Shown here: positions 1-64,000 of the stretch, piece after piece | How the letters are laid out: each line of letters begins with the position of its first letter | Position numbering within the stretch: the first letter of the stretch is position 1 | Assembly: GCA_000146465.1 (NCBI GenBank) | Contig: CP001952.1 | Length of the DNA stretch: 64,000 nucleotides | Reading direction: 5' to 3' (one strand) | Notes under the pieces: generated by a model | Database searches by the model: none | Told to the model about the DNA's origin: nothing | What the model saw: the letters and a program-made list of their open reading frames with translations, nothing else | Program-made: the position numbers and the translations under genes

Positions 1-310
1 CATTTCCTTCGATGAGTCTCCTCAGGCGCTCGACTGCTCCGATACTTACACACATATCCACCTCCATGGCCAGTCTGATGCAAGGATCCGAGAGTTCTAA
101 AGACGTCACGGTTTCAATAGTAGTATAAAAAGTCTTTTTGGAGCCTGTAGACAGATAATAAAGGAGCATATATGCCTTTATAAGAGCGCTGTTGTCTGTA
201 GAAGGGCTACAGGAAAGATAGGGCCCAAAATACATCTCTACCATTTCCGGATCCCCCTTCTTTATCCCAGTTAGACAGAGTGATTCTACTTCATTCAATT
301 GTTTATTCAT
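1..310 (-). CDS. 5' part of an unidentified protein-coding gene (N-terminus MNKQLNEVESLCLTGIKKGDPEMVEMYFGPYL...). The ORF runs off the window start.
   Basis: ATG (revcomp of cat at 308-310) opens a frame with no stop down to position 1. Not in the ORF track because it has no stop inside the window. Function unknown. Confidence 0.35.
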   Translation of the reverse strand, partial: MNKQLNEVESLCLTGIKKGDPEMVEMYFGPYLSCSPSTDNSALIKAYMLLYYLSTGSKKTFYTTIETVTSLELSDPCIRLAMEVDMCVSIGAVERLRRLIEGN

Positions 311-428
311 CCAAAAGCCCTCCTTATGAATTTTATTTCAAATAAAGCTAAATAGGATTTTAAGAGGCTTCTTTTAGATGATTCGAAGTAGTTCGGGCCC
401 ACAAAACCCTTGGTATTCCGCTGTGGTA

Positions 429-501
429 GTGACATTGGCGCAATAGGTAGCGCGCTGGTCTCATAATCCAGAGGTTGCGAGTTCGAGTCTCGCATGTCGC
501 A
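429..501 (+). tRNA. tRNA-Met, anticodon CAT, elongator type
   Basis: Manual cloverleaf: acceptor GTGACAT/ATGTCGC with discriminator A, D-stem GCGC/GCGC, anticodon stem CTGGT/TCCAG, loop CTCATAA (CAU anticodon), T-stem GCGAG/CTCGC with T-loop TTCGAGT. G1-C72 argues against an initiator. No CCA is encoded. Confidence 0.8.
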
Positions 502-542
502 TTTTAAACTTGCAAGCAGCTTTATACTTTATTAGCTTGGTC

Positions 543-1226
543 TTATGCAGTTCGGAATGTATTTCCTTCTCTACCTATAAATCTCTTTCTCAGGAGAAGA
601 TCAACAAATATGTTTATCTTTTCTCTTGGGATTGTAGAAATCTCATTGTAAATCTCCTCCAACGTGATTGGGGCCCTCGAGATAATCTCGTACACTAGAA
701 AAAGACCCTCTTCGTTCCTGAACAATGGAGGAAGCATGCCAGGATTAAACGGAAATATGTTATCAGATGACTCTGTCTCTTCGTAGGACTCAAAGGCTTT
801 TTCTTCTACTATTTTGACAAAGCTTGATGATTCGTTTTCAGCGTTACTTGTGTGGAACCTTGCCGAAAGATCTCCGAGAAACGTCTTGTTTAACATCTCC
901 GACGAGGTACTGTCAACAAATGGATTTCTTGGAGATGAAAGCTTCATCGATATTGGACTTCCTTCGGTAACACATATGTTTTGGAAGCTGGGCTCTTCCA
1001 CCAATCTTGGCTCATTTTCTGTGGTTAGTAACTCGCTTTCTTCGCTTTCGGATGATTCAACTGAAAAAAACCTTATCCATGGACTTAGGCCTTCGCTTAT
1101 TTTTCGGTTGTTCTTACCTATGCTTTCAATAGACCCTCGTATGTTTCTCAATGTTCTGTTGATGGAAGAAAACGTATTGTCTATCTCTTCTATTGTGCGG
1201 ATTATTTCCTCTTCAATCTCAATCAT
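543..1226 (-). CDS. hypothetical protein (227 aa) with an acidic S/E-rich middle and a possible winged-helix-like C-terminus
   Basis: ATG-initiated ORF filling the gap between the tRNA and the Sel1 gene. The opposite-strand ORF 814..1254 looks like antisense noise. No recognisable family. Confidence 0.5.
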   Translation of the reverse strand: MIEIEEEIIRTIEEIDNTFSSINRTLRNIRGSIESIGKNNRKISEGLSPWIRFFSVESSESEESELLTTENEPRLVEEPSFQNICVTEGSPISMKLSSPRNPFVDSTSSEMLNKTFLGDLSARFHTSNAENESSSFVKIVEEKAFESYEETESSDNIFPFNPGMLPPLFRNEEGLFLVYEIISRAPITLEEIYNEISTIPREKINIFVDLLLRKRFIGREGNTFRTA

Positions 1227-1456
1227 CAGGGTGGAATTGCAGAAAGGAAATTAGAATCGAATCAAGCATAACAAAGGCCTGGCCCGATTAACAAATAATG
1301 TCTTGTGTTTCAAAAAAAAGTGAGTTTTTATAGATGGCAAGCTCCAAACTGTTTTGCTGCTTTCCAATAGTTCCTTTTAATTGAGGATAATAAGTGCTAC
1401 AAGCTTCACTCTTCTAGGATTTTATACACAAATGCTTTTGTTAGTAATTCCTGTAG

Positions 1457-3223
1457 ATGGATACGCTTCACTCGTTCTTTGGGAAAAAGATGTCGCGAGA
1501 AGCCGACAGAGTACTTTTAGGAGTGGGAAGAAAAAGAGACGAGAAGCTCGGGCTGAAGATGCACATGGAAAACTCGGCAAGAGATGTGAATTCCCTTGCA
1601 ATTTCTGCATTCTGCCATGAATTTGGAATAGGAACGGCTGTAGATATGAAGAAAGCTGAAATGAGATACAGCAAGGCGGCATTGAGCGACAATGGTCTCG
1701 CATTGATCAGACTAGCATTTATAAGGTGGTTTGGAAGACCTACAGCGACAATAGACAGGGAAGAGGCCAAAAAGATCCTTGACAAACTAAAACGCCTAGG
1801 TAGAAAGAGTGTGGAATGGCTCTTTTATGCAAATAAGTATGGAAATCCCTATGCCAAGTATTGTTTGGGTGTGTGCTACCAAGAGGGTTATGGTGTTCCA
1901 ATAGACCCATTGTTGGCTGTAAAGTATTACAGCGAAGGAGCTTATGAGGCGAACATTTGCTCAATAGGAATACTCGGATATTGTTTTCTAAAGGGCTTTG
2001 GAGTGGAAAGAAATGAGGAAATAGCCGTTGAGCTGTTCAGATATGCATCCGAAAAGAAAGACTCAACAGCCCTATATAACATAGGATTCTGTTATGAAGA
2101 AGGAAAGGGTGTGGTGAGAAATCTTGTTAAGGCCTTTGAGATGTATAGACTGTCGGCGAAGATGGAGAATTCATATGCTCAAAATGCACTAGGAAATTGT
2201 TATGAGGAAGGTAAAGGTGTTAACAAAGATCTTCACAAGGCTTTTGAGTTTTATAAAAAAAGTGCCTTACAAGGATACCCATCTGGCCAGTGCAACTTAG
2301 CATTCTGCTATCAAAAAGGAATTGGAATAAAAAAGGATTTGCAGAAAGCCTTCGAGTGGTATAAGAGAGCTGCAGCTCAAGGGCTCAGTAGAGCGAAACA
2401 TAACATCGGATATTGTTATCAGAATGGGCTGGGAACTCCTCCATGTATGTCCAAGGCTGTCCACTGGTATAAAGAATCTGCATCTGAAAATAACAAATAT
2501 TCAATACATGCACTAGGAGTCTGCTACCAACATGGGTATGGAGTGCCCAAGGACGAGAGATTGGCTGTGAGATACTTTGGAGAAGGTGCTAAGATGGGTT
2601 TTGATGAAGCAATTATAAGCCTTGCGCTATGTTACAGGTCTGGAACTGGAGTCCGGGTATCTCCGGAGAAGTCCTTTGGGCTTATAAAGAGGGCTGCGAA
2701 GATGAACAATTCTTCAGCTCAGAATACCTTGGGATATTATTATGAAGAGGGATACGGAACACCTAAAAATATAAAGGAAGCCATCAAGTGGTATGGAATG
2801 AGTGCTAAACAAGACAATTCGTGGGCATTGTTCAACTTAAGCAACTTATATTTTAATAGGAGTCGCTCTTCTACAGATAAAGAGGTTGGAATGCGGCTTC
2901 TGATTAAGTCAAGAGACTTGGGAAATCCCAAGGCAATGGACACCTTAGGATATTACTTTGAAAAAGGTATTGGGGTCGAAAAGAATCCAATGCTCGCTTT
3001 CGAGCATTACAATCAAGCACTACAGGGCGGATACTTGAAAGCCGGATATAACCTTGGAAGATGCTATGAGAGCGGTATTGGAACAGAAATTGATTTGGAC
3101 AAGGCTTTGTATTATTTCTACAAGGCATCGTCCGCCGGAGAAGAAACCTCCCTACAAAAGCTCAAAAAGATATTGTCTTCCTTGGTCGAGCCAAATCATA
3201 TGCTCATTCCTCCTTACGCCTGA
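1457..3223 (+). CDS. Sel1-like repeat (SLR/TPR-like) protein, 588 aa
   Basis: About 14 tandem ~36-aa repeats with the Sel1 signature (G.G...D...A..WY.KAA.QG), e.g. AFEWYKRAAAQG, AIKWYGMSAKQD, ALYYFYKASSAG. Skt5/Hrd3-like architecture. Confidence 0.8.
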   Translation: MDTLHSFFGKKMSREADRVLLGVGRKRDEKLGLKMHMENSARDVNSLAISAFCHEFGIGTAVDMKKAEMRYSKAALSDNGLALIRLAFIRWFGRPTATIDREEAKKILDKLKRLGRKSVEWLFYANKYGNPYAKYCLGVCYQEGYGVPIDPLLAVKYYSEGAYEANICSIGILGYCFLKGFGVERNEEIAVELFRYASEKKDSTALYNIGFCYEEGKGVVRNLVKAFEMYRLSAKMENSYAQNALGNCYEEGKGVNKDLHKAFEFYKKSALQGYPSGQCNLAFCYQKGIGIKKDLQKAFEWYKRAAAQGLSRAKHNIGYCYQNGLGTPPCMSKAVHWYKESASENNKYSIHALGVCYQHGYGVPKDERLAVRYFGEGAKMGFDEAIISLALCYRSGTGVRVSPEKSFGLIKRAAKMNNSSAQNTLGYYYEEGYGTPKNIKEAIKWYGMSAKQDNSWALFNLSNLYFNRSRSSTDKEVGMRLLIKSRDLGNPKAMDTLGYYFEKGIGVEKNPMLAFEHYNQALQGGYLKAGYNLGRCYESGIGTEIDLDKALYYFYKASSAGEETSLQKLKKILSSLVEPNHMLIPPYA

Positions 3224-3235
3224 CCAAAGACAGAT

Positions 3236-3655
3236 TCACTTGAATTTGTTTTTATAGTTATGCCAGAAATTGATCCTATTTTTGAGCCTGTTTGGGATGA
3301 ACTTAGGATCTCCTCCTTTTGCATAGTCAACGTATATTAGATTTCCCCCGATACTGTGGTACTTCCCAGGGACATCATCTATATTTGCATTCTCCTCGAC
3401 TGACACAAAAGCATACCTTTTAAATACCTTTATATCTCTTATTGGGAATCTTTCACAAAAGGCCTCTTTCAGTGCTTCTTTTGCCGTCGCCCCAGCTATA
3501 AACAGCTCATTCTTCTTTCCTCGGGATTTCAGATGCTTTATGAACTTCGATATTCCCTCTACTCTTGGCAACTGCTTTTTCCTCCCCTGGGAGACAAAAG
3601 GTACTAAGGGTGATAGATGTTTGTCAAATGGTGCTTGTCTAATTAGATCCTTCAT
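3236..3655 (-). CDS. RRM-domain protein (Nop15/NIFK-like?), 139 aa
   Basis: RNP2-like ELFIAG and RNP1-like KRYAFVSV. The track start at 3670 is TTG. The first ATG (3653-3655) is followed by a GGG motif on the + strand. Confidence 0.55.
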   Translation of the reverse strand: MKDLIRQAPFDKHLSPLVPFVSQGRKKQLPRVEGISKFIKHLKSRGKKNELFIAGATAKEALKEAFCERFPIRDIKVFKRYAFVSVEENANIDDVPGKYHSIGGNLIYVDYAKGGDPKFIPNRLKNRINFWHNYKNKFK

Positions 3656-3706
3656 CTTGTGCAGATTCAAGGGTTTTTTATTTGTGGGGAGAAATCGTCT
3701 GAGACT

Positions 3707-6700
3707 CTAGAAGGCAATGTTGTTTGTAATCTTTTGGTACTGGTCATACATCCAAGTTCTAAACTTCTGAGATGATTCCGCTATTAAAGACTGGACAAAT
3801 CTTCTTGCATTTTTGTCTGATAATTCAAGCCTGAATCTTAGAGCAAAATTCTCTACTGCGTTTTTCTTATAGCAAGGAAGCCTGCTATTGGAAAACGAAT
3901 CCACCATCATAACAAGGTCCTTGCTGTGCCTTCTCAAAGCCAAAAATCCCTTGACCATTAACTCTTGATAGATTTCAAAGCCCTTTCCAGATATTCCTCC
4001 AAGAAGCTCCTCGATCTCCTTTGTTAGCTTCAGAGGAGCTTCTATGTTGAGATTTCCTGGAGACATCTCCAATATATATCCAAAGTCAATGTGGATCATT
4101 CGGCCTTTGTCGTCAATCATTATATTTCCGTTATGTCTGTCTTTGATGTTAAGGAAGTAAACAACTAATGAATATCCGGCCAAGCTAGAAGCAAAGTTGC
4201 AAATGGCTGTAAGATACCCCTCACTTTCCTTGAAGCCGAATTTGTATTCAAAGTATTCTGATAGATTGTTGATGTTCTCTTTTCCTATCTGATCCCTTGA
4301 TTTTGAATTTGGAATCACCTCTATAATTCCCGTTCCCGGAGACGTAGCTATGACTCTGTATGGATAGAGAAATATGTCTAGATTTGCCTGCTTGAATATC
4401 GACTCAAACATAGAGATTATTTGAAGAGCTAGCATGTCCTGTCTACAATCATCTCCGGATTTGAATATTAGTTGTTTGATGTTTATCTGCCCGCCTGGAT
4501 CTTGAACCCTAAAGGATGCCATGAAGGGAACCTTGGCATGACTCTGAAGAGCTCTTGCAGACCCTCCCATGATTTCGACAATCTTGAGCTCAGGATAAAA
4601 TGGAATATAAACCCCTGGAGACAGCTTTATCTTTGAAAGATGTTCATTTATGCGTCTTCTCTTTTCATCCTTTGACGATCTGAGATGGGGAATAAGTTCT
4701 GATGAGATTTTGGTAAGGCTACTAATAAATTCTTCTTCCTTAAGCAGAATGTCTCGTTCTTCTTCTGTCATTTCCCCCATGATTTCTTCCATGCATCGTG
4801 TAAATATGTCGTGGCAGTCATCTCTCTCTGTTCTATCTGATCCATATAAGTTTGCTTTCAAGTTCCAAATCAGCTGATGGGCGACGTATTCATCCTTGGC
4901 CAGATCCTTCAATGTGGCAAGTGCCATCTCAGACACTTTTTTATGTCTTATCATTTGAACAAGCTGAGGAACATAGAAAAGCATCTCACCTCTAAAGTCC
5001 TTAAGCCTCTCAAAGGCTTTGGATACCAGAGACGGATCATCTATCCTTCTGATTATTGTGAGGCAGTCAATAATTCCAAGAGATTCCATGTTAAAGAAGT
5101 ATGATCTGTAGGATGGAGTGGAGGATCTTTCAAGTAGCTTTTGAACTATCTTTTGCTTAAATGTGTTCTGTATGTGTATAAGATCTGCTATATCGAATTT
5201 GGAGATTAGCTGGGTCCTCTCTGGGAACGAAAGATCGTCATTACAGGAGAAGTTTGAGACTGCAAAATAAAGTGCCCTGAAAAAGAATCTGTAAAACCCA
5301 TTTGTCTCCATAGATAGTTTATAGCATATAGCAGGATCAGTCTTGAAGTCCAGTCCTCTGTGCAGTGCATGCTTCAGGAATTCTTCGGAGTCGTTTTCCC
5401 TAATCGATAGGATGTTGTAGGCCTTCAGAAGAATGTAAAGATCCTCATATTCAAACATATTTCTAAGTCTAAGCTTTAGAAGATCCAGAACTATTCTTAT
5501 TATCGAGCTCTGGCTTCTTCTTGTGTATATCACATCAATAAGCCATGAAACAGATTTCTCTCTCTTTCTAATGCCTTCATCCAGCATTTCTATCTGTCCA
5601 TTCCGGGAGACCGAGTGCATGGGTGATGAGCTGTGTAACGAAATACTTCCCATCGAACTCTCCAGACTTACAACACTGTCATTGGTTCCCGTATGAATTA
5701 TATTATACATATCGTGCGATTTTTCTTCTTTAGAATTTAGTCCCTCTTCTTTTCCTCTAATTCCATATTTTCTCCTGTTTTCTTTCCATTGAATACTGGA
5801 CATAAATGATTTGGAGGACGTTTCTTCGGTGTTCTCTGCGCTATTCCATCCATGGTCTACCATGAAGATGTCTGGAAACTCTTCTACAACTCCCATTCTG
5901 GATAATGTGTGATTGTATAGGTCATTGAAAGATTTAAAATGGCCTTTGGGAAGCTCTCCGTCAAAAAAAGAAATATCCGCTAAGCAAAGAACAACGTAAT
6001 TGTAGAAGTTTGGTGCACATCTAATCTTCTCCAGCATTTGCCTGTATAATCTGCGGTATGAGTCGGTAACTTCTTCACTCAAAAATCTCTTACTTGTAAG
6101 AAGAACGAAAAGTTTCTGGAACCTTTGATGGATTTCTTTCATGAATATGATCTTTTCTTCTTTCTCGAAAATCTTTCTCAAGATAATCTCAATCATCATT
6201 AACGTTGTTTCAATTGTTTTCGGCTCTAGCGCGATGTTCAAAAGAGCATTTACATACGAAAATGTGAATTCATGGGATTTGTTTATGTATCCATTGTGGA
6301 TAAGCTCTATCACACTGATCAAGCCATCTCGGGCCATTCGAATTCCGTCTTCATCTTGTATATACTCTAGTATTCCTGTATAGTTCGAGTTGTATAGCTT
6401 TCTGGACTCACAGTAGTACACAATCCCTAGAAACACAAGCATCCGTGGCTCAACATTTCTAAGGTTCAGGCCTGCTGCTAATTGGTGTAAGTATTTTACA
6501 TTGTAGTAGATGCTTGAGGATATTCCAACTAGAGCCGGAGTCTTGAGAAGAAACAGGTCTACTTGCTCAATTGCTTCGTTTTCAAAAAGAAAGGAGTATA
6601 TCTCATACAAAACATAAAGCACTTCCCGCTTTGATGGAATGTACGGAACAAGAGGAAGAACACCAATCAGTTCTCTGTTCTTTGTGCTCAGGAAAAACTT

Positions 6701-7969
6701 AAGGAACTCCGAAACAAGCTTATCTACATGGGCCTTGCTATACCTCTTCTCTTGGGCCTTCTTGAACAGGATAGAGTAAAATTCCTTCATAAACCCAAAG
6801 TTAGATATCTCGTGCAGACTGTGTAGAGGAAAGTCAACTTCGTTGATAAGGATGAAGTTTGAATACAGTTCAATGGTTTCTGGATACTTCACAATGAACT
6901 TTAAAAAGATACTGTTGAAGTCCCCCATATCCTTATTTATCCTGAGCTTAGATAGGAAGCTCAAGAAGTTCCATATCATTAAGTCTGTGTTCTTTGACTC
7001 GGAGTCTCGAAGACTATGGAAAATCTTTCGGAATGTATCGGCTATACTTTTGGTCTTTTCAATTTTTCCGTCTTGCTCAACCGCTTCAATTAAAGTTCCA
7101 ATAAACTTATTTTTATAACTTGCATCCAGGTATGTAAAACAATTGGATGTAAACACCAAATATAGCAAGTCGTAAAGTGCACCATCCTCGTACAGACATA
7201 TATTTGCCATCTGGATATGTATTCTAAACATGTTTTTTCCTGAAATAGGGAGGTCTTCAATAATCGGAAACACCTCATTCACTCTTTTTGCCACCTGCCC
7301 AGTTACCAAGGCATCAATAGCCAGTGAAGCCTTGAATACAAAAGTCATATCATCCTCCAGGTCCTTTATCTCTCCAAGAAAAACAAAAGTCTTGTAAAAG
7401 TATTCCTTAGCGAAAGCAAATATGTTTTTTTTCTCTATCTTTCTTTTTTTCTCGATCTTATCTTCCATCACCATTACAATAAGCCTTAGCGATAAAAGTA
7501 AGAAATCCAACTTTATATTTACTATGTCTTCTTTCAGACTCCACGAAGCAATCTCATAAAGAAGACCACTGGTCATTTTCCCACATAATTTTTCAATAAA
7601 CATCTCATATTTGCTTGCCGGCTGTTCTCCTTGCTCAATCTTCCATATTGAGGCTTCAATAAAAGCATTTATAACCCCAGTCGAAGAAAGAGTCTCAGGC
7701 TCTACGATACTTATGTCTGCCATGATTTCTTTACTTACATACTCATTATCCAACATTCTGAGAAACATCACTATATACATTTCATAGAGCTTACTGCTGT
7801 ATTCCAAGCATGTACTAGAGTTCTTTAAAATTGCATATGCATTCAATCCAAATCCCTCTTCATATGCTTCCATCTCAGATAACTTCTTGATATCCTCAAG
7901 AGTCGTTTCTCTAACAAGAGGTATGTAAATATCTTCCGAGCTCCCTTTTATTATCACCTCTATCTTCAT
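3707..7969 (-). CDS. STT4: phosphatidylinositol 4-kinase alpha (Stt4-type), 1420 aa
   Basis: C-terminal PI3/4-kinase catalytic domain with the PI4K-diagnostic GDDCRQDMLALQII, plus DRH (IKDRHNGNIMID) and DFG (HIDFGY). The long helical N-terminus is typical of Stt4. Confidence 0.85.
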   Translation of the reverse strand: MKIEVIIKGSSEDIYIPLVRETTLEDIKKLSEMEAYEEGFGLNAYAILKNSSTCLEYSSKLYEMYIVMFLRMLDNEYVSKEIMADISIVEPETLSSTGVINAFIEASIWKIEQGEQPASKYEMFIEKLCGKMTSGLLYEIASWSLKEDIVNIKLDFLLLSLRLIVMVMEDKIEKKRKIEKKNIFAFAKEYFYKTFVFLGEIKDLEDDMTFVFKASLAIDALVTGQVAKRVNEVFPIIEDLPISGKNMFRIHIQMANICLYEDGALYDLLYLVFTSNCFTYLDASYKNKFIGTLIEAVEQDGKIEKTKSIADTFRKIFHSLRDSESKNTDLMIWNFLSFLSKLRINKDMGDFNSIFLKFIVKYPETIELYSNFILINEVDFPLHSLHEISNFGFMKEFYSILFKKAQEKRYSKAHVDKLVSEFLKFFLSTKNRELIGVLPLVPYIPSKREVLYVLYEIYSFLFENEAIEQVDLFLLKTPALVGISSSIYYNVKYLHQLAAGLNLRNVEPRMLVFLGIVYYCESRKLYNSNYTGILEYIQDEDGIRMARDGLISVIELIHNGYINKSHEFTFSYVNALLNIALEPKTIETTLMMIEIILRKIFEKEEKIIFMKEIHQRFQKLFVLLTSKRFLSEEVTDSYRRLYRQMLEKIRCAPNFYNYVVLCLADISFFDGELPKGHFKSFNDLYNHTLSRMGVVEEFPDIFMVDHGWNSAENTEETSSKSFMSSIQWKENRRKYGIRGKEEGLNSKEEKSHDMYNIIHTGTNDSVVSLESSMGSISLHSSSPMHSVSRNGQIEMLDEGIRKREKSVSWLIDVIYTRRSQSSIIRIVLDLLKLRLRNMFEYEDLYILLKAYNILSIRENDSEEFLKHALHRGLDFKTDPAICYKLSMETNGFYRFFFRALYFAVSNFSCNDDLSFPERTQLISKFDIADLIHIQNTFKQKIVQKLLERSSTPSYRSYFFNMESLGIIDCLTIIRRIDDPSLVSKAFERLKDFRGEMLFYVPQLVQMIRHKKVSEMALATLKDLAKDEYVAHQLIWNLKANLYGSDRTERDDCHDIFTRCMEEIMGEMTEEERDILLKEEEFISSLTKISSELIPHLRSSKDEKRRRINEHLSKIKLSPGVYIPFYPELKIVEIMGGSARALQSHAKVPFMASFRVQDPGGQINIKQLIFKSGDDCRQDMLALQIISMFESIFKQANLDIFLYPYRVIATSPGTGIIEVIPNSKSRDQIGKENINNLSEYFEYKFGFKESEGYLTAICNFASSLAGYSLVVYFLNIKDRHNGNIMIDDKGRMIHIDFGYILEMSPGNLNIEAPLKLTKEIEELLGGISGKGFEIYQELMVKGFLALRRHSKDLVMMVDSFSNSRLPCYKKNAVENFALRFRLELSDKNARRFVQSLIAESSQKFRTWMYDQYQKITNNIAF

Positions 7970-8137
7970 GCCAGGAATGTTTGTTGGGGTGTAAGGTATT
8001 TATGCTATATGATCTTAAGCCTAAGTCTAATCCCGTCATCCTTCTATAAGACCGATCCTATGGTTAATGTAGAGCTTATAAGGTAATAACAATCAAAGAA
8101 TGTGATTTATTTCCTTTCAAGTCCTGAAGTTCGACCT

Positions 8138-9337
8138 TTAATGCTCGTATTTAACATCTTCAAACCTATTGATCAGATCTTCTATCTTGTGTCTTCGGGT
8201 TTTTGACATTGTCATAAGATTTTCCTTTGTGATAATGCTGTCTATAGAGGCAAAAGGAGAAACATGTTTAGGTAACTCTTTTCCTACACAATAGTCCTCA
8301 GCAGAAAGTCTTCTTCTCTGGTTCAGACAATCAAACAGATACTGGGGCTGCACATATATTGTATTCTCCATAACTTCATCCACTCCTTCAGAGATGTGGA
8401 TGTCTGCCTTGCACGGGCTTTCCACCACATCTCCTCCACAACTTAAAGCAATGAGTCTTAAACTCCCTTCAATGGTTTTGCTTCCTATATAGAATTTTAC
8501 GTCTTGGAATATTCCCTTTCTGTTGTTATGGGACTCATACACCTTCTCTAGTTTGAAAAGAACCAACTTACAGTGCACCATAAGAAGAGGGACCGAATGA
8601 GACAAAAGAGAAATGTCTATCTTTCCAGGATCGTTGTAAATAATTTCCATCTCTTCAGACTCTGAATCTTCTTCCTCAGAAGACGATACAAAATCTAGGA
8701 AATTGGGTTCGCTCCACTCAAATTTACGGGGCAAATCTTTCTTCTCCTCCACTATGTCCTTCAACTCGGCACCTGGGTACGGAACAAACCAAACCACTCT
8801 TATCTTTCCTAGAGTTGTCTGGTTATAAACCCCTGCCTTGGACATATAGGAGCACTCAAGAAGAGACTTTCTTGCAATGAAATTCTCAAACATTCCAAGA
8901 GTTTCTGATATCCGATCGTCAAGACCCAGCATCCTCGCTAAATACAAATTACCAAGCGTATGATTTAGTTCATCAACTGCTTCTCCCAATCCTTTACATC
9001 TGCTTCTAATCAAATCTACATAGCCGTACTCCTCGTGACGGATATTTTCGATTTTGTATTCCAGTCCAGTTCCAAGATACTTTTTCTTTCTGTCCTCAAG
9101 CTTTCTATTCTTGATCAGTATCTTATAGACGTCGGAGTGGACAAGTTTATTAGCATCTGATATCCTGTAGTAGAATCCATCTCCCTGATCAACTTTCCTA
9201 TTGTTCTTCGGGATGTAGGGATGAACTTGGCACAATGCAACCAGCTTATCAAACTCCTTTTCCTGTAGATCTAGATTCTTCATGACCAATTCTTTTGAAA
9301 TGTATTTCTTTTGTGGCTTTATGTAATTGCTTCCCAT
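8138..9337 (-). CDS. NOP7: Pescadillo/Nop7 ribosome biogenesis protein
   Basis: The N-terminus YISKELVMKNLDLQEKEFDKLVALCQVHPYIP...FYYRISD matches the pescadillo N-domain. BRCT-like segment (IFQDVKFYIGS...GGDVV). Acidic stretch. Confidence 0.8.
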   Translation of the reverse strand: MGSNYIKPQKKYISKELVMKNLDLQEKEFDKLVALCQVHPYIPKNNRKVDQGDGFYYRISDANKLVHSDVYKILIKNRKLEDRKKKYLGTGLEYKIENIRHEEYGYVDLIRSRCKGLGEAVDELNHTLGNLYLARMLGLDDRISETLGMFENFIARKSLLECSYMSKAGVYNQTTLGKIRVVWFVPYPGAELKDIVEEKKDLPRKFEWSEPNFLDFVSSSEEEDSESEEMEIIYNDPGKIDISLLSHSVPLLMVHCKLVLFKLEKVYESHNNRKGIFQDVKFYIGSKTIEGSLRLIALSCGGDVVESPCKADIHISEGVDEVMENTIYVQPQYLFDCLNQRRRLSAEDYCVGKELPKHVSPFASIDSIITKENLMTMSKTRRHKIEDLINRFEDVKYEH

Positions 9338-9445
9338 TGAGGGAGGTAGTTTTTACTCCATCAGAAGAACAGTGGAATAATATTTCTTAGGCCGTTTCTA
9401 ATGGAAGTTCCATGGCCAATAAAATAGCAGGATCAAGCCCTAGGG

Positions 9446-11191
9446 ATGAAGGACCTGAGAACATATCTATCGGAAAGCAAGGTGGAACATCTATATCAAT
9501 TATTTGAGAGGCTTGGAATAGATGAGTCTCAGCTGTTAGCAAAACTTAAATATTCCGATTTGGAAAAAATAGGAATCGAGAATCTCATAGAAAGAAGAAA
9601 AGTTTTCGATATAATCAATGAGATCAACCAAGACATATACAAAGAGGATATAGAGATGAACGAAAATGACTCTTACAGAGATGAACTTCTTTCTTTTCCT
9701 TTTGGGCATAAGGAAGAAAGTAAGTGTGAGCACCAGCCTCTTGCTGGAAATATTGCAGAAAGGAGCAGCCTTTTGTTTGGAAGTGGAGAAACTATAAGCC
9801 AGAGATTATCTTTATGCTCTATGCCAAAAAGAAGTAGTCTTGAAAGATCTTTAATTGGGCTGGACGAGCTCGATCCAGATAGTAGCAGGACAATTTTGGA
9901 ATCACGCAACACAAATGCATCTGTCTTGGAGGATATTGTGGAGTCTGGGACAGGACTAGAAAAGATATCTGTGTGTGTTAGAAAAAGACCTACCACTAGT
10001 CCAAGTCTGGATATTGTTGATGTTGAAGGAAGAGGTGTTGTAGTCAATGAGGAAAAGCTTCGAGTGGATTTAAGGCCGTATATTGAACGTCATCGATTTG
10101 AATTTGATTACTCGTTTGATCTTGACAAGAAAAATATCGATGTATATAGGGAGTGTGTCAAAGGTGTTGTGAATCATGTGATTTCCGGGGGGTTTGGAAC
10201 CATTATAGCGTATGGACAGACTGGAACTGGAAAGACGTACACGATGCTGGAAAAGGACATAGGGATGGTCTATTTAGCAATTAAGGACCTTATGGCTTTC
10301 AAGAATTGTGGAGCCATAACGTTCTGCGAGATATACATGGGGCAGGTCCATGACCTATTGGATGAAGGGAAAATCATACAGCTGAGAGAAGTCAATGGGG
10401 TTGTGCATCTTTCTAACTCAAAAGAAGAGCAGTTCTGTGGATATAAAGAAGTACTTGAAATTATTGCCAAAGGAATGTCACTAAGGAAGACTGGTGTGAC
10501 AGGGGCAAACTCTAAGTCTTCAAGATCCCACGCAGTGATTCTGGTGAACTTTTCTGAAAGGAAAATAGAGAAGAATGATCAAAGAGTTCATTCAGGGTCG
10601 ATTGTATTTGTTGATCTTGCGGGGAGTGAGCGTGGAACAGACAGAAAGGAGATGGGATCAGACGTCAAGAACGAGGGTGCAGAAATTAACAAAAGTCTTC
10701 TGGCTTTGAAAGAGTGCATCAGAGGAATGGAGAAGGACAGGAAACATCTTCCGTTCCGCCAAAGTAAGCTAACACAAATACTTAAGAATTCATTTGTTGG
10801 GAAATCCAGAACCTGTTTGATAGCTACAATATCTCCAACACCTGAGAACGTTGAACATACTCTGAATACATTGAGATATGCAGCCCGAATAAAGGAAAGC
10901 ATTTTACCTCGAGAGAAGAGAAGTAGAGGGCCCTTCTGTGGTAGGACGTCTATAGGGCAAACCAAGTCATCTGATACAGAAACTAGAAAAGAAATCGAAA
11001 AGAGCCATCCTGATTCTCCCAGAACGGAATTGTTTAGTAGTAAAGAAAACCTTGTGTGCGAGATAAGAGAAATATTGCAGAGAGCCGAATCCAGGATTCC
11101 ATTACTAAAGACCTCAAAAGAACTTGAAAGGATGTTAGATCTCTGTAAAAAAATGGAGTATGAGATGGAATCTAATATAATGAAATATTAA
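9446..11191 (+). CDS. kinesin-13 family motor protein with an N-terminal SAM-like region
   Basis: P-loop GQTGTGKTYTM, switch II VDLAGSER, HLPFRQSKLT, and the kinesin-13 KEC motif (LLALKECIRGM). Motor domain is internal, as in MCAK/KIF24. Confidence 0.85.
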   Translation: MKDLRTYLSESKVEHLYQLFERLGIDESQLLAKLKYSDLEKIGIENLIERRKVFDIINEINQDIYKEDIEMNENDSYRDELLSFPFGHKEESKCEHQPLAGNIAERSSLLFGSGETISQRLSLCSMPKRSSLERSLIGLDELDPDSSRTILESRNTNASVLEDIVESGTGLEKISVCVRKRPTTSPSLDIVDVEGRGVVVNEEKLRVDLRPYIERHRFEFDYSFDLDKKNIDVYRECVKGVVNHVISGGFGTIIAYGQTGTGKTYTMLEKDIGMVYLAIKDLMAFKNCGAITFCEIYMGQVHDLLDEGKIIQLREVNGVVHLSNSKEEQFCGYKEVLEIIAKGMSLRKTGVTGANSKSSRSHAVILVNFSERKIEKNDQRVHSGSIVFVDLAGSERGTDRKEMGSDVKNEGAEINKSLLALKECIRGMEKDRKHLPFRQSKLTQILKNSFVGKSRTCLIATISPTPENVEHTLNTLRYAARIKESILPREKRSRGPFCGRTSIGQTKSSDTETRKEIEKSHPDSPRTELFSSKENLVCEIREILQRAESRIPLLKTSKELERMLDLCKKMEYEMESNIMKY

Positions 11192-11240
11192 ACTTTATAT
11201 CGAAATTCCGAAAACTTTTATACATTTACATTACTAAACC

Positions 11241-12558
11241 TAATTTAATTCAATTTCCGGCAGGATGCAGATATTAAACCAGTTATTAGTGGATGCGGCT
11301 GGTTAGGCCTTGCAGTGAACTCAGGATGGAATTGTACTCCGACAAAAAACGGATGCGATGTAAGCTCAAAGATCTTTGCTGCTCTTCTCTCGTCGCTGAA
11401 TCCTACAAACCTCAGGCCATACGAACATAGTGAGGAAACCTCGGATCGAACAACCTCGAACCGATGTCGGTGCCTCTCTCGGATCTTCTCCGCTCCAGAG
11501 TACAACCTCTTCACAAGTCCGTCCTCAAGCTCCACCTCGTATCCCCCAACTCGCAGTTTCTTATCAACCACTCCGTTCTTGTCGCTGATAAACCTGACAA
11601 CAAGGTTCTTCCCAGACGGGTTAAACTCCTCGGAAGATGCATCCTTCATCCCAAGAACGTTCCTGCACATCTCGATAATCGATAGTTGGTATCCAAGACA
11701 GATCCCAAGAAGAGGAATCCTGTTTTCCCGTGCATACCGGATCGCCGAGATCTTCCCCTCGATCCCCCGTGCTCCAAATCCTCCCGGAATGATAATTCCA
11801 TTGCACTTCTCAAGATCCTCTGTGGTGTACGAGTCTGCATTGATCCATTCAATCTCAACATTCACCCCCACAGACGCCCCAGAGAACCTCAATGCATGCA
11901 CAAGAGACGTGTAGCTGTCAAACTCCGGCGAGTACTTCCCCACTATCCCGATCCTTACTGTGTCCTCGTGCTTCTGCACAAGTCGTTCAAACGTCTCAAG
12001 TATCTCCCGATCCCCCTCCTTCGACGAAATCCCAAGCACCTTGTTCAGCGACTCAACCATTCCGTGCTCTTCAAGGAACTTCGGCACAAGATACACCGAC
12101 TCCAGATTCGGAAGCCCAAACACATTCCCAGGCTCCACCCAGCAGTTCTTCGATATCTTCTCCCGCGTCTCCTTGCTGGGGTCCCGCACTCCCCTGCACA
12201 CAATGATGTCGTAGCTGAGCCCGAATCTCCTGAAGTTCCTGCACCCCATCTGGATACTCTTTGTTTTCTGCTCCCCACTCTCTAGCTCTACAAGATGGTC
12301 TACAGACACAAATGCACAGTTGCTCCTTCCAACAATTCTCTGGAACTTTGCAAAGGCGTCTGTGTATATAGACGACTCGCTCTCTCCAACAGTTCCCCCA
12401 AGCTCGATAATCACCACGTCTGGGATGACCCTACGTCCGCTCTTGAAGTCTTCCACAGGAGTCTCCGCCACCATCTTAATTCTTCTGATAACATCGTCTA
12501 TTGCATGTGGATTAATCTGTAATGTCTTTCCAAGAAAATGACCCTCCTTCTCACGCTT
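11241..12558. repeat. copy 1 of a 1318-bp exact direct repeat (3' 1.3 kb of CTP synthase plus ~4 nt beyond the stop codon)
   Basis: Nucleotide-identical to 58109..59426 (offset 46868). All embedded spurious ORFs in the track are identical in both copies. Flanks on both sides diverge abruptly. Confidence 0.85.
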
Positions 12559-12852
12559 AATTAAATCTTCAAATAATCTTCCACTAGATAGACTGTTTTT
12601 TCTAGAAAGATCAGACATATTAAACCTTTCATAGTTTCCAAAATCCATATCGCATGTATGTCCATCGTCAAGTACATAGACCTCACCATGTTCCCGTGGA
12701 TGGATCTCCCCAGCATTGTAGTTCAAATAAGGATCTATCTTAAAATGAGTAGTGTTGTGCCCTCTTGACTTTAGTAAAACGCCAATGCTACTACTTACTA
12801 TACCTTTTCCAATACCAGAGATAACACTTCCACAAACCATAATATATTTCAT
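11245..12852 (-). CDS. URA7: CTP synthase, paralog A (535 aa)
   Basis: N-terminal synthetase P-loop GSVISGIGKG, C-terminal class-I glutamine amidotransferase (GICLGYQL, HPEF). Residues ~98-535 are identical to paralog B at 58113..59720. Confidence 0.9.
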   Translation of the reverse strand: MKYIMVCGSVISGIGKGIVSSSIGVLLKSRGHNTTHFKIDPYLNYNAGEIHPREHGEVYVLDDGHTCDMDFGNYERFNMSDLSRKNSLSSGRLFEDLIKREKEGHFLGKTLQINPHAIDDVIRRIKMVAETPVEDFKSGRRVIPDVVIIELGGTVGESESSIYTDAFAKFQRIVGRSNCAFVSVDHLVELESGEQKTKSIQMGCRNFRRFGLSYDIIVCRGVRDPSKETREKISKNCWVEPGNVFGLPNLESVYLVPKFLEEHGMVESLNKVLGISSKEGDREILETFERLVQKHEDTVRIGIVGKYSPEFDSYTSLVHALRFSGASVGVNVEIEWINADSYTTEDLEKCNGIIIPGGFGARGIEGKISAIRYARENRIPLLGICLGYQLSIIEMCRNVLGMKDASSEEFNPSGKNLVVRFISDKNGVVDKKLRVGGYEVELEDGLVKRLYSGAEKIRERHRHRFEVVRSEVSSLCSYGLRFVGFSDERRAAKIFELTSHPFFVGVQFHPEFTARPNQPHPLITGLISASCRKLN

Positions 12853-12926
12853 TTTTAGGGATGCCTGAGAATTAACTTCTTTGAAGGAATCTAGATATTC
12901 GGATAATTTAATTTTAATTACAAACT

Positions 12927-14546
12927 TTACTTATTTTCAATTTCACTCAATAAAAGTTTTTTGTCTTCAGATTCTTGAAAAACCAACGAGCAGAGAGAAA
13001 TAAACTCTTCTGAGGAGATAAAAAGCTTACCATTTCTATATCCTTCAATCACTTCCGCCCTATTTGAAGATAGCACTTGTTTGTAAGATTTCAACTTCCC
13101 TTGGCTTCCTATAGCTCCTGCAGGAAGGTGGAAGGAGAGATCAAGGATGTAATCAATCAATATTGGAAGGTTTTCAATAGTACTTCTCTTTGCCATTTTC
13201 AATTCCTGGATTTTCTTCATCAAGTTTTCACCAAGCATCTCAAAAAATTGGATTTCAAACAGACTCATATTAATTTCAGGTACAAACAACTCCATGTTTT
13301 CAACAAACTCCACATGCTTTTCTTTAAAATAGAGTTTGAGAGTTACTAAGGGCTCGTCAAGGGCTACATTGATCCTTGATGATTCCTTGATGACGTCAAA
13401 GAATAGTTCCTCTTTTCTTTTGGACAACTCGTCGGCAAGGCAATGCCCAGGATAAACCCTCAAGAAATGCGTTATGTCAGCAAACTCAATAAAATAGCTG
13501 TAAATGGAGGGCTCATATCTCTTCGGATCAAATAGCTTCTTTATCGCTCTATTAATAACTCTTACTCCCTTCTCATGTCTCTTTGACTTCAACTTTCTGA
13601 ATACTTCAAAGCATTTTTGAAATCTTTTATAGCTTGCAGAGATGGATTTTGGCATTCGATTGGAAAGTTCAAAGGTTTTGACGGCCTCCATGTCCCTTGG
13701 TCCCTTTGTCATCTCGATAATTTCCTTCATGACAACATCAAGCTTCCACTCGACAACATTGTGAATGTAAAATTCTGTATCTCGGAAGAAGGCATTGCTT
13801 GCTTCTATCGATTCGTCGGAGAGGTCTTCTTCCACAACTGCATTCTTCATATTGTCCCTTAAAACCCCAAATATCACGTGAGACATCATTTCATACTTCG
13901 AAATCTCCTCTAAACCCATTATAGCTTTTCCTACCAACTCACAGTGGGAAAGATCTCCGGATTGGCCTTTAAATACAAAAAACAGCGACAAGTCATCTTG
14001 AAAGACCTTTATGCCAATAGGCACAATGTTTAGCATATTCTTGTGTACTATTGACCTTAATGAAAAGTAGCATTTTTCTTGTATTTCCATGTATCTGGCT
14101 GAAAGCTGGAAAAGGGTTTCCACATCCTTTCCTATCTTGAAAACCATCGGCCCGTCGCCATGCCCGCTCTCTAGGTCCTCCACCTCCCCGGAGCCACAAG
14201 AGTTAATATATTTGAGAGCAATCGAGTGATTAAGAAATTCCAGCGATTTCTTTAGTACCACATCTCCATCAGCAATCTTAGAAAAAATTGCCTCTAGATC
14301 GCTTATACTTCTGCATTCCTTAGAACCCAAGGAGAGCTTTTCTATATCTTCAAGGATGTTTTGGTATTCATCACCAATCTTCTTTATTTCCTTCTCCAGG
14401 CTTATAGAATCAGTTCTCTTGATCTCCTTCTCTATTCGATCTAATTCCTTCTCTCGCCCAACCTTCTCATCTCGGAGTGAAAGATACCTTCCATAACACT
14501 CGTCAACATCCCTGATTTTGTTGAAGAGTTTGTCTATCTTTTCCAT
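12927..14546 (-). CDS. hypothetical helical protein, 539 aa (possible vesicle-tethering-complex-like subunit; speculative)
   Basis: Long ATG-initiated ORF with coiled-coil/helical composition. No diagnostic motif recognised. Confidence 0.5.
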   Translation of the reverse strand: MEKIDKLFNKIRDVDECYGRYLSLRDEKVGREKELDRIEKEIKRTDSISLEKEIKKIGDEYQNILEDIEKLSLGSKECRSISDLEAIFSKIADGDVVLKKSLEFLNHSIALKYINSCGSGEVEDLESGHGDGPMVFKIGKDVETLFQLSARYMEIQEKCYFSLRSIVHKNMLNIVPIGIKVFQDDLSLFFVFKGQSGDLSHCELVGKAIMGLEEISKYEMMSHVIFGVLRDNMKNAVVEEDLSDESIEASNAFFRDTEFYIHNVVEWKLDVVMKEIIEMTKGPRDMEAVKTFELSNRMPKSISASYKRFQKCFEVFRKLKSKRHEKGVRVINRAIKKLFDPKRYEPSIYSYFIEFADITHFLRVYPGHCLADELSKRKEELFFDVIKESSRINVALDEPLVTLKLYFKEKHVEFVENMELFVPEINMSLFEIQFFEMLGENLMKKIQELKMAKRSTIENLPILIDYILDLSFHLPAGAIGSQGKLKSYKQVLSSNRAEVIEGYRNGKLFISSEEFISLCSLVFQESEDKKLLLSEIENK

Positions 14547-14597
14547 CGGAGGGATAAAACCACTATTGCATATTCATCAGATATCCTTGAAGAGAAA

Positions 14598-15212
14598 ATG
14601 GATTTGGATGAAGATGTTTTATTTCTTGGAAACATTCCCGAGAGCTTCAACAACGAGCTTCTAATAGAGATGCTGAGTGTTTTTGGAGAGATTAAGGAGT
14701 TCAAGCGTGGTAAGGATCTAGAAGGGACAGACTCAAAGTGGGTGATTGTAAGTTACTATGAGAAATCATCGATCAGCAATCTCTATTGCAGCCTGCTGAA
14801 CAGAGACCTGGGACAGGGAATGGTGGTTGTTTTCCCGCAAAAAAAGGAATTACAAGCTTGGGAGGTCTCGGACGAGATACTCGGAAGAGTTGACGACATT
14901 GCAAAAAGATATAAAGAGAGACTCAAGAAAGAGGATTGCTTAGAGAAGTTTGTTTCCAGCTATGATTTGTTGTATGGTAGTACAGGAGATGGGCAAGTGT
15001 TTTCTGAAGCACTGTCAAAGTGGCTGGATGAAGAATCGGAAATACGCAGAAGATGCAGAAAGGCCGAGAATGACTTTGAAAGAACTGCAGAAAGGAAACG
15101 ACAGGAAGAATATTATTATCTATCAACTTATGACGATGACAGATCTAATGATTTATTTTATACTGATAGAGTTTCTTGGGCACTTAAAAGAAATAAAGAT
15201 GATGTTAAATAA
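14598..15212 (+). CDS. RRM-like RNA-binding protein with a charged C-terminal tail, 204 aa
   Basis: N-terminal RNP2-like LFLGNIP and FGEIKEF. The ER/K-rich C-terminus is typical of splicing or RNA-processing factors. Confidence 0.5.
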   Translation: MDLDEDVLFLGNIPESFNNELLIEMLSVFGEIKEFKRGKDLEGTDSKWVIVSYYEKSSISNLYCSLLNRDLGQGMVVVFPQKKELQAWEVSDEILGRVDDIAKRYKERLKKEDCLEKFVSSYDLLYGSTGDGQVFSEALSKWLDEESEIRRRCRKAENDFERTAERKRQEEYYYLSTYDDDRSNDLFYTDRVSWALKRNKDDVK

Positions 15213-15263
15213 ATTCGGAAGAGTCTGTTGGTAAGGAATTTATTTGTCTCCAAAATTTTGTGA

Positions 15264-15574
15264 ATGGAGGGTAATCTTGAGACAAGGATATCTAGGGCCT
15301 TGGAGAATGAGTTCAAACCTGCAGCCTTAGAGGTTAGGAACACTACTGCCAATCATGTGGCCCATAGGAAGCCCGAAGATGGAAAAGTTCTTGAAACACA
15401 TTTTTACGTCAGGGTGAAGTCTTCGGCATTCAACGGAATGGTAAGTTAATGATCGCCGTATAATTTAAGAGATTTGCAGACAGGCATAGGCTTGTATATA
15501 AGGCACTTGAATTTGCTTTTGAAAAAGGCCTTCATGCAATTGAGATGGATTGCGATTCTGACGTCCAAGAGTGA
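15264..15574 (+). CDS. BOLA: BolA-like protein. Spliced as join(15264..15440,15470..15574), 93 aa.
   Basis: Exon 1 ends ...HFYVRVKSSAFNGM (BolA core). The track ORF stops 2 codons into GTAAGT. Removing a 29-nt GTAAGT...TAATTTAAG intron continues in frame with RFADRHRLVYKALEFAFEKGLHAIEM..., the conserved BolA C-terminal RHRLVY/HAL motif. Confidence 0.7.
15441..15469 (+). other. spliceosomal intron (29 nt) in the BolA-like gene
   Basis: 5' GTAAGT. 3' TAATTT-A-AG. Splicing restores the conserved BolA C-terminus in frame. Confidence 0.65.
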
Positions 15575-15719
15575 CTAGGATTATCTTTCTTTAATTTAAA
15601 TTTAATTTGATTTGATTTAATGGTGCCTTTGTCTTAGAAACTTCAATTTATACCTTTTTGGTAAAAAGAATTTATTCTTTTTTTTGTTTTACTTTAAATA
15701 ATGAACAAGGTTTTTGGCC

Positions 15720-16469
15720 ATGCTTCACCTATTATATCTTGCATTTGCCTTGTGCCATGAAGTTCCTGATGTATGCACTAGTTCTGGGATGATAGCAATC
15801 AACTTTGTAGATGGACCAGTCAGGGGAGTGACCGATAAGGTTCTAAACACTCTGGAAGAGCTTGGCGTGAAAGCTACTTTTTCGTTTACGGTGAACCAGA
15901 AAGCCGTCGGAAATGTAGGGCAGTTGTATAGGAGAGCAGTCAACGAAGGACATACTGTAGGATTGAGAGTCGATCCAAGGATGGATGAGGGATACCAAGA
16001 TATGTCTCAAGAGGCCTTGGAAGATAATATTGACCGGGAGATAGATACAATCGACGGACTCAGTGGAACTGAGGTGAGATATGCGTCTGTGCCCATATCC
16101 AATGGAGAGGTTAGCTCTGAGCTATATACCATCCTTACCCAGAGAGGTGTTCTTCCCCTAGGATATACCTTCTGCCCATATGACTACGACGACCCTATAG
16201 CCGAATTCGAAGCCATGATAGAAGGATCAGATCCCAAACACCATTCCTTCATCATCTTAATGCATGACGGACAGGAGGGAGATACTTCACGCTTGGAGAA
16301 GATGGTGGAGATAGGAGAGAAAAAGGGATATACTTTTACTAACATGGATGAATGTCTTCGAGGCTATAAAGGCTCTCCTGGAGATCCGGAGCTCAATCTC
16401 AGAGGAAAGGGTGCTGCAAGCCTCGCTACGTTCCTCCCTTTCTTCATGCTATTGGGGCGACTTCTCTAA
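15720..16469 (+). CDS. CDA: polysaccharide/chitin deacetylase (NodB domain), secreted with a hydrophobic C-terminus
   Basis: Signal peptide [15 protein letters not shown]. NodB-type fold (FVDGP..., [15 protein letters not shown]). C-terminal hydrophobic tail [18 protein letters not shown] suggests a GPI or TM anchor. The track start at 15714 is TTG. First ATG is at 15720. Confidence 0.85.
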
Positions 16470-16657
16470 AGTATAAATAAATATACAAATCTTATGATCA
16501 TGTAATTATTTAATGGGCTCATGAATGCCTTCGGCATAGAAATCCATGTACTGTGTGATCTCTCTATCGTTAGTCCCATATTTCTCGATATGGGAATGTG
16601 TTTATAGAGACAGGACTTAAGCGTTAAGCACGACAATAGGCTTTATATTCTATATTT

Positions 16658-17659
16658 TTAGGATATTTCTTCCTCCTTTTCATCAGAGGTCTCCTGACAG
16701 CGGGAATCAAGCAAACACAGGCTGGGAGGAAGCAGAAGGTTACATTCGGAGCAGAACCGGATGGTGTCTTTGCTTACGTCGTAGTACCCGGGATATGGCT
16801 GGTAAGAAAGATGAAATTTACCATATCGGTTCTCCACAAACCCATATCCCTCGTGTACAGACTGCTTAATGTCAAACCCGTTCACGTGGTTGAAGTCTGG
16901 ACTAAAGAAATATCTATTCATCAAAAACTCCACATCAGAGACCCACCCGCTGTATGGGCCAGGCGACTTCCGGGCGTAGTACTTTGCTCCTTCAATTCCT
17001 AACCAATGAAATGCATCTCTTATCCATTCCAAAGCAAAATTGAAATCTTCGTCTCCATCGGAGATCTCAGTACTCTTGAGACAGTAGTTTGCAATAAGGA
17101 CAAATTTGTCTAGTTCACTAAAAAACTCCTCAAGAAGATGCTTTAACTTGATTTCCTTCTTCAAGCTCTTGGTCTTTTGCTTGAAGTAAAGGTCTTCAAG
17201 AACCACAGTATAGTTATTTCTTCCTTCTGCATTGCATAGGAACTTCGGATTTGGATGGTTCCTTCTATTTTTCTCGATAGCCATATCAGAGATACTTGGA
17301 GTCTTGATATTTTTATATAGATTCTCTGCCTCCTTGAGAGAATATATACTCAAAAGCCCCTCACATTCGTCTGAATCTTTGCAATCAGAACTGCTACTGC
17401 CATCATTGCTTGATAAATCTTCTTTATTTTCCTCATGGAGATCTTTAGAGGTAATAAATGGCCCTACTTTGGAATCCGAGTATCCAAGATTAAGACTTTC
17501 TTCTTCGCAATTTTCAACAGAAGTGCCGTTCTTGAACAACTGTTGTATCTTCATTTTCTCTAAAGAGGACTTTTTCAATCTTGTTGGATCATTGCTTATG
17601 TCTAACTCCACGTCATTCAAGGAGCTCTTAATTCCTTCCTTTCTTCCAGAAACTTCCAT
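16658..17659 (-). CDS. hypothetical protein, 333 aa (acidic S-rich N-terminus, Cys-rich C-terminus)
   Basis: Track start at 17662 is TTG. The ATG at 17657-17659 is followed by a GGG motif. Possible C-terminal CxxC...C...C knuckle. Family not recognised. Confidence 0.5.
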   Translation of the reverse strand: MEVSGRKEGIKSSLNDVELDISNDPTRLKKSSLEKMKIQQLFKNGTSVENCEEESLNLGYSDSKVGPFITSKDLHEENKEDLSSNDGSSSSDCKDSDECEGLLSIYSLKEAENLYKNIKTPSISDMAIEKNRRNHPNPKFLCNAEGRNNYTVVLEDLYFKQKTKSLKKEIKLKHLLEEFFSELDKFVLIANYCLKSTEISDGDEDFNFALEWIRDAFHWLGIEGAKYYARKSPGPYSGWVSDVEFLMNRYFFSPDFNHVNGFDIKQSVHEGYGFVENRYGKFHLSYQPYPGYYDVSKDTIRFCSECNLLLPPSLCLLDSRCQETSDEKEEEIS

Positions 17660-17725
17660 CAAGGGTTGAGAAGGGTGGCGCCTGTAAAGACTCAGTTCAA
17701 TTTTAGCCCAAAAGAAAGAACATAC

Positions 17726-17920
17726 ATGAATGTTAGAGAGTCATTCATCAGTACAAGAAAGACAAATGTGTCTAGAGAAGATTCCGAGAAAGATTGCTAT
17801 GAGGAGGAATACTATAAATGGAGGATACGTGATTTGAAGAGAAAGATAAGAGACATTAGGAAAGAAATCATTCGGGCAAAGAACATTGGAACTTCCGGAA
17901 ATGATCCTAAAATTTATTGA
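17726..17920 (+). CDS. possible small basic coiled-coil protein (64 aa). Doubtful.
   Basis: ATG at 17726 preceded by CCC. It overlaps the 3' end of the TrpRS gene by ~14 nt on the opposite strand. K/R/E-rich (YYKWRIRDLKRKIRDIRKEIIRAK). Could be noise. Confidence 0.2.
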   Translation: MNVRESFISTRKTNVSREDSEKDCYEEEYYKWRIRDLKRKIRDIRKEIIRAKNIGTSGNDPKIY

Positions 17921-19064
17921 TGTCCATAAATACTTTCAAGTCTTCATCGGTAATCTTCTTTCGGGATTCTTGATACCTTAAAACAAATTCTTGAACAATA
18001 GAAATACATTTCTCCTTCATTTCCCTGCTGGTAATCTCTCCCTTAATGTATCCCAACCGATATCTTTCAAGCTCCTGATCATCATCCAAGAAATATCTCA
18101 GATATTCAAATGGGACATCCACATCGATATTTCCTCCCTTTTCCCGATGTTCTTCCAATGTTTCCCTACCCCCAGAATAAGCATGCACTGTAATCTTCTT
18201 TCGTATTGTTTCCGGTGTATCGTCCAAATATATGGAGCTATTTGGATCGCTAGCAGACATCTTTCTATTCACACCTTTGAGATCTGGAAGAAGGGATACG
18301 TATGCAGACGAAGGCTTTCTCTCCCCAAGCGTATTTGCTTTGTCTCTTGCCAACCTGAAGAACGGGTCCTGATCAACTGCTGCAAAAACAAGACACATTG
18401 CATCCTCTTCAATAAATTTAAAAGAGCTTGGAAAGCAGGGTGCTATTTCTTTTGATGGAAATCCCACCTGCCCTATGTTGCTGGATGTGTTGAATCCAAA
18501 GATCTTAGATACCTCATTGAAGTTGATTGTCTTCGATATCTTCAGGACATTTTTTTCGAAGTGATGAGAAGATTCAACATTAGAAAATATATACGTCAGT
18601 TTTGGATCAAAACCTAGTGCTATAATATCCTTCATGTTTTCTTTCCCATACGATATAGCATCCTCGAGTTTCATATTTTTCCACAGGAACTTCTCGTCGT
18701 CAGTTATTTGAATTACAAGATGTACTTTGAAAGTGTCCTGAATGTACTTACAAAGAAGGAAGGGGATGATGTGGCCAATATGCATTGCCTTCGAGCTGGG
18801 GCCTCTTCCTGTGTACAGATAGAATGACTTGTTCTTGGATACTTCATCAAGCAAAAGGTTAAAATCCCTGTGCCCAAAAACTATGCCTCTCCTAAAGAAG
18901 TAGTGTGCTGGCTTGTTTGTAAGTTGTTCTAAACGCTTCACTAGATCCTGATTAAAGCGCTCGCAGCCAAACTGATTAACTACCTTGTCGTAGTCGATGG
19001 CCACAGGCGTCTCGCTTGTAGATACAACTTCCACGTCCCAAGGTGTAATCTTTTGTTCTTCCAT
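17907..19064 (-). CDS. WRS1: tryptophanyl-tRNA synthetase (cytoplasmic type)
   Basis: HIGH motif (SSKAMHIGHIIPF) and KMSAS motif (RKMSASDPNSSIYL). Strong overall match to eukaryotic TrpRS (VIQITDDEKFLWK). Confidence 0.9.
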   Translation of the reverse strand: MEEQKITPWDVEVVSTSETPVAIDYDKVVNQFGCERFNQDLVKRLEQLTNKPAHYFFRRGIVFGHRDFNLLLDEVSKNKSFYLYTGRGPSSKAMHIGHIIPFLLCKYIQDTFKVHLVIQITDDEKFLWKNMKLEDAISYGKENMKDIIALGFDPKLTYIFSNVESSHHFEKNVLKISKTINFNEVSKIFGFNTSSNIGQVGFPSKEIAPCFPSSFKFIEEDAMCLVFAAVDQDPFFRLARDKANTLGERKPSSAYVSLLPDLKGVNRKMSASDPNSSIYLDDTPETIRKKITVHAYSGGRETLEEHREKGGNIDVDVPFEYLRYFLDDDQELERYRLGYIKGEITSREMKEKCISIVQEFVLRYQESRKKITDEDLKVFMDINKF

Positions 19065-19133
19065 TTAGGGGAGGCATGTTCACATTTAATATAGTTGAAA
19101 GACCAAAAATTAAAAAATTAGCTTCCTTTGGAA
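19065..19133. promoter_or_regulatory. divergent intergenic region (TrpRS <- -> mtHsp70) with a GGGG motif abutting the TrpRS start codon
   Basis: cat-ttaGGGGagg immediately 5' of the minus-strand ATG. Similar CCC (plus-strand genes) or GGG (minus-strand genes) motifs lie within ~15 nt of most start codons here. Confidence 0.4.
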
Positions 19134-20912
19134 ATGGCGGAAATGAGCTCTCTAAGCAAAAAGCTTTCTTCAAGCATAATAGGAATAGACCTGGGAACAA
19201 CCAACTCCTGTGTGTCTGTAGTTAAGAATGGGGAGCCTTTAATAATAGAAAACCAAGAGGGAGAGCGCACCACACCTTCGGTTGTGTCGATACTTGGAGA
19301 CGAAGTTATTGTAGGCAACCAAGCCAAGAGTAGGATGTTAATGAATCCCAAAAACACAGTGTTTGCATCCAAAAGACTGATAGGCCGGAAACTTGAGGAT
19401 CCAGAGGTGAAGAAGTATGTAAAGGGCCTTCCTTTCGATACAATGTCTCACTGTAACGGAGATGTTTGGATAAAGATTGATGGAAAGAAGTATTCTCCAG
19501 CACAAATAGGTGCGTTTGTACTTTCTAAGCTCAAAAAGAGTGCAGAATCATTCTTAAATCATCCGGTTGCAAAGTCGGTCATAACAGTTCCTGCATATTT
19601 TAATGATAGCCAACGTCAGGCAACAAAAGATGCAGGAAGAATAGCTGGGCTGGAAGTTGTAAGGGTGATCAATGAACCGACAGCTGCAGCACTTGCATAT
19701 GGCCTTGACAAGCTGGCAAAGGGAAATATTGCAGTCTATGATCTCGGAGGGGGAACCTTTGACATTTCTATTCTTGAGCTGAGCAATGGAGTGTTTCATG
19801 TAAAAGCTACTAACGGAGACACATTTCTTGGAGGAGAAGATCTTGACAATGAGCTTGTGAAGTTTATTATTGAAGACTTTAGGTTGAAGGAGGGAGTTAA
19901 CTTGGGTGAAGATATAAATGCACTAACGAGAATCAAGGAGTGTGCAGAAAAGATAAAGAAGGATTTATCTTCGTCTCTTTCCTCAAGAATCAACATACCA
20001 TACATATGTAGTATTGAAGGAAAGCCAAAGCATCTAACCAGAGAAATCACCCGGGACGAGTTGGAGAGAGTGGTTAAGAAGATTGTGGATCGTACTATTG
20101 AGCCATGCAAGAAAGCACTTAGGGATGCAGGGATGGAGGGTTCGGATATCAAACACGTGATACTGGTGGGGGGAATGACCCGGATGCCATATGTCCGAAG
20201 GGTAGTCAAGGAGGTGTTTGGAATTGAACCTTCTACCGGTATCAATCCCGATGAAGCCGTTGCAAAGGGAGCAGCATTGCAGGGAGGAGTTCTTACGGGA
20301 GAGGTTGATAATGTGCTTCTCCTGGATGTTGCACCTCTAAGCCTAGGAATTGAACTCCTTGGAGGAGTGTTTAACAAGATAATAAGAAGGAATACAACAA
20401 TTCCATTTAAAGAAACACAGACGTTTTCTACGTCAGAAGATAATCAAACAGAGGTGGACATCAAGGTATACCAGGGGGAGAGATCCATGGCATTGGATAA
20501 CAAGTATCTAGGACAGATCAAGCTCAAGGATATTCCTCCTCTTCCTCGAGGAGTGCCTAGGATTGAAGTGACGTTTGAGTCCGATGCTAACGGGATGTAC
20601 AAAGTAACTGCACAGGATAGTGTCACAAAGAAGCCGCAGTCTCTAGAGATAATTCCATCTAGTGGATTAACAGAGGAGGAGATAAACAAAATGGTGGAGG
20701 AAGGAGAAAAGCATAGACACTTAGATGAGATAAAAAGGAGGAAAGCTGAGCTTATTGTTTCTTCGGCCGAGTTTCTTCGAAGACCATCCTCAAGCTTGGC
20801 AAAAATCTCCAAGGACTGCTTAGACACGATTAAAAGAGCTGTGTCTGGAGAGGAGTTTGATTTGGAAGAAACAAAGCAAGCACTGGAAAATGCAAAGAAA
20901 GCCATCTCTTGA
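19134..20912 (+). CDS. SSC1: mitochondrial-type (DnaK-like) Hsp70, i.e. mitosomal Hsp70
   Basis: IGIDLGTTNSCV, VPAYFNDSQRQATKDAGRIAGL, DLGGGTFD. DnaK/mtHsp70-type rather than cytosolic. Track start at 19128 is TTG. First ATG is at 19134. Confidence 0.9.
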   Translation: MAEMSSLSKKLSSSIIGIDLGTTNSCVSVVKNGEPLIIENQEGERTTPSVVSILGDEVIVGNQAKSRMLMNPKNTVFASKRLIGRKLEDPEVKKYVKGLPFDTMSHCNGDVWIKIDGKKYSPAQIGAFVLSKLKKSAESFLNHPVAKSVITVPAYFNDSQRQATKDAGRIAGLEVVRVINEPTAAALAYGLDKLAKGNIAVYDLGGGTFDISILELSNGVFHVKATNGDTFLGGEDLDNELVKFIIEDFRLKEGVNLGEDINALTRIKECAEKIKKDLSSSLSSRINIPYICSIEGKPKHLTREITRDELERVVKKIVDRTIEPCKKALRDAGMEGSDIKHVILVGGMTRMPYVRRVVKEVFGIEPSTGINPDEAVAKGAALQGGVLTGEVDNVLLLDVAPLSLGIELLGGVFNKIIRRNTTIPFKETQTFSTSEDNQTEVDIKVYQGERSMALDNKYLGQIKLKDIPPLPRGVPRIEVTFESDANGMYKVTAQDSVTKKPQSLEIIPSSGLTEEEINKMVEEGEKHRHLDEIKRRKAELIVSSAEFLRRPSSSLAKISKDCLDTIKRAVSGEEFDLEETKQALENAKKAIS

Positions 20913-21039
20913 TAAAGTATCCGTTTGCAACAAAAATATCTATTGCTATTTAATTTCCAAGGGATATAATCTGAAACAAAGCAAGATTAGATGTAATGAA
21001 ACATGTTGATAAACTAAGAGCCCCCGAAAACAAAGACTC

Positions 21040-21795
21040 ATGACTACAAATTTCAACAAAGAAGTTAAAATGCTCCGTGAAACTGAGGAGAACAAAAGAT
21101 GTGCAGACTGCTCTGCACCAAATCCCCCATGGGCGTCTGTGACTTACGGGATATTCATATGCTTTGATTGTGCTAGTATTCATAGATCCCTTGGAGTCAA
21201 AACGAGCTTTGTAAAGAGCGTGAATCTGGACATTTGGGATGAAAAGGAATATTTGTTTATGAAGCATGGATCAAATGAGAAGTTTAAGAAGTTTCTGGAG
21301 CATTGCAAGCTTGTTGGGCGGGAAATGAACGAGATTTACAACAACAACCACATCAGGAAGTATGGTGAAAGCGTTAAGAGCCTTGTTGTGAAGGAGATAG
21401 GAGAAGAGGCATTCAACAGGCCAAGGACTAGTACGGTTCCTAAAGAGCCAAGAGACTCGGAAGACTGGAGAAAGAGGTCTTCTACGGATTGTGTAAATAG
21501 AAGCAAGAGGTCCCATGGTACGCCGGGGCTTGAATCCATTAGTACGGGCTCGCTTCAGAGCTCTATTTCGTCTACTTTGTCTATTGTTGGAAGCGCGATT
21601 TTCTCGGGAGCAAAGGTAATTACCGGAAAGACTGTGGAATATGGAAGCATTGTTGTTAGCTCTACAAAGAGCATTATCAAAGACAACTCTTCTTCATTAT
21701 CATCTATCTTCAAGAAAAAGGATTTAATTCCAAAGGATCACATAAAAGTCCCTGAAAGACAGGAGGTCTATCCAAGGCCAGATAAGTGGGACTAG
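21040..21795 (+). CDS. ArfGAP-domain protein (Gcs1/Glo3-like)
   Basis: N-terminal ArfGAP zinc finger [32 protein letters not shown] (C-x2-C-x16-C-x2-C). CCC motif upstream. Confidence 0.8.
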
Positions 21796-21858
21796 AATAC
21801 TAGATATCTAATTAAAACTTTCGAATACCTCCGAAGCTTTTAAACTGTCCAAAAGATC

Positions 21859-22293
21859 TTACATTTTATTTACAACGAGTGCTGTGAAATACTTGTATAC
21901 AAGAAATACATACAGAGAGATCTTACAGAACATTTCAATCTTTATCCGTTTCTTTTGTTTGAAGAAATCCAGAGCACTGATGGAATCTTTGGATCCTTTC
22001 TTCTGGATCTCGTAAACAAATAGTAGGACAACAAGAAACGATGTGTAGCATAAGGAGAGAACCTGGGCAGCCATAATCAAAGTAAGTAACTTGAACTCTA
22101 TGGCTGCAAGCCGAAGTATCCTATCGCATGCATTGTAAGACGATGCTCTTCTACCCTCTGCATCCAGCACCGCCTCTATTTTATAGAGCTCAACAATACA
22201 GAGTATGACACTCAACATAAGGGAAATAAAGAGTCCTATAGGATTCATTGGTAAGGGTAGAATATTCGGACCTTGAAAACTTGATTTATTCAT
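21859..22293 (-). CDS. hypothetical small polytopic membrane protein (about 4 TM), 144 aa
   Basis: ATG ORF that exactly fills the ArfGAP-Rpn11 spacer. Three to four hydrophobic helices. Confidence 0.4.
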   Translation of the reverse strand: MNKSSFQGPNILPLPMNPIGLFISLMLSVILCIVELYKIEAVLDAEGRRASSYNACDRILRLAAIEFKLLTLIMAAQVLSLCYTSFLVVLLFVYEIQKKGSKDSISALDFFKQKKRIKIEMFCKISLYVFLVYKYFTALVVNKM

Positions 22294-22310
22294 CTCTAAG
22301 CCTCATGGGT

Positions 22311-23195
22311 CTATTGGTTGAAGATGTATCTGTGCATGGAGTACAGAAGGTTGTAGATGGCATTTTCCATGATATTTTCATCGCACTTCTCAAGAAGACG
22401 TCTTCGATAATCAACCTTCCCCACTTTAGCCATTTCAAGATCCTTACCCTTCAGATTCTTTTCTTCTTCCCATGCTTTTCCGTAGCTTTCGATGAGCTTT
22501 AGAACCTCCTCTCTCTTAGTCCTGACATCCCTGAGCTTAAGGTTATCTGCCCATGTTTTCCTGTGAAGATTAAGGAGCATCTTCTGCTCGAGATCGTTTT
22601 TCCGGCATGTTATGTTAAACGAATAATAGTGCTTGTTAAGCCCGTGGATTATGGATATGAGAGTGGGTGTCTTAAGATATCCTATGTTTGATGTCACTTG
22701 TCTTGGCTCTCCTCCAAGCACTCCTAGCTGATTGTCGATGAGTCTGAATGCATCAATCACAACCTTTCCCTTGACACTCTGAATGGGATCGACAACCACT
22801 GCAACAGCTCTTTTACATAATTTTTCGAAGCTCTGCTGGGTACTTATGTCCACTGTACTGAGCCAGCATCCGAAACCCGGGTGGCTGTGATACCATCCAA
22901 CCACTGTCTCGTGTCTCCCCGTAGCCTTTAGTATGCTCATCATCTCCATCTGGAAAATAGGATCCACAGACTCCACAGTGACATTTGTCCCACTCTGAGG
23001 CATGGCAAATACATCGACAACTTTCACTGTGTATTCATCAACAAATTCCCCAAGCATCAGTCCCATGACCTCCAAAGGAATTCCCGCTCTTCCATGTTTG
23101 AGCATTTTCAATAGTGCAAGCGAAGAAATCTGGACTGTCTCAGAGGCGTCTGATGTAGGTTCTCCATCATCTACCCCAACAAATCCATTAAACAT
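22311..23195 (-). CDS. RPN11: 26S proteasome lid deubiquitinase Rpn11/POH1 (JAMM/MPN+)
   Basis: JAMM motif [14 protein letters not shown] and an upstream E. Near-collinear with Rpn11 ([21 protein letters not shown]...). Confidence 0.9.
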
Positions 23196-23484
23196 TTCAG
23201 GGTTTGGATTTCTTTCTTTTAAGCTCTTGGAACTAGCCTAAAGATCACTTATCTTCGAGAAAATCAAATCCAGGATCCTCCAACTGAACCACTAGCTCCT
23301 CAAGAATCGCTTCCAGACTTTCGATGCTCTCCGATATCGATGCCCCGTCTAGCCTTATCCCGCTGTCTAAGCCCCTTATCAGTCTGTTATAAGCTTTCTC
23401 AATATTCTCTTTCATTTATTCCAACAAAGTAACAGGGCTCGCCACTACAAGAAAGAAAGAGCTTCACTAGGGTATCTTTCTTTA

Positions 23485-23841
23485 TTACACATTCTTAATA
23501 GGCAGAGAAAACATAATGCCAGAGAGGGTCGTTAATGAAATAATCATCACCCATGCATCTGGTATCAAGCCGTAGTACTTTGTTTCAAAGTCTACTCGAA
23601 ACACCATCTTCTCGGTTTCTCCAAAGTATTGAGTGACATCAACCAATTCGAATCTTCGGGGCTCGTACTCTACAACATCGTATCTGTAGTATCCGGGAAA
23701 GGAGATTTTTAGGGAGTTCCAGGTAGAGGCCCCATGGGAAGCTGATGATATATATGTATTTCCAACCTTAAGTGTGTCGAACGAACTTCTTGATATCTCG
23801 ATGTTGTCTGCAAATACAAAAACTAGAAACAAAAGAAACAT
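23485..23841 (-). CDS. small protein with a predicted signal peptide and a C-terminal TM helix (119 aa), unknown function
   Basis: Internal ATG (23839-23841) gives MFLLFLVFVFA|DNIE, which looks like a signal peptide. C-terminal WVMIISLTTLSGIMF is a TM segment. The longer track ORF (to 24042) would overlap the Eaf6 gene, so I shortened it. Confidence 0.4.
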   Translation of the reverse strand: MFLLFLVFVFADNIEISRSSFDTLKVGNTYISSASHGASTWNSLKISFPGYYRYDVVEYEPRRFELVDVTQYFGETEKMVFRVDFETKYYGLIPDAWVMIISLTTLSGIMFSLPIKNV

Positions 23842-23950
23842 TTTGACTACAGGGCGGGATATTAGCCAAAAATATATTTGCTGTAAAACATTTAGGAAAC
23901 TCCTATGGCAGATTCCCTTGGGCCTTATTCCTTGGATAAACTCCCGGCCC

Positions 23951-24211
23951 ATGAACATCGAGGACACGTCTTTGGATGCGAAGAAAAGATTCAAAGCTCT
24001 TCTTGCAAAAAGAAAGAAACTGAGAAAACAGATTCGAACCATTGAAAGGGAAATGTTTAGGCACGAGACTGTGTATTTGGAAATGACCCAGGGATCTCCC
24101 CTTACAAAGAATGTGGAATATTATGTTTCAAACAGGGCAGAGAAGAAGAAGTATAATGTAGACGACAAAATGAGAATCTTTAATAAAAACTTCCCCAGGA
24201 CCGATCGGTAG
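23951..24211 (+). CDS. EAF6: Eaf6 (NuA4/HAT complex subunit)-like protein, 86 aa
   Basis: The Eaf6 pattern KRKKLRKQIRTIEREMFRHETVYLEMTQGSPLTKNVEYYVS compares with human [30 protein letters not shown]. CCC motif directly upstream of ATG 23951. Track ORF from 23774 is probably over-extended. Confidence 0.55.
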   Translation: MNIEDTSLDAKKRFKALLAKRKKLRKQIRTIEREMFRHETVYLEMTQGSPLTKNVEYYVSNRAEKKKYNVDDKMRIFNKNFPRTDR

Positions 24212-24275
24212 AGAAGGCTGTGTTTGCAGAGCTCCCTAGTTTGGTCGAGTAAAAAATTTTCAAGACCCCTTCCAT

Positions 24276-24590
24276 ATGAAAGGAGAGGATCGTATAAGGA
24301 TCTTGAATACCCAGACAATACAAGTGGAGAAGGAAGATCACACCATTATGAATCCGTTAAGGTGGTGTATAAGTAAAAATTTCTATGGAGAGAATGTGGA
24401 GCTCGTGGGGTACACCATCCCACACCCCTCCGACGATGCTTCCAACTTAACCATTCAGTTCTCCAATGAGTCGTCTCAAACACCTCCAAATCTCTTTAAG
24501 AAGATGATGGAGGGCTTGGAGTGTATGGAAGCCATCGGAAGAAAAATGGAAAGTGAGATAGAGAAGTTCGAAGGCAAATTTAATAAATAG
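24276..24590 (+). CDS. RPC19: RNA polymerase I/III shared subunit AC19 (Rpb11/RpoL family)
   Basis: KEDHTIMNPLRWCISKNFYGENVELVGYTIPHPSDDASNLTIQF matches the AC19/POLR1D core (EDHTLGN...GY.IPHPSE..L.IRIQT). Confidence 0.75.
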   Translation: MKGEDRIRILNTQTIQVEKEDHTIMNPLRWCISKNFYGENVELVGYTIPHPSDDASNLTIQFSNESSQTPPNLFKKMMEGLECMEAIGRKMESEIEKFEGKFNK

Positions 24591-24643
24591 AGGACTTAGG
24601 TGTCATTTGCTTTTAGGCCCAAGGCATGTGCCCTAAGAAAAGC

Positions 24644-25621
24644 CTATTCATTGCATGTGTAGAACAACATTAATGGATATCCACAAACATCTTTCATCTC
24701 CAAAATTTTTTCTACGCCTCCTGCTCCATATCCATGCCAGCCTTCCCCGTCCTTGACATAGCAGTAGCTCATGGTATTTTCTTCTGTTATAAAAGAACAA
24801 AGAGAGAAAGTGTGGCTTCCAAGGCTTATATTCGAACCGTTCAGTATATCGATGCCTCCCTGTTCTTTTACGACAAGTACAAGAACTGGCGGCTTCTTGG
24901 TTATCTTTCTATTTTTAACCTTTAGACTCGAATCAAAGGCCTCTTGGATATTGGAGAATCCTTTTAAAGACACCCTACTCTTTTCAAAAGAGATCTCCTG
25001 AGATTGGCTTCCAGAAACAGCTTTTCCCTGAAATATCTCTACAATTGGAGAATATTCCTTGTAAAGTAGCTTAGGCTTGGCTCCTTGGGTTTTACCCATG
25101 GTACTCCATGTATCCTCCTCAAAGTTGTAGTATTCGCAGAGCTCGTCGTGGATCGCCTGAAGAAGTTCTGAATATATATCTTCGTATACTTTCGAATCTG
25201 ACTCCATTAAAAGATCGCTTGCATTGGTTTTCTTCTCCTCCATCAGCAAGCGAAGAAATTCCGAAATTCTGAACATTATCTGGCATTTTTCTATATCTTC
25301 ACCTTTCTCTCTGAAGTTCAGGATAAAGTTGTAGAAGGGAGGAAGCCTGACAAGACATATCAGTAAGTTGAATATCTTTTCGTCAGACTCCACGTATTCA
25401 AGATCCACAACTCCAATATGCCTTTCCACAAATAGCTTATTTCCTGAGAGTAGGATTTTGTTCCCATTCAGTCTCCCCACAGGCCTCTTTGGAAGCCTAG
25501 GCGGCTGTCTAGTGACAATATTATATTCTTCCTCGGCCGTCATTTCGTTCAAAAAAAAGACACAGGACTCTGGTTTTGTTCTCATTAGTCCGATTCTCAG
25601 GATGTAAATTTTTAAGTTCAT
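24644..25621 (-). CDS. hypothetical protein (~325 aa)
   Basis: Track start at 25654 is GTG. The first in-frame ATG is ~25619-25621. Family not recognised. Homopolymer runs near 25551-25560 make my base-level reading there uncertain. Confidence 0.45.
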   Translation of the reverse strand: MNLKIYILRIGLMRTKPESCVFFLNEMTAEEEYNIVTRQPPRLPKRPVGRLNGNKILLSGNKLFVERHIGVVDLEYVESDEKIFNLLICLVRLPPFYNFILNFREKGEDIEKCQIMFRISEFLRLLMEEKKTNASDLLMESDSKVYEDIYSELLQAIHDELCEYYNFEEDTWSTMGKTQGAKPKLLYKEYSPIVEIFQGKAVSGSQSQEISFEKSRVSLKGFSNIQEAFDSSLKVKNRKITKKPPVLVLVVKEQGGIDILNGSNISLGSHTFSLCSFITEENTMSYCYVKDGEGWHGYGAGGVEKILEMKDVCGYPLMLFYTCNE

Positions 25622-25687
25622 TTGAAGAGCTAATGAAATTCTCCCGTAGTACACTTCGATTTAAGAAGGTAAGAGTTTTAATTAGTG

Positions 25688-27493
25688 TTAGGACTGATTC
25701 AAAGATGCAATGATGTCTAGTATTTCTCTTCTGCTCATCACAACAGAAGATGAAATCGACTCCTGGATGCTCAGGTCGAAGTAACTAAACAAGTTCAGGA
25801 TGTGCAGAACTATTGGACTTTTCAATGACAAGCTGTGGAGGTGAATATCAGAGTTCAGATAGTCCCTTGGATTCAATCCAAACACAGCCTTAAAACACCC
25901 CATAATCGACGTCTGTATTCCAAGAAGCTTAAGATAGCTAGAATTGTCGACTCCATTTACATGGACCAGTTGGTTGGACCTTGAATACAGCATAATACTA
26001 TTCTTCCTAAACCCTACTCTGGAAGATGAGAGTCTTCCCAGATTGGTTTTCATCTCCACTCTCTTGACAAGTTTAGCTCCATCCATGCTTATTATGTTAT
26101 TTGGAGAGTAGGTGTATGCATGAATTGTTCCCTTGATGTCGCAACACACCATCGAAAGCTCATTGCCAGTAATAAGAAGTTCTGTAGAGGTTGCATTCTT
26201 AAGAGGCTCGCTAGAGCTTATCAGGTGGAGTCTAATTGGCTTGGACTGGAAGAAAAAGAACGACAAGCCTCTATAAATGTCGGATGCAAGAATGTAGTTT
26301 TTAACCACAGATATAGAGGATGTAAATGTGTGCAAGTCATGGAAACCTATGGGTATTATCCCGCTGCCCCTGTCAATTTTGTAAATCATTATCTTGGTTC
26401 CCAAACATAGTACAATCTTACCACGAACTTCAGAGCATTGGACAATCGATCCCTTAGTCTTTTCAATTCCCAAAACCTTGAGTTTACAGTCTTTGAAAGG
26501 GCTCTCCAACGACGGAACAACAGAAATTATTTCTAGTACATGAAGCCGGCCTTTCGCAGGCCTATCTTCTCCTTCAATGAAGGTTGTGCAAACAAGTAGA
26601 AAAGGGGACTTTCCATAATTTCCCTGCATATCATCCAAAACGAGATACTGGATATCAAAGACATACTCGTTCTCTTCTAATTCATAAGTACTTATATGCT
26701 CGTATTTCTCCGAATACAGGTCGACATAGAACCGATAGGTGTTTACAGGAACTCCACAGTCTTTTCCATTCTTTGGGGAAAACTCAACTTCTTCGCATGA
26801 GGCTACTACCATGTACCGATCTGCATACTCGATGTGCTTTGGTGTTCTAAGAACTGGAATCTTTTTCCCAATAAATCCGCTTCCAAAAACATATCCGTTT
26901 TCAATGCTGGGGACTCTGCAGACCATTAGATAGCCTTTGGAGAGTTGTATCACATCGTCTCCATCCATAGCTATTGAATTTAGAGTGTACTGACTTCTGT
27001 ACAAAAAATGTCCCTTGTCTGTTGGAACCATAAATACGTTGGTTGTTGCTTTTATGAATACCATTGTACCCACATTGTAAAATGCCTTGGTCTCCGGAGA
27101 TAGATTGAAGGCAATGTGTCTTGGAAGATGTATTTTGAAAAAGATTACTTCAGAAGGAAGGGTTTCCCTGAGAAGTGCCTCCAGCCCGAAGGATTCATAT
27201 GCAACCATGTAACCTCCTTTCAATCTGAAGAGCATAAGAATCTTGGTGCCCGTTGCAAGCATGGCCATCTCTATAACGGCTTCATCATCGTTCTTCTCCG
27301 ATAGATCTATAGGTACAGATGTCTCCGATGAAAATCTTATCGCGTATGGAACGCCTCTTATTGAACAAGGAGGAAATTGCCCCATCCGTTTGTCTATGTC
27401 GAAGATGCTCAAAAGATCATCAGAAAGAATAAAAACCTTATTCCCGATATCTGCAAAACATGTAACGTTAGGGATGCAGGTAACCACGGTCAT
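25688..27493 (-). CDS. SF3b3/CPSF160/DDB1-family beta-propeller protein, C-terminal portion (CPSF_A domain), 601 aa. Lower half of a split gene.
   Basis: CPSF_A-type C-terminal propeller pattern (..ILASDIYRGLSFFFFQ...LITGNELSMVCCDIKGTIHAY). The ATG at 27493 lacks the GGG/CCC start motif and lies 65 nt below the stop of the upstream same-family ORF. Confidence 0.6.
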   Translation of the reverse strand: MTVVTCIPNVTCFADIGNKVFILSDDLLSIFDIDKRMGQFPPCSIRGVPYAIRFSSETSVPIDLSEKNDDEAVIEMAMLATGTKILMLFRLKGGYMVAYESFGLEALLRETLPSEVIFFKIHLPRHIAFNLSPETKAFYNVGTMVFIKATTNVFMVPTDKGHFLYRSQYTLNSIAMDGDDVIQLSKGYLMVCRVPSIENGYVFGSGFIGKKIPVLRTPKHIEYADRYMVVASCEEVEFSPKNGKDCGVPVNTYRFYVDLYSEKYEHISTYELEENEYVFDIQYLVLDDMQGNYGKSPFLLVCTTFIEGEDRPAKGRLHVLEIISVVPSLESPFKDCKLKVLGIEKTKGSIVQCSEVRGKIVLCLGTKIMIYKIDRGSGIIPIGFHDLHTFTSSISVVKNYILASDIYRGLSFFFFQSKPIRLHLISSSEPLKNATSTELLITGNELSMVCCDIKGTIHAYTYSPNNIISMDGAKLVKRVEMKTNLGRLSSSRVGFRKNSIMLYSRSNQLVHVNGVDNSSYLKLLGIQTSIMGCFKAVFGLNPRDYLNSDIHLHSLSLKSPIVLHILNLFSYFDLSIQESISSSVVMSRREILDIIASLNQS

Positions 27494-27558
27494 CTCCCTA
27501 TCATAAAAAACAAGTCTTTTTTCGGAATCCCTTACTGCAAGAAATAATCCACTACAAA

Positions 27559-29151
27559 TTATTTTTGCCTCTGCCGCTTTGCTAGTAAAGTCTCCTCTAC
27601 CACCTTAAGGTTATGATCCATTCCCAACCAGAAGGTAGGTGTAATCTGAATTATTCCAGTGCCGAACTCCGCAAAAAGTAACGTGTCCATATCTTTAGCA
27701 TATTTTCCATCCACTTCCAAAAGACTCTTTTCAGGCCATTTAAAGACCTTTGTATCCCCTGCTCTACCCAGAATGTAGAAGTCTAAGACCCTTGAACAAT
27801 ACAAATATCTTCTTGTCTTCTGAGACTTCAAGATTTTCAATGGCATAATATTGCTTACAACGCGTACTCCGGGCTCTAGTCCTTCAACAACAAAGACTGC
27901 TTCATTTTCTCTTTTCATCGCCACTTCATTCAAAAATCCGATGTTTGAAATCTCGTCAACTTGATGGAGAGTAAAAGTTTCTCCAGCTCTTGACTCAGAA
28001 CCTTCATTGAAAAGCTTGGCATACTCTTCATCTTGTTTCTGGGTTTCTTGGTCTTTGTTTCCAAACAGTTTAGAATACTCTTCCAGTACACTTCTTTCAG
28101 CCGGGATGACATTTTCTTCTGTCCTTCGCCGGAGGCTCTTTATTTCAAACAACTCCGAGCTGTCGCCTATAGATCCAACAAATAAGAGGTTCTCCACCTC
28201 TCCTATGCAACTGGCTATAGATCCTCTTCTCTCAAACTCCAGAGATGCCCCTATGATTCTTTTTATGTCCATCGATATCTCGAGTCTATATCGATCTCCA
28301 TTTCCATTGAATATCAGGCAGGTGTTTCCTCTCGAAAAGAAATTTACATCAAAAAGAACTACGTCGTTAAGTGCTTTGCCCGCTTCACATGCTTCGGACA
28401 TCCTATTCAAAGGAACCGAGTACGAGCTGCTTGTAGATCTTATTAATATAGAGTTGTGTGATATAAACAGTAGGATGGAACCGGCACATACCACCTTAAA
28501 TGTTTTTGGGGGAACTAGAAACTCGTCGATAGTATGGAATTTTCCTGCACTTAGATCAATCGAAAACACTATGGCATTGTAATTCCTTACAACTGTGTAC
28601 TTCTTAGGAAGCGAATCGTACACCAGACACACAGTGGGAATGGAATAGTTTTCCAGAAAAGTAAAGTCGATTGGATTCTTGATCTTTCCATCGATATCTA
28701 TAAACTTAAAGACCTTTGCGTTGAACATCCCAGGAAACAAAGGAAAGACACTAAAATAACGCTTGTTCATCTGAAACATCCCTAGATCAGTGCCTATTCG
28801 GACATTCCTTATATCTTCGTCTTTGATGTCGAACTCATCCTTTTCGAAAAACTTTAAAGACGTTGTCTTGAATTCGTTTTCCTGAGGATCAAACCTCACA
28901 AGAGAAATCTTTGCCTTATGAAACAGAAAAACTAGACCGTCTTGGTCTGGAGATATCCTATACTTTTCCACCTGGCAAACTCTCTCAAATAGAATATGCT
29001 GCTTCACCAAAACCAGCCCCGAGCCGTACTTCCAGAGTCTTACGATGTTCCCGTTATATGTTAGAAACGAATGTGTCCCGGGTATAAAGAACCCTGCAGA
29101 ACATCCCTCGACGCTGTTCCATGGACTCTCTTGTGAATATAGGTAGTTCAT
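27559..29151 (-). CDS. SF3b3/CPSF160/DDB1-family protein, N-terminal portion. Upper half of the split gene.
   Basis: N-terminal propeller blades. Probable start MNYLYSQ... (ATG 29149-29151, GGG adjacent) rather than the track start 29238. Ends AKRQRQK-stop at 27559. The 27493 ATG frame stays open upstream to ~27604 (..IICSGLFLAVRDSEKRLVFYDRE..), resembling SF3b3 RFLAVGLVDNTVRIISLD. Confidence 0.6.
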   Translation of the reverse strand: MNYLYSQESPWNSVEGCSAGFFIPGTHSFLTYNGNIVRLWKYGSGLVLVKQHILFERVCQVEKYRISPDQDGLVFLFHKAKISLVRFDPQENEFKTTSLKFFEKDEFDIKDEDIRNVRIGTDLGMFQMNKRYFSVFPLFPGMFNAKVFKFIDIDGKIKNPIDFTFLENYSIPTVCLVYDSLPKKYTVVRNYNAIVFSIDLSAGKFHTIDEFLVPPKTFKVVCAGSILLFISHNSILIRSTSSSYSVPLNRMSEACEAGKALNDVVLFDVNFFSRGNTCLIFNGNGDRYRLEISMDIKRIIGASLEFERRGSIASCIGEVENLLFVGSIGDSSELFEIKSLRRRTEENVIPAERSVLEEYSKLFGNKDQETQKQDEEYAKLFNEGSESRAGETFTLHQVDEISNIGFLNEVAMKRENEAVFVVEGLEPGVRVVSNIMPLKILKSQKTRRYLYCSRVLDFYILGRAGDTKVFKWPEKSLLEVDGKYAKDMDTLLFAEFGTGIIQITPTFWLGMDHNLKVVEETLLAKRQRQK

Positions 29152-29265
29152 TGGGGTTGCAATTTCCCGGTGCCAAACCCGGTTTTCCCACCGAAGACCA
29201 TATTGCAAGCAAATCTCGCACTGGAAAAAGATGAACATAGGGGTATAAGTTTAATACAGGCCGGT

Positions 29266-30444
29266 CTATCTTCCAGCCTCAGGCTTATTTCTTTTTGTGA
29301 TTGTTAGAAAGCTGATTCCCAAGGCTTCTTTGAATGTGATGATCACTTTTGAAGCCACCAAGATGTAGTAAACAGAGGAAAAGACAAAAGAGACAGCTAT
29401 AAAGGCTTCTCGGAACTTCTTAGGATTTTGTAGTTGTAAGACAACGGAAATCATCAGATACATCAAATACACGGGGATGAACAGGAACAAGTCCTTTCCG
29501 ATGATGTATGAAAATACCTCGTTGACATACTTTATCGAAAATATCTGCCCAAACATTAAAATGTTTAGATATTGTATCCACAAACTTTCTGTACTGAGAG
29601 TGTTGTGAAGAACAACGAACGATGCTATGAGGGACATCATCCTTAGAAAAGTTGAGTATAAAGAAAGTCTCCTTGGAGGACGCATTTTGGATTCTATCGA
29701 TATCAAGGTCAATATAGTATTGCCAACCAGGCATGTAGTAATGATTGCCGAGATTGCACTAAAGTTGTTTGTTCTCAAGATCAAGGAGTAAGTCTTTTTG
29801 ATGGGCCAGAGGAACTCGTCGGAAAAGACATATTGGAAAAAGCCTTTTCCACATAGAGAGGTAATAAGATGCGATATCAAAGCAAATGCTATGCCCTCTG
29901 AAGCTCCACTGATTTTTCCCAAAACAAAGTGCCCGGTGAATTTTTCCTCGATTCCAGCAAGATAGAACTCGATCATGATGGCCAATGTGAATATCAAGAA
30001 TTTCTGAGATAGCCCAAATCCGAATGCAGAGGAAAGAGCTATGCTTGTGGCAAGTGCACAGCATGAATCCACCCCATGGTCAAAAAGTTGTCCTAAAGGA
30101 GACCCGGACCCTGTTTTCCTGGCCTGGGCACCGTCTAGATTGTCGCATGTAAAGTACACAAACATCAGAAAAAAGTTTACCAACGAAAGAAGTCTGGGCG
30201 GGTTGCATAAGTAGGGATCAAATATCAGAGTTAGGCCCAAGCTGATTGCCATTGCAATAAATCCACAGAGAGTTAGTGTATTTGGGGCTACTGTTGCAGG
30301 TATTTTTTCTAGTGACCATTTGACATAGTGATGGATTACATACTTCGAGAGGATGGAGTTGTCTGTTCCAATAAATCTATGTTTCCTTAAGCTTGAAAGC
30401 TCATCAGCTCCCAGCTCTATTTTGAAGAAACTTCCTTTTAGCAT
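29266..30444 (-). CDS. EPT1: choline/ethanolamine phosphotransferase (CDP-alcohol phosphatidyltransferase, Kennedy pathway)
   Basis: CDP-alcohol motif DNLDGAQARKTGSGSPLGQLFDHGVDS (D-G-x2-A-R-x8-G-x3-D-x3-D). Multiple TM helices. The track ORF extends to 31080 through antisense of the next gene. I chose the internal ATG (30442-30444), which has GGGGG adjacent. Confidence 0.8.
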   Translation of the reverse strand: MLKGSFFKIELGADELSSLRKHRFIGTDNSILSKYVIHHYVKWSLEKIPATVAPNTLTLCGFIAMAISLGLTLIFDPYLCNPPRLLSLVNFFLMFVYFTCDNLDGAQARKTGSGSPLGQLFDHGVDSCCALATSIALSSAFGFGLSQKFLIFTLAIMIEFYLAGIEEKFTGHFVLGKISGASEGIAFALISHLITSLCGKGFFQYVFSDEFLWPIKKTYSLILRTNNFSAISAIITTCLVGNTILTLISIESKMRPPRRLSLYSTFLRMMSLIASFVVLHNTLSTESLWIQYLNILMFGQIFSIKYVNEVFSYIIGKDLFLFIPVYLMYLMISVVLQLQNPKKFREAFIAVSFVFSSVYYILVASKVIITFKEALGISFLTITKRNKPEAGR

Positions 30445-30574
30445 CGGGGGAGGAGTGTGGCTGAATATATAAGGATGCAGTTTAATTCTTTTTGATAAAT
30501 TACTATATAATTCCAAATGAGGAACTCGAAAGTAACAGAGAAGAATTGAGGATTTGCAACCTGTATTTGAAGGA

Positions 30575-31462
30575 ATGGAAACCCCCCAGAAAGTTATGAT
30601 AGATGCCAATAATGAAAAGAAAAGCCAGTCCAAGCAGCTTTGTCCGATAAAGATTCCGTTGGCCGGGCCTCTTAAAGACATGATAGGAAGAGAGGTGGGA
30701 GACAAAGCTTCTACGGTAATTGATATTCTCGAGGGGGTGGTACCTACAGTGTCTCCAGAAGACATGTACAGCGAGTTGGTAGAGGCGTTGAGTCCTGTAG
30801 TAGACCAGAAGGCGAAAGGACTAGTAGGAAAGGTTATGGCGTACAAAAGGAAGACTTGCCGAGATGGAGACGAATGTAAGGCAAAGAATTGCATTTTTTT
30901 GCATAGCTGGGATAGAAAGAGTGGGGAAGGCTCTGTCCAGACAGGGTCCAAGGGAAGAGAAGAAGGAATAGATAGCGGGGAGGTGACTGGAAAGAGAAGG
31001 AGAACAAATGAATCAAATGAAAATAATGAGGTGGTGTTCAACAAAGTAAACGAGTCAAGGCATAATCCAGAAAATCTCAAGGCTTATGCAGCGAGATTTG
31101 GGAAAGTTGTGAACTTCAAGAGGCTCAATCCCGAAAAGTATCTTGTTGTCTTCGAAGACCCTGAGTCGGCCAGTGAATTGGTGAAATCATCGGAGCCGGT
31201 TCTCGAGGACTTTGGAATTAAGAAGTTCTACAATGTTATAGACAATCTTGTTAAGGTAGAACTCAAAAAGCTGTTTGAAGAGCAAGAAACCGTGATAGAC
31301 AAGATGTCTACGGAGTTTTCTGCTGCACTTCTGGGACATCTACGAAACATAAATATCCGAATAAGGAATTTAGTTCTGAAAGAGAAATTAAAGGACGGAA
31401 CAGGGACAGACAACAAGAGAGGATTTGATCAGGAAAACAGTCTATATTACAACTGTTTCTGA
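30575..31462 (+). CDS. CCCH-type zinc-finger protein with an RRM-like region, 295 aa
   Basis: C-x5-C-x4-C-x3-H (CRDGDECKAKNCIFLH) followed by an RRM-like segment (KAYAARFGKVVNFKRL...KYLVVFEDPESA). Track start at 30554 is TTG. First ATG is at 30575. Confidence 0.5.
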   Translation: METPQKVMIDANNEKKSQSKQLCPIKIPLAGPLKDMIGREVGDKASTVIDILEGVVPTVSPEDMYSELVEALSPVVDQKAKGLVGKVMAYKRKTCRDGDECKAKNCIFLHSWDRKSGEGSVQTGSKGREEGIDSGEVTGKRRRTNESNENNEVVFNKVNESRHNPENLKAYAARFGKVVNFKRLNPEKYLVVFEDPESASELVKSSEPVLEDFGIKKFYNVIDNLVKVELKKLFEEQETVIDKMSTEFSAALLGHLRNINIRIRNLVLKEKLKDGTGTDNKRGFDQENSLYYNCF

Positions 31463-31554
31463 GGGGCAAACCCCTGTTTTTTATGTTGTTCGCTCTTACC
31501 TTGGAGGAAGAGCGGTGGTATTTATTGAAGTTAATCTTGTTGTCTTAAACCCTG

Positions 31555-31791
31555 ATGAATAAGGACAAGATTAAAAAGACTCAACTACTCAGTGACTTGG
31601 GGAGATTTAAAGGAAAAAAAATAACAGTAACTTTCATTGATGGAAAATCGGTGACTGGAAAGCTCACATCGTTTGATGACGTTGGTAACTGCGTTCTGAA
31701 AAAGTGTGGAGAATGGGACTATGGGAATACCGTAGTGTGCTTGGGAAGAAGCATAGTACTTGTGTGTTTAAACGCACCATACATCCTGTGA
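31555..31791 (+). CDS. Sm-like (LSm) protein, 78 aa
   Basis: Sm1/Sm2 pattern KKITVTFIDGKSVTGKLTSFDDVGNCVLK. CCC motif upstream. Confidence 0.65.
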   Translation: MNKDKIKKTQLLSDLGRFKGKKITVTFIDGKSVTGKLTSFDDVGNCVLKKCGEWDYGNTVVCLGRSIVLVCLNAPYIL

Positions 31792-31913
31792 TGGGCCGAA
31801 GCTGCCGGCAGTTCTTGATGCTGTTAATTGAATGACTGATTAAATAAAACATACTTTGGATATTTATTTCTTTTTTCATGGCCAAGTTTCTCCTTTCTTT
31901 CTCTCGATGGCTA

Positions 31914-32384
31914 TCACTCAAAGAACCTGTAAAATAGATAAAGAACGTTACAAAGAATGTAGATATGGACAAAAAGTACAATGGCACCTCGATCCTCTGA
32001 ACACTCGACGGTTTCTTTGGTTATCTTCTCCTCTTCTTCGTACAATATTCCTATTCTGGATGTCCAGCATGGCTTAGGCGAGACAGACTTGAGATAATGC
32101 TTGAAGTCATTTAGAGATCTTCTCCAGTCGAACTTGTAGATCTCTATAAGGAACTTGTGTGTATTATCGGGAACAGTGGTTTCAGAGAGGGTTACTTCAA
32201 TCTCGGCATGCTGCATAGGTACTATCAGGCCCATGTTTGGTCTTACTATGTAGTCTCTGGGCTTGGTTGTTTTGATCTTGTATCCTACGCTTTCCATGGA
32301 GTTGTTATGTACAATAAAAGTCGAGGACTTCTTGTTTCTTTTAACTCTAATCGTTGTTTGCGGTGTGACTTTGATGTCCAGCAT
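31914..32384 (-). CDS. SCS2: VAP (VAMP-associated protein, Scs2-like) with MSP domain and C-terminal TM anchor
   Basis: MSP-domain pattern (TFIVHNNSMESVGYKIKTTKPRDYIVRPNMGLIVP) and a C-terminal hydrophobic helix. GGG motif after the start. Confidence 0.7.
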   Translation of the reverse strand: MLDIKVTPQTTIRVKRNKKSSTFIVHNNSMESVGYKIKTTKPRDYIVRPNMGLIVPMQHAEIEVTLSETTVPDNTHKFLIEIYKFDWRRSLNDFKHYLKSVSPKPCWTSRIGILYEEEEKITKETVECSEDRGAIVLFVHIYILCNVLYLFYRFFE

Positions 32385-32422
32385 TTCAAGGGGAATGTCT
32401 ATTCCCTTTTAGTAACTATTCG

Positions 32423-33088
32423 TCATTGTTTATTGTAAAACTTGGCAAGTTCAGCGTATGAGGAGCTGAATATGGAAGATTGTGACCTCTCAACGGAAAA
32501 GCAGTCATCGATAAAATGTCTTTTAGATAGGCATATTGGACATGCTTTATATATTGTATACTTCGACGTGTTTCCATTTAGTCTGTATCTTTTCCATGTT
32601 CTACAGCAGTCTGCTATGCTATGACTTCCTGTGGGACAGGCTTTGCATATCTTCGATCCGTTTAGATCCTCAGGAAAAGAACAGTTCTTTGAGGAATGTC
32701 CGAACCTTCTACACTTTGGGCAGTGTCTGTAGGGACAATAGGTTCTTTCGTGTCCTTCCCGACTGCATAGATCACATACATCCCTTTTAAGAGCCCTGGT
32801 ACATTCCCTAAACTCATGCCCTGCCTCCCCACATTGGAAGCATTTTGTGGTATCGCAGAAATATCTCTGTCTTTTGTCTGTTGAGGAGCTTGTTGTTACC
32901 ACCTTTTCTTCCATCTTTACATCTTCAAAATGGTAAGCCAGGCTTAGAATGTTGTATAGGGCGTTTGTATCTATTTTTCTTAAAGAAATATGTGGATCAA
33001 GTAAGTGAATATCTAGGTCCTCTAGCTCAACAGTCTTAGTTCCATTGACCTCTTTGGCATAGTCCAGTAGAGAATGTGCTCTCTTCAT
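32423..33088 (-). CDS. CCHC zinc-knuckle protein (Air1/Air2-like, TRAMP-type)
   Basis: Five C-x2-C-x4-H-x4-C knuckles (CFQCGEAGHEFREC, CDLCSREGHERTYC, CPKCRRFGHSSKNC, CKACPTGSHSIADC, CPICLSKRHFIDDC). Confidence 0.7.
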   Translation of the reverse strand: MKRAHSLLDYAKEVNGTKTVELEDLDIHLLDPHISLRKIDTNALYNILSLAYHFEDVKMEEKVVTTSSSTDKRQRYFCDTTKCFQCGEAGHEFRECTRALKRDVCDLCSREGHERTYCPYRHCPKCRRFGHSSKNCSFPEDLNGSKICKACPTGSHSIADCCRTWKRYRLNGNTSKYTIYKACPICLSKRHFIDDCFSVERSQSSIFSSSYAELAKFYNKQ

Positions 33089-33166
33089 TCCTCCCCCACT
33101 GCAGTAAACATTTATTTGTCACAAAAACCCAAGAAAAGAAAATTTATTGTGAGTATTTCGGCCTCT

Positions 33167-34120
33167 TTACTTCTTACGAGGTATCCCCATTTGTTTCTTC
33201 TTATATTCTGAATTGTTAATGAAATCGGTTGGCTTGAGGACCTGGAACGAGCATACAAGGTCCTTATCTACATCCATTATTGCTCCAGAGTTCTCAAACT
33301 CTCCACAGTAGTTTGGAGCGGAAAACACTGTGACCAAAGATCGGTTTGCAAAAAACTCGTATCCATCCTCTACTACTTGATGTGCCCTGCATATAAGGTC
33401 CAGGTTATGTGTCTCAAGAAACTTCTCCACAGTGTCGGGTCCAAATGTCACCGAAACCCCTCTATCGTTTTCTCCCCATCCTCTTACACCAGGGTCCGGA
33501 TCGCTCCAAAGAAGATCACAGAGAAGCCCTTCATCGGGAACATCGGTGGGTCTTGCAATCGCCTTGATCTGATCCATGTTCTTCAAGTCTGGCGAAATCC
33601 CTCCGTGCATACAGAGAATTCTTCCGTCAACAAGGGCAGATATAGGGATCCAATTGAAGCATTCCGTGAACACTTTCCATATTGTTGTGTTATATCTTCT
33701 CTTGCATTCATCGTAGAACCCATATATCCTATTGATACTGGCACATTCGTGATTTCCACGAAGAAGGAAAAAGTTGTTTGGAAACTTTATCTTGTATGCC
33801 AATAGCAGACAGATCGTCTCCAAAGACTGCTTTCCTCTATCGACATAATCTCCCAGAAACAGGTAGTTGCTGGAGGGTGGAAACCCCCCATGTTCAAACA
33901 ACTTCAAAAGATCATAATATTGCCCGTGAACATCTCCACAGATCTTGACTGGGGCCTTTACTTCAACCAGAGTAGGCTGCTGCTTGAACACCTCCGTCGA
34001 CTTTTCGCACAAGTATCTTATTTCTTCCTCCACAAGATGGACAAGCCTTCCTAGCTTACTGTTTCGAACAGAAAGAAGCTTCTCTATTATCCTGTCCAAG
34101 TCAACCTTTTCGTTACTCAT
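33167..34120 (-). CDS. GLC7: serine/threonine protein phosphatase PP1 catalytic subunit
   Basis: [82 protein letters not shown] is near-identical to PP1 signature blocks. Confidence 0.9.
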
Positions 34121-34224
34121 CCCCGTAACCCCTCTGAAAATTTTAAAAAAATCAATAGAATCCGCGGTGCCTTCAACTCTGGACTAATTCTAATGGAATT
34201 ATAAAGTTTATTTAAAGTCGAAGG

Positions 34225-35625
34225 CTAGTCGAGGCTCTTCAGCTCCCCCTTCAACTTATACTCCTTTAGGATTAAGTTTAATTCCTTTATAGATAATTCT
34301 TCTCCATCCTTCATCCTGTTCTTCAAACTCTCGATCTCCTTGAGAGTGTTCAACAGATCTTCCTTGCTGCTTTTCTTCGGTTTCTCATTAACTGTCTCCT
34401 CCTTCTTCTTGGGCATTCTGCTCTTGGAAGTTGTTTTTGTCATGAAGGTGTGGATGGAGGGGGGAACGTACTTCTTCTGCATCTCAATAATTAGCTTTTC
34501 GGGTTTTTCTATCTCGACAAACTCTTCCTTTTCCCCATAGGAGCAGGCCGAAAACAAAGACTCAAACTTCCTTTCGTCTATCTTTCTTCCGTAGTAGTCG
34601 TAGAGAGTTATTTTGTTATCTTCTTGGAAGTAGCTTGTTGTCGAGACACAGAAATATGATCCATTTTCCTTCCAGTCGATCAAAGATGCTCCAAGCACAT
34701 TGAACTTTGCTATAGGCTTCCTTGAAGGCACATGGAAAACCTCTATGTCTCCAGAGAGATTATCGAAGCCTGCAAACACTGCAATGTTTTCATGCTGGTT
34801 GAAGAACATTCTGTTTCTGATACCTTCTGGGAAGTTGTATCCAGGCTTGCCATCAAGCCTGTGAACAGAAACACTGCTAGGCTGAGGCCCATGGCACACT
34901 GCAAATCCATTAGAGAGAAAGACATAGGAATGGACTGGCGAATATCCAAGACTTTTGAAGGTGCATGCGGCAGTATCATGGAAATACAGGTCAGACTCGG
35001 GGAAGTAGCTGTTGTTCACATAGGATGTCATTAGAAGAAGCAGTATGTATCTGTTTGATGCATGGGCCTTCAAAGAGAAGCCTTGCAGCTCCTTTAAGCT
35101 ATGAAGAACCTCTACCGAATCTTTTCCCATCCGAAGGAGCTTGTGCATTCCATCCTTCTCAAGCTTTTTTGTGGCAAGAAAAACAAACTCTCCGGAAATA
35201 AGGAACTCTAGAATCGAAATCCTGGAAGTATGGAAAGGAGACTCCTCTATCCCATCTTCTCCGATCCGATGAATGAAAAATGATGCCCCCGATATATATG
35301 CAAGCAGGGAATTAGAAATCCTGAACTTGGATACATTCTCCACTCTCAGCATGATGCCATTCTTTCCAAGCACAACCATCTCTCCTTTTCCATTAAGTAT
35401 TCCTACGTTATTTCCGTTTTCAGACGCCTCTATTTCCCTAGGCCTATTTATCTCCATCTCCAGAATCATCTTCTTATTCTTGAGATCATAGTACCTTACT
35501 TGATTGTTCTTAGCCCATGCCACCTTGTTTGACTTCAGAGAGTAGTAATCGCACTCGACCCAGGATGCTCCTTCAGCAAACACATCAAAAGTTAGTCCAT
35601 TTTCACTATGAGCTACAATAGGCAT
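34225..35625 (-). CDS. eIF2A-like beta-propeller translation factor with a Lys-rich C-terminus (family assignment tentative)
   Basis: eIF2A/eIF3b-type propeller pattern (AVFAGFDNLSGDIEVFHVP...DWKENGSYFCV...ITLYDYYGRK) without an N-terminal RRM, followed by a K/E-rich tail. Track start at 35658 is TTG. ATG 35623-35625 has GGGG adjacent. Confidence 0.5.
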   Translation of the reverse strand: MPIVAHSENGLTFDVFAEGASWVECDYYSLKSNKVAWAKNNQVRYYDLKNKKMILEMEINRPREIEASENGNNVGILNGKGEMVVLGKNGIMLRVENVSKFRISNSLLAYISGASFFIHRIGEDGIEESPFHTSRISILEFLISGEFVFLATKKLEKDGMHKLLRMGKDSVEVLHSLKELQGFSLKAHASNRYILLLLMTSYVNNSYFPESDLYFHDTAACTFKSLGYSPVHSYVFLSNGFAVCHGPQPSSVSVHRLDGKPGYNFPEGIRNRMFFNQHENIAVFAGFDNLSGDIEVFHVPSRKPIAKFNVLGASLIDWKENGSYFCVSTTSYFQEDNKITLYDYYGRKIDERKFESLFSACSYGEKEEFVEIEKPEKLIIEMQKKYVPPSIHTFMTKTTSKSRMPKKKEETVNEKPKKSSKEDLLNTLKEIESLKNRMKDGEELSIKELNLILKEYKLKGELKSLD

Positions 35626-35730
35626 TAGGGGCTTAAGGATGGAGACTGAATCATTCAAAGCCGTGGGTAATTACAATTCCTTGAAAGAAAGGAGAGCTTT
35701 TCAAGAGGAAATAACATGAAGAAAAGCTGT

Positions 35731-36738
35731 TTAATTCATTATATCTTTTGACATTCCAATATATAACTCCTTGGAAGGGGGAGTTTCGGAATCCAGGACT
35801 TCCAGATATCTTTTGATCGGCACCTCGGGCCAGTTTCTAACTCTGCCCAGTAATTTTTTGGAAGGAAAACGCCCATTCTTACACAAGGTAAGAATTCGAA
35901 GAAGTATCATCTTTGGAGAAAACAGAGGAATTTCTTCGGCCTTGATCCCAAAGTCGCTGTTATAGACCTTTTCGATCCATAAGCATTCGTTTCCCTTCAT
36001 CATTTCTTCTGGTGTACCGGATCCCGGGAAGTTCTTCTGGAAATGTAGTGGATTCGAAAATCTTGATATGGCACCGGTATTAAATTCGACTGTTTCCCTC
36101 TGGTTTCTCAGAAGCACATTAGCATTCGCATCTTCTCCCTTAACATTCTTCAGCTGCTCCTCTACAATTGTTCCCACCATCTCTCGCCTTTCCAATTGAT
36201 TTGAAAGAAAGTTTACAAATGTCTCTTCCTTCGAAAGGTTTTCAAAGGACAGGTTAAATATGAAGTCTACCCGGCTTTCATTCTGACTAAAGTGATATCT
36301 TGTTAAGTCCTCAAACTCCACAAGGTCGTCCTTTTTTCTGAGCTGGAATTTGTTTCCAAACGTATATTGGTTCTTGTCGGCCAATATTGCCAAGCTTTTC
36401 ATAGCTTGAAGGTTGATCACAATCTCATCATCCTTCTTAATTTCAGAAAGCACTTTGTAAGCCGTGTTGTAATATCCCAGATAGTATAGACATTGAGAAG
36501 CAAGAACCTTGCTCCCTTCGGTATCCAAGTACCTCAAAATCCTCAATGCTTTTTTGTATTTCTTCAACTTGTACAATGCATAAGCTCTCTCAAAAGATCT
36601 CTTCTCCGCATACTTCAAAGCCTCTCCAAACTTCCCCATGTTTATGTATGCAACTGCCCTGAATCGGTTGAACTCCGGGTGATCCAAACGAGATATCTCT
36701 TCATGCGAGTTACTTCTCACCAGGTCGTACAAATTCAT
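35731..36738 (-). CDS. TPR-like helical protein (SRP72- or epsilon-COP-like; tentative)
   Basis: N-terminal TPR-like repeats. SFERAYALYKLKKYKKALRIL resembles SRP72 SFEKAYCEYRLNRIENALKTI. No decisive motif. Confidence 0.45.
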   Translation of the reverse strand: MNLYDLVRSNSHEEISRLDHPEFNRFRAVAYINMGKFGEALKYAEKRSFERAYALYKLKKYKKALRILRYLDTEGSKVLASQCLYYLGYYNTAYKVLSEIKKDDEIVINLQAMKSLAILADKNQYTFGNKFQLRKKDDLVEFEDLTRYHFSQNESRVDFIFNLSFENLSKEETFVNFLSNQLERREMVGTIVEEQLKNVKGEDANANVLLRNQRETVEFNTGAISRFSNPLHFQKNFPGSGTPEEMMKGNECLWIEKVYNSDFGIKAEEIPLFSPKMILLRILTLCKNGRFPSKKLLGRVRNWPEVPIKRYLEVLDSETPPSKELYIGMSKDIMN

Positions 36739-36900
36739 TAGGGTGGCTCGCCCATGGAATTTTACCTTTCAAGGGGGTTTCTCGGCTTGTTGAGACACAG
36801 GGCATTATTCTTCATATCTTGGCAAACGGTATTTTATAGTCTCAGATGCCAAGGACAATTTATTTAATCTTCTTTATCGATTGTTTACAAAACAAGGGAG

Positions 36901-37941
36901 ATGGTTCATGCCAAGGAACAGATTAAAGCTGTGATTCTTGTGGGTGGATATGGAACCAGATTGAGACCTCTGACGTACACACTTCCAAAACCCCTTGTAC
37001 CCTTTGCCAACAAGCCGATTCTAAGGCATCAGGTGGAAGCTTTAGTCAAAGCAGGCATCAAGGAGATAATCTTGGCTCTCAATTATTACTCCGAAGTTAT
37101 AATAAGGGAAGTCCGGGACTATTCAAACGAATTTGGTATCAACATTATCTATTCCAAAGAACAGGAACCTCTTGGAACAGCTGGTCCCTTGGCCCTTGCA
37201 AGGAAGTATCTTGAAGGCCATACCTTTTTCGTTCTCAACTCAGATATAACATGCAAGTTTCCTCTATCAGAGATGCTTTCATTTCATCGCTCTCATGGAA
37301 AAGAAGGAACTATTCTCTCGACAAGAGTGGACGATCCGAGTAGATATGGACTCGTCATCACCGAGGAGGGTACAAGCGTTGTGGAGACCTTTCTTGAAAA
37401 GCCCAAGGATGCCGTTTCAAACAGGATCAATGCAGGAATATACATACTAAACTCCTCTGTACTAGATAGAGTGGAGCTGAGGGAATGTTCTATCGAAAGG
37501 GAGATCTTTCCAGAAATGGCCAAGGAACGGCAACTTCAAGTATTTGATCTTGAGGGATTCTGGATGGACATAGGCCAGCCTGCAGATTATATTAGAGGAC
37601 AAGGAATGTACTTGAAACATTATAGGGAAGCAAATGTAGATGAGCATTCTGAAGACGGAAGAACGTTCTGTGTCGAGAACAATGTTGTTATAGGGAGGAA
37701 TGTGAAGATAGGAAAGAATGTCACCATCTCAAACAGTGCAATCTTCGACAATGTGGAAATAGGAGACAATGTGACAATAAGAGATAGTATTGTGGGATGG
37801 AATACAAAGATAGAAGATAATGCAACTGTAAACACATGCTGTGTTTTGGGATATGCAACGACTGTTGAAAGGTTTGCCATCTTAAGTTCTGTTAAGACAT
37901 TTCCAAATGAATCTCCATTCAAGTTACTCGAGGATATCTAG
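36901..37941 (+). CDS. PSA1: mannose-1-phosphate guanylyltransferase (GDP-mannose pyrophosphorylase)
   Basis: N-terminal KAVILVGGYGTRLRPLTYTLPKPLVPFANKPIL. C-terminal left-handed beta-helix hexapeptide repeats. Confidence 0.9.
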   Translation: MVHAKEQIKAVILVGGYGTRLRPLTYTLPKPLVPFANKPILRHQVEALVKAGIKEIILALNYYSEVIIREVRDYSNEFGINIIYSKEQEPLGTAGPLALARKYLEGHTFFVLNSDITCKFPLSEMLSFHRSHGKEGTILSTRVDDPSRYGLVITEEGTSVVETFLEKPKDAVSNRINAGIYILNSSVLDRVELRECSIEREIFPEMAKERQLQVFDLEGFWMDIGQPADYIRGQGMYLKHYREANVDEHSEDGRTFCVENNVVIGRNVKIGKNVTISNSAIFDNVEIGDNVTIRDSIVGWNTKIEDNATVNTCCVLGYATTVERFAILSSVKTFPNESPFKLLEDI

Positions 37942-37971
37942 AATTGTTTTTAGGCCAGATGTGTGAATAAA

Positions 37972-38340
37972 TCAAAATTGGATTCTTTTATTCTTTGTAG
38001 AAAGAACTTTTTGCTCCTTTCCAGATGGATTCTTCTCTCTAGATTGGAACTCCTCCAAGAAACTTGGGCTTGTACCCGACAGAACGGTGTAAGCAGCGAG
38101 TATCTTCGATTGTATATATGGAGAACCACCTCTTTCCTTAGAGTTGGCCTCATGCATCCTTAGAAATGAATCCTTCATTTTGTTCTTGTTTGCACATGCC
38201 GTGACATCCAGAATCATCTCTGCTTCCGTCTTAGACATCCGATCTCGAAGCATAATATCTGAAATTGTATTTGTGATGGCCTTGAAGAGCACCTTACTAC
38301 CCTCCTCAAAAAGAACCACCAAAGCCTTTCCTGCCTTCAT
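37972..38340 (-). CDS. PAM16: Pam16/Tim16-like J-like protein (mitosomal presequence translocase motor subunit)
   Basis: MSKTEAEMILDVTACANKNKMKDSFLRMHEANSKERGGSPYIQSKILAAYTVL matches the Pam16/Pam18 J-like domain (GGS.Y..SK). HPD is replaced (NSK), so Pam16-like. Track start at 38376 is TTG. ATG ~38338-38340 has GGGG adjacent. Confidence 0.65.
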   Translation of the reverse strand: MKAGKALVVLFEEGSKVLFKAITNTISDIMLRDRMSKTEAEMILDVTACANKNKMKDSFLRMHEANSKERGGSPYIQSKILAAYTVLSGTSPSFLEEFQSREKNPSGKEQKVLSTKNKRIQF

Positions 38341-38365
38341 AGGGGTGTTTCCTCTGTACCTTTCC

Positions 38366-39346
38366 TTATATTTCAATGCAGTCTGCCATCTCCTTATATG
38401 TTACTCCGCTGAAGAGATACTCAAAGCAGATATTCTCTGTTTCCTCCTCTTTAGGAATTTCCTGGCACCGGGGTTCTTTGGAAATCCATCTATGCCCAGG
38501 AATTGCTAAGGATTCCTCTAAGTTTATGTATTTTCCAACTATGGCTTCCATTCCATTTCTATTGTTGGTGGCAATGAGTTGCTGAAGCTTCTTCTTTTCA
38601 GACATGAAGTCTATGAAATGAATTAGGAAGTTGAAAGAACTTTCAACCTTTAAACGTGGATTTAGAGCAATCCAAGCATCTTCATCCCTTATCCATATGC
38701 TAAATGTGGCCTCTTTATGTAGAAGGACTGGCTGGCCTTTCACATCAAAGGATTTGTTTTCCTTTTTACGGATAAGCTCTTCTATGAATAATTTAAACAC
38801 CTCAAAAGCAAGAAACGACAAGCTTCTGTCCCTGCTTCCAAAGAAGGTTATGAAGTACTCTAGATTATGAAACATTGCTGTACGGACCATAAGAACCATC
38901 TGCTTTCTAGCAAGGCTTCTTTTTTTTAGCCCAAGGAACTCCACAACCCAGTTTCTTCTGGATTTCATCAAATCAAAAAAGCTCTTGCATTCGTAATGAG
39001 GCTTGTACAGCAACTTCTGCAAGGCCAAATCAAATAAATGTAAATCCAACTTGGAGATCAGTGGGAACATGTACTCCCGCAGATATAAACTTTTAAAGTG
39101 TCTTCTAAGCAATGATTCAGGTATCTTTGGTGGTATGTCAAGACAGTAAAGGAGACGATAAGTTATGGAAAGAAGCTGGGTGTTTTTGAACATGGCCAGA
39201 GCTTTTACAAGCACCTTAGACACTTCGCAATGACTGGAGGGCTCATTCTTCAAGTAGTTTCTAAAGCAAGTAAAGAACTTCTCATAGTCTGACGGATCAG
39301 TATGATCCTCCTTAATTTCAAGGAAGTTCCTCGCCCAGTGGTCCAT
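38366..39346 (-). CDS. hypothetical helical protein, 326 aa
   Basis: ATG-initiated ORF with alpha-helical repeat-like composition. Family not recognised. Confidence 0.5.
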   Translation of the reverse strand: MDHWARNFLEIKEDHTDPSDYEKFFTCFRNYLKNEPSSHCEVSKVLVKALAMFKNTQLLSITYRLLYCLDIPPKIPESLLRRHFKSLYLREYMFPLISKLDLHLFDLALQKLLYKPHYECKSFFDLMKSRRNWVVEFLGLKKRSLARKQMVLMVRTAMFHNLEYFITFFGSRDRSLSFLAFEVFKLFIEELIRKKENKSFDVKGQPVLLHKEATFSIWIRDEDAWIALNPRLKVESSFNFLIHFIDFMSEKKKLQQLIATNNRNGMEAIVGKYINLEESLAIPGHRWISKEPRCQEIPKEEETENICFEYLFSGVTYKEMADCIEI

Positions 39347-39471
39347 AGAAGTATAACTATTGTTAAGGGCTTTCCCAGGGCTGAATTAGTAGGGCTTCCC
39401 TAAGACATCTTGATGTGTCTTGCCCCGTGGAGAGTCTGCAGAAAAAATTTTCAGGGAAGGGTCCCCTTGAA

Positions 39472-39834
39472 ATGGATGTTGAGATGAAAAAACAAGACAT
39501 AGATGTAACAGTCTCCATGGAGACTATGAAGGTCTGCATAGATATGGCAAGCCTCGAGGAAAAGAGAATCAACAAGGTGTGCAGAGAGTTCTACGAGTAT
39601 GGGAAGACATTCATTGACAATCTGGAGCGCGAGACAGTTTTGCCTAAAAAGATTGAAAGCATCACGACCTTAAGAAACCCGTCCGGACAAGGTACAAAGA
39701 AATGGAGCCGATATAAAATGATTGTCCACCTTAGGAACTTCTATCTCGAGGCCACACATCAGCAGCTGGAAAAGGTGGTCCAGTTCCTCAGGAACTTTCC
39801 GCATGTTGAAATTAACCTAAGCATTCAGAATTAA
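39472..39834 (+). CDS. hypothetical small protein (~120 aa)
   Basis: Track start (~39415) is GTG. The first ATG (MDVEMKKQ...) is directly preceded by a CCCC motif. Function unknown. Confidence 0.4.
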   Translation: MDVEMKKQDIDVTVSMETMKVCIDMASLEEKRINKVCREFYEYGKTFIDNLERETVLPKKIESITTLRNPSGQGTKKWSRYKMIVHLRNFYLEATHQQLEKVVQFLRNFPHVEINLSIQN

Positions 39835-39910
39835 AGTTCGTTGAGTTACGCTATTAAGATTTTATTGGTCGCAAGGCCATGTATCTAAAGGCCCCCCTTC
39901 CAGATCATCT

Positions 39911-40348
39911 TCATTCCTCATTCCCATCATAATGGTCATCTTCAAAGGATTTCTCAAACTGGAGCTTTGCATTTTGAAAGAGCTTGATTTGCTGGTTGTG
40001 GAGCTCTTCCATGGACAGCCCAGAGTCCTTGAATTTATCGATTTTCGACGGTTTCTGCTTGATATAATTCTCATAGTTCCCATGCTCCTTCATGCAGCTA
40101 TCGACGTAGTCTTCAAACCCAAGGTTTTTCAGAGCCTTGTAGATATGTTCATAACTGATTGTCTTCTTCTTTTCTTCCTCACAAGCTTTGTTTGCTTCCA
40201 GTGTTAACATATTCAAGAAATAGATGCACGCATTCTGGAAAATCTCCTTGGATTCCTTTGGGACAATGGAGTTCTTGGGAAGCATAGATGACACCATCTT
40301 GTCCACTGTAGCTTTTGGTAGTGTGTTTTCATCATCGTTCCTTTCCAT
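39911..40348 (-). CDS. NCB2: NC2-beta / Dr1 histone-fold transcription regulator
   Basis: LPKATVDKMVSSMLPKNSIVPKESKEIFQNACIYFLNMLTLEANKACEEEKKKTISYEHIYKALKNLGFEDYV is collinear with the Dr1/NC2-beta histone fold. I chose the start at MERNDDENTLPKATV. The track ORF extends further upstream. Confidence 0.7.
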   Translation of the reverse strand: MERNDDENTLPKATVDKMVSSMLPKNSIVPKESKEIFQNACIYFLNMLTLEANKACEEEKKKTISYEHIYKALKNLGFEDYVDSCMKEHGNYENYIKQKPSKIDKFKDSGLSMEELHNQQIKLFQNAKLQFEKSFEDDHYDGNEE

Positions 40349-40439
40349 ATTTATACCTCGATTCCCTTGCTTAGGATGATATTTATGGTTTTGGAATAAG
40401 TTTGTTTTGTAGGAAATAAATGCGGTTCTGGAAAGAGGA

Positions 40440-40868
40440 ATGCTTTTGAATATTTCCAATCTGTTTATGCATAATATGGACACCGAATTCATAAGCGGAG
40501 TTGTTGTCTCCTACACCAAGCTTCTAAGAGAGATAAGCAATATGAAGAAGGAAATCAAAGAGGTTTTGGGAACTGCCCAGGCTGTTTTATCACTTATAAG
40601 CGCATGCCATTCCACAGAAGCATCTTGCAGATCTTCCGGTTGTAGATGTTCACACAGCCTAGCAGAAGCTGGAGAGAAAATAGGCTTAGGATCCTACAAA
40701 AGAACACTTAAGAGCCCCAAGAAGCCTCTAACAGGGAAGAAAGAACCCAGTCGTCGCAAAGGGACAGGTAAGAATAGTTCATTAATAACAGACAGCCATC
40801 CTAGTTTCTTTGAGGAGGTTGGAGGTGAGGTATGCAGCCCACAGAAAGAAGGGGATTCATCTTGTTGA
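40440..40868 (+). CDS. hypothetical protein (142 aa), low-complexity basic C-terminus
   Basis: ATG ORF in the spacer between NC2-beta and PNO1. No motif. Could be non-coding. Confidence 0.3.
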   Translation: MLLNISNLFMHNMDTEFISGVVVSYTKLLREISNMKKEIKEVLGTAQAVLSLISACHSTEASCRSSGCRCSHSLAEAGEKIGLGSYKRTLKSPKKPLTGKKEPSRRKGTGKNSSLITDSHPSFFEEVGGEVCSPQKEGDSSC

Positions 40869-40928
40869 ACCGGAAGTTTGGCTCAAAAGTGATTATATCA
40901 TTCTAAATTCCTTGTATTATCTTGCCCC

Positions 40929-41519
40929 ATGACCGAGATCCAAACCAGATCGGTTCCTATCCATCCCAAGAAGATGAGAGGGATGAAGGAAGAATGGATG
41001 AAAATCTATACACCAATAGTCGAAATATGCAAGATCCAAATCCGCATGAACATCAAAGGAAGATGTGTGGAAATGAGAACTTGCGATCATACCGAGGATT
41101 CCTCCTACTTAGAGAGGTCTGCGCAATACATTAATGCGGTGAACATCGGATTTCCTATTGAAGATGCAATTGCAATATTGAAGTTTGCCGACGTGTTTCT
41201 AGATCATTTTGAGATCTCAGAGGTAAAGACGCTGAGGGGGCTACATATTGAAAGAGCCATTGGAAGAATCATAGGAAGAGAAGGGAAGACAAAAAGCGCC
41301 ATAGAAGAGTTCAGTAGATCGAAAATTATTGTCCAAGACCAAACAATACATTTTCTTGGGACGATCGAAAACATAAGAATAGCAAAGGATGCAGTGTGCA
41401 GGCTAATAATGGGGTCTCAACCGGGAAGTATCTTCAACAGACTCCGGATTATTAACTCGAGACTTAAGGAGAAGTATGGAGGGATCCAGACGGTATATAG
41501 TGAGTTTGAGAAGAGATAG
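40929..41519 (+). CDS. PNO1: Pno1/Dim2 KH-domain 40S ribosome biogenesis factor
   Basis: Collinear with PNO1: EEWMKIYTPIVEICKIQIRMN...FEISEVKTLRGLHIERAIGRIIGREGKTKSAIEEFSRSKIIVQDQTIHFLGTIENIRIAKDAVCRLIMGSQP. Confidence 0.85.
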   Translation: MTEIQTRSVPIHPKKMRGMKEEWMKIYTPIVEICKIQIRMNIKGRCVEMRTCDHTEDSSYLERSAQYINAVNIGFPIEDAIAILKFADVFLDHFEISEVKTLRGLHIERAIGRIIGREGKTKSAIEEFSRSKIIVQDQTIHFLGTIENIRIAKDAVCRLIMGSQPGSIFNRLRIINSRLKEKYGGIQTVYSEFEKR

Positions 41520-41581
41520 GGCGATATACGAAAATAAACGTTTGGACACTTTTATTATTTTTGCAGGAGATTAAACCCTAG

Positions 41582-42673
41582 ATGGGGATTTCAGGGCTTT
41601 TACCTATTGTGGCTTCCAAGCTGGTGAAGATGCATATATCAAGCTATCGCCACAAGAGGTTAGGAATAGACGGCCATGCATGGCTATATCAAATTCTCTC
41701 TTGCGTGGCAGAAGAGATGTTTTTCAGGATTCCTACCAAAAGATATGTAAGCATGTTTGAGGAGAAGGTGAAGCTACTAGAAAACTATGGAATCACACCA
41801 ATTATTGTTTTGGATGGGGATTTGCTGTCCAGTAAGGAAGAGACAAACAGAAAAAGACAGATCAGAAAAGAAAAGAGTAGAAAAGAGGCTGAGTATTGGC
41901 TAATGAAGAATGATCCTGAAAAGGCCAAAGCATTTATGCGGCAGTGCATAAGTGTCACAAGAGGAGTGGTGTCTGACATTACGAAGATGTTGGAAAGAAT
42001 AGATGTTGAGTATATTATTTCGCCCTACGAGTCCGATGCCCAACTCTGCTATTTGGAGAGAATAGGGTACATAGACTACATTCTCACAGAGGATAGCGAT
42101 TTAATTCCTTATGGGTCGAATAGGATACTTTATAAGTTTGACAACACCTTTGTACGGGAATTTAGTAGGAGCTGCCTTGCCGAGGTAAGAGGTAAAGATT
42201 TTGAAGAGAATATTCTCGACATCTCCATACTGAGTGGATGCGACTACCTGTCTTCCATACAAGGTGTTGGCATTGTAACTGCCCACAAGCTTCTCTCCAG
42301 GGAAAGAACAATTGAAAGGGTGGTTGAATATCTGAAACACCGAAAGCCTGTCCCAAAGAACTATTTAGATGACTTTTTCAAAGCAAGAAAGACATTTCTG
42401 TACCAGATTGTATATGATCCCATAGAACGAAAGAGAAGGTATCTCCAGGACGTAACGGAGGAAATGGAATTTTTGGGCTCCTTGAAGGAGGAGGAGTATA
42501 AGGTTGAGGAAGGACCTCTGGGATTGTTTTTCAAGTCTTGCATGCAGACAAAAACAGTCAAGAGGCATTTTGTCCCTTCTCCAAAGAAGGTGATACCCGA
42601 GGTGATGAAAATAAAAAGAAGAGAGGAGTTCATCAAGGTAGATGCCCACATACACTCTCCATATTTTAAGTAA
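41582..42673 (+). CDS. EXO1: XPG-family 5'-3' exonuclease, Exo1-like
   Basis: N-domain MGISGLLP...LGIDGHAWLY, I-domain SPYESDAQLCYLE...EDSDLIPYG, helix-hairpin-helix LSGCDYLSSIQGVGIVTAHKLL. Confidence 0.8.
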   Translation: MGISGLLPIVASKLVKMHISSYRHKRLGIDGHAWLYQILSCVAEEMFFRIPTKRYVSMFEEKVKLLENYGITPIIVLDGDLLSSKEETNRKRQIRKEKSRKEAEYWLMKNDPEKAKAFMRQCISVTRGVVSDITKMLERIDVEYIISPYESDAQLCYLERIGYIDYILTEDSDLIPYGSNRILYKFDNTFVREFSRSCLAEVRGKDFEENILDISILSGCDYLSSIQGVGIVTAHKLLSRERTIERVVEYLKHRKPVPKNYLDDFFKARKTFLYQIVYDPIERKRRYLQDVTEEMEFLGSLKEEEYKVEEGPLGLFFKSCMQTKTVKRHFVPSPKKVIPEVMKIKRREEFIKVDAHIHSPYFK

Positions 42674-42819
42674 TAAAATTGAAGAATCAGAAGAAAGTCT
42701 TCATCACTATTCAGCCAGGGATAACTTTGACTTCATCACTTTCTTGGGGTGATTCTTTTCACGTTTCTTATTGTTCTTACAAGCCGGGAAATGTTGTTAT
42801 GATACAAAAGACTGCTTTA

Positions 42820-44310
42820 TTACCTTGTGTTTCTGCCAAACGAATTTTGGTTTGGACTTCTGTAAGGAAGGGTGAACTTCGCGCCCAAGAAGATGTGGTC
42901 CGAAGGAAAATGCATGTTGGGAAGGCCTGCTATGTTTTCTGCATATTCATCCTCGACCGGAGCCAGTACAGACGTTAACGTTACTTTACTGTCATAAAAT
43001 ATGTAGTCAATAACATCCTTGAAGAGAGGTGTAAAGTTTGTGAATCCAAGGTCTTGGTTCCGATACGAGTCGTTGAGCTTTAGACCCTCGCCAAACTCCT
43101 GGCTGGAAAGATGGTGCATAGTTCCTCGAAAGTCTGCTAAATCTATTGTTTGGGTTGTTATTGACTTGTAGACAGATGAGGATTTGAGGGAGTTGAAGTC
43201 TCCCTGCAGTAGCAGACATGCATTTGGATGCCGAGAACTGATCTTTCTTACTTCTTCAATCAGGAGGATCACTTGAAGCAGCTTTACATCGGAATAATCG
43301 GGATCCCAAAATATATGAGTGTTCACCACCAGAACCTGCTGTCCATTGGGTCTCTCAAGAAGAGCTCCAATGGCTATATTGTCTTTCTTTCCATACCTAT
43401 CGAGGAGCTCCTGATTGATGTTGAACCTTGTGTCCTGAGTTATCTTCTGGCAGAAATCAATTGGAAATTGCGCAATCAATCTGAACTTGCTCCTCCTCCA
43501 AAAGATTGCACATCCATCCACATTCTTCTTGTCTGCAACGTTTTTAATCCTTCCTCGAGGATAGATGATTGAGTCGTAGTTGCATCTCATCTCAAGTTGC
43601 TCCTTGTAGAAGTCGAAGAAACTATACAGTTCTATCTCTTGGAGACACAATATGTCCACGTTGTACAGAACTATTTCCTGGAGAATCCCTTCTCTTCGGA
43701 ACTCTGGATTGATCACCCACGATGGCGCATAGGTCGACCTTGCAGCCCAGACATTCGACAGAATATTGAAGGTTCCGACGCTTATTGTGTCGCCATACAA
43801 AACGTCCTTATTTAAACACTCGATCCATGGCCTATCGTTTGGTGGAGGATATCCTGTGTTGTGCTCTCTGCAGAACTGAAGAAGCTTCTTTTCTCTCAGA
43901 AGAGTGTTGAATGGCACTATCAACGGGTTGTTGGATATTTCAAGGACTTCCAGGTTATACAAGGTCCCTATTTCCATGGGAATATTTGAAATCAAGTTAT
44001 CATTTAGGTTAAGCTCCTTCAAGCTAACAATTTTCCCGATATCTGGTGGAATGCTTCTAATCTTATTTTTACTAAGATTCAAGACTTCAAGATGTCTCAG
44101 CTTGCATATCTCCTTTGGAATCACCTCTATCTCGTTATTTGTAAAGTTCAGGACTCTGATGAACCTCATGTCAAATAGAGACCTGGATATATTTCTTATT
44201 CCTTGGGAGCAGAGGTCCAAGGCAGTCCAAGGATCCTCTTGGGCCTCTGTAGTTTTTTCAAAAAACTTTCTTCTTAATGCTAAGCATTCCTCTGCCATGC
44301 CCAAGGGCAT
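42820..44310 (-). CDS. CCR4: CCR4 deadenylase (CCR4-NOT catalytic subunit): LRR plus exonuclease-endonuclease-phosphatase domain
   Basis: Leucine-rich repeats (LNLSKNKIRSIPPDIGKIVSLKELNLNDNLISNIP) followed by an EEP nuclease (LCLQEIE...VVNTHIFWDP...SDHIFLGAKF). Confidence 0.85.
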   Translation of the reverse strand: MPLGMAEECLALRRKFFEKTTEAQEDPWTALDLCSQGIRNISRSLFDMRFIRVLNFTNNEIEVIPKEICKLRHLEVLNLSKNKIRSIPPDIGKIVSLKELNLNDNLISNIPMEIGTLYNLEVLEISNNPLIVPFNTLLREKKLLQFCREHNTGYPPPNDRPWIECLNKDVLYGDTISVGTFNILSNVWAARSTYAPSWVINPEFRREGILQEIVLYNVDILCLQEIELYSFFDFYKEQLEMRCNYDSIIYPRGRIKNVADKKNVDGCAIFWRRSKFRLIAQFPIDFCQKITQDTRFNINQELLDRYGKKDNIAIGALLERPNGQQVLVVNTHIFWDPDYSDVKLLQVILLIEEVRKISSRHPNACLLLQGDFNSLKSSSVYKSITTQTIDLADFRGTMHHLSSQEFGEGLKLNDSYRNQDLGFTNFTPLFKDVIDYIFYDSKVTLTSVLAPVEDEYAENIAGLPNMHFPSDHIFLGAKFTLPYRSPNQNSFGRNTR

Positions 44311-44401
44311 TCCCGGGAAAAACTTTCACAATCGGTACAAAAATTTGTAATCTCAAGGCCATTCTCGAAATCGTCGGCAAGTCTAAGATTCCTAAGCGTC
44401 T

Positions 44402-44914
44402 TTAATTCTTGGTGTGATGGTTAACATCAACAATATAATTCTTTCCGAGTAGCTTGTTGAGGCCAGCCCCTATGGTATCCATCTCGGCTCTACTGAAGGA
44501 TGTCCTTCTCTCCAGAAGAACATTTACAACCATATCATCAACTCCCCGGACATCTGTCCTTGTTCCTGTGAGTAGAAACGGGAAACAGGCATTGGCCAGC
44601 CATTCCTTCTCAATCTCCTTTGGCTTACAATGGGCTCCTTCCGGGACATCGCTCTCAATCTCGAAGTTTCTAATGAAAATTATATAGTAATCGTGGAACT
44701 GCTGCTTGGCTGCCTTGATGATATTGCTGTAGTTCATCTGCACCCCATGAAGAATACTCTTTGGAACCTTAACAACCATAACCTTCTCTCCTCCGTCGCA
44801 TATTATTATCTGGATGGCTATCTTCCCAAAAAGCTCGGGTCGAACAGAAATATCCTTTGTATACTTCTTGATGATCTCGGAAATATTCGCTTCAGCCTCG
44901 GTTTGTGTGCTCAT
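44402..44914 (-). CDS. RPS7: 40S ribosomal protein S7e
   Basis: S7e pattern (KIAIQIIICDGGEKVMVVKVP...IIFIRNFEIESDVPEG...LNKLLGKNYIVDV). Either ATG 44938 or 44914 could be the start. The latter has GGG adjacent. Confidence 0.7.
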   Translation of the reverse strand: MSTQTEAEANISEIIKKYTKDISVRPELFGKIAIQIIICDGGEKVMVVKVPKSILHGVQMNYSNIIKAAKQQFHDYYIIFIRNFEIESDVPEGAHCKPKEIEKEWLANACFPFLLTGTRTDVRGVDDMVVNVLLERRTSFSRAEMDTIGAGLNKLLGKNYIVDVNHHTKN

Positions 44915-45004
44915 AGACAAAGGGTGAAAATTTTTCATCTTTTTGAGGAGAGCTTAACGGCCGTCCTGATCGGAAATCAAAACCTATGAACAAAACAGTC
45001 TCCT

Positions 45005-47176
45005 TTATTCGCTATTGAAAACAACAACCCTACGCAACGCCTCCTCAAACTTCTCATAGTTGATGTTCTCTGTAATTATAGAGCCTCCTCCGCTGGGATT
45101 AACATAGTGGTGGAGAATCCTTTGCTGCGACTTGTTCTGCTCGGTAATGCAGAACTGGGGTGTTGGCAGTCTTTCGTTGCATAAGGTTCGGGCTCTTTCC
45201 TCGCTGCTCTTCAATATATTCTTGAGGAACTCGTATTCCGCCTGTTCATGGTATCCTTCTTTGACCCACTGTGCAACATACTCTCCTCTCCATACAACTA
45301 CGTTGTGGAATGTATCCAGGACAAGAACCACATCTGGCATCAAAGACTTACTGTCTACTTCCACCGCTTCAACCCCGCCTTGATAGTGGTATGAAACAAG
45401 CGTAGGCTTGATGAGCTTCAGTGCATCCGACACTTTTTGGTTGTACAGAAGTGATGAGTAGTATGCTGTTTCATCAGGAGAGTTGTTTCCTGTTTGGACC
45501 AGGAGACTCCTTCGGAAAAAGAACATATAGTTTGGATAGTATGCCATGGAATCGGGAAGAGACAACGAAGAAGGCTCCCCCTTATCGTATCTGGCAAACG
45601 TCTTAGTGAATCTGATAAGGTTCTTATCGATCATTCTTTCACAGTCCTTTATCTCCTCATATTTCTTTAGAAGGAGGAATCTAGCTTGAAAGACTGCAAC
45701 TGCTTCCTGGTCGAATCCACATACTACATCCTCCCTTGAATCTGTAAATAGTCGAGCAAAAGTTGTTACCCTCACCAGAAGTTTCTTATCACTTCTTTGA
45801 TATTGCGTAACCAGCTGTACATATCCAAACTCCCCATGCTTTGCATCTGGCTTTTTATCAAGAAGAATCGAAATGTTTGTGCATGGAAATATAGATCCTA
45901 TTCTCCAGCATCCTCCTAAGGATCTTCCCTGCCCAATAATCCCCTTGTATTCGAGATTCTTACTTGTCTTAACTTGTATCTTTGCATTAAATCCTTGTGC
46001 CAGGTATCCTTCCTTGCTTCTATTCAGTACTTTATTACATGATGAGATATAAATATCTCTGTCAAAGTCCTGTGCCATTATAAGCATCCCTCCAGTCATT
46101 GTGGTCAACCGCTCCATGTGGCATATTCCAACATCAACAATTGTGGCTGCAAGAATGTCAAGACTGTGCCCTACACTATTCATCCTTTCCGCAAGCCCTG
46201 TATAGAACTTTCTTGCAGGCCCTGCATACATCGGATCATTTTCCTCAAGATGTTCGTTTCTTCCCTTCTCCTTAAATTTTATAGGTGTTGTCGTCCCAGG
46301 CCCGAATGTGCAGGGTCCTTGTGTAAACAGAAGGTACTTTACAGCCGTATCAGGAAAGCTTGTTTCTAACAGCGAAAGAGCCAACGACACGGCAGAGCCC
46401 GTACATCTTACAGGCTTGTATGCAGGAAGAACAGGAAATGGATCCTTCTCAAGACCTTCCACTATGTTCTGTAGAAAGTCACGGCATTCCTCTTTTCTCC
46501 TCAGAAACCTTCCCACAACTTGCGATTCAGACTTCGAGGCTGCATTCAAGGACTTGAGGACTTCTGCTGTATATTCCTTCTTGCCAGAAAACAGATGTGT
46601 TTTCCGTGGCGATGCCGTACTTAGCTCCAGAAGTTCGATGTTTGTTCCATACTTGATAAGCCCAATTAGAGCATCTTCGGGAATCCCCTCCACCACCGTC
46701 TTAAGTGCATCCTTAAGAAGTATGTGTCTCTGCTCATCAAACGTGCATATGTCAACAATAAGAAAGAATACCGTAGGAAACACGCTTTCCCTATTCAAAA
46801 CATATTCAATTGTCGAATTCTGTGGTAATAGCTCAGGCAGAAGATTGTCTGGTGTTATTCCTCGTGCATGGCTTGGTAGCGCTGTATTGTTGTTGCATAT
46901 TATACAGTTCCAGGTTTGTCTCCCAAAGTCGATGTTACAATGAGGATTTAGGACACTTTTACAACTCATGCAGTATATGGGCTCACATTCAAGAACCCCC
47001 GTCTCCTGATGAATGTTGTACAAACATGCTAATGGAACCTTTGTTGTAGCATCTCCCTTGGAAGGCCATACATTCCAGGTAAGCCTTATTCCATCATTTT
47101 CCTCTATGTTTCTAATCTCCTCCTCCATAAGGGTTAACAAAAATTTCTGTAAACATCTTAAGCCAAGGACTTCCAT
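45005..47176 (-). CDS. SEC23: COPII coat protein Sec23
   Basis: N-terminus GIRLTWNVWPS...zinc finger CMSCKSVLNPHC...WNCIICNN, then trunk (vWA), beta-barrel, helical and gelsolin-like regions collinear with Sec23. Confidence 0.9.
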   Translation of the reverse strand: MEVLGLRCLQKFLLTLMEEEIRNIEENDGIRLTWNVWPSKGDATTKVPLACLYNIHQETGVLECEPIYCMSCKSVLNPHCNIDFGRQTWNCIICNNNTALPSHARGITPDNLLPELLPQNSTIEYVLNRESVFPTVFFLIVDICTFDEQRHILLKDALKTVVEGIPEDALIGLIKYGTNIELLELSTASPRKTHLFSGKKEYTAEVLKSLNAASKSESQVVGRFLRRKEECRDFLQNIVEGLEKDPFPVLPAYKPVRCTGSAVSLALSLLETSFPDTAVKYLLFTQGPCTFGPGTTTPIKFKEKGRNEHLEENDPMYAGPARKFYTGLAERMNSVGHSLDILAATIVDVGICHMERLTTMTGGMLIMAQDFDRDIYISSCNKVLNRSKEGYLAQGFNAKIQVKTSKNLEYKGIIGQGRSLGGCWRIGSIFPCTNISILLDKKPDAKHGEFGYVQLVTQYQRSDKKLLVRVTTFARLFTDSREDVVCGFDQEAVAVFQARFLLLKKYEEIKDCERMIDKNLIRFTKTFARYDKGEPSSLSLPDSMAYYPNYMFFFRRSLLVQTGNNSPDETAYYSSLLYNQKVSDALKLIKPTLVSYHYQGGVEAVEVDSKSLMPDVVLVLDTFHNVVVWRGEYVAQWVKEGYHEQAEYEFLKNILKSSEERARTLCNERLPTPQFCITEQNKSQQRILHHYVNPSGGGSIITENINYEKFEEALRRVVVFNSE

Positions 47177-47258
47177 AAGATCGCCCTTAATTCCTTCTGG
47201 TCCAAGACATCCCAGTGCTTTTCAAGAAACATGTTCTCCATTCAAATTCTATCCAGCA

Positions 47259-49328
47259 TCATCGAGTTATCTTGTACATTCCTGCACCTTTCTTTATGAT
47301 AAGCCCGTTGTGGTTGAGTGCTTCTATAAAATCATTGGCAGGCTTTCCGGAATCAAAAGATATTATTAGTCTACGTAGCTCCTCAACACTAACTACCCAT
47401 TCTCCCTTCTTCCTTCCATATTCCTTAAGCACCTGAGAAAAATCCCCATTTCTTCTACTATTAGACATCTTTTCTCTAGGAACAAACGTCCTCCTATGTA
47501 GTTCGATACAAAAAACTGCATCTGCTCTTGTAGCTATACTCCTCAATTCTGCTTTCGCTCGAGCTTCTGTTAGTCTAATCAACGACTCCAGATCCCTTGC
47601 AGAAACCCCTCCCTGCTTCCGGATCTCAACATAATATTCTCTTATGGCTTCTTTTGCCGATTTGCTCAGAACAGGAAACACATTTGCACGTGCATAGGAA
47701 ATATACTTCCTCATTATCTCCATTGGATAAACATCTCCTCTACTTCGGACTTCCTCAATAAAGTCATCTCTTCTAATCGTCTCCATAATATCGTCAAATT
47801 CACTTCCTATTCCTGGAGACAATGTCTGCCTTTTCTTCAGAATTTGCCCAGATATCATGTAGCTCTCCTTTTCAGACAGGTCGTCTAGAAGGAGAAAGAC
47901 AAGATCAAACCTTGACAAAAGGCCTGGGTCAAATCTTATGTTTTCCATCATTGATTTGGTTCTATCGAAGTGTCCATGCCTTGGATTAGTTGCTGCTATC
48001 ACAGTAGACCTTGTTGGAACACTACAGATCACTCCTCCCTTTGCTATGCTTACTTTCTGATCTTCCATGGCTTCAAATAAAGCTGCATGGTCGTCTATCT
48101 TGTCAAACTCATCCAAACAGCATATTCCATTGTCGGCCACCACCAGTGCTCCTGCATCCGCCATATATTCCCCAGAAACAGGATCGTGTGTCAAGGAAAC
48201 CGTTAATCCAGCTGTTGTGGTGAAGCTCCCACTCACGTAACTGCTCTTCGGAAGAATACTACATGTCCCCAACAGCAGCCTGCTTTTTCCAAGCCCGGGA
48301 TCTCCGATTATAAGGACATGTGTTTCAGACCTAATCAGATGCTGTCCTGCCATCTTCCTGGTTCCCCCAAATAAAGAAAGCACTAGTCCGATCTTTATCA
48401 GTTCATTTCCATACACGGACGAATAAAGCGAGCGCACAAGAGAGGCCAGCGTGTTTTTTCCCTTTGCTATTCTTCTAAATTCCGCAAAGTCTCTACTTTG
48501 ATATTCCAGGCTCTCTATAAAAAAATTCTTGTTCTTGACAATTTGAAGATTGTTTATATGGACCATCAATCTGTAGAGGCCGTCGTTTTCTAATTCAACT
48601 CCAAGCACTCCTACAATCTGCACAATGTCTCCTGGCACTAGAATCCCCACAAATTCATCGTAAAGAATGCAGTCCACAGCCTTTGGGATTCCCTTTCCAT
48701 CTTCTCCTATTCCCCCATAGAGCTCCTGTATTTTGATTTCCTGCATGTCTCTGCATTCCATCTCTGGATGATTTCGCATAAGAACAAAACTCCTTGAGTT
48801 ACACGAACCTTTGCATCCTGCCGGAGGTCTGTAAACGTTGTTCTTTACATTCACGTATATTACGTCTCCACACTTGGAACACTCAAAAAACATCTTACTG
48901 ATAATTACTCTTCTGAACCCCACTCGGCATACTGTTCCTGCCATAAAGACCAGCTTCCCAAGATTGGCTCTGTCAACATCTCCAAAATTTCCTTCCTTGT
49001 TCACTGTCTCGACCCTAGTACAGATCTTTACCGACAAATACCCTTTGTCATAGAGTAGCTCGGAAACAGCACAGGAAACACACAGAAGTAAGTTTCCTGC
49101 GTTTGTATCAAGAAGATTCTTTTCAACAAGACTCTCGAGATACTGCTCCGATATATAGTAGACTCTTGCTTCTAGAATCCTCTCCAGTTTATCCTCTGAT
49201 AAAACGTCTTTCAATTTCTTCTTTACTGCAAGTATTATCTGGACAAGCTCGTTGAAAGCAGTGAACTCTTCCTCGGGGAAATACATGTTCCATGTTTCTA
49301 TGTGCATCCCCTTGGATCTAGTACTCAT
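47259..49328 (-). CDS. MCM: MCM2-7 family replicative helicase subunit (paralog undetermined)
   Basis: Zinc-finger region CSKCGD...CKGSC. AAA+ MCM box with Walker A IIGDPGLGKS, Walker B/MCM signature CLDEFDKIDD, arginine finger SRFD. Confidence 0.9.
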   Translation of the reverse strand: MSTRSKGMHIETWNMYFPEEEFTAFNELVQIILAVKKKLKDVLSEDKLERILEARVYYISEQYLESLVEKNLLDTNAGNLLLCVSCAVSELLYDKGYLSVKICTRVETVNKEGNFGDVDRANLGKLVFMAGTVCRVGFRRVIISKMFFECSKCGDVIYVNVKNNVYRPPAGCKGSCNSRSFVLMRNHPEMECRDMQEIKIQELYGGIGEDGKGIPKAVDCILYDEFVGILVPGDIVQIVGVLGVELENDGLYRLMVHINNLQIVKNKNFFIESLEYQSRDFAEFRRIAKGKNTLASLVRSLYSSVYGNELIKIGLVLSLFGGTRKMAGQHLIRSETHVLIIGDPGLGKSRLLLGTCSILPKSSYVSGSFTTTAGLTVSLTHDPVSGEYMADAGALVVADNGICCLDEFDKIDDHAALFEAMEDQKVSIAKGGVICSVPTRSTVIAATNPRHGHFDRTKSMMENIRFDPGLLSRFDLVFLLLDDLSEKESYMISGQILKKRQTLSPGIGSEFDDIMETIRRDDFIEEVRSRGDVYPMEIMRKYISYARANVFPVLSKSAKEAIREYYVEIRKQGGVSARDLESLIRLTEARAKAELRSIATRADAVFCIELHRRTFVPREKMSNSRRNGDFSQVLKEYGRKKGEWVVSVEELRRLIISFDSGKPANDFIEALNHNGLIIKKGAGMYKITR

Positions 49329-49452
49329 TTAAATATTTCCGAGGCTTCAGGAAACCATGATGTAACCGGCTTGGATGGAAACAGAATCTTTGAATGGAAA
49401 ACACCAGCCTTTTTACCAAGAACAAAACCATCTATTTTTTTTCCCCTGGAAA

Positions 49453-50229
49453 ATGCCTCAAAACGACTTTGTGGAAAGACATATAAAAAAGTATGGAAGG
49501 CGTCTGGACCACGAGCTAAGGCAGTATAAGAAGGACAGAAGAGAAGAGAAAATGGTTTCAAGAAAGGCCGAGAAGCTGTTTGGGCTGAAGGCTAAGCTGT
49601 TTGCCAAGAAGCAGCGTGCTTCAAAGATCCAGCTAAAGAAGGATCAGAAGATGAAGGAATTCAAGGAGAAAAAGATGGAGGTTAGTATTGAGAGCAATCC
49701 ACTTCCTCACTTCCTCCTTGACAGGGAAATGGAAGAAAGGGCCAGGGACATCAACAACAAGATCAAGCAGCAGAGGCAGGAAAAGGGATCGAAGTATTCT
49801 GTTCCATTACCTAAGATTCATCCTCTCCCAGAAAAGGAAGTATTTGGGGTAGTTTCAAGCGGAAAGCGACGATCAAAGCACTGGAAGAGAATGGTTACTA
49901 AGCCTTGCTTTGTGGGAAGTGACTTCACAAGAAAACCTCCGAAGTATGAGAGATTCATAAGGCCGATGGCAATGAGATTTAGAACTGCACATGTAAGCCA
50001 TCCTGAACTGAGCTCTACATTCAATCTCAAGATAATAGGGCTAAAGAAAAATCCCCATTCCGAGGTTTATACAGGGCTTGGAATATTGAGCAAGGGGACC
50101 ATTATAGAGGTGGATGTCAGTCCCCTTGGGCTTGTCAATGGAGCAGGGAAAATCATATGGGGTAAGTATGCTCAGATAACCAACAACCCCGAGAATGACG
50201 GATGTGTGAATGCTGTTCTTCTGGTATAG
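49453..50229 (+). CDS. NSA2: Nsa2 ribosome biogenesis protein (S8e-like family)
   Basis: MPQNDFVERHIKKYGRRLDHELRQYKK matches the Nsa2 N-terminus. C-terminal S8e-like region. The ATG at 49453 is preceded by CCCC. The track ORF starts upstream at 49375. The spacer shared with the divergent MCM gene is ~124 bp. Confidence 0.8.
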   Translation: MPQNDFVERHIKKYGRRLDHELRQYKKDRREEKMVSRKAEKLFGLKAKLFAKKQRASKIQLKKDQKMKEFKEKKMEVSIESNPLPHFLLDREMEERARDINNKIKQQRQEKGSKYSVPLPKIHPLPEKEVFGVVSSGKRRSKHWKRMVTKPCFVGSDFTRKPPKYERFIRPMAMRFRTAHVSHPELSSTFNLKIIGLKKNPHSEVYTGLGILSKGTIIEVDVSPLGLVNGAGKIIWGKYAQITNNPENDGCVNAVLLV

Positions 50230-50348
50230 AAAAGTAGATTTGCCTAAATAGATTATGTTTACAGGCTTCCTTCAACAGCTAAAGAGAGAGAAGTGGAGTG
50301 TTATCGACTTGACTAAACATATTTAGTTTTTGGAATTATTTGGATTTT

Positions 50349-51353
50349 TTACTCATCAGGGTCGTTGATACCCTGCTCGGTGATGGCAAAGACTGCCTCG
50401 GACTCGGGGAGACAGGGCGAATCATATATCTTGCATATCCTTGTTTCTCCTCTCCCCTTACGCAGATACAATCTTGTTGTGCTTGCATGTGCCATAATGT
50501 TCCCCCCTATAGGCTTCTTGATGTCTCCAGCAAACATCCCTACAGCTCCATCCACATTGGACACTACCTGATTGGTGATTATGACAGCAACCCGGAATGT
50601 CTCTGCAAGATTAACAAGACTTCGGAGATACTTTGCCAAGTGCAGCTGCCTAGCCCCAAGCTCCCCTCTCCCACTGAAGTCTGTTCTGTATAGAGCAGTT
50701 GCAGAATCAATTATAAGAACCGAATACTTTGACTCCGACATCATTGCCGATGCTTTGATTAGAAGTTGAGATTGATGGTCGGAATTATATGCTCTTGCAT
50801 ATGATATGTTGTCCATGACCTCATCTGGATCTAATCCAAATCTCTCTGCTATTGGAATGAGCCTCTCCGATCGGAATGTTCCCTCGGTGTCTATGTACAT
50901 AGCCTTTCCCCCTCCGCCTCCCTGTTCTGGAGGAAGCTGGCATGTGACAGCAACAGTATGGCAGAGCTGCGTCTTTCCTGTCCGAAACTCCCCAAAGATC
51001 TCTGTTATGCTCCCAGACTCAAATCCACCATTCAGTAACTTGTCGACCTCCGAGGATCCTGTGGTGAGGTAAACAAGCTCGGACCTTCTCTGGTGATATG
51101 CCGATGCCGTTGTAAACCCCATTGGAACCAGTTTTGCAGCCTCCTTGATTAGCTTATCCACCTTAACATCCGAAAATCCCTTTATCGAAAGAAGCTGTCT
51201 CTTCGGAGCAAATGCCAGCGACTCGACTGTTGTAAACCCTGCTTCTATCAGCTTTGCTATGTCCACAGCTAATATCCCCCCGTTCTTCAGTTCTGATATA
51301 GAGATGCTCTCGGAATGATACTCTGCGTCCTGATATTGGTACTCCTCGCTCAT
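50349..51353 (-). CDS. RAD51: Rad51-type recombinase
   Basis: HhH N-domain, Walker [14 protein letters not shown], and [21 protein letters not shown]...[31 protein letters not shown]...[10 protein letters not shown], near-identical to Rad51 blocks. I chose the start at MSEEYQ (GGG adjacent). The track ORF extends 48 codons upstream. Confidence 0.9.
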
Positions 51354-51453
51354 GGGCAAATTTTTTCTCTCCACTTTATGCGCTTGCCATTGACTCCTTG
51401 GCCCCATCATTCCATCATGAAAGGATTGTAAAAACACCCACTGAAGCAGCCCC

Positions 51454-51780
51454 ATGAAGGAGGAAGAGTTCAATGAGCTCAAGCAGAATCTAGACAACTA
51501 TACCCCCCTGCTTCCCGAATCAGTGATCGACTACTTTATGGAAAAGGCCGGAATGGTTACCTCAGACCAGAGTATGAAAAAGCTTGTTTCCCTACTGGCC
51601 CACAAGTTTGTCACCGACATCGCCATCTCTTCCTTTCAGTATCACAGAATAAACCAGAAGGCTGCACAGAAGGATAAGAGGTTTGCAAAAGAGAAGAAAC
51701 CCACATTCCAACTCATAGATCTTGAAAAGGCCCTTGAGGAGGTGGGAATAAGCATCTCAAGACCCCACTACTACATGTAG
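51454..51780 (+). CDS. TAF10: TFIID subunit TAF10 (histone fold)
   Basis: [22 protein letters not shown]...[19 protein letters not shown]...[22 protein letters not shown] is collinear with the TAF10 C-terminal histone-fold region (...AAQKFISDIANDALQHCK...LTMEDLTPALSEYGINVKKPHYFT). Confidence 0.8.
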
Positions 51781-51826
51781 ACAGGTTGCACAGAAACATA
51801 AACATTTAAAATTTTTACTAGTCTCT

Positions 51827-53188
51827 TTATTCTTTGGTAATTAGTATTTCCGCATCCCTTCTCTTGGGCTTTGGCTCTAGGAAATAGAACTTCTTCAAGG
51901 ATTTCGCCACACTAACATCGCTTCCATCTGTTCCTTTCTTCTTCGGGTCTCCATCCTCTAAAGCCCTTACTAGGTCATTCCAACTAATTCTATCAACATT
52001 TCCATCATTTGCAAACGATATCTTCTTCAAAACATCCACAATCCTAGACTGTGCCATTCCATTCGTCATTCTAATCAAATCGTTGAATCTGTTTGTTATT
52101 TCCTTCTTACAATCTCCAAGATACTCCTCAAGAATCTCCAATCTTTCTTCGTCGTTTGGAAGCTGGAACTCGTAAACTCCCGAAAATCGACGCTTGAAAG
52201 CATCGTCAAGTGAGTCGTATAGATTGGTGGCTCCAAAGAGAAACACATTGCTGTTCACCTTATCGCATGCTCCCCCAATCGTGTTCAAAAACTCGGTTTG
52301 TGCCTTTAACGTGTAATCCTGTGATCTATCCGATCTCTTAGAAAAGAACACATCCACTTCGTCGATAAACACAAAGCTCGCCCAGTAGTTCCCATCATTT
52401 GCACTCTGGAACAACGCACGGATGTTCTTTTCTGTTTCTCCAACATATTTGTTGTTCAGCGAAGATGGTGTCACAAATGTTATTCTGGTGAGCGATTCCA
52501 TTTGCCTTGCCCTTACCAGCTTCTCATTGTGATCCATTCGGTCAAACTCCTCTTCCCCTATCTCGCTTCTCATCTTTAAGAACTTGATATTTAGATCAAC
52601 AAGATATATTAACTTCTTCATGAAAAGGGTCTTTCCTGTTCCAGGAGGCCCATGAAAAAGGAAGTTTCTTTGTGTTGTTTCTATGGTCTTGTGGAGTTCC
52701 TTCTCGGGAACAGTCCTTAGAAGGCTAACAATCTTTGTCACTTGTGAAATCACTTGTATCATCAAATCCTCCTTCCCAAAATAAGGAACATTCTCAAATG
52801 TTGATCCATCACGGAACGAAGGCTTGTCTTGATCTTCCATCTTCTCATCCTTCTCCTTAGACGTCTTTCCAATGCTCCCTCCTCCTTCTGAGACAATTAT
52901 TCTGTATATTACATATGCAAACACAAGGATAATTATTATAAGATAAAGGACTCCCTTTGTGCCTCCACTTGTATCTTTTGTCTTCTCTGTTTTGGGCTTT
53001 TTCTTTATTCCATAGTCCTTTAAGATCTTTCTATATATCAATGCTCCAAGAATATCGTTATTGATGTCTCTTTTCTTTTCCTCTGGTTTATTATCCTTTG
53101 TTCTGTTTTTCACTTTCTCATACTCTTCTTCATCCTCTGCCGTTTTGTTTTCTACTTTGTAGTTCTTGGACGCTTCTAAATCTCTCAT
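51827..53188 (-). CDS. membrane-anchored AAA+ ATPase (Msp1/ATAD1- or Bcs1-like; subfamily uncertain)
   Basis: Charged N-terminus, one TM helix (GVLYLIIIILVFAYVIYRIIV), then an AAA module: Walker A FHGPPGTGKT, Walker B VFIDEVDVFF, sensor-1 FLFGATN. Confidence 0.7.
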   Translation of the reverse strand: MRDLEASKNYKVENKTAEDEEEYEKVKNRTKDNKPEEKKRDINNDILGALIYRKILKDYGIKKKPKTEKTKDTSGGTKGVLYLIIIILVFAYVIYRIIVSEGGGSIGKTSKEKDEKMEDQDKPSFRDGSTFENVPYFGKEDLMIQVISQVTKIVSLLRTVPEKELHKTIETTQRNFLFHGPPGTGKTLFMKKLIYLVDLNIKFLKMRSEIGEEEFDRMDHNEKLVRARQMESLTRITFVTPSSLNNKYVGETEKNIRALFQSANDGNYWASFVFIDEVDVFFSKRSDRSQDYTLKAQTEFLNTIGGACDKVNSNVFLFGATNLYDSLDDAFKRRFSGVYEFQLPNDEERLEILEEYLGDCKKEITNRFNDLIRMTNGMAQSRIVDVLKKISFANDGNVDRISWNDLVRALEDGDPKKKGTDGSDVSVAKSLKKFYFLEPKPKRRDAEILITKE

Positions 53189-53396
53189 AAACCTCCGATT
53201 CTATGGGTATTCCAAAAAGATTTCAAGAATCAATGTCCAAAACCAACTCCTGGACTACTCCTTACATTATTTTTGCGAGGCTCTAATAGGACTCGACTCC
53301 CCTCGGCCTATGGGAGCTCCAGACTGTTCATAAGCCCTAGACTCCTTTTGAGCTCCTTTTCCAGATCTTTTTAACAACCGACCAAGGAATGCCAAA

Positions 53397-54561
53397 ATGG
53401 ATATCTCCGAAGAAAAGTTCGATGTACTGGATTCTGTGCATGTCTCTGGATTCCGAATATTGAAAGACAGTGGGGAGTTCTACCAAAGAATTAAGTTTCT
53501 TATGCAGAACTCGACATCAGTATGTATAGCATCCCTATTCTTTGGAAAGAACGGAGAAATGGAGGACATCATCGACATTCTCGAAGAAAGAAAGAGGAAG
53601 AATCTCATGACAATCATCTTCATCGATAAAAACAGAGGGACAGTCTTCGAAAGTCTGGAGTCTATAAAAAGAAGGGGTCTTGGCTCATTTTTTCATCTTG
53701 TAGATCTCTCTACGTCTTTCCTGCTTCCAAGGAGACTAAATGAACTTCTCAGAACCTTCCATACTAAGGCCTTGGTTTTCGATGGCCTAACCATATTATC
53801 TGGTGCAAACATGGATGCATCGTACATGACAAACAGAGTAGATAGGTAAGTGAAGCATTTTAATTTTAAGATATCTCGAGATTGACAGTAGGGAGCTGGC
53901 GGATATGATCAGATCTAGAGTCTTTGGAATAAGGCCCCCTTTGGAGGCTGGAAAAACTATATGCCAGGGCCTTCCAGTGTATGTAGGTATGTTTAAAGAG
54001 AAAGAGGAGCCTGCCATAGTCCAGTCGTTTCTGGAAGACTTCGACGAGATACACATTTCCACAGGATATCTGAACTTTCCGGCTCGCTATTTCAAAATGC
54101 TCCAAGGAAAGAAGGTGTCTCTCTATGCTTCATGCCCAGATAAGAACACCTTCGACTCGTTTGGACCCTTGGAGCGATTCATAGGCCCAGCTTATTCATA
54201 TAGCTTCTACAGAACTCTCAGATCAATTTCAAGCCTTTCCATTCACGAGCTGAAGAGGGACGGCCATTCATTCCATCTGAAAGGTAAGTGGAATTGTTAA
54301 TTTCTAGGCTTCTGGGGATTCAAGGGCAGAACAGCTGCAACCATCATAGGCTCATCAAACTTCAACAGGAGAAGCGTAGAAAGAGATGACGAAACAAATT
54401 ATCTAATAATCACATCCGACCCAGACCACGTTCAGAAGCTGAGGACTGAGGTGGAATATCTCAAGAGTAACTCAGAGGCAAGGACCTTGAAGCAGCTTAG
54501 AGGAAGGACATACCAGTTGGCCGTAATTCTATTGTTTCTGATTTTCAACAGATTCTTCTAA
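53397..54561 (+). CDS. PGS1: phosphatidylglycerophosphate synthase Pgs1 (PLD superfamily). Spliced as join(53397..53845,53871..54283,54308..54561), ~371 aa.
   Basis: Exon 1 ends HTKALVFDGLTILSGANMDASYMTNRVDR, the first HKD motif (human PGS1 HMKVYLFDNSVILSGANLSDSYFTNRQDRY). Exon 2 ends ...HSFHLKG. Exon 3 continues FWGFKGRTAATIIGSSNFNRRSVERDDETNYLII (human HAKGFW...IGSPNFGYRS). Both junctions have GTAAGT / TAATTT-N2-AG and keep the frame. The unspliced track shows three fragments. Confidence 0.75.
53846..53870 (+). other. spliceosomal intron 1 of PGS1 (25 nt)
   Basis: gtaagtgaagcattttaattttaag. 5' GTAAGT, 3' TAATTT-TA-AG. The junction sits between the conserved R and Y of NRVDR|Y. Confidence 0.7.
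54284..54307 (+). other. spliceosomal intron 2 of PGS1 (24 nt)
   Basis: gtaagtggaattgttaatttctag. 5' GTAAGT, 3' TAATTT-CT-AG. Phase-1 junction inside the second HxK(G)FW catalytic motif. Confidence 0.7.
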
Positions 54562-54582
54562 TCTAGTATGGCACCAAATAAA

Positions 54583-56586
54583 TCAGCATCTATCCAAATC
54601 CTTCTCAACCTTGCTGAACATGTGGTTAGCCCCCTTGAGCAGATCTTCCAGAGTCACCTCCACACAGCATCTTACAAACTCTCTCCCTGTCCTGCATAGG
54701 CTGTGGTATAAAATGTACTTTGCACGTTTTCTCGACATGCAGCTTGTGTTATGGACAAAGAACTGTGTATCGTTGAATATAGAGACATACGAGGATCCCT
54801 CGACAAGCTTTGCAACGTTCATGAAATATCCTGCACAGAACGACAGAACAATCTTACTTTCATCAGACTTGCATGGCCCATTGAACATGGAACATAGTTG
54901 CTTCTTTATCTTCACTGTCTGAAGCATTGCTCTAACATTTAGAAATGATCTCTTGAGATGTGATATCTTGAATCCAGTTCTTTCCCACATCCTATATATC
55001 TTAAGAAACGAGAAATGGTCTCCTCTTCTATCAAAATACAATGACTTTGCATCCAAAAACGCCTTGTGAGATTGGCTGTACTTTGGAATGTCCAGCCATA
55101 TGTTTCCCACACTTAGCATGGCTGCAATGATTGAAACATCCTCAAGGCACCCCAGATCCGAAGATACAATCAGGGAAATCGCTAGCTCCGGCTCTAGAGG
55201 GATTTTCGAGGCTCTGGCTCCAATCGGTGTTATCTTTCCATCTCCTCCTATGGCCTTGAGGTAGTACAGCAACTCTAGGGCCTTCCTCACATTCGAGGTA
55301 TCGGGCTTATCTATAAGGTCGAAGTTCACTATGTCATTCACTCCAATCGACTTCAGTTCAAGCACTGCCTTGGCAAGATTGCAGCAGAAAATCTCTGGTA
55401 TTGTATTCTCGCTCATCTCTTGGAATTCCTCTTTGGAGTATAACCGAAACACCTTTCCTTCCTGGGTTCTCCCTGCTCTCCCTGCCCTCTGCTTGGCCTG
55501 TGCCTTCGATATCCATGCCACCTCCAAGATGTCCATTCCAAAGGCCCCAGAGTATCTCATCTGCTTGGCTCGCCCGCAGTCCACAACATATTTTATACCC
55601 TCAATGGTTATCGATGTCTCCGCAATGTTTGTTGCAAGGACAATCTTTCTTTTCTTCGTCTTCTTGAACACAAGCTCCTGCTCCTCGGGTGAAAGCATGC
55701 TGTATATGCAATACACCTCGGCGTCGTTCCCTAAGATCTCTACAAGGATGTTTCTCCCGTTGTTGATCTCCTCCTTTCCCGTTAGAAACACCAATATGTC
55801 TCCTTCTTCCTCTGTCCTATGTATCTGTACCACTGTCTTCACAGCTTCGTCCAGATAATCCAAAGCCCCAGCCTTCTTCAAGAAAAATATCTCCAATGGA
55901 AACATTCTGTGGCGAATCTCAACCGTTTGGCATCTAAAAAACGAAATAAACTTCTCAGAGCTTAGCGTTGCACTCATTATAATCACCCGAAGATCCTTCC
56001 TCTTGCTCAGAATCGATTTCAGATATCCCAGAAGAATGTCTATGTTGACACTTCTTTCATGTGCCTCGTCGATAATCACAACATCATATCTATTGAGGCA
56101 TTTATCACTGACTATCTCCCGAAGCAAAATCCCGTCTGTAGCATATTTAAGCCTCGTTTTCTTACTCGATACATCGTTAAATCTTACAGAGTATCCAACC
56201 TCCATCCCTATCTTCACATTCATATCCTGGGCAACCTTCTTGGCAACACTTACAGCTGCAATCCTTCTGGGCTGCGTGCACACTATGCTCTTGTATCTCT
56301 CAAGAAGATATCTCGGGACTTTCGTTGTCTTCCCACATCCTGTGTCTCCTTCAATCAACAGAACTTGGCTCTTTTCAAGCTTCGAGAAAATCTCCCCCAT
56401 CTTATCTTTAACACTCTCTTCTCCAGATCTCTCCTCCTTCTTCTCCGTACTTATTAGCAAGTCCATTATTTCCTCCTCTGCTATGGAGTCCTTCTTGTCT
56501 TTGGCTAGGGGAAACAGTTCTGGAGGAATCTCTCGATTGATGCGTATTTCTGTTTCCATCCCTTTGAACACCGTTCTTTCTTCCAT
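54583..56586 (-). CDS. DEAH-box ATP-dependent RNA helicase, spliceosomal type (Prp43/DHX15-like by size; Prp2/16/22 not excluded)
   Basis: Motif I GDTGCGKTT, motif II IIDEAHERS, SAT, QRAGRAGR, then HA2 and OB-fold regions. Short (~85 aa) N-terminus. Track start at 56610 is GTG. ATG 56584-56586 has GGGG nearby. Confidence 0.85.
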   Translation of the reverse strand: MEERTVFKGMETEIRINREIPPELFPLAKDKKDSIAEEEIMDLLISTEKKEERSGEESVKDKMGEIFSKLEKSQVLLIEGDTGCGKTTKVPRYLLERYKSIVCTQPRRIAAVSVAKKVAQDMNVKIGMEVGYSVRFNDVSSKKTRLKYATDGILLREIVSDKCLNRYDVVIIDEAHERSVNIDILLGYLKSILSKRKDLRVIIMSATLSSEKFISFFRCQTVEIRHRMFPLEIFFLKKAGALDYLDEAVKTVVQIHRTEEEGDILVFLTGKEEINNGRNILVEILGNDAEVYCIYSMLSPEEQELVFKKTKKRKIVLATNIAETSITIEGIKYVVDCGRAKQMRYSGAFGMDILEVAWISKAQAKQRAGRAGRTQEGKVFRLYSKEEFQEMSENTIPEIFCCNLAKAVLELKSIGVNDIVNFDLIDKPDTSNVRKALELLYYLKAIGGDGKITPIGARASKIPLEPELAISLIVSSDLGCLEDVSIIAAMLSVGNIWLDIPKYSQSHKAFLDAKSLYFDRRGDHFSFLKIYRMWERTGFKISHLKRSFLNVRAMLQTVKIKKQLCSMFNGPCKSDESKIVLSFCAGYFMNVAKLVEGSSYVSIFNDTQFFVHNTSCMSRKRAKYILYHSLCRTGREFVRCCVEVTLEDLLKGANHMFSKVEKDLDRC

Positions 56587-56818
56587 TCCCAATTCTCCAG
56601 GGGTCCGCACTTATCTTCCCTATCCCCAGAAACATATATTTTTTTTGAAAAGACCCCTTGCTTGCCTAGCCGATAAGAACGAGTCTTTTGCCTTTTACTG
56701 AAGACTCCCATGGCTAGACACCGTGCCACACAGCAATTTTTGGAATGCTGATCAACTCAGCCTTGTTGTCGTAACATCTTCATCTAGCTTCTAAGATACA
56801 TCATCAAAAAAGAATACT

Positions 56819-57787
56819 TTAATTCTTCATCCTTTTCTTCTGTCTGTTTGCATAATCCTGGTAGTTCGAGATTATCCTGTTAACTATGTGCTCCGCAGAG
56901 AGATAGCTGAACCTATTTTCGGCATAGCTGTGCTCCACAACCTCTTTAATGCTATCGTATCTCGATAGATCCTTTGTGTCGAAAGAGGTCCCTACAATGT
57001 CGATTCCATGCTTCTCAATAAACTCCTTTCCAATCAGATAGGGCGAAATAATTACCTCGTCAACATATTTACATGACACCAATGTAAGCATTCTCTCCTT
57101 GGTCGTCATCACGGGATAGTTTCTAGTGTATTCCCTTGTGGTCTCGTCGTCATGTATCCCAACAACAAGATAGTCTCCCATTTCTCTTGCTATTTTCAAG
57201 GATACAACATGTCCGGCATGGAACAAATCAAAATTCCCATCTATAAACACCACTTTTCCTTTCCTTTCCCTTTTCATCGAGCTCACAAATAGCTCAAGCA
57301 ACTGATCATGGTATCTAGAGTTTTTGTTGCTTTCTTTGTGTTCTCCATCCAAGCAGGTTCCCCTATTCTTCAGCATCATCCGCCCGACAGTCTCAGTCGT
57401 CGAGATTCCAACCGTCCTCTCCACCTCTCTGAATATACCTGTCCTTCTCACTTGGAAGTACGAGTCCTGTCCCTTCGAATCGAGTATTATGTCGTTTCCA
57501 TGTGCTACTATACTTGCCCCGTATTCCCTAACCATGCTCATCTCTGTGACAAATGGTGCATCCTTGACAATCTCATCTACGTATCTGCATCTCTGGACGA
57601 CCTCATACCTCTCGTCATCCTCCATCACAGGTAATCCCTTTTCTCGGTTTATGCTGAGAGATGAATGAACTCCGGCTATCAGATAATCCCCCAATGCTTT
57701 GGACTGCCTTAGCGCATTTGCATGGCCGTAGTGGAACATATCAAAGCACCCGTCAGCCCAGACCTTTTGGATCTCCTTGGATGCCAT
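56819..57787 (-). CDS. ECT1: ethanolamine-phosphate cytidylyltransferase (ECT/PCYT2), tandem cytidylyltransferase domains
   Basis: Two CTP-transferase HxGH motifs (GCFDMFHYGHANALRQSK and GNFDLFHAGHVVSLKIARE). Duplicated-domain architecture typical of ECT. GGG motif adjacent to start. Confidence 0.85.
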   Translation of the reverse strand: MASKEIQKVWADGCFDMFHYGHANALRQSKALGDYLIAGVHSSLSINREKGLPVMEDDERYEVVQRCRYVDEIVKDAPFVTEMSMVREYGASIVAHGNDIILDSKGQDSYFQVRRTGIFREVERTVGISTTETVGRMMLKNRGTCLDGEHKESNKNSRYHDQLLELFVSSMKRERKGKVVFIDGNFDLFHAGHVVSLKIAREMGDYLVVGIHDDETTREYTRNYPVMTTKERMLTLVSCKYVDEVIISPYLIGKEFIEKHGIDIVGTSFDTKDLSRYDSIKEVVEHSYAENRFSYLSAEHIVNRIISNYQDYANRQKKRMKN

Positions 57788-58108
57788 TTGTTTGGGAAAG
57801 GTTCTACTTAATTATAAAGAAATTAAAATGTTTTAGATTAAAACTAGATGGATGCCCAAGAGTAAGCCTCATTCAGTTGGGTAGAACCATACCTAACAGC
57901 ATTATTCTATTGCAATGATGAAAGAAATCACTTAAGATGGCCCTTTCGGCATCGTCCGAGGACTTTCCATAGAGCTCATATGTGCTCCAACGCTGTTCTT
58001 CGGACATCCATGGGCATTTCTGGAAACTCCTAAAAATATAAAATTTTTGCTTCCAGCTTCCAACCAGAGTCCAACTAAAAAAGAAGCAGTACCAACATTA
58101 TTTAAGAT

Positions 58109-59426
58109 TAATTTAATTCAATTTCCGGCAGGATGCAGATATTAAACCAGTTATTAGTGGATGCGGCTGGTTAGGCCTTGCAGTGAACTCAGGATGGAAT
58201 TGTACTCCGACAAAAAACGGATGCGATGTAAGCTCAAAGATCTTTGCTGCTCTTCTCTCGTCGCTGAATCCTACAAACCTCAGGCCATACGAACATAGTG
58301 AGGAAACCTCGGATCGAACAACCTCGAACCGATGTCGGTGCCTCTCTCGGATCTTCTCCGCTCCAGAGTACAACCTCTTCACAAGTCCGTCCTCAAGCTC
58401 CACCTCGTATCCCCCAACTCGCAGTTTCTTATCAACCACTCCGTTCTTGTCGCTGATAAACCTGACAACAAGGTTCTTCCCAGACGGGTTAAACTCCTCG
58501 GAAGATGCATCCTTCATCCCAAGAACGTTCCTGCACATCTCGATAATCGATAGTTGGTATCCAAGACAGATCCCAAGAAGAGGAATCCTGTTTTCCCGTG
58601 CATACCGGATCGCCGAGATCTTCCCCTCGATCCCCCGTGCTCCAAATCCTCCCGGAATGATAATTCCATTGCACTTCTCAAGATCCTCTGTGGTGTACGA
58701 GTCTGCATTGATCCATTCAATCTCAACATTCACCCCCACAGACGCCCCAGAGAACCTCAATGCATGCACAAGAGACGTGTAGCTGTCAAACTCCGGCGAG
58801 TACTTCCCCACTATCCCGATCCTTACTGTGTCCTCGTGCTTCTGCACAAGTCGTTCAAACGTCTCAAGTATCTCCCGATCCCCCTCCTTCGACGAAATCC
58901 CAAGCACCTTGTTCAGCGACTCAACCATTCCGTGCTCTTCAAGGAACTTCGGCACAAGATACACCGACTCCAGATTCGGAAGCCCAAACACATTCCCAGG
59001 CTCCACCCAGCAGTTCTTCGATATCTTCTCCCGCGTCTCCTTGCTGGGGTCCCGCACTCCCCTGCACACAATGATGTCGTAGCTGAGCCCGAATCTCCTG
59101 AAGTTCCTGCACCCCATCTGGATACTCTTTGTTTTCTGCTCCCCACTCTCTAGCTCTACAAGATGGTCTACAGACACAAATGCACAGTTGCTCCTTCCAA
59201 CAATTCTCTGGAACTTTGCAAAGGCGTCTGTGTATATAGACGACTCGCTCTCTCCAACAGTTCCCCCAAGCTCGATAATCACCACGTCTGGGATGACCCT
59301 ACGTCCGCTCTTGAAGTCTTCCACAGGAGTCTCCGCCACCATCTTAATTCTTCTGATAACATCGTCTATTGCATGTGGATTAATCTGTAATGTCTTTCCA
59401 AGAAAATGACCCTCCTTCTCACGCTT
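58109..59426. repeat. copy 2 of the 1318-bp exact direct repeat
   Basis: See copy 1. Same orientation. Identity ends inside the CDS at ~codon 98. Confidence 0.85.
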
Positions 59427-59720
59427 GATCATTTCAAAAAAAATCTTTCCAGACGTTATTGCATTTGAAGCCTCAAGGTTGATGCTACTGAATCTTTCGT
59501 AGTTTCCAAGATCAAGATCGCACTCAGACCCATCTTCAAGGACATAGACCTCGCCATGCTCAGAAGGTGCAAGCATCCCTGCATTATAATTGAAGTATGG
59601 ATCAATCTTTATATGTGTTACGACGTGTCCTCTTGACTTTAGTAAAGCACCCACGCTACTACTTACTACGCCTTTTCCGGCTCCAGAGATAACTCCTCCG
59701 GAAACAAAAATGTACTTCAT
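58113..59720 (-). CDS. URA8: CTP synthase, paralog B (535 aa)
   Basis: P-loop GGVISGAGKG. From residue ~98 (IKREKEGHFLGKTLQINPHAIDD...) to the stop, the protein and underlying DNA are identical to paralog A. The N-terminal ~97 aa are ~60% identical. Confidence 0.9.
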   Translation of the reverse strand: MKYIFVSGGVISGAGKGVVSSSVGALLKSRGHVVTHIKIDPYFNYNAGMLAPSEHGEVYVLEDGSECDLDLGNYERFSSINLEASNAITSGKIFFEMIKREKEGHFLGKTLQINPHAIDDVIRRIKMVAETPVEDFKSGRRVIPDVVIIELGGTVGESESSIYTDAFAKFQRIVGRSNCAFVSVDHLVELESGEQKTKSIQMGCRNFRRFGLSYDIIVCRGVRDPSKETREKISKNCWVEPGNVFGLPNLESVYLVPKFLEEHGMVESLNKVLGISSKEGDREILETFERLVQKHEDTVRIGIVGKYSPEFDSYTSLVHALRFSGASVGVNVEIEWINADSYTTEDLEKCNGIIIPGGFGARGIEGKISAIRYARENRIPLLGICLGYQLSIIEMCRNVLGMKDASSEEFNPSGKNLVVRFISDKNGVVDKKLRVGGYEVELEDGLVKRLYSGAEKIRERHRHRFEVVRSEVSSLCSYGLRFVGFSDERRAAKIFELTSHPFFVGVQFHPEFTARPNQPHPLITGLISASCRKLN

Positions 59721-59889
59721 TTTAGGGGAGTGCTTTTGATTCTTTAAATACTTATAAATTGCTTAACGCTTATATTAATAATGTCAAAGATAAATATTTA
59801 ACAGTTCTGGATTACCGTTGGAATGTAAACGGGCTTAGGTAGCCAAGAACGAATACGCTTCTAGCGAAATTTATGGAAGCCCTTCGAGA

Positions 59890-61521
59890 ATGAAGAAATT
59901 TATAACGAGTGCTTTACCTTATGTAAACAATCAGCCGCATCTTGGAAACGTCATAGGAAGCGTTCTTAGCGGGGATGTGTACAGCAAATACTGCAAAAAG
60001 AAGGGAGAGACTTGCCTGTATATCTGTGGAACAGACGAATATGGGACAGCCATTGAGATGGAGGCTGTTTCTCAAGGACGACCTCCTTTGGAGATTTGTG
60101 AGGAGAACAGGAGGCTTCACAAACAGGTCTATGACTGGTTCAACATCGACTTCGATTACTTTGGATTTACTTCGACACCCGAACACACAGAGATGGTGCA
60201 GAGTCTCTTCATGAAGATGTACAACAACGGACATTTCAAGGAGCTGGAGATTGAGCAGTTCTATTGTGGGAACTGTGGGATATTTCTTGCAGACAGGTAT
60301 GTTGTGGGAGAATGCAAGTTCTGTGGAGATCTGGGAGCCAAAGGAGACCAATGTGATGCATGTGGGCAGACATACAATTTTCTCGAGCTCCTGTCTCCAA
60401 AGTGTTCTATATGCAGTACTGTGCCTATTATTAGATCTACTTGCCATCTGTTCTTTGATCTAGAGATGTTCCGGCCTCATCTTTTGGAGACCTACAAGGA
60501 AAATGGTCATCTGTGGAGCCAGAATGCTCAGAATATATTCAACCAGTGGATTTCGATGGAATTCCACCCAAGATGTATGACAAGAGATTTGAAGTTCAGG
60601 TGGGGGGTTCCTGTTCCTTTGGAAAAGTTTAAGGAAAAGGTTTTCTATGTGTGGTTTGATGCGCCGATAGGATATCTGACGTTTTTAAAGGAGCTTGTTG
60701 GAGAGGACTTTTCTGAATGGTGCAAGGACTCGGAGCTTGTACAGTTTATGGGGAAGGACAATGTGGCGTTCCACACCATTATATTTCCCGCCATGATCTA
60801 TGCAACTGGAGAGAAGTATCCGATAATCAAAAGACTGTCTGCAACCGAGTACCTACAGTTTGAGAACCAAAAGTTCTCGAAGAGCAGAAGACATGGGATC
60901 TTTGGGCTGGATCTTGTTAAGGGGAACCTCGGGAAGCCCTGCATCTGGAGATACTATCTGATGAAGATACGGCCGGAGTCAACAAAGGATTCTAACTTCA
61001 CCTTTTACGACTTCCAGCAGTCTGTGACGGCAGACTTGATCAACAACCTTGGGAATTTTGTGAACCGTGTGTTGAAATATATAGAATCCAGGTGCAACTC
61101 GAGAGTATCGCTTCTCGAGCTTGATGAAAAGGATAAGGAGTTTGTTGAGGACATTAATGGGCTTTATCGTAGATATATAACAAAGATGGACGAGATAAAG
61201 CTGAGAGAGGGACTACAGGTGGTCATGGAGATCTCAAGACGCGGGAACGAGTATATTCAGGAGGGAGTCCGGAACAAAGCCAGGAAGTCTCATTTTTTCT
61301 GCCTTGGATTTAGTGTGGTTGGGTTTTTGGCGACTCTCTTGTATCCCTTTATGCCTGTTGCTTCTGTAGAAATTTTAAGGATGTGTAATCTCGAGGAGAC
61401 AGGGCTTCCAGAGTCGATTCAGATAATTGATGGACATATGATAGGAGGCAGGATATGCCCATTGTTTGAAAACTTCACTCCCGAGCAGCTTGAAGAAATG
61501 AAGAAGTATGGCAGCTCGTAA
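59890..61521 (+). CDS. MES1: methionyl-tRNA synthetase
   Basis: Class-I HIGH-region variant (ALPYVNNQPHLGNVIG), zinc knuckles (CGNCG...CKFCG...CDACG...CSIC), KMSKS-type motif KFSKS, and an anticodon-binding domain. Confidence 0.9.
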   Translation: MKKFITSALPYVNNQPHLGNVIGSVLSGDVYSKYCKKKGETCLYICGTDEYGTAIEMEAVSQGRPPLEICEENRRLHKQVYDWFNIDFDYFGFTSTPEHTEMVQSLFMKMYNNGHFKELEIEQFYCGNCGIFLADRYVVGECKFCGDLGAKGDQCDACGQTYNFLELLSPKCSICSTVPIIRSTCHLFFDLEMFRPHLLETYKENGHLWSQNAQNIFNQWISMEFHPRCMTRDLKFRWGVPVPLEKFKEKVFYVWFDAPIGYLTFLKELVGEDFSEWCKDSELVQFMGKDNVAFHTIIFPAMIYATGEKYPIIKRLSATEYLQFENQKFSKSRRHGIFGLDLVKGNLGKPCIWRYYLMKIRPESTKDSNFTFYDFQQSVTADLINNLGNFVNRVLKYIESRCNSRVSLLELDEKDKEFVEDINGLYRRYITKMDEIKLREGLQVVMEISRRGNEYIQEGVRNKARKSHFFCLGFSVVGFLATLLYPFMPVASVEILRMCNLEETGLPESIQIIDGHMIGGRICPLFENFTPEQLEEMKKYGSS

Positions 61522-61582
61522 CATATGGAATTTCCAAATAAACTTTTCTTAATATTTGTCATTGGAGTCTTGAGTCCTTGTG

Positions 61583-64000
61583 ATGAGCAATGAGGATCAT
61601 TCAAGGGAGTCGGCTCGGAAAAGGATGTCTGAATGGGACGAAGAAGTAGACCCTGGGAGGGAGAATGTAAGCAAATGGGAGATTACACCACGCACAGCAA
61701 CACAGTCGAAGAGGTTGAAATGGGATCAGACGCCCTTGGGATACATAAGGGTAGAAGACGACTTGTGGAGGAGATCCGGAATGGGCTCTGGAGCGATTTG
61801 GGACAGAGAAACCCAAGACACGGGAGGGATGGCCGAGTACTCCGAGATGTCTTTAAGAGAGATAAACATGTGTCTACCGTCGAAAGGTTACAGGAGATAC
61901 GATTTTGTCCAGACCTTTGGAAATGAAGATCCAAGCATAGCAGATTTGCCTGATATTCCAGCCGAGGAAAGAGATTTCTTCATGCCTTTACTCGAGGCTG
62001 GGGATGGGGATGAGGTTGATATATACAAGGGCATACTACTAGTGAAGAATGGAAGTAAGAAGATGAGCATCCGTGGTCTTAGGATTCTTAAAAGCAAGGA
62101 AGTGAACCATGTGCTGGAGAAAGTGCTTCTTATGGCAATGAGCCTGGAACTTGACGACAAAGATAAAGGAAAGATAGGAGGTTTACTTTATTCTCTTTTG
62201 GATGGAGTGGACATGGATGGAGTAAAGTATGTACGGGAAATATTATTTGTGGTGGGGTCATACTCCTACTTTCTTTCTCTCCGAAGGATGTGTATACCTG
62301 TACTCGCTCTTGTCTATAAGCGAGGATTTGATTTTTCAGTAAAGAGCATTGAAGGAGCTTTTGGAAGTAAGGAGGGATATGTTCGGGAGATGGCAGGACA
62401 TGTAGTGGGCACTTTTGTGGATCATTTTGGGATGGAAAGAACCCACACTCTCCTGGAATCTTTAGCAGGAAGGAAGGACACTGAGTCTAGAAGAGCCTGT
62501 GCAAAATGTATCACAGCAATCTGTGAGTTCATAGGAAGGAGAGTTGTTCCCTACCTGGGGCCAGTGCTAGGAACACTTTGTAAACTGATTACAGACAGAA
62601 ATAGATTTGTAAGAATGGATGCAGCCAACACAATGTCCTACATATCCAAGGTTGTGAGCCCGGTCAGGACTGCACAGATGGACAGTGTTTTTGAACTTCT
62701 TAAGAAGGAGATATCGAGGTCTGGAGAAATCGAGTTCAACTCTCTCTTGAATGCGATGTCGCATCTATGTTCCAATAATAAGGAGCATTCCAAGGTAGTT
62801 TTTGGCTTCCTGAAAGCTTCTAGGAAGAAAGAGATTCCAAATATTAAGGCCTTCGAGAGGATCTGCAATGAAATTGAAGCCGAAGACTCTTGGGAGTACT
62901 TTGACCAAATTTCCGGGATTCTTTTTTCCTCTAAGGGAAGAGACAATGCAAATCTGGTTATAAGCATCTGTATTAAGATTGGAAGTGAGCCTAGAGTATT
63001 CAAAAGAATTCTGGACCACTATAGCAATCCTTTGAATGCAGGAATGATCTCAAGGATATTTAGCAAAGTCCAAAAGCTGAAGTTTGAGGGAGAGGAGGTG
63101 GAGATATACTTGAGGGCCATATGTAATGCCATCCGCAGTGATGAAACTACAGCTAGTCTTGTACTTCCGCTTGCCTCTAAGATGTTTCTACAAAAGAGAC
63201 ATGTGTCGGTACTGGCATCCGAGTCATTCAAGCTTCTAAAGAATCCCTCACAGGACGTCCGAATCAGAAGTCTCAAAGCCATCGATGGCCTTGCGAAGAT
63301 CTTAGAAAGAAAAGAACTGATGCACTATGGAAACATTCTGATGGAGAATGTGGATGGAAGCGACCAGGACACACTATCCTTTGTTATTAAGGCAATATGC
63401 AGTATATACAACTCTTATCGGTTCCGGCCGGCCTCGGAGATTGTACCAACCATCCTTCCGATTCTAAAGTCCAGAGAGCAAAGGACGGTTGCATCTTGTG
63501 TGGCTCTCCTTCGCACTATATGCATGAATGCACCTGAGGAATGTGAAAAGATAAGCATGAGAGAATGGATGAGGATATCTTATGAGTTGATTGCTACACT
63601 GTCTTCCTGGAGCAAAGAGATTCGAAGGAACACCACAGTGTCACTAGGATGCATCTCCAGGATAGTTGGCCCCCAAGAGATACTGGACATCCTTATGGAC
63701 AGTCTTGAATCCGAGGACAAGAACCAAAGGGCCGGGTCCTCACTCGGGATTTCTGTGGTAGGGGAGTACAATGGGATATTTTCTATTCTCCCAACTCTCT
63801 TGGCAGACTACGGAGCACCAAGTGCCTTTGTACAACAAGGAATACTTAAGGCCATGTGCCACTTCTTCCAACAGACATATCGGGTTCCTCTCAGATATGT
63901 ATACTCGATACTCCCTATGATCGAAGATGCAATGATGGATGAGGACCCGTCATATCGAAGTCTTGGAATGGACCTTATTAGACACATAGTGTTGAACCAT
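61583..64000 (+). CDS. HSH155: splicing factor SF3b1 (SF3b155/Hsh155), 3'-partial. The ORF runs off the window end.
   Basis: Frame open from 61574 to 64000 with no stop, hence absent from the ORF track. N-terminal KRLKWDQTP (the SF3b1 RWDETP motif). HEAT repeats. The C-terminal part is collinear with human SF3B1 (ILPILKSREQRTVASCVALL...MREWMRISYELIATL...ILKAMCHFFQQT...SILPMIEDAMMDEDPSYR versus [20 protein letters not shown]...AREWMRICFELLELL...VLKSLSFLFEYI...AVTPLLEDALMDRDLVHR). Confidence 0.85.
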   Translation, partial: MSNEDHSRESARKRMSEWDEEVDPGRENVSKWEITPRTATQSKRLKWDQTPLGYIRVEDDLWRRSGMGSGAIWDRETQDTGGMAEYSEMSLREINMCLPSKGYRRYDFVQTFGNEDPSIADLPDIPAEERDFFMPLLEAGDGDEVDIYKGILLVKNGSKKMSIRGLRILKSKEVNHVLEKVLLMAMSLELDDKDKGKIGGLLYSLLDGVDMDGVKYVREILFVVGSYSYFLSLRRMCIPVLALVYKRGFDFSVKSIEGAFGSKEGYVREMAGHVVGTFVDHFGMERTHTLLESLAGRKDTESRRACAKCITAICEFIGRRVVPYLGPVLGTLCKLITDRNRFVRMDAANTMSYISKVVSPVRTAQMDSVFELLKKEISRSGEIEFNSLLNAMSHLCSNNKEHSKVVFGFLKASRKKEIPNIKAFERICNEIEAEDSWEYFDQISGILFSSKGRDNANLVISICIKIGSEPRVFKRILDHYSNPLNAGMISRIFSKVQKLKFEGEEVEIYLRAICNAIRSDETTASLVLPLASKMFLQKRHVSVLASESFKLLKNPSQDVRIRSLKAIDGLAKILERKELMHYGNILMENVDGSDQDTLSFVIKAICSIYNSYRFRPASEIVPTILPILKSREQRTVASCVALLRTICMNAPEECEKISMREWMRISYELIATLSSWSKEIRRNTTVSLGCISRIVGPQEILDILMDSLESEDKNQRAGSSLGISVVGEYNGIFSILPTLLADYGAPSAFVQQGILKAMCHFFQQTYRVPLRYVYSILPMIEDAMMDEDPSYRSLGMDLIRHIVLNH

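Follow-up and report, generated by a model that had tools for sequence, protein, structure and literature searches.

Two ancient CTP synthase genes in Encephalitozoon, probably homogenized by recurrent gene conversion outside a divergent active-site cassette

Encephalitozoon genomes contain two CTP synthase genes that very probably derive from an ancient duplication, have been subject to continual interlocus gene conversion, and are probably under selection to retain two different N-terminal cassettes. The evidence comes from the structure of the pair in E. intestinalis, from comparison of the same two loci in three further species, and from the distribution of strain-specific variants between the two copies.

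Organization of the two genes in E. intestinalis

The pair lies within a 64,000-nucleotide stretch of E. intestinalis chromosome XI (hereafter the window), which has a G+C content of about 41% and contains densely packed eukaryotic genes without introns, consistent with this organism. A first-pass annotation of the window had described a 1,318 bp identical direct repeat containing most of two same-strand CTP synthase genes, and both the coordinates and the identity of the repeat are confirmed exactly: positions 11241–12558 match 58109–59426 without a single mismatch, and the match is not extendable by one base on either side. A repeat search of the 64,000-nucleotide window reveals no second long repeat. 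Both genes are 535-codon open reading frames on the minus strand, which the first-pass annotation had left unstated. Copy A (11245–12852) encodes a 535-residue product that is an exact match to ADM12533.1 of E. intestinalis ATCC 50506, and copy B (58113–59720) encodes one, also of 535 residues, that matches ADM12575.2 exactly. Read in gene orientation, the identical block begins at CDS nt 295 (codon 99) and extends past the stop codon by 4 nt, essentially as first described (codon ~98 to ~4 nt beyond the stop), such that the proposed converted tract on either side comprises codons 99–535, the stop codon and 4 nt of 3′ flank. As had also been pointed out, out-of-frame ORFs embedded in the block are indeed copied verbatim, although this is trivial.

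All 97 mismatches between the two coding sequences are located within nt 1–294, a distribution with a probability of about 10^-72 if mismatches were uniformly spread. Within this unconverted 5′ segment (codons 1–98; 12559–12852 in copy A and 59427–59720 in copy B, both on the minus strand), 197 of 294 nucleotides (67%) and 63 of 98 amino acids (64%) are identical, close to the protein identity of ~60% initially estimated, and the GC3 values are 0.265 and 0.367 in copies A and B respectively. The flanks of the two genes are unrelated, as claimed, with the exception of a short CCC..AAA motif directly 5′ of each ATG. The 74 nt intergenic region upstream of copy A (12853–12926, minus strand) is thus unrelated to the 169 nt region upstream of copy B (59721–59889, minus strand), which is common to the divergently transcribed methionyl-tRNA synthetase (MetRS) gene and contains the conserved, B-locus-specific motifs TCTATCTTTGA and ATATTTAAAGA. 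The upstream motifs differ between the A and B loci, and each locus keeps its own set across species.

The encoded enzymes and their N-terminal differences

Both genes are predicted from their sequences to encode CTP synthase (PyrG/CTPS, EC 6.3.4.2). Each product has its amidoligase domain (PF06418) at the N-terminal end and a class-I glutamine amidotransferase domain (PF00117) after it, with scores of 298.9 and 124.4 bits in copy A and 313 and 124.5 bits in copy B, all far over the curated Pfam cut-offs, and the products align over their full length with solved CTP synthases (E ~1e-128). Residues C385, H509 and E511, which we assign to the Cys-His-Glu triad of the glutaminase, as in class-I amidotransferases generally, are in invariant columns among 13 aligned microsporidian sequences.

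Residues 1–102 align without gaps to Drosophila CTP synthase, and published residue numbers can therefore be transferred directly. In the Drosophila enzyme, Lys16 and Lys38 touch the transferred phosphate, Asp70 does so via a water molecule, and residues 50–58 line the ammonia tunnel and contact GTP (PMC8325340). Lys16, Lys38 and Asp70, the residues that catalyze phosphorylation of UTP, are present in both copies, as are the tunnel residues Pro52, His55 and Val58.

The differences between the copies are concentrated around the catalytic Asp70. The core of copy B (codons 64–98; 59427–59531, minus strand) has the canonical DLDLGNYERF motif and we refer to it as B-type, while the corresponding A-type core of copy A (codons 64–98; 12559–12663, minus strand) carries H65, M69, F71, S83, S87 and R92, all six of which are present in 5 of 5 A-type sequences. 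Position 69 is leucine in every one of 113 other CTP synthases and position 71 is leucine in 111 of the 113; the A-type L69M and L71F substitutions turn DLDL into DMDF on either side of Asp70. Copy A also scores 14 bits below copy B against the PF06418 family profile. Because the Nosema and Vairimorpha enzymes are B-type, the A-type is the derived form. The A-type is additionally distinct in the tunnel segment (residues 49–53) in E. intestinalis, E. cuniculi and an A-type protein from outside the genus (P0006), and in E. hellem and E. romaleae this segment of the A copy has been overwritten by the B-type.

Five residues (Y45, N46, C67, K99 and E103) are common to the A and B types and are rare or absent in the 113 other CTP synthases. 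These shared rare residues, together with the alignment of the two types without indels, indicate that the A-type is a diverged copy from within the lineage, and a foreign (horizontal) origin is ruled out on the same grounds. A homology search with the A-type N-terminus alone returned short fragments only. Among orthologues, dN/dS of the core is approximately 0.04–0.17 for both types, values that are rough because the segment is just 35 codons long and many of the comparisons have a saturated dS.

The outcome, as read from the sequences, is two predicted enzymes with separate promoters and different N-terminal cassettes on an identical body of 437 residues, and a functional difference between the isoforms is plausible.

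The same mosaic at the same loci across the genus

We compared both loci as DNA in E. intestinalis, E. cuniculi, E. romaleae and E. hellem. The last three species also have two CTP synthase genes each, about 40 genes apart on one chromosome. In all four species the A locus is situated between a gene encoding a 537–539 residue protein with no family assigned and a convergent kinesin gene, followed by Pescadillo, and the B locus is situated between MetRS and a cytidylyltransferase-like gene that we label ECT, followed by a DEAH helicase gene. Since the same flanking genes are present at both loci in four species, the duplication is older than the genus. The B-locus arrangement of MetRS, CTP synthase and ECT is also present in a more distant relative (locus L011, protein P0007).

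Comparison with related species and separate phylogenies of the N- and C-terminal segments had been proposed as checks on the conversion tract, and both bear it out. The limit of the tract is nearly constant, with the last 5′ mismatch between the A and B copies at nt 294 in E. intestinalis, 306 in E. romaleae, 309 in E. cuniculi and 318 in E. hellem. From there (~nt 295–320) to the stop codon, a distance of about 1,300 nt, there are only 0–1 A/B mismatches in each of the four species, and identity stops 1–5 nt from the stop codon in all of them. For this C-terminal part (C-part) the p-distance is 0.000–0.001 within species and 0.19–0.275 between species (dS 0.7–1.6), and in a neighbor-joining tree the two copies of each species pair with one another with bootstrap support of 1.0. 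The core behaves quite differently: p-distances within the genus are 0.15–0.35 for A-A, 0.14–0.22 for B-B and 0.34–0.49 for A-B comparisons, and the neighbor-joining tree of codons 64–98 has an A|B split with bootstrap support of 0.99 that includes P0006 (A) and P0007 (B). Sequences thus group by type in the core and by species in the C-part.

No segment other than codons ~64–98 separates the two copies in every one of the four species. In the remainder of the 5′ part there are patches of conversion, at nt 16–108 in E. cuniculi and, with the exception of one mismatch, at ~nt 64–180 in E. romaleae. In the C-part, P0006 and P0007 are 72% identical to each other and 59–62% identical to the Encephalitozoon proteins, which suggests that the duplication, and perhaps homogenization too, predates the genus.

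Ongoing exchange and composition of the converted part

Variation among strains suggests that exchange between the copies continues. In E. cuniculi, nt 337, 348 and 855 vary between strains and are equal in both copies of any one strain, and in E. hellem amino acids 346 and 476 are strain-variable yet the same in both copies of a strain. The presence of strain-specific variants in both copies indicates that conversion is ongoing and recurs faster than strains diverge. The interpretation of the E. intestinalis repeat as gene conversion between old paralogs, originally proposed as one recent tract, is therefore supported by the comparative data and broadened to a recurrent, genus-wide process.

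The converted part is also elevated in GC3. In E. intestinalis its GC3 is 0.579, compared to a mean of 0.457 (sd 0.041, maximum 0.533) for the 39 other genes in the window, and values are similarly above the means for neighboring genes in E. cuniculi (0.73 vs 0.574), E. romaleae (0.554 vs 0.403) and E. hellem (0.62–0.63 vs 0.469). The contrast between the 5′ and 3′ parts is significant (Fisher p 1e-3 to 2e-8). In Vairimorpha necatrix, where the gene is single-copy, its GC3 is not above that of its neighbors, and the excess of its C- over its N-part is not significant. Two outgroup genes have a smaller contrast of the same sign (0.58–0.62 in the N-part vs 0.69–0.70 in the C-part), and a property of the gene itself may thus account for some of the contrast. 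We regard the raised GC3 of the tract as fitting GC-biased gene conversion, in a supportive rather than decisive way.

Reliability of the assemblies

The original E. intestinalis assembly and several later ones list both proteins, on a contig of ~270 kb, the independence of these assemblies being judged from protein accessions and the literature. Annotation of both genes in several assemblies argues that the repeat is not an assembly artefact. For E. intestinalis ATCC 50506 there is also a telomere-to-telomere assembly that combines Nanopore, PacBio and Illumina reads. The mosaic structure is confirmed at the DNA level in the long-read assembly of E. hellem ATCC 50451 and at the protein level in that of E. 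cuniculi ATCC 50602, and both core types are kept in these two assemblies as well as in the long-read assembly of E. hellem ATCC 50604.

There are two anomalous records. The B locus of the E. cuniculi GB-M1 reference has an A-type core, such that the copies differ at just 3 CDS positions, and in E. hellem ATCC 50504 (2012 annotation) the B-locus protein (P0126) is a B/A hybrid. Both are older assemblies, and in both the switch points lie within patches that are identical between the copies. A short-read assembly of E. hellem breaks exactly at one such identical patch inside the gene (P0124). If the GB-M1 and ATCC 50504 arrangements are real, then strains, at least cultured ones, can lose the B-type core, and the argument for selection presented below is weakened; if instead the old assemblies were joined chimerically at these points, the two records have no bearing on it. 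Because the repeat breaks or mis-joins short-read assemblies, the B-locus annotations of these two strains need re-checking.

Origin and maintenance of the mosaic

We propose that the two genes are ancient paralogs, older than the genus, whose 3′ 1.3 kb would have been homogenized by non-reciprocal ectopic conversion between direct repeats. Homologous recombination would mend a break or gap in one copy with the other as template, and would do so without crossover, since a crossover would delete or duplicate the ~40 genes that lie between them. At the 3′ end, the loss of homology would terminate tracts at the stop codon, and at the 5′ end they would terminate near nt 295–320 because the core is 34–49% divergent. 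If conversion is GC-biased, this would account for the raised GC3 of the converted part. Selection would remove any tract in which one core overwrites the other, the two cassettes not being equivalent, and the core would stay different because selection keeps two active-site cassettes; we lean towards this explanation for the persistence of the two cores, with less assurance than for the duplication and conversion history as a whole. The interval between the copies, ~40 genes, is conserved in every species examined, and gene spacing is kept as judged from accession offsets. Deletion of the intervening 46.9 kb by recombination between the repeats, which the first-pass annotation had raised, is thus theoretically possible and is seen in none of the genomes.

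Three other accounts of the 3′ identity have little to recommend them. The first-pass annotation had offered a very recent partial duplication as an alternative to conversion, and a single recent event restricted to E. intestinalis, whether a lone conversion tract or a pasted partial duplication, would readily give 1,318 nt of perfect identity with sharp ends in that species. It would not give nearly the same mosaic at both syntenic loci in three other species whose orthologues are 19–27% apart, nor copies that co-vary by strain in E. cuniculi and E. hellem, and we consider it highly improbable; the recent-duplication version does not survive the finding of one mosaic at the same syntenic loci in four species. 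Even less probable is an assembly artefact, in which one 3′ consensus has been placed twice or one copy does not exist. A 1.3 kb perfect repeat can certainly fool short-read assemblers, as illustrated by the E. hellem assembly that breaks within the gene and by the suspicious hybrid B copies in two older assemblies, but each copy is joined to unique, syntenic flanks, both proteins with their distinct N-termini recur in the original and later assemblies of a species for which a telomere-to-telomere assembly exists, and the long-read E. hellem ATCC 50451 and E. cuniculi ATCC 50602 assemblies agree. Extreme purifying selection on the nucleotide sequence itself, acting through an embedded RNA or antisense ORFs, has the long out-of-frame ORFs on the opposite strand in its favor and is the least credible of the three. 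Such ORFs are expected within a GC-richer coding stretch, and the between-species dS of 0.7–1.6 in the same region indicates that synonymous sites of the 3′ part are free to change. An Rfam search found no RNA family in the CTP synthase gene, and this result and the synonymous divergence together rule out selection of this kind.

A more substantial alternative leaves the conversion mechanism unchanged and concerns only the 5′ boundary, which could be passive if the divergence of the core prevents strands from invading or heteroduplex from extending, for example through rejection by mismatch repair. Divergence that blocks heteroduplex formation gives the same conserved limit with no requirement for selection, and several observations are in keeping with this: in every species the limit falls where the highly divergent block ends, conversion does enter the less divergent 5′ parts in E. 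cuniculi and E. romaleae, and the GB-M1 and ATCC 50504 records suggest that replacing the B core does no obvious harm. A passive boundary does not, however, account for how the core diverged while its flanks were being converted, nor for A-type changes that are at near-invariant positions, are fixed in 5 of 5 sequences and are accompanied by dN/dS well below 1. Moreover, identical patches flank the core and would permit gap repair across it, and none is seen in the long-read assemblies. We therefore view a purely passive boundary as rather unlikely.

If selection does maintain the two cassettes, a further and more tentative reading is that duplication with unceasing conversion may stand in, at the level of the genome, for alternative first exons where introns are nearly absent. 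Two promoters under separate regulation would then each drive one cassette, DLDL or DMDF around Asp70 and in some species also a distinct 49–53 segment, on the shared body. The cassettes might then be distinct through catalysis, nucleotide regulation or co-assembly into mixed tetramers, each of which we put forward with some hesitation. Just as speculatively, the locus could on this reading serve as a built-in reporter of homology-directed repair in Encephalitozoon, active in spite of the depleted set of recombination genes.

Comparison with other systems

This CTP synthase pair is a new example of a textbook process, the partial concerted evolution of dispersed paralogs; we found no published description of the pair in the literature searched, although one may still exist. 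Classic cases of interlocus conversion include the human gamma-globin genes HBG1/HBG2, yeast ribosomal-protein ohnologs, and TEF1/TEF2. The Encephalitozoon pair resembles these in having old duplicates at fixed loci with partial identity within a genome and divergence between species, sharp breakpoints, discordant trees along the gene and, probably, a GC-enriched tract. It departs from them in that the boundary is at about the same codon genus-wide, and in that the protected block is an active-site cassette, neither flank nor intron. The genomic setting is also unlike that of the classic cases: the Encephalitozoon genome is among the smallest of eukaryotes, duplicates in it are very few, and its recombination toolkit is depleted (PMC1851970).

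Pairs of CTP synthase isozymes also occur in other eukaryotes, such as human CTPS1/CTPS2 and yeast URA7/URA8, and are thought to differ in regulation. To our knowledge these pairs have diverged over their full length, with no concerted evolution. They share with the Encephalitozoon pair the coexistence of two CTP synthase genes in one genome, whereas the isoforms described here differ solely in residues 1–98, and in some Encephalitozoon species the span that differs is just residues ~37–98 or ~64–105. The two promoters, two N-terminal cassettes and one common body are reminiscent of alternative first exons and promoters, but there is no splicing, and the body is physically duplicated and held identical by what is probably conversion, so that the analogy is one of outcome only.

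For a genus with ~2,000 genes, keeping two copies that differ in a cassette at the catalytic aspartate points to a functional split that is biochemically testable. How these parasites acquire pyrimidines is still unclear (PMC5113988). The locus provides direct genomic evidence of ectopic homologous recombination and gene conversion continuing within species, in genomes whose gene content had cast doubt on this capacity, and its raised GC3 could offer a natural measure of conversion bias. Gill and Fast reported that over half of the yeast homologous-recombination proteins are absent in E. cuniculi and doubted that the pathway functions (PMC1851970); a recombination gene set depleted to this extent counts against an explanation by conversion.

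Near-identical sequences that imply recombinational homogenization are known elsewhere in these organisms. The subtelomeric duplicated blocks of Encephalitozoon are described as 3–37.5 kb in length and located at chromosome ends beside the rDNA, with multigene families (PMC10158259; PMC4704409). The CTP synthase repeat differs in being 1.3 kb, intragenic, and within an enzyme of an essential pathway. In the telomere-to-telomere paper the duplications reported are all subtelomeric and the self-BLAST filter, as we read the methods, is a bit score of 5,000; by our own estimate a perfect match of 1,318 nt corresponds to a bit score of about 2,400, which falls below that filter and may be why the repeat went unreported there. 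The repeat is located among housekeeping genes of the chromosome core, and in both location and length it falls outside the definition of a subtelomeric duplication, for which the length is at least 3 kb.

Gene neighborhood and upstream motifs of copy B

Copy B of the CTP synthase gene (58113–59720, minus strand) is adjoined by a cytidylyltransferase-like, CTP-using gene (56819–57787, minus strand). The latter lies directly after copy B in all four Encephalitozoon species as well as in a more distant relative (L011, a B-type locus; 772–3715), and the two genes may represent a conserved functional neighborhood. The 325-nt gap between them is mostly occupied by a gene for RNase MRP RNA (57850–58010, minus strand; Rfam RF00030, 63.7 bits), which is located on the downstream side of copy B, approximately 100 nt past its stop codon. 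A U5 spliceosomal RNA gene (56658–56763, plus strand; RF00020, 54.9 bits) is flanked by the DEAH helicase and cytidylyltransferase-like genes, and a tRNA-Met (CAT) gene is identified by both ARAGORN and Rfam at 429–501 (plus strand).

Two motifs, TCTATCTTTGA and ATATTTAAAGA, are conserved upstream of copy B in four species (59721–59889 in the window; 3831–4000 in L001 from E. cuniculi, in L005 and in L007 from E. hellem), with ATATTTAAAGA positioned about 20–30 nt before the ATG. Both are absent from the region upstream of copy A, and they are candidate locus-specific promoter elements of the B locus.

Possible origin or exchange of the derived core

Vairimorpha necatrix (CP142726.1, L012:5001–9987) has one CTP synthase gene, the product of which has a canonical B-type N-terminus. 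This gene adjoins those for kinesin and Pescadillo, the synteny of the Encephalitozoon A locus, which is apparently the ancestral position of CTP synthase. The presence of a B-type gene in this setting means that either the Encephalitozoon gene at this position acquired the derived, A-type core, or cores were exchanged early.

The reference records of two B loci, those of E. cuniculi GB-M1 (L009:4001–5608) and E. hellem ATCC 50504 (protein P0126), have an A-type core, and in both the switch points fall within patches that are identical between A and B. Either conversion truly took place in these strains or the older assemblies contain chimeric joins; both reference annotations merit re-checking. 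A further E. hellem protein (P0124, KAG5858991.1) is a partial one of 55 aa, from a short-read contig that stops inside copy B at residue 55; since this contig end also lies within an A/B-identical patch, the CTP synthase repeat evidently breaks short-read assemblies.

Protein features and annotated starts

The Encephalitozoon CTP synthases (11245–12852 and 58113–59720) lack, near their residue 340, about 12 residues present in Drosophila CTP synthase. This alignment gap sits in the glutaminase domain, in a region that takes part in filament contacts in animal CTP synthases. The E. romaleae A locus product (AFN84015.1) is annotated as 550 aa, with 15 codons (L006:4001–4045) ahead of the ATG to which every other CTP synthase aligns; the start is probably annotated too far upstream.

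Follow-up and report, generated by a model that had tools for sequence, protein, structure and literature searches.

A conserved 29-nt spliceosomal-type intron very probably interrupts the BolA-like gene of Encephalitozoon intestinalis

The window, the whole 64-kb stretch of Encephalitozoon intestinalis DNA that was analysed, has a G+C content of 41.6%, and its positions 12720 to 19469 (6,750 nt) are 100% identical to record CM119903.1 of the E. intestinalis assembly GCA_051312815.1. The ORF list and its translation give an ATG-initiated ORF of 61 aa on the plus strand (15264..15449), which ends ...SAFNGM-V-S-stop, the last three codons being GTA AGT TAA. The ORF therefore stops two codons into a GTAAGT, as the sequence-only reading had claimed. 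This GTAAGT opens a segment of 29 nt, 15441..15469 (GTAAGTTAATGATCGCCGTATAATTTAAG), which runs from GT to AG (GTAAGT...TAATTTAAG). Its deletion joins ...SAFNGM to RFADRHRLVYKALEFAFEKGLHAIEMDCDSDVQE and a stop codon, giving a 93-aa product that terminates at TGA 15572..15574. Retention of the 29 nt leads to an in-frame TAA two codons into the segment, and its length leaves a remainder of 2 on division by three. The segment lies near the middle of the coding sequence, at codon 59 of 93. The features of the proposed gene are as follows.

15264..15440, plus strand: exon 1, 59 codons from M1 to M59; helix 1, strands 1 and 2 and the [H/C]-loop with H46; Pfam BolA positions 1-43.
15441..15469, plus strand: putative spliceosomal intron of 29 nt, phase 0, between codons 59 and 60.
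15441..15446, plus strand: predicted 5' splice site GTAAGT, invariant in 8/8 loci and identical to the E. cuniculi consensus (GT)AAGT (PMC2483917).
15461..15466, plus strand: predicted branch-point hexamer TAATTT, of the TAAYTT class; TAA(T/C)TT in 8/8 loci.
15468..15469, plus strand: predicted 3' splice site AG, the first AG past the branch hexamer with one base between them; TAAYTT-AAG is invariant in 8/8 loci.
15470..15574, plus strand: exon 2, 34 codons and the stop codon TGA, RFADRHRLVY...GLHAIE; helix 2, strand 3 and H81; Pfam BolA positions 47-72.

Two more AG dinucleotides lie just 3' of the predicted acceptor, at 15470-15471 and 15478-15479, both out of frame with the GTAAGT donor. 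Downstream acceptors are known to be used rarely in three E. cuniculi genes (PMC3629993).

The BolA-like gene is single-copy in E. intestinalis and is the ortholog of E. cuniculi ECU11_0505. Using the adjoining polysaccharide deacetylase gene, we retrieved the orthologous loci and compared eight of them: those of E. intestinalis, E. cuniculi GB-M1, E. hellem, three Encephalitozoon-like lineages taken from read-archive and metagenome assemblies, Ordospora colligata and a second Ordospora. The order CTP synthase, 538-aa protein, RRM protein, BolA, deacetylase is conserved in the orthologous loci, and the BolA ortholog occupies the following positions of three retrieved loci.

2552-2857: E. hellem.
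2551-2862: E. cuniculi.
2513-2833: second Ordospora.

Two of the Encephalitozoon-like lineages, found in Logan SRR21633403 and ENA ERZ28580411, are richer in G+C, with BolA introns of 25 and 24 nt and the same gene order. Directly upstream of the BolA ATG in the window lies a CTCC followed by the stretch AAAATTTT (15242..15263, plus strand), and a run of AATTTAAATTTAATTTGATTTGATTTAA separates the BolA stop codon from the deacetylase gene (15590..15625, plus strand). Both stretches resemble the CCC-like and AAATTT-like signals that have been described 5' of microsporidian start codons (PMC4589312).

Comparison with the Pfam BolA profile (PF01722, cut-off 25.7 bits) shows that the two exons are complementary parts of one BolA domain. 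The spliced 93-aa product reaches 72.6 bits and covers positions 1-72 of the 76 in the profile. The 61-aa ORF on the exon 1 side covers positions 1-43 with 35.9 bits, and exon 2 by itself covers positions 47-72 with 27.3 bits (E=4.4e-6). The sequence-only reading had proposed that removal of 15441-15469 would connect ...SAFNGM to a C-terminal BolA block and complete a 93-aa BolA protein, with a profile match to be compared between the spliced and the unspliced product; every detail that it gave of the sequence is correct, and its interpretation is supported by the scores obtained. A profile built from the spliced orthologs matches Arabidopsis thaliana BolA1 (4pug) with E=6e-20 and runs without a gap over the junction, FEGMNLVKRHRLVY being aligned to FNGMRFADRHRLVY.

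The AlphaFold model of the 93-aa product has a pLDDT of 81.9 and consists of helix 4-17, strands 21-26 and 45-53, helices 61-71 and 73-77, and strand 80-89. This helix-strand-strand-helix-helix-strand topology is the BolA order of elements, and a Foldseek search with the model returned BolA proteins in all of the best 12 matches, with a TM-score of 0.79 to 4pug. Two histidines are invariant in the alignments. One, H46 in the motif ETHF, belongs to the [H/C]-loop N-terminal to strand 2, where the residue is His and not Cys; the other, H81 in GLHAIE, lies at the N-terminal end of strand 3. Since H46 is encoded by exon 1 and H81 by exon 2, a complete BolA is encoded only by the spliced mRNA. The closest solved relatives are BolA1/BolA_H proteins, which together with H46 places the product in the BolA_H subgroup. 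Proteins of this subgroup have two histidines that act as metal/Fe-S ligands, one in the [H/C]-loop before strand 2 and the family-invariant one at the start of strand 3, and form a [2Fe-2S]-bridged heterodimer with a monothiol glutaredoxin (PMC7538681). On family membership alone, the E. intestinalis protein may be expected to have a comparable Fe-S function with a glutaredoxin partner.

In all eight orthologous loci the sequence reads ATG|GTAAGT ... TAA(T/C)TTAAG|A at the same codon boundary. The interrupting segments measure 29, 27, 27, 29, 25, 24, 26 and 30 nt (24-30 nt), thus covering all three length classes modulo 3, and their interior is variable and carries indels while the splice signals are invariant. 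If retained, the segment truncates the protein in 8/8 loci. Both flanks are under coding constraint, with variation mainly at third codon positions: among the eight orthologs, variable columns at first, second and third positions number 11, 7 and 26 of 29 in exon 2, and 8, 6 and 14 of 16 at the end of exon 1. With the junction shared by the eight loci, the product is 92 aa long in E. hellem; that of E. cuniculi has 94 aa and that of the second Ordospora 96 aa.

Scanning both strands of the window with the pattern GTAAGT-N(4-34)-TAAYTT-N(0-4)-AG gave three matches against 0.17 expected; none of 100 dinucleotide shuffles reached three, and with a second-order Markov simulation the mean was 0.27. 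All three matches restore long ORFs with Pfam domain matches. Besides the segment in the BolA-like gene, they are the introns at 53846..53870 (25 nt) and 54284..54307 (24 nt) on the plus strand of the window, which run GTAAGT..TAATTTTAAG and GTAAGT..TAATTTCTAG and in both of which the AG lies 2 nt past the branch hexamer. These two mini-introns divide a PLD-like gene (53397..54562, plus strand) into three ORF pieces, and the spliced 371-aa product matches Pfam PLDc_2/PLDc and has two HKD-type motifs. They serve as internal positive controls, and the gene may be the ortholog of ECU11_0850, a two-intron gene mentioned in PMC3629993. A simple motif scan is thus able to recover all three introns of the 64-kb window.

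Taken together, these observations lead us to conclude with high confidence that 15441..15469 is a canonical Encephalitozoon-type short spliceosomal intron of the BolA-like gene, the splicing itself being deduced from the DNA. U1 would pair with GUAAGU at the 5' end of the intron and U2 with the UAAUUU branch sequence, six bases from its 3' end, and the first AG downstream (15468-15469) would serve as the acceptor. By analogy with the TAAYTT consensus, the branch adenosine would be approximately A15463. Codons M59 and R60 would then become adjacent, in phase 0, in an mRNA that would encode a 93-aa protein of BolA_H type.

The public gene models of this clade conflict with each other as to the junction. 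For E. intestinalis, KAL7348454.1 (GCA_051312815.1) has the identical 93 aa, and its gene spans 311 nt, which implies this same intron of 29 nt; the public models of E. romaleae and O. colligata likewise have the same junction as the 93-aa product. The RefSeq record XP_009161910.1 and the records AHL30165.1 and UTX46389.1 (E. intestinalis ATCC 50506) give instead 91 aa, ...FNGMVNRHRLVY, implying a 35-nt intron at 15445..15479 (GTTAAT...TTGCAG), and the 93-aa public model of E. hellem implies a 24-nt GTTTAT..GCAG intron. No intron is annotated in ECU11_0505 of E. cuniculi, a model of 65 aa, or in the 67-aa protein model of O. pajunii. We listed all GT-AG pairs that restore the frame, species by species, and only the GTAAGT/TAAYTTAAG pair is present in all eight loci. 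In E. intestinalis the shared junction scores 72.6 bits against the BolA profile vs 66.5, 48.1 and 46.0 bits for the others, and in E. hellem 73.1 bits vs 69.1 bits for the public model. The other E. intestinalis GT-AG pairs, with products of 84, 85 and 91 aa, were rejected because of their BolA scores, their splice-site match and their lack of conservation. An exact look-up found no contig on record that encodes the 91-aa RefSeq product.

A real intron with the borders of the three 91-aa records is the best of the alternatives, although we consider it very unlikely. Its 35 nt also run from GT to AG and restore the frame, its product still matches Pfam BolA with 66.5 bits, and an equivalent donor/acceptor pair is present in 7/8 loci. 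In E. cuniculi, the acceptor is GG and not AG, so that the 35-nt model cannot be general. Its donor GTTAAT matches GTAAGT at only 2/4 non-GT positions while a perfect GTAAGT stands 4 nt upstream, and its acceptor lies 13 nt past the TAAYTT hexamer and skips the first AG, contrary to the spacing of 2 nt in the other introns of the window. The 10 nt that it makes intronic, which are the first of exon 2 in the 29-nt model, are free of indels and vary codon by codon, the first four codons of exon 2 encoding R/K, F/L/I, A/M/S and D in the different species. Finally, the 91-aa product scores 6 bits lower against BolA and has a two-residue deletion relative to the solved BolA1 proteins, to which the 93-aa product aligns without a gap. 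The comparative analysis settles which of the three conflicting public junctions is right, namely GTAAGT/TAAYTTAAG.

It is very unlikely that the gene is not spliced at all, encoding only the 61-aa ORF or being a decaying pseudogene with a relic of a BolA-like frame downstream. The unspliced annotations of E. cuniculi GB-M1 and O. pajunii would fit such a gene, as would the generally inefficient splicing in the genus. However, exon 2 is clearly subject to purifying selection in its own frame, as seen from the third positions varying in 26/29 cases vs 7/29 for the second positions in the eight species, and keeps the family-invariant His and the RHRLV motif; moreover, a relic would not keep invariant splice signals around a drifting interior across Encephalitozoon and Ordospora. 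The weakest alternative, an indel introduced by sequencing or assembly or else a site of programmed frameshifting or read-through, would account for the BolA halves of E. intestinalis lying in different frames, but is extremely improbable given that independent E. intestinalis assemblies have the same BolA-locus sequence with 0 mismatches to the window, that the insert is a multiple of three with an in-frame stop in E. cuniculi, E. hellem and the second Ordospora, so that no single frameshift model fits all species, and that one splicing model does.

With the 29-nt intron as the preferred reading, we turn to the transcripts. In E. cuniculi, ECU11_0505 is transcribed at 205-323 FPKM. The protein/contig collection yielded no spliced cDNA contig for the 93-aa product; its 93 aa occur there on one genomic contig only. 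The 61-aa ORF with the intron retained is found on a 3.2-kb Logan contig that has genes on both strands and for this reason looks genomic. The sequence-only reading had regarded transcripts retaining the 29 nt as a refutation of the intron, a view that is not valid in this genus: of the 37 E. cuniculi introns validated by RNA-seq, 30 (81%) are spliced in <50% of transcripts (PMC3629993), and because of this inefficiency intron-retaining transcripts are not decisive against the intron. By comparison with E. cuniculi, many BolA transcripts probably retain it. A search of the literature for BolA, Encephalitozoon and intron found nothing relevant, and no mention of ECU11_0505 was found in literature text; the 37 validated introns are listed in a figure only. 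The gene is not named in Whelan 2018, the Ordospora genome paper, the T2T paper, the small-CDS paper or MicroAnnot.

One could also imagine, with little expectation that it is so, that the intron serves as a dosage or regulatory gate, so that splicing efficiency, or use of the AG at 15470-15471 or 15478-15479, sets how much functional BolA is made. If this were true, and if splicing were as poor as that of most E. cuniculi introns, most transcripts would encode the 61-aa fragment without the invariant His at strand 3. The trace of such a role would be the retention of the intron since before the split of Encephalitozoon and Ordospora, in genomes that have lost almost all of their introns.

Irrespective of any regulatory role, the intron and the exact 93-aa gene model are already known, having been deposited in GenBank (KAL7348454.1), from which our model does not differ. 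The value added here is one of curation only, giving the whole clade a single consistent junction, and is of little importance beyond annotation quality. Four public models look wrong or truncated and probably need correction: the 91-aa RefSeq model of E. intestinalis, the 93-aa model of E. hellem, ECU11_0505 and the O. pajunii protein. The T2T paper states that the introns of these annotations were entered manually, and this may be why the public models are inconsistent.

Compared to known introns, that of the BolA-like gene resembles the short introns of E. cuniculi. Published introns of this species measure 22-76 nt, are of GT-AG type with strict 5' and branch motifs, and cause a stop or a frameshift if retained (PMC3629993, Grisdale et al. 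2013); 13/13 accepted ones contain TAAYTT, with the 5' consensus (GT)AAGT (PMC2483917, Irimia and Roy 2008). The BolA intron has the same GT-AG borders, the GTAAGT donor and a TAAYTT near the 3' AG, and its 29 nt fall within the published range. It is an ordinary representative of this well-described class and shows no structural difference from it, although the base before the hexamer is A (ATAATTT) and not the C that is commoner in E. cuniculi (CTAAYTT, 9/13), and its place is near mid-gene. Its host gene is non-ribosomal, as are those of many E. cuniculi introns added in 2010, as far as these are described in PMC3629993 (Lee et al. 2010). At the protein level, E. intestinalis BolA is similar to A. 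thaliana BolA1 (4pug) and to mouse and human BOLA1 (1v60, 5lci) in its PF01722 domain, its BolA fold and its RHRLVY helix, and shares with BolA_H proteins the His before strand 2 and the invariant His at the start of strand 3. Its identity to the solved BolA_H proteins is ~30%, and it differs from them in having neither an N-terminal extension nor a targeting peptide and in its acidic C-terminal tail, DCDSD, which is conserved in the Encephalitozoon/Ordospora clade and specific to it.

Follow-up and report, generated by a model that had tools for sequence, protein, structure and literature searches.

The three introns in the window analysed here, a 64,000-nt stretch of chromosome 11 of Encephalitozoon intestinalis ATCC 50506 whose proteins are 100% identical to entries for that strain, very probably belong, on the sequence comparisons made here, to an already known class, the ultra-short spliceosomal introns of major (GT-AG) type in Encephalitozoon, and are unexceptional examples of it. 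The first-pass annotation had described introns of 29, 25 and 24 nt that share GTAAGT...TAATTT-N(1-2)-AG, and all three were recovered as exact matches at the same coordinates (Table 1). The pattern GTAAGT-N(5-35)-TAATTT-N(1-2)-AG occurs exactly three times in the window, always on the + strand, and the 3' ends read TAATTTAAG, TAATTTTAAG and TAATTTCTAG. Comparison with shuffled sequence, which had been suggested as a check, also favoured the pattern, as dinucleotide-preserving shuffles gave a mean of 0.06 matches and none of 100 reached three. Taken singly, the GTAAGT hexamer is found 23 times in the window and TAATTT-N(1-2)-AG eight times, three of each being intron ends. Relaxed scans of the window (GTANGT, GTNAGT or GTAAGN; TAAYTT; 0-6 nt before AG; spacers of at most 70 nt) gave no additional candidates, and no intron was seen in the 5' region of the RPS20 gene.

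That the introns are genuine follows from the interruption of conserved genes, the restoration of their proteins on removal and the sharing of intron positions with sister species. Excision of each of the three segments restores a long open reading frame, and retention introduces a frameshift (the 29-nt and 25-nt introns) or an in-frame TAA (the 24-nt intron). With its intron excised the BolA-like frame gives the Pfam BolA domain and a product identical to KAL7348454.1, while spliced PGS1 gives Pfam PLDc_2 and a 371-aa protein identical to ADM12572.1/XP_003073932.1, the second HKD motif of which is split by intron 2 (HLKG|FWGF). The intron positions recur in E. romaleae, E. cuniculi, E. hellem, another Encephalitozoon and Ordospora. 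A protein search with BolA reached E. intestinalis sequences only, and orthologous loci were taken via the neighbouring deacetylase gene; the BolA intron position is common to E. hellem, E. cuniculi (in ECU11_0505), a further Encephalitozoon and Ordospora. The position of PGS1 intron 2 is common to four Encephalitozoon species and locus L009. PGS1 intron 1, with 22 of 25 columns invariant across four Encephalitozoon species, is found neither in an Ordospora-like assembly nor in Vairimorpha, whose intron-less PGS1 orthologs run uninterrupted across both junctions.

It could be argued that the interruptions are assembly errors, pseudogene lesions or programmed frameshift sites, and at least one frameshift, whether an error or a variant, is present in this assembly, within CPSF160. 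Identical codon positions are, however, interrupted in independent genomes of four to six species, with the GT...AG ends and motifs kept while the spacers differ, and splicing of the E. cuniculi ortholog of PGS1 (ECU11_0850, two introns) has been confirmed by RNA-seq, both introns being spliced and the downstream one less so than the upstream (PMC3629993). Given these cross-species data, such an explanation is effectively refuted, and we give it almost no weight. The CPSF160 gene is split here into two ORFs by a short frameshifting indel near 27596, and a hidden fourth intron between ORFs 25688-27493 and 27559-29238 was considered and rejected, as newer assemblies read straight through. In those assemblies CPSF160 is one 1184-aa protein, which places the indel in this assembly and makes TAATTTGTAG coding. 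The minus-strand hit that had been flagged as false at first pass is indeed so, being ordinary CPSF160 coding sequence with no GTAAGT upstream.

Table 1. Features of the window discussed in the text.
Feature	Position	Strand	Details
BolA-like exon 1	15264-15440	+	59 codons, ending ...AAC GGA ATG
BolA intron	15441-15469	+	29 nt; pattern match; phase 0; GTAAGT-TAATGATCGCCGTA-TAATTT-A-AG; putative branch element TAATTT 15461-15466
BolA-like exon 2	15470-15574	+	RHRLVY motif and stop codon
CPSF160/Cft1, cleavage and polyadenylation factor	25688-29238	-	Pfam CPSF_A; two ORFs here
3'-motif-only match TAATTTGTAG	27552-27561	-	CPSF160 coding sequence (K-I-I-C-S)
LSm protein, closest to LSm7	31555-31791	+	Pfam LSM 1.9e-9, 37.5 bits
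PGS1 exon 1	53397-53845	+	CDP-diacylglycerol--glycerol-3-phosphate phosphatidyltransferase, PLD-like
PGS1 intron 1	53846-53870	+	25 nt; pattern match; phase 2; GTAAGT-GAAGCATT-TTAATTT-TA-AG; TAATTT 53861-53866
PGS1 exon 2	53871-54283	+	between introns 1 and 2
PGS1 intron 2	54284-54307	+	24 nt; pattern match; phase 1; GTAAGT-GGAATTG-TTAATTT-CT-AG; TAATTT 54298-54303
PGS1 exon 3	54308-54561	+	ends at TAA stop
DEAH-box RNA helicase, Prp22/Prp43/Prp2/Prp16 group	54583-56586	-	Pfam DEAD, Helicase_C, HA2, OB_NTP_bind
U5 spliceosomal snRNA gene	56658-56763	+	Rfam RF00020, 54.9 bits vs gathering score 40

Comparison across species defines what is held constant within these introns. In each of the 14 introns compared (the three here and 11 orthologs), GTAAGT is preceded by G at position -1, and TAAYTT is separated by 1-2 nt from the first AG that follows. 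Invariant columns make up 45/47 (about 96%) of the core motifs, 12/31 (39%) of the spacers and 46/177 of third codon positions, which shows the spacers to be diverging at a near-synonymous rate, with strong constraint on the two terminal motifs only. The earlier observation that TAATTT is shared by the three introns of this window holds; the element is not strictly TAATTT, however, and should be written TAAYTT, given that the Ordospora BolA intron has TAACTT in its place and that TAACTT also occurs among published E. cuniculi introns (PMC2483917). The branch-like motif fits YTRAY, reading ATAAT at the BolA intron and TTAAT at both PGS1 introns of the window; orthologous introns have CTAAT in E. 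romaleae and E. cuniculi and GTAAC in Ordospora. Termini, a 5' site complementary to U1, a branch-like motif and the restoration of protein on removal are all those of major (U2-type) GT-AG introns. Of U12-type signals, neither the [AG]TATCCTT 5' site (GTAAGT stands instead) nor the TCCTTAAC branch site is present in the three introns.

These signals suggest how the introns might be recognised. G|GUAAGU could pair perfectly, over 7 nt, with the ACUUACC carried at the 5' end of Encephalitozoon U1 snRNA (PMC5499648). [Y/A]UAAYUU would then act as the branch site, base-paired to U2 snRNA except for the second A of UAA, which would bulge out as the nucleophile, and the first AG downstream would be the 3' splice site. 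The branch A would lie only 6-7 nt from this AG, a distance far shorter than in yeast or human, so that branch site and 3' splice site might act as one fixed module for which a polypyrimidine tract would be unneeded. Retention would give truncated proteins, and it is frequent in published E. cuniculi data. The first-pass view that a branch-like element and the 3' AG are joined, with no real polypyrimidine tract, is upheld by conservation across species and by agreement with the literature, where the TAAYTT of Encephalitozoon introns is treated as a putative branch point (PMC2483917, PMC3629993).

The same element can be read in another way, as an extended 3' splice-site or vestigial pyrimidine signal (TTT/TTTT/TTTC) that is recognised by a protein, the branch adenosine lying elsewhere in the spacer. 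The T-run following TAA is invariant, the base preceding TAA may be A, T or C, so that only weak pairing with U2 would be expected upstream of the branch, and earlier authors call TAAYTT a putative branch point. We consider this improbable, however, since the spacers, variable in length as well as in sequence, contain no other conserved adenosine context, TAAY agrees with the pan-eukaryotic branch consensus WCTRAYN (table in PMC2483917), and an anchored arrangement of branch site and AG is also found in other intron-poor lineages.

For the BolA intron the boundaries themselves have been drawn differently. A second in-frame acceptor lies 10 nt downstream in E. intestinalis and E. hellem, and the true intron might be the 35-nt GTTAAT...TTTGCAG at 15445-15479 of the RefSeq model (XP_009161910.1, 91 aa) and not the 29-nt segment, or both acceptors might be used. 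Both splices keep the reading frame, and Grisdale et al. described three E. cuniculi genes with rare use of an alternative downstream acceptor. Against this, GTTAAT differs from the invariant 5' site, and the alternative acceptor lacks its AG in E. cuniculi (GCTGATGG). The consensus 29-nt splice raises the Pfam BolA score from 66.5 to 72.6 bits, regains the usual 5-residue spacing before RHR and has been adopted in newer E. intestinalis and EcunIII-L models. We therefore regard the 35-nt alternative as very unlikely, and the non-consensus boundaries in some public BolA gene models (E. intestinalis RefSeq, E. hellem, E. cuniculi GB-M1) are probably wrong. It is also conceivable, although we would put it as unlikely, that the invariant UAAUUU-N(1-2)-AG is read as a single unit by the drastically reduced Encephalitozoon spliceosome and that the second BolA acceptor gives an isoform shorter by two residues. 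If true, no conventional U2AF/polypyrimidine step would be required to read the short distance from branch to AG; neither idea departs much from published work. The RRM protein adjoining BolA (14598-15212) has an insignificant similarity to the RRMs of U2AF65/RBM7 (E about 0.02) and for this reason is not counted as a splicing factor.

Work by Katinka in 2001 and by Lee et al. in 2010 is reportedly among the studies of short Encephalitozoon spliceosomal introns. The combination of (GT)AAGT with TAAYTT near the AG is already known, having been described between 2008 and 2013. In 2008, TAAYTT and (GT)AAGT were present in each of the 13 E. cuniculi introns then examined (Irimia & Roy, PMC2483917), and short introns of E. 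cuniculi and E. intestinalis were treated further by Corradi et al. 2010 (PMC4355639) and Grisdale et al. 2013 (PMC3629993). Reported Encephalitozoon introns measure 22-76 nt, with a short class of about 22-50 nt. The three introns here agree with the published short introns (PMC2483917, PMC3629993) in length, GT-AG ends, (GT)AAGT, TAAYTT with a nearby AG, position in E. cuniculi and the stop or frameshift that follows retention. Strict TAATTT is one form of the published TAAYTT, and nothing else of substance sets them apart. The original Encephalitozoon set lies at the 5' end of ribosomal-protein genes, whereas these three are internal and interrupt non-ribosomal genes, as do those of the set added in 2010.

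Two other groups of introns invite comparison. Intron-poor genomes are also those of Trichomonas vaginalis, Giardia lamblia and Yarrowia lipolytica (PMC2483917), where the branch motif is likewise strict, a polypyrimidine tract is lacking and the AG stands a constant few nt from the branch motif, giving a 'fused' 3' module that operates in the same manner. Their motif is, however, ACTAAC followed by AC or ACAC and AG, as against YTAAYTT, 1-2 nt and AG in Encephalitozoon; the Trichomonas/Giardia-type 3' motif ACTAACACACAG is not found in the three introns, which end in TAATTT(N1-2)AG. As these are independent lineages, the likeness is one of convergent evolution and not of shared ancestry, and the three introns are analogues of the Trichomonas/Giardia type and not members of it. 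The long (about 76 nt) microsporidian introns of poly-A-binding and S23 genes have the spliceosome and the core 5' and branch motifs in common with the short ones, but are three times longer, with a hyper-extended branch site, extended U2 complementarity and an internal stem-loop, and are spliced efficiently, at about 80% (PMC6349667). The introns described here belong instead to the short, poorly spliced class.

The suggestion that the motif could serve as a genome-wide intron finder had been anticipated, since a near-identical and slightly more relaxed regular expression was applied in 2012 (PMC3486916). In another microsporidian, Trachipleistophora hominis, that pattern over-predicted badly and most of its predictions failed RNA-seq validation (PMC6349667), so the motif alone is insufficient outside Encephalitozoon. 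The finder motif should read TAAYTT, and the proposed N(8-30) spacer would skip the long introns of about 76 nt. What emerges is a rediscovery, in which two rigid motifs and almost nothing else mark a few tiny introns in one of the smallest eukaryotic genomes. This is textbook microsporidian genomics and no new biology, with practical value limited to annotation quality. As a by-product, the consensus motif together with conservation flags apparently faulty public models of BolA and PGS1. In the case of PGS1, intron 2 at first seemed to be unannotated in E. intestinalis (top match 292 aa), an idea that was dropped in view of the 371-aa spliced entry; it is missed only by two 2025 draft isolates, and comparison with the consensus shows the intron boundaries of their models to be wrong or missing.

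The first-pass annotation had also counted four spliceosome genes in the window, of which the DEAH helicase and the LSm protein stand while the other two do not. No SF3b1/HEAT-repeat Pfam match was obtained among the 42 ORFs scanned, which included every ORF of at least 100 aa. SF3b1 is expected to be a HEAT-repeat protein of about 900-1300 aa; the longest ORF in the window (1420 aa) is a PI3/PI4 kinase instead. The CPSF_A protein, listed earlier as SF3b3/CPSF160-family, is CPSF160/Cft1 and not SF3b3/Rse1: the 1184-aa query matched only CPSF1 (1e-24) and yeast CFT1 (1e-20) in PDB, and at NCBI it is called cleavage and polyadenylation specificity factor. The DEAH helicase has its best PDB matches in Prp22, DHX15, DHX8 and DHX16 (about 1e-133 to 1e-140), by which it can be taken as spliceosomal-type and placed to the Prp2/16/22/43 group, though not to one paralog. 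Prp43 has a role in ribosome biogenesis too. The LSm protein has LSm7 as its best PDB match (8e-5) and the NCBI name 'U6 snRNA-associated Sm-like protein'.

It might be supposed that these genes form a functional neighbourhood tied to the introns, for example by co-regulation, as the DEAH helicase, a U5 snRNA gene and the two-intron PGS1 adjoin (53.4-56.8 kb) in an arrangement kept in four species. Gene order is, however, conserved over nearly the whole Encephalitozoon core genome (PMC4355639), which makes this synteny uninformative. Two spliceosomal protein genes were observed where about 0.9-1.1 would be expected per 55-gene window (P roughly 0.23-0.30; the upper value derives from the 37-protein count in PMC5499648 and the lower corresponds to a lambda of 0.9), so that their co-location is a matter of chance. 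With SF3b1 absent, the CPSF_A protein a polyadenylation factor and the remaining roughly 50 genes of unrelated functions, a functional neighbourhood is extremely unlikely; the DEAH helicase, LSm protein and U5 snRNA simply lie nearby in a genome packed very densely with genes, and have no link to the introns. A permissive Rfam scan of the window gave no snRNA other than U5. The U5 gene, which did not appear in the first-pass list, shows both loop 1 GCCUUUUAC and an Sm site, AAUUUUUGG, in the alignment, and its synteny is kept in E. romaleae, E. cuniculi and E. hellem.

The pattern GTAAGT-N(5-35)-TAATTT-N(1-2)-AG has exactly three matches in the window, all on the plus strand, one in a BolA-like gene and two in PGS1 (see table), and the coordinates, lengths and 3' ends given for these introns in the first-pass annotation were all found to be correct by pattern search. 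In 100 dinucleotide-preserving shuffles of the window the mean was 0.06 matches and three were never reached (0/100), so that the frequency of the motif is far above chance. GTAAGT occurs 23 times and TAATTT-N(1-2)-AG eight times, the two being combined only at the three introns, and loosening of GTAAGT or TAATTT, of the spacer or of the gap before AG brought in no extra candidate in the window. Removal of the BolA segment fuses two frames into a 93-aa protein (Pfam BolA, 72.6 bits), and removal of both PGS1 segments fuses three frames into the 371-aa PLD-like phosphatidyltransferase PGS1, the second HKD motif of which is split by intron 2. Retention of the 29-nt or 25-nt segment causes a frameshift and that of the 24-nt segment introduces an in-frame TAA. 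Identical spliced products are present in public annotation (PGS1, ADM12572.1/XP_003073932.1; BolA, KAL7348454.1). The intron observation is genuine and far beyond chance.

Comparison of orthologous loci was informative about which parts of these introns are constrained. PGS1 loci were compared from E. romaleae, E. cuniculi, E. hellem, an Ordospora-like assembly of public sequencing reads and Vairimorpha bombi, and BolA loci, which were located by way of the deacetylase gene next to them, were taken from E. hellem, E. cuniculi, a further Encephalitozoon and Ordospora colligata. The codon positions of all three introns are identical in every Encephalitozoon species compared. Ordospora also carries the BolA intron, with TAACTT as its 3' element. 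The Ordospora-like assembly (L009 1501-2700) has PGS1 intron 2 and cleanly lacks intron 1, and V. bombi (L010 1501-2601) cleanly lacks both, with the coding sequence running on exactly across the junctions of the missing introns. In an alignment of four Encephalitozoon species, 45 of 47 columns of the core motifs (GTAAGT and TAATTT...AG) are invariant (96%), as are 12/31 in the intron spacers (39%), 46/177 at flanking third codon positions (26%) and 243/356 at flanking first and second positions (68%). Length also varies between species, from 26 to 29 nt for the BolA intron and from 23 to 25 nt for PGS1 intron 2. Motif invariance, together with this drift of the spacers in sequence and length, points to selection acting on both motifs and on how far the 3' motif lies from AG, and not on the whole intron. 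All 14 ortholog introns, two of them from another E. intestinalis isolate, have G at -1, GTAAGT, TAAYTT, then 1-2 nt and then the first AG. When the relaxed pattern was run on related loci totalling 59 kb, it recovered these 14 introns and one false positive, antisense to the E. romaleae cytidylyltransferase gene.

The introns are thus conserved in position, their removal restores the proteins, and the constraint on them is motif-specific. As to mechanism, G|GUAAGU would pair perfectly over 7 nt with the 5' end of the Encephalitozoon U1 snRNA, ACUUACC (PMC5499648). The element [Y/A]UAAYUU is probably the branch site, since it agrees with the general branch consensus WCTRAYN and TAAYTT has been labelled a putative branch point (PMC2483917). 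UAA would then supply the nucleophile through its second A, at 17-23 nt from the intron's 5' end and only 6-7 nt from its last G. Each of the three introns uses the first AG after this A, and TTT(T/C) alone lies between the two, leaving effectively no polypyrimidine tract. Introns of Trichomonas, Giardia and Yarrowia (Irimia and Roy, PMC2483917) follow the same design principle of an AG-anchored branch site with no pyrimidine tract, although the sequence of the Encephalitozoon 3' motif differs from theirs and the likeness is convergent. Conservation and the literature suggest that the proposal of mini-introns with a 3' element joining a branch-like motif to AG, and no tract, is right; this interpretation is already established and there is nothing new in finding it. 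RNA-level splicing support exists for ECU11_0850, the E. cuniculi ortholog of PGS1 (PMC3629993). In E. cuniculi 81% of junctions are spliced at less than 50% (PMC3629993), and published data indicate that the minimal Encephalitozoon splicing system is inefficient.

The suggestion that the motif could serve as an intron finder needs refinement, and the refuting condition set with it applies in part, in that TAATTT with an N(8-30) spacer is too restrictive: the Ordospora ortholog has TAACTT, as do some published E. cuniculi introns (PMC2483917), and a 76-nt poly-A-binding-protein intron falls outside the spacer (PMC6349667). The T. hominis predictions of a near-identical 2012 pattern (PMC3486916) are almost all without RNA support (Whelan et al., PMC6349667). 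The false hit reported on the minus strand of the window was borne out, the site (TAATTTGTAG) being coding sequence inside the CPSF160 gene with no upstream GTAAGT. CPSF160 is split here between two ORFs, 559 and 601 aa long. In newer E. intestinalis assemblies the protein is one chain of 1184 aa, with ...KVVGRGDFTSKAAEAKIICSGLFLAVRDSEKRLVFYDREMTVV... uninterrupted over the gap, which rules out an intron near the site and shows that the window has a short frameshifting indel near 27596, within a GA-rich run. Rebuilding the gene from the protein sequence suggests a loss of 4 nt. The indel is probably a strain variant or an error of sequencing in the 2010 assembly.

Boundaries of the BolA intron differ among public gene models, three of which are listed in the table; the consensus splice is used by the EcunIII-L model and by one 2025 E. 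intestinalis isolate. This splice, GTAAGT...TAATTTAAG, is favoured as the probable one, since GTAAGT and TAATTTAAG are invariant, E. cuniculi has no AG at the alternative acceptor, and the Pfam BolA score is 6 bits higher. PGS1 is cut to 292 aa in two 2025 draft isolates where intron 2 was missed. Another inconsistent annotation is that of E. cuniculi UYI26288.1 (366 aa), which, relative to ECU11_0850 (372 aa), places the acceptor of PGS1 intron 1 further downstream and drops six codons (RYLEVQ).

Positions of features in the window and, where a locus handle is given, in related loci
Feature	Position	Strand	Remarks
CTP synthase paralog	11245-12852	-
RRM-domain protein Eint_110350	14598-15212	+	directly upstream of BolA
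BolA intron	15441-15469	+	29 nt, motif match
RefSeq E. intestinalis BolA intron model (91 aa)	15445-15479		GTTAAT...TTTGCAG, 35 nt; non-consensus
E. hellem BolA intron model (93 aa)	L005 (E. hellem BolA locus) 2239-2262		GTTTAT...GCAG, 24 nt; non-consensus
E. cuniculi GB-M1 ECU11_0505	L006 (E. cuniculi BolA locus) 2051-2248		annotated unspliced, 65 aa
CPSF160 ORF, 601 aa	25688-27493	-
False motif hit	27552-27561	-
CPSF160 ORF, 559 aa	27559-29238	-
LSm protein	31555-31791	+	genuine; nearest is LSm7
snoR38, C/D-box snoRNA-like match	42680-42747	-	41.7 bits, slightly under gathering score 45; spacer after XPG-family nuclease gene
PGS1 intron 1	53846-53870	+	25 nt, motif match
PGS1 intron 2	54284-54307	+	24 nt, motif match
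DEAH helicase	54583-56586	-	full HA2/OB architecture; genuine
U5 snRNA gene	56658-56763	+	Rfam 54.9 bits vs gathering score 40; not in first-pass annotation
RNase MRP RNA gene	57850-58010	-	Rfam 63.7 bits; very compact, ~160 nt vs 266-position model
CTP synthase paralog	58113-59720	-
ORF-poor stretch	61927-64000		~2 kb

Four spliceosome genes had also been proposed for the window. Gene identities were assigned from a Pfam scan of 42 ORFs (every ORF of at least 100 aa included), PDB sequence searches and public names, and on this basis the DEAH helicase and the LSm protein stand, while SF3b1 is absent and the supposed SF3b3-family protein is CPSF160. The helicase best matches Prp22, DHX15/Prp43, DHX8 and DHX16 (~1e-133 to 1e-140), with no one paralog singled out. 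No SF3b1 or HEAT-repeat match was found among the 42 ORFs; the longest of them, at 1420 aa, encodes a PI3/PI4 kinase. In the PDB search CPSF1 (1e-24) and yeast CFT1 (1e-20) were the sole matches of the CPSF_A-domain protein, with none to SF3b3/Rse1, which identifies it as the polyadenylation factor. The U5 snRNA gene, a genuine spliceosomal component whose loop 1 (GCCUUUUAC, invariant) and Sm site (AAUUUUUGG) are both present, is flanked by the DEAH helicase and cytidylyltransferase genes, and it keeps its place in the sister species E. romaleae, E. cuniculi and E. hellem. In these species gene order is preserved across almost all of the core genome (PMC4355639), and conserved adjacency is therefore no functional signal. 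As E. cuniculi has ~30-37 spliceosomal proteins among ~1,830-2,000 genes (PMC3629993, PMC5499648, PMC4829280), a 55-gene window is expected to hold about one; the probability of at least the two observed is ~0.23 with 30 proteins and, by simple arithmetic, ~0.30 with 37. The spliceosome-gene claim is half wrong and not meaningful. The RRM of Eint_110350 showed insignificant similarity to the U2AF65/RBM7 RRMs in the PDB search (E ~0.02).

Proteins encoded in the window match E. intestinalis ATCC 50506 entries at 100% (locus tags Eint_110290 to Eint_110370 and onward), which places it in chromosome 11 of the 2.3-Mb genome of that microsporidian, published in 2010 (PMC4355639). Its G+C is 38-44%, and its ~55 genes are closely packed with very short intergenic spacers. 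The ORF-poor stretch, with ORFs of at most 121 aa and no Pfam matches, is atypical of a genome whose usual spacers are ~115 bp; it may represent a degraded or a fast-evolving gene, or else be non-coding. The two CTP synthase paralogs lie in the same orientation 45 kb apart, and their identity (93% protein, 94% DNA), unusually high for a fast-evolving genome, suggests that they may have arisen by recent duplication or been subject to gene conversion.

Follow-up and report, generated by a model that had tools for sequence, protein, structure and literature searches.

A missing TGGT copy divides the predicted CPSF160/Cft1 gene in the 2010 genome record of Encephalitozoon intestinalis

Two adjacent minus-strand open reading frames in a 64,000-nt stretch of E. 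intestinalis DNA (hereafter the window; contig CP001952.1 of assembly GCA_000146465.1) are, judged by their sequence, the two halves of one ordinary CPSF160/Cft1 protein of ~1155 aa. They are separated by a 4-nt difference, the lack of one TGGT copy at 27599-27603, and the gene is an intact ORF in four other records of the species. The missing nucleotides probably reflect a mistake made in finishing or assembling the 2010 record and not biology. The split is a known peculiarity of one public record, already corrected in later assemblies, and not new biology; we found no support for recoding, for an intron or for a functional division of the gene. The reading frames concerned are the following:

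27559-29238, minus strand: ORF1, 559 aa, the N-terminal part, identical to ADM12547.1/XP_003073907.1
25688-27493, minus strand: ORF2, 601 aa, the C-terminal part, identical to ADM12546.1/XP_003073906.1
25688-29151, minus strand: the full extent in the window of the predicted CPSF160/Cft1 orthologue, which a frameshift at 27599-27603 breaks

The ORF list of the window places ORF1 and ORF2 next to each other in different frames, with exactly the coordinates given in an earlier note made from the letters alone. Both deposited products (ADM12547.1 and ADM12546.1) are named "pre-mRNA cleavage and polyadenylation specificity factor" in the 2010 assembly of E. intestinalis ATCC 50506 (Corradi et al. 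2010, PMC4355639). The whole gene starts at the Met of a conserved MNYLYSQ (ATG 29151-29149) and ends with the stop codon at 25690-25688. On the coding strand ORF1 finishes with ...CAA AAA TAA (stop at 27561-27559), and the ORF2 frame can be read upstream as far as 27604, being closed just beyond by a TAA at 27607-27605. This bears out the earlier placement of the limit at ~27604. The two frames overlap over 27559-27604, so that a change of frame anywhere in this interval would fuse ORF1 and ORF2. CPSF160/Cft1 is one continuous polypeptide in the four other E. intestinalis records and in 10/10 orthologues, whereas it is split in the window.

A similarity search with the fused model that the earlier note had proposed returned 11 proteins, each of them one polypeptide (1115-1186 aa) that aligns over 97-98% of the query, with identities of 99% in E. 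intestinalis, 74-75% in E. hellem, E. romaleae and E. cuniculi and 51-52% in Ordospora. Both ORFs are covered by the same single homologues and belong to the same family, not to two different ones, and the orthologous locus is a single intact ORF in each of the 10 orthologues. Of the ~1130-aa SF3b3/CPSF160/DDB1-type protein initially proposed, the single protein thus stands, but its length is rather ~1155 aa and its sequence assigns it to CPSF160/Cft1 specifically, not to SF3b3. This assignment rests on profile comparisons: the CPSF_A domain (PF03178) was matched in the ORF2-frame product with E = 3.7e-60 (204 bits against a gathering cut-off of 27) and in P0001 with 203 bits (E-values across the proteins tested range from 1e-59 to 4e-60). 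ORF1 alone gave no Pfam match, the N-terminal two thirds of the protein being too diverged for Pfam. When the intact protein was compared by phmmer with all PDB chain sequences, only human CPSF1 (1e-24) and yeast Cft1 (1e-20) were found, and a profile built from the 12-sequence alignment raised these matches to 2e-41 and 9e-33, respectively, while no SF3B3 or DDB1 chain was matched up to E = 10. Because the family profile matches CPSF1/Cft1 and neither SF3B3 nor DDB1, we assign the gene to CPSF160/Cft1; membership of SF3b3/Rse1 was ruled out on the lack of any SF3B3 chain at E <= 10.

CPSF160/Cft1 is the scaffold subunit of the machinery that cleaves and polyadenylates mRNA 3' ends, in the module that recognises the polyadenylation signal, and the family is characterised by binding to WDR33 and CPSF30; SF3b3/Rse1 and DDB1 are paralogous triple-propeller scaffolds of the same superfamily, and some orthologues of the gene carry a precomputed match to PF23726 (Beta-prop_RSE1_2nd). 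The E. intestinalis protein shares the C-terminal CPSF_A domain with human CPSF1 and yeast Cft1 but, at 1155 aa against 1443 and 1357 aa, it is ~200-290 residues shorter, as is usual for microsporidia. An AlphaFold model of low confidence, made from 11 sequences only (mean pLDDT 48.9, pTM 0.36), is mostly beta-strand with a helical C-terminus; searched with this low-confidence model, Foldseek placed CPSF160 chains at ranks 1-7 and DDB1 structures next, with a TM-score of only ~0.17.

To locate the break, the window was set against other records of the species. The 90% cluster of the best match has four members, ADM12547.1, ADM12546.1, UTX46403.1 (which equals KAL7346530.1 and KAL7348467.1) and KAL7344555.1. 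The gene is an intact single ORF in UTX46403.1, KAL7346530.1 and KAL7348467.1 (1184 aa) and in KAL7344555.1 (1155 aa), and these differ from ADM12547.1 plus ADM12546.1 in the TGGT copy and the choice of start codon only. From its accession series, we infer that UTX46403.1 comes from the 2023 telomere-to-telomere re-sequencing of ATCC 50506, an assembly made from Illumina, Nanopore and PacBio reads and polished with Pilon (PMC10158259); it was compared here at the protein level. The KAL records match isolates ATCC 50507, 50603 and 50651, sequenced with Illumina at >300x (PMC12697097). Two sites at the break need to be told apart:

27599-27603, minus strand: the actual lesion, with a single TGGT (27602-27599) in place of the TGGT-TGGT of intact alleles; this is the point of the frame switch
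27562-27566, minus strand: an A5 run (T5 on the plus strand), not the lesion; the intact gene reads GCA AAA ATA (A-K-I) here

Read as DNA, two isolate assemblies have AAGG-TGGT-TGGT-AGAGG where the window has AAGG-TGGT-AGAGG; in longer context, the intact allele is CCTTAAGG TGGT TGGT AGAGGAGAC and that of the window CCTTAAGG TGGT AGAGGAGAC, a 4-nt gap that can be placed anywhere within 27599-27603. In DNA alignments this gap was the sole difference from the window in two contigs of the ATCC 50603 assembly, over 9,555 nt (L002) and over 23,555 nt (L004, window 15688-39238), and a 13,468-nt contig of GCA_051312775.1 (L001) differed by the gap and one SNP. When TGGT was put back, the window gene became an ORF of 1184 codons whose product is identical to P0012/UTX46403.1. 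The DNA of E. hellem and E. romaleae has the length of the intact allele at this site, but in this comparison only E. intestinalis has the TGGT doublet as such. The lack of one TGGT shifts the frame by -4 nt (equivalent to -1), ending the N-terminal ORF after 12 junk codons and leaving the C-terminal half in the other frame.

The coding sequence on either side of the break reads as follows:

27559-27597, minus strand: the out-of-frame tail of ORF1, EETLLAKRQRQK plus TAA
27494-27601, minus strand: true coding sequence upstream of the nominal ORF2 ATG, GRGDFTSKAAEAKIICSGLFLAVRDSEKRLVFYDRE in the ORF2 frame
27491-27493, minus strand: the nominal ORF2 ATG, read as an internal Met (column M583, invariant across orthologues)

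The correct junction peptide is KVVGRGDFTSKAAEAKIICSG, which agrees with the orthologues; in context, the intact junction reads KVV-GRGDFTSKAAEAK-IICSG. In the alignment with the 10 orthologues, the 13-residue core GRGDFTSKAAEAK has 47/130 identical cells, against 7/120 for the ORF1 tail EETLLAKRQRQK, which also needs a one-column gap. By this comparison the tail is out-of-frame junk and no real protein sequence. Conversely, GRGDFTSKAAEAKIICSGLFLAVRDSEKRLVFYDRE is identical to P0001/P0012 and aligns with the orthologues. The nominal ORF2 ATG encodes an internal Met, invariant in all orthologues, and is no start codon. Its lack of a GGG/CCC start motif, on which the earlier note had relied, was inaccurately described, the ATG being preceded by ATAGGGAG.

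That note had instead explained the split by a single-base indel within the T5/A5 run (27562-27566), a reading to which we now give practically no credence. On paper, one extra A in the run joins the two frames, but L001 and L002, both intact, have GGCAAAAATAATTT unchanged at the A5 run, the TGGT at 27599-27603 is the sole difference, and the resulting peptide EETLLAKRQRQK is unlike the orthologues and leaves the fusion one residue short. The +1 A fusion was accordingly rejected on both the DNA comparison and the orthologue alignment. Since the lesion had been misplaced by ~40 nt (the true site lies upstream) and mis-sized (4 nt, not 1), the reconstructed junction was wrong too: the proposed ...AKRQRQKIICSG... 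errs over 12 residues where ...KVVGRGDFTSKAAEAKIICSG... is correct.

We also considered that the split might be biologically meaningful, whether by programmed -1 ribosomal frameshifting, through an intron that had gone unrecognised or as two expressed subunits, as the earlier note had allowed in naming an unusual expression mechanism. Both halves are long intact ORFs, and the A AAA-stop context at 27566-27559 makes a P-site slip conceivable. Yet the orthologues place the join of the frames at 27599-27603 and not at the A-run, and no relative and no other isolate is divided in the same way. At the true junction (27599-27603), the sequence reads G GTG GTA with no X XXY YYZ pattern, hence no slippery heptamer, and the 89 nt downstream of the ORF1 stop fold no better than shuffled sequences (z = +0.43). 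A programmed -1 site was rejected on these two results and on the single ORF of all relatives. An intron scan gave 15 GT..AG candidates of length 3n+2 that would remove the stop, the shortest of 77 nt, and none of the 15 has a canonical GTAAGT-like donor; a spliceosomal intron was rejected because, in addition, every candidate would delete residues found in orthologues. Two separate genes were rejected by the collinearity with single-ORF orthologues. A meaningful split of any of these kinds is thus very improbable. Scans of the site for bacterial-type promoters and terminators returned nothing, as expected for a eukaryote, and neither did Tandem Repeats Finder, as expected for a 2-copy 4-mer.

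The question then is whether the shorter allele belongs to the record or to the organism. The gene is intact in the later re-sequencing of apparently the same ATCC strain and in three other isolates, and we favour an error in the record on these grounds; a sequencing or assembly indel is thus the best supported of the three options that the earlier note had listed. As a speculative route, contig ends ...AAGGTGGT and TGGTAGAGG... might have been merged via an apparent 4-nt overlap during polishing with PCR, Sanger sequencing and Consed. For the 2010 genome, 31-bp reads were assembled with Velvet (k=19, 40x), and the scaffold breaks were polished by these means (PMC4355639).

The alternative is a real but private deletion, in which slippage removed one TGGT in the 2010 stock and the consensus picked up an allele that was subclonal, heterozygous or a very young pseudogene. 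Losing exactly one of two tandem units, as here, is the classic signature of replication slippage. A de Bruijn assembler normally does not invent a 4-nt deletion, and none of the 19-mers around the site recurs in the sequence examined, so that no such repeat explains a Velvet break and with it an assembler mistake. Moreover, apart from this gap the 2010 record matches another isolate without error over 23.5 kb around the site, showing that the record is accurate elsewhere and not generally sloppy. Against this deletion stand the intact gene of the apparently identical, re-sequenced strain and of all three other isolates, and the conservation of a single-copy core factor (52-75% identity across Encephalitozoon and Ordospora). 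CPSF160/Cft1 is, furthermore, essential in yeast. Homozygosity in the diploid E. intestinalis is exceptionally high (PMC10845963), and a homozygous truncation of an essential factor would be hard to tolerate. We regard a private deletion as unlikely, at perhaps a chance in five, and a single-TGGT allele that is both real and fixed in the 2010 ATCC 50506 stock as highly implausible. Such a fixed allele would truncate the essential CPSF160 after its first ~517 residues or make it in two pieces that reassemble, and a microsporidian with a minimal mRNA-processing apparatus would have been propagated with a broken or two-piece CPSF160 scaffold.

With an error of the 2010 record as the preferred reading, the split is a matter of data quality: GenBank/RefSeq lists a core polyadenylation factor as two half-length proteins (XP_003073906 and XP_003073907), and such entries make the number of genes too high and can lead analyses of orthology or domains astray. 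New biology would be implied only if read data showed the deletion to be real. The CPSF160 gene is not discussed in the telomere-to-telomere paper (PMC10158259), and a literature search on its accession numbers found no papers.

The 5' end of the gene is drawn differently among public records, with ATG 29238 in the 1184-aa model (UTX46403.1) and ATG 29151 in the 1155-aa model (KAL7344555.1). The feature at issue is:

29152-29238, minus strand: an in-frame upstream extension of 29 codons (MFIFFQ...ATP), present in the 1184-aa models and not in the 1155-aa one

The extension is missing from 8/10 orthologues and from KAL7344555.1, which start at MNYLYSQ (ATG 29151), while an N-terminal extension of similar kind occurs in E. 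hellem (P0002) and a short one in P0008. CCCC stands at -5 to -2 before both ATGs (29238 and 29151). On this pattern, the 29 codons are probably not translated. Upstream, a mechanically called TTG-initiated ORF (29266-31080, minus strand, 604 aa) is an over-extension of what other assemblies annotate as a 392-aa CDP-alcohol phosphatidyltransferase; the end of that gene lies 27 nt before the 1184-aa CPSF160 ORF and ~114 nt before the MNYLYSQ start, an extreme gene density.

Elsewhere in the window, later assemblies record no exact match to the products of two long ATG-initiated ORFs (45005-47176 and 47259-49328, both minus strand, 723 and 689 aa), although they do for 3707-7969; the reason may be a different choice of start codon or additional differences in sequence between the 2010 and later assemblies. 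The SNP noted above lies at window position 25413, in the 313-aa gene just downstream of CPSF160, and is G in the window and the ATCC 50603 assembly (L002/L004) and A in GCA_051312775.1 (L001). Being the only substitution in 13.5 kb, it indicates that E. intestinalis isolates are highly clonal. The Logan assembly of an unrelated public run (ERR13302946) contains a 20-kb E. intestinalis contig (L003); it matches window 1-8017 with 3 SNPs (7742, 2866 and 2115) and there departs from the window further than the ATCC isolates do in the other regions compared (15688-39238). Finally, five CPSF160 orthologues (P0004 and P0006-P0009), 52-74% identical to the query, come from read-set (Logan) assemblies alone and point to Encephalitozoon- or Ordospora-like microsporidia in public data.

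Follow-up and report, generated by a model that had tools for sequence, protein, structure and literature searches.

Spliceosomal introns of very small size have been described in the microsporidian Encephalitozoon cuniculi, where the consensus consists of a 5′ splice site GTAAGT and a branch site TAAYTT (Irimia and Roy, 2008). In the parts of a later RNA-seq report that we draw on here, the introns of this species are given as 22 to 76 nt long, their 5′ and branch motifs are described as strict, and splicing was confirmed for all of the introns annotated up to then (Grisdale et al., 2013; PMC3629993). The same parts of that report single out ECU11_0850 as a gene with two introns, the upstream of which is spliced more than the downstream. 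A further approximately 20 short E. cuniculi introns, with no 5′ bias and mostly lying outside ribosomal-protein genes, are attributed to Lee et al. (2010) in the passage that Whelan et al. (2018; PMC6349667) devote to that work. An earlier note on the DNA analysed here had taken microsporidian introns to sit mostly near the 5′ ends of ribosomal-protein genes, and had found internal introns in a gene of lipid metabolism surprising for that reason; going by the passage in Whelan et al. (2018; PMC6349667), that premise was revised in 2010 by the enlarged E. cuniculi intron set and is outdated.

The window, by which we mean the whole 64-kb stretch of DNA that was analysed, belongs to chromosome XI of Encephalitozoon intestinalis, with a match of 100% identity in a homologue search. 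It contains the counterpart of ECU11_0850, which cluster-member names identify as the E. cuniculi GB-M1 orthologue (P0016, CAD25995.2). In a mechanical list of open reading frames this gene appears as three fragments on the same strand, at 53397-53849, at 53905-54300 and as a tail ending at 54561. The first exon (53397-53845, plus strand) starts at Met1, ends after two bases of the Arg150 codon and carries the first, canonical HKD motif. It is followed by intron 1 (53846-53870, plus strand), a phase 2 segment of 25 nt with the sequence GTAAGTGAAGCATTTTAATTTTAAG, which splits the Arg150 codon as AG/A and has a GTAAGT 5′ splice site, a TAATTT branch-site motif at 53861-53866 and a 3′ AG. Exon 2 (53871-54283, plus strand) opens with the base that completes the Arg150 codon and closes with base 1 of the Gly288 codon, where intron 2 (54284-54307, plus strand) begins; this phase 1 segment of 24 nt, GTAAGTGGAATTGTTAATTTCTAG, splits the Gly288 codon as G/GC immediately 3′ of H285-L-K287 in the second HKD-like motif, and again has a GTAAGT 5′ splice site, a TAATTT motif (54298-54303) and a 3′ AG. 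Exon 3 (54308-54561, plus strand) supplies the remainder of the Gly288 codon and continues to Phe371, with the stop codon TAA at 54559-54561. Joined together, the three exons comprise 1116 nt, or 371 codons and a stop, and the conceptual translation reads NRVDR/YLE and HLKG/FWGF across the junctions. Under the GT-AG rule the intron boundaries are unique.

The neighbouring genes both lie on the opposite strand to the PGS1-like gene, with an AAA-ATPase gene upstream (51827-53188, minus strand) and a DEAH-box helicase gene downstream (54583-56610, minus strand). The intergenic spacers measure only about 20-210 nt, which is typical of these compact genomes. Synteny with the AAA ATPase and the DEAH helicase is common to every locus that we fetched from Encephalitozoon and close relatives.

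We propose that both segments are real spliceosomal introns, very short and of the U2 type with GT-AG ends, and that they interrupt the E. intestinalis orthologue of ECU11_0850, a gene predicted to encode a PGS1-type CDP-diacylglycerol phosphatidyltransferase of the PLD superfamily, and we place the probability of this reading at about 0.95. In the mechanism we envisage, a reduced microsporidian spliceosome would recognise the strict GTAAGT together with a TAATTT only a few nucleotides away from the 3′ AG, and excision of 25 and 24 nt would generate the 371-residue frame with its two HKD-type motifs. By analogy with E. cuniculi, we infer that the reduced spliceosome excises both introns in E. 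intestinalis as well, where splicing is probably inefficient, and more so for the downstream intron; a literature search returned no splicing study of E. intestinalis. Unspliced or half-spliced transcripts would be expected to stop within the splice signals themselves. If intron 1 is kept, an in-frame TAA is encountered at 53847-53849, within its GTAAGT, and the transcript would encode the first 150 residues only. If intron 2 is kept, the in-frame TAA lies at 54298-54300 and is part of the TAATTT motif, so that the TAA of the branch site doubles as a stop codon directly after the catalytic H-x-K; such transcripts would encode 292 residues, lacking both the G-S-S-N of the second motif and the conserved C-terminus. 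Catalysis in the PLD superfamily uses two HKD halves. For this reason, and because the region downstream is strongly conserved, the 292-residue product is probably inactive.

The earlier note had placed the two GT-AG segments correctly to the base, and spliced translation confirms that removing both of them converts the three fragments into a single frame of 371 aa; it was also right in regarding the source organism as a microsporidian. Its implied novelty does not survive. An exact-sequence look-up shows the spliced 371-aa product to be identical residue for residue to the E. intestinalis ATCC 50506 protein P0013 (ADM12572.1, XP_003073932.1, UTX46428.1 and KAL7344580.1), which falls in the same cluster as a 292-aa match; the two-intron model is thus already the reference annotation. 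Splicing of ECU11_0850 has also been published, and for the genus neither the introns and their host gene nor the difference in splicing between the two introns is new.

Both introns start with GTAAGT and end with AG, in agreement with the published (GT)AAGT consensus. In both of them TAATTT ends 4 nt before the end of the intron and fits the TAAYTT or CTAAYTT consensus, but the base that precedes it is T and not C. Their lengths fall inside the known E. cuniculi range, in which most introns are of about 25 nt. We searched both strands of the window for the composite pattern GTA[AT]GT...TAAYTT...(0-6 nt)AG and obtained 3 matches, all of 30 nt or less, where about 0.1 would be expected from 200 first-order Markov randomisations; a chance origin of the motif is ruled out by this excess. 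All 3 matches restore reading frames that are supported by Pfam.

The window also holds a third short intron, of 29 nt (GTAAGTTAATGATCGCCGTATAATTTAAG), at 15441-15469 on the plus strand, in a gene spanning approximately 15264-15575. Once it is removed, a 61-aa open reading frame continues into the downstream exon, and the product is a BolA-like protein of 93 aa (Pfam PF01722, 3.4e-20). This 93-aa product has already been annotated (KAL7348454.1), and other E. intestinalis models of the BolA-like protein differ slightly from it, at 91 aa (XP_009161910.1) and 95 aa (KAL7344541.1).

We compared the locus with those of E. cuniculi (L001), E. hellem (L002) and E. romaleae (L003), with a second E. 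intestinalis assembly (L004), with a contig from the Logan set SRR21023573 (L005) and with a contig from the JGI metagenome 3300073837 (L006), as well as with intronless loci from Vairimorpha bombi (L007 and L008) and Nucleospora cyclopteri (L009). On the gene strand the composite pattern finds exactly two homologous sites, and no others, in L001-L004 and L006, and the GTAAGT...TAAYTT...AG segments occupy the same two codon positions and phases in all five of these loci. Intron 1 is 25 nt long in each of them, and the four named Encephalitozoon species agree at 22 of its 25 bases despite variation at the flanking third-codon positions. Intron 2 has invariant signals and a variable interior, and ranges from 23 to 25 nt among the relatives (E. 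cuniculi 25, E. hellem 23, E. romaleae 24, L005 25 and L006 24 nt). The orthologue in L005 (1501-2645; 55% protein identity and the same synteny) retains a 25-nt intron 2, which is the only site the composite pattern finds on its gene strand, and reads seamlessly as ...GAC AGA TAT CTT GAG... at the position of intron 1. This precise loss of intron 1 provides an independent confirmation of the junction.

The orthologues of V. bombi and N. cyclopteri are uninterrupted open reading frames of 1101 and 1143 nt that can be translated directly. In a protein alignment, V. bombi, N. cyclopteri and chytrid PGS1 are collinear over both junctions, with the motif RxDRY[LFYV] at intron 1 and H-x-K-G-[FLI]-W...IGSSN[FY] at intron 2, and a phmmer alignment to the solved PssA structure 3hsi likewise spans both. 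A look-up of the exact spliced-junction sequences, for both junctions, in a metagenome contig collection gave 0 matches, a null that is uninformative. As the orthologues outside the Encephalitozoonidae are intronless, both introns are restricted to the lineage of Encephalitozoon and species closely related to it. The pattern, with both introns in Encephalitozoon, intron 1 lost in one relative (L005) and neither in Vairimorpha or Nucleospora, is a small but clean data point on intron gain and loss in the Encephalitozoonidae.

The same DNA could be read as a pseudogene or an assembly error, in which a frameshifting insertion of 25 nt and a nonsense-bearing insertion of 24 nt disrupt the gene and no splicing takes place. 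This is what a naive reading of three separate fragments would suggest, and some automatic annotations indeed end the product at 292 aa, but five or more species keep both insertions at the same positions with GTAAGT, TAAYTT and AG intact, while their flanking codons gain synonymous changes, and the exons are open and conserved up to the C-terminus. The same sequence is moreover present in several independent assemblies, and splicing was seen in the E. cuniculi orthologue, according to the portion of Grisdale et al. (2013; PMC3629993) used here. We rule this reading out on the cross-species conservation of the splice signals together with the open, conserved exons, and consider it almost certainly wrong. 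Another reading accepts the introns as real and takes the retention of intron 2 to be regulated and functional rather than splicing noise, such that the 292-aa protein, with one complete HKD, would have an activity of its own, for example as a homodimer. The portion of Grisdale et al. (2013; PMC3629993) considered here lends this some substance, as it reports that the two introns of ECU11_0850 are spliced to different extents, describes significant changes between time points in one two-intron E. cuniculi gene, and suggests that 3′-truncated products may be functional; it also states that E. cuniculi has no known SR-type splicing regulators, which speaks against regulation. The segment IGSSNFNRRS...DDETNYL and the hydrophobic C-terminus, which follow intron 2, are among the best conserved parts of the protein, intronless orthologues included, and such strong conservation 3′ of intron 2 indicates that selection acts on the full-length product. 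In L006 (1095-2253), where both introns are present, the 24-nt intron 2 lacks an in-frame stop, so that the gene caller translated straight through it (P0008, '...HLKGKWAFLISGFWGF...') and put KWAFLISG, 8 residues, into the HKD-like motif; retention in this locus would thus insert residues without truncating the product, which argues against a conserved truncated isoform. Functional, regulated retention is on this evidence very unlikely. The still more specific idea that differential retention of intron 2 is a conserved means of limiting production of the enzyme post-transcriptionally, or yields an isoform with a single HKD and a function of its own, and is not a by-product of an inefficient, reduced spliceosome, would seem slightly less probable again.

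With two genuine introns as the preferred reading, a separate alternative leaves the gene model untouched and concerns the enzyme, which could be a phosphatidylserine synthase of the bacterial, PssA-like PLD type instead of a phosphatidylglycerophosphate synthase. Membership of the PLD superfamily is common to both and is seen in two Pfam matches, to PLDc_2 (PF13091) over residues 263-338 (2.6e-11; 43.9 bits against a cut-off of 27) and to the PLDc active-site motif (PF00614) over residues 120-141 (1.1e-4; 22.5 bits against a cut-off of 21.9). The latter corresponds to the canonical first HKD motif, H122-T-K124-ALVF-D129-GLTILS-G136-A-N138 (53760-53810, plus strand), which is conserved in all of the orthologues aligned. 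The second, degenerate HKD-like motif, H285-L-K287-G288...I-G302-S-S-N305 (54274-54360, plus strand), lies in the PLDc_2 region and is split by intron 2 after K287; it has Phe at the canonical Asp position and a longer spacing. The phosphatidylserine synthase reading can point to the PssA equivalog NF006946, the only named bacterial family that the protein matches (2.1e-16), to solved-structure relatives that are all PLD-type PssA enzymes (3hsi, 1.1e-7, and 8yr5), and to several of the deposited names, among them the original GenBank 'CDP diacylglycerol serine O-phosphatidyltransferase'. With NF006946, however, the protein scores 59.9 bits, far short of the curated cut-off of 314, so that it is not a PssA equivalog and identity with bacterial PssA is unsupported. 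In the homologue search with the spliced protein, orthologues of 370-371 aa were found in E. romaleae, E. cuniculi and E. hellem and more distant ones in V. bombi and N. cyclopteri; the nearest non-microsporidian matches were the chytrid proteins P0011 (3.6e-21), a hypothetical protein, and P0012 (8.1e-18), named as a PGP synthase, and no bacterial PssA rose above threshold. Alignment further shows that chytrid PGS1 has the same degeneracy in the second motif, in which PssA 3hsi keeps the Asp. Deposited names for the protein vary, some giving PS synthase and others PGP synthase, and the UniRef cluster is named PGP synthase. Taken together, the family evidence supports filing the protein as a PGS1-like member of the PLD superfamily, and a phosphatidylserine synthase is unlikely, if appreciably less so than the readings weighed above. 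The PLD-family, PGS1-like host gene suggested in the earlier note is in this way borne out by the PLDc_2 profile and the chytrid PGS1 alignment, and its observation that one intron lies inside an HKD-like motif agrees with the aligned position of intron 2, immediately behind the H-x-K in the second motif.

Several deposited models depart from the two-intron structure. KAL7346555.1 and KAL7348492.1, from two recent E. intestinalis assemblies, are 292 aa long and have intron 1 spliced and intron 2 not spliced, and the full 371 aa are given in the older E. intestinalis reference and in a third assembly. Positions 1501-2404 of L004 are the same DNA as 53397-54300 of the window, and the 292-aa model there runs into the stop inside intron 2; as this DNA carries the same intron, the 292-aa models most likely reflect the annotation pipeline and not biology. 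They cut the enzyme before the remainder of its second catalytic motif and need correction. In E. cuniculi the models AGE94897.1 and UYI26288.1 (366 aa) lack the conserved RYLEVQ (L001 3450-3492), which implies that they use an acceptor AG situated 18 nt beyond the one conserved for intron 1. Intronless orthologues keep DRY, and the 25-nt model of intron 1 is therefore the correct one in E. cuniculi. Beyond annotation quality the importance of the locus is small, its outputs being these annotation fixes and the pattern of intron presence and absence; the result also validates the detection of introns from sequence alone.

Compared with eukaryotic PGS1 and with bacterial PLD-type PssA, the protein shares the two-lobed architecture of the PLD superfamily, with H-x-K...G-x-N in each half, and alignments to them are collinear over both exon junctions. 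It differs in length, having 371 aa where chytrid PGS1 has about 540 aa and PssA about 450-460 aa, and from PssA also in the missing Asp of its second motif. With respect to XP_003073932.1 and ADM12572.1 there is no difference at the protein level over the 371 residues.

As regards the introns, those of the classical ribosomal-protein-gene set (Katinka et al., 2001) resemble the two described here in their length of about 25 nt, their GT-AG ends, their strict 5′ site and their TAAYTT motif, whereas the introns of the PGS1-like gene lie internally, interrupting codons 150 and 288 out of 371 in a gene of lipid synthesis. The closest system is ECU11_0850, which is orthologous and syntenic, and has its introns at the same codon positions and in the same phases, with the same GTAAGT, TAATTT and AG; intron 1 differs between the two species at 1 of 25 bases. 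The differences are that intron 2 is one base shorter here (24 nt) than in E. cuniculi (25 nt) and has a different interior, and that the measurements of splicing all come from E. cuniculi. Both introns thus belong in the second set, described in 2010 and without 5′ bias, and are ordinary members of the documented short introns of Encephalitozoon.
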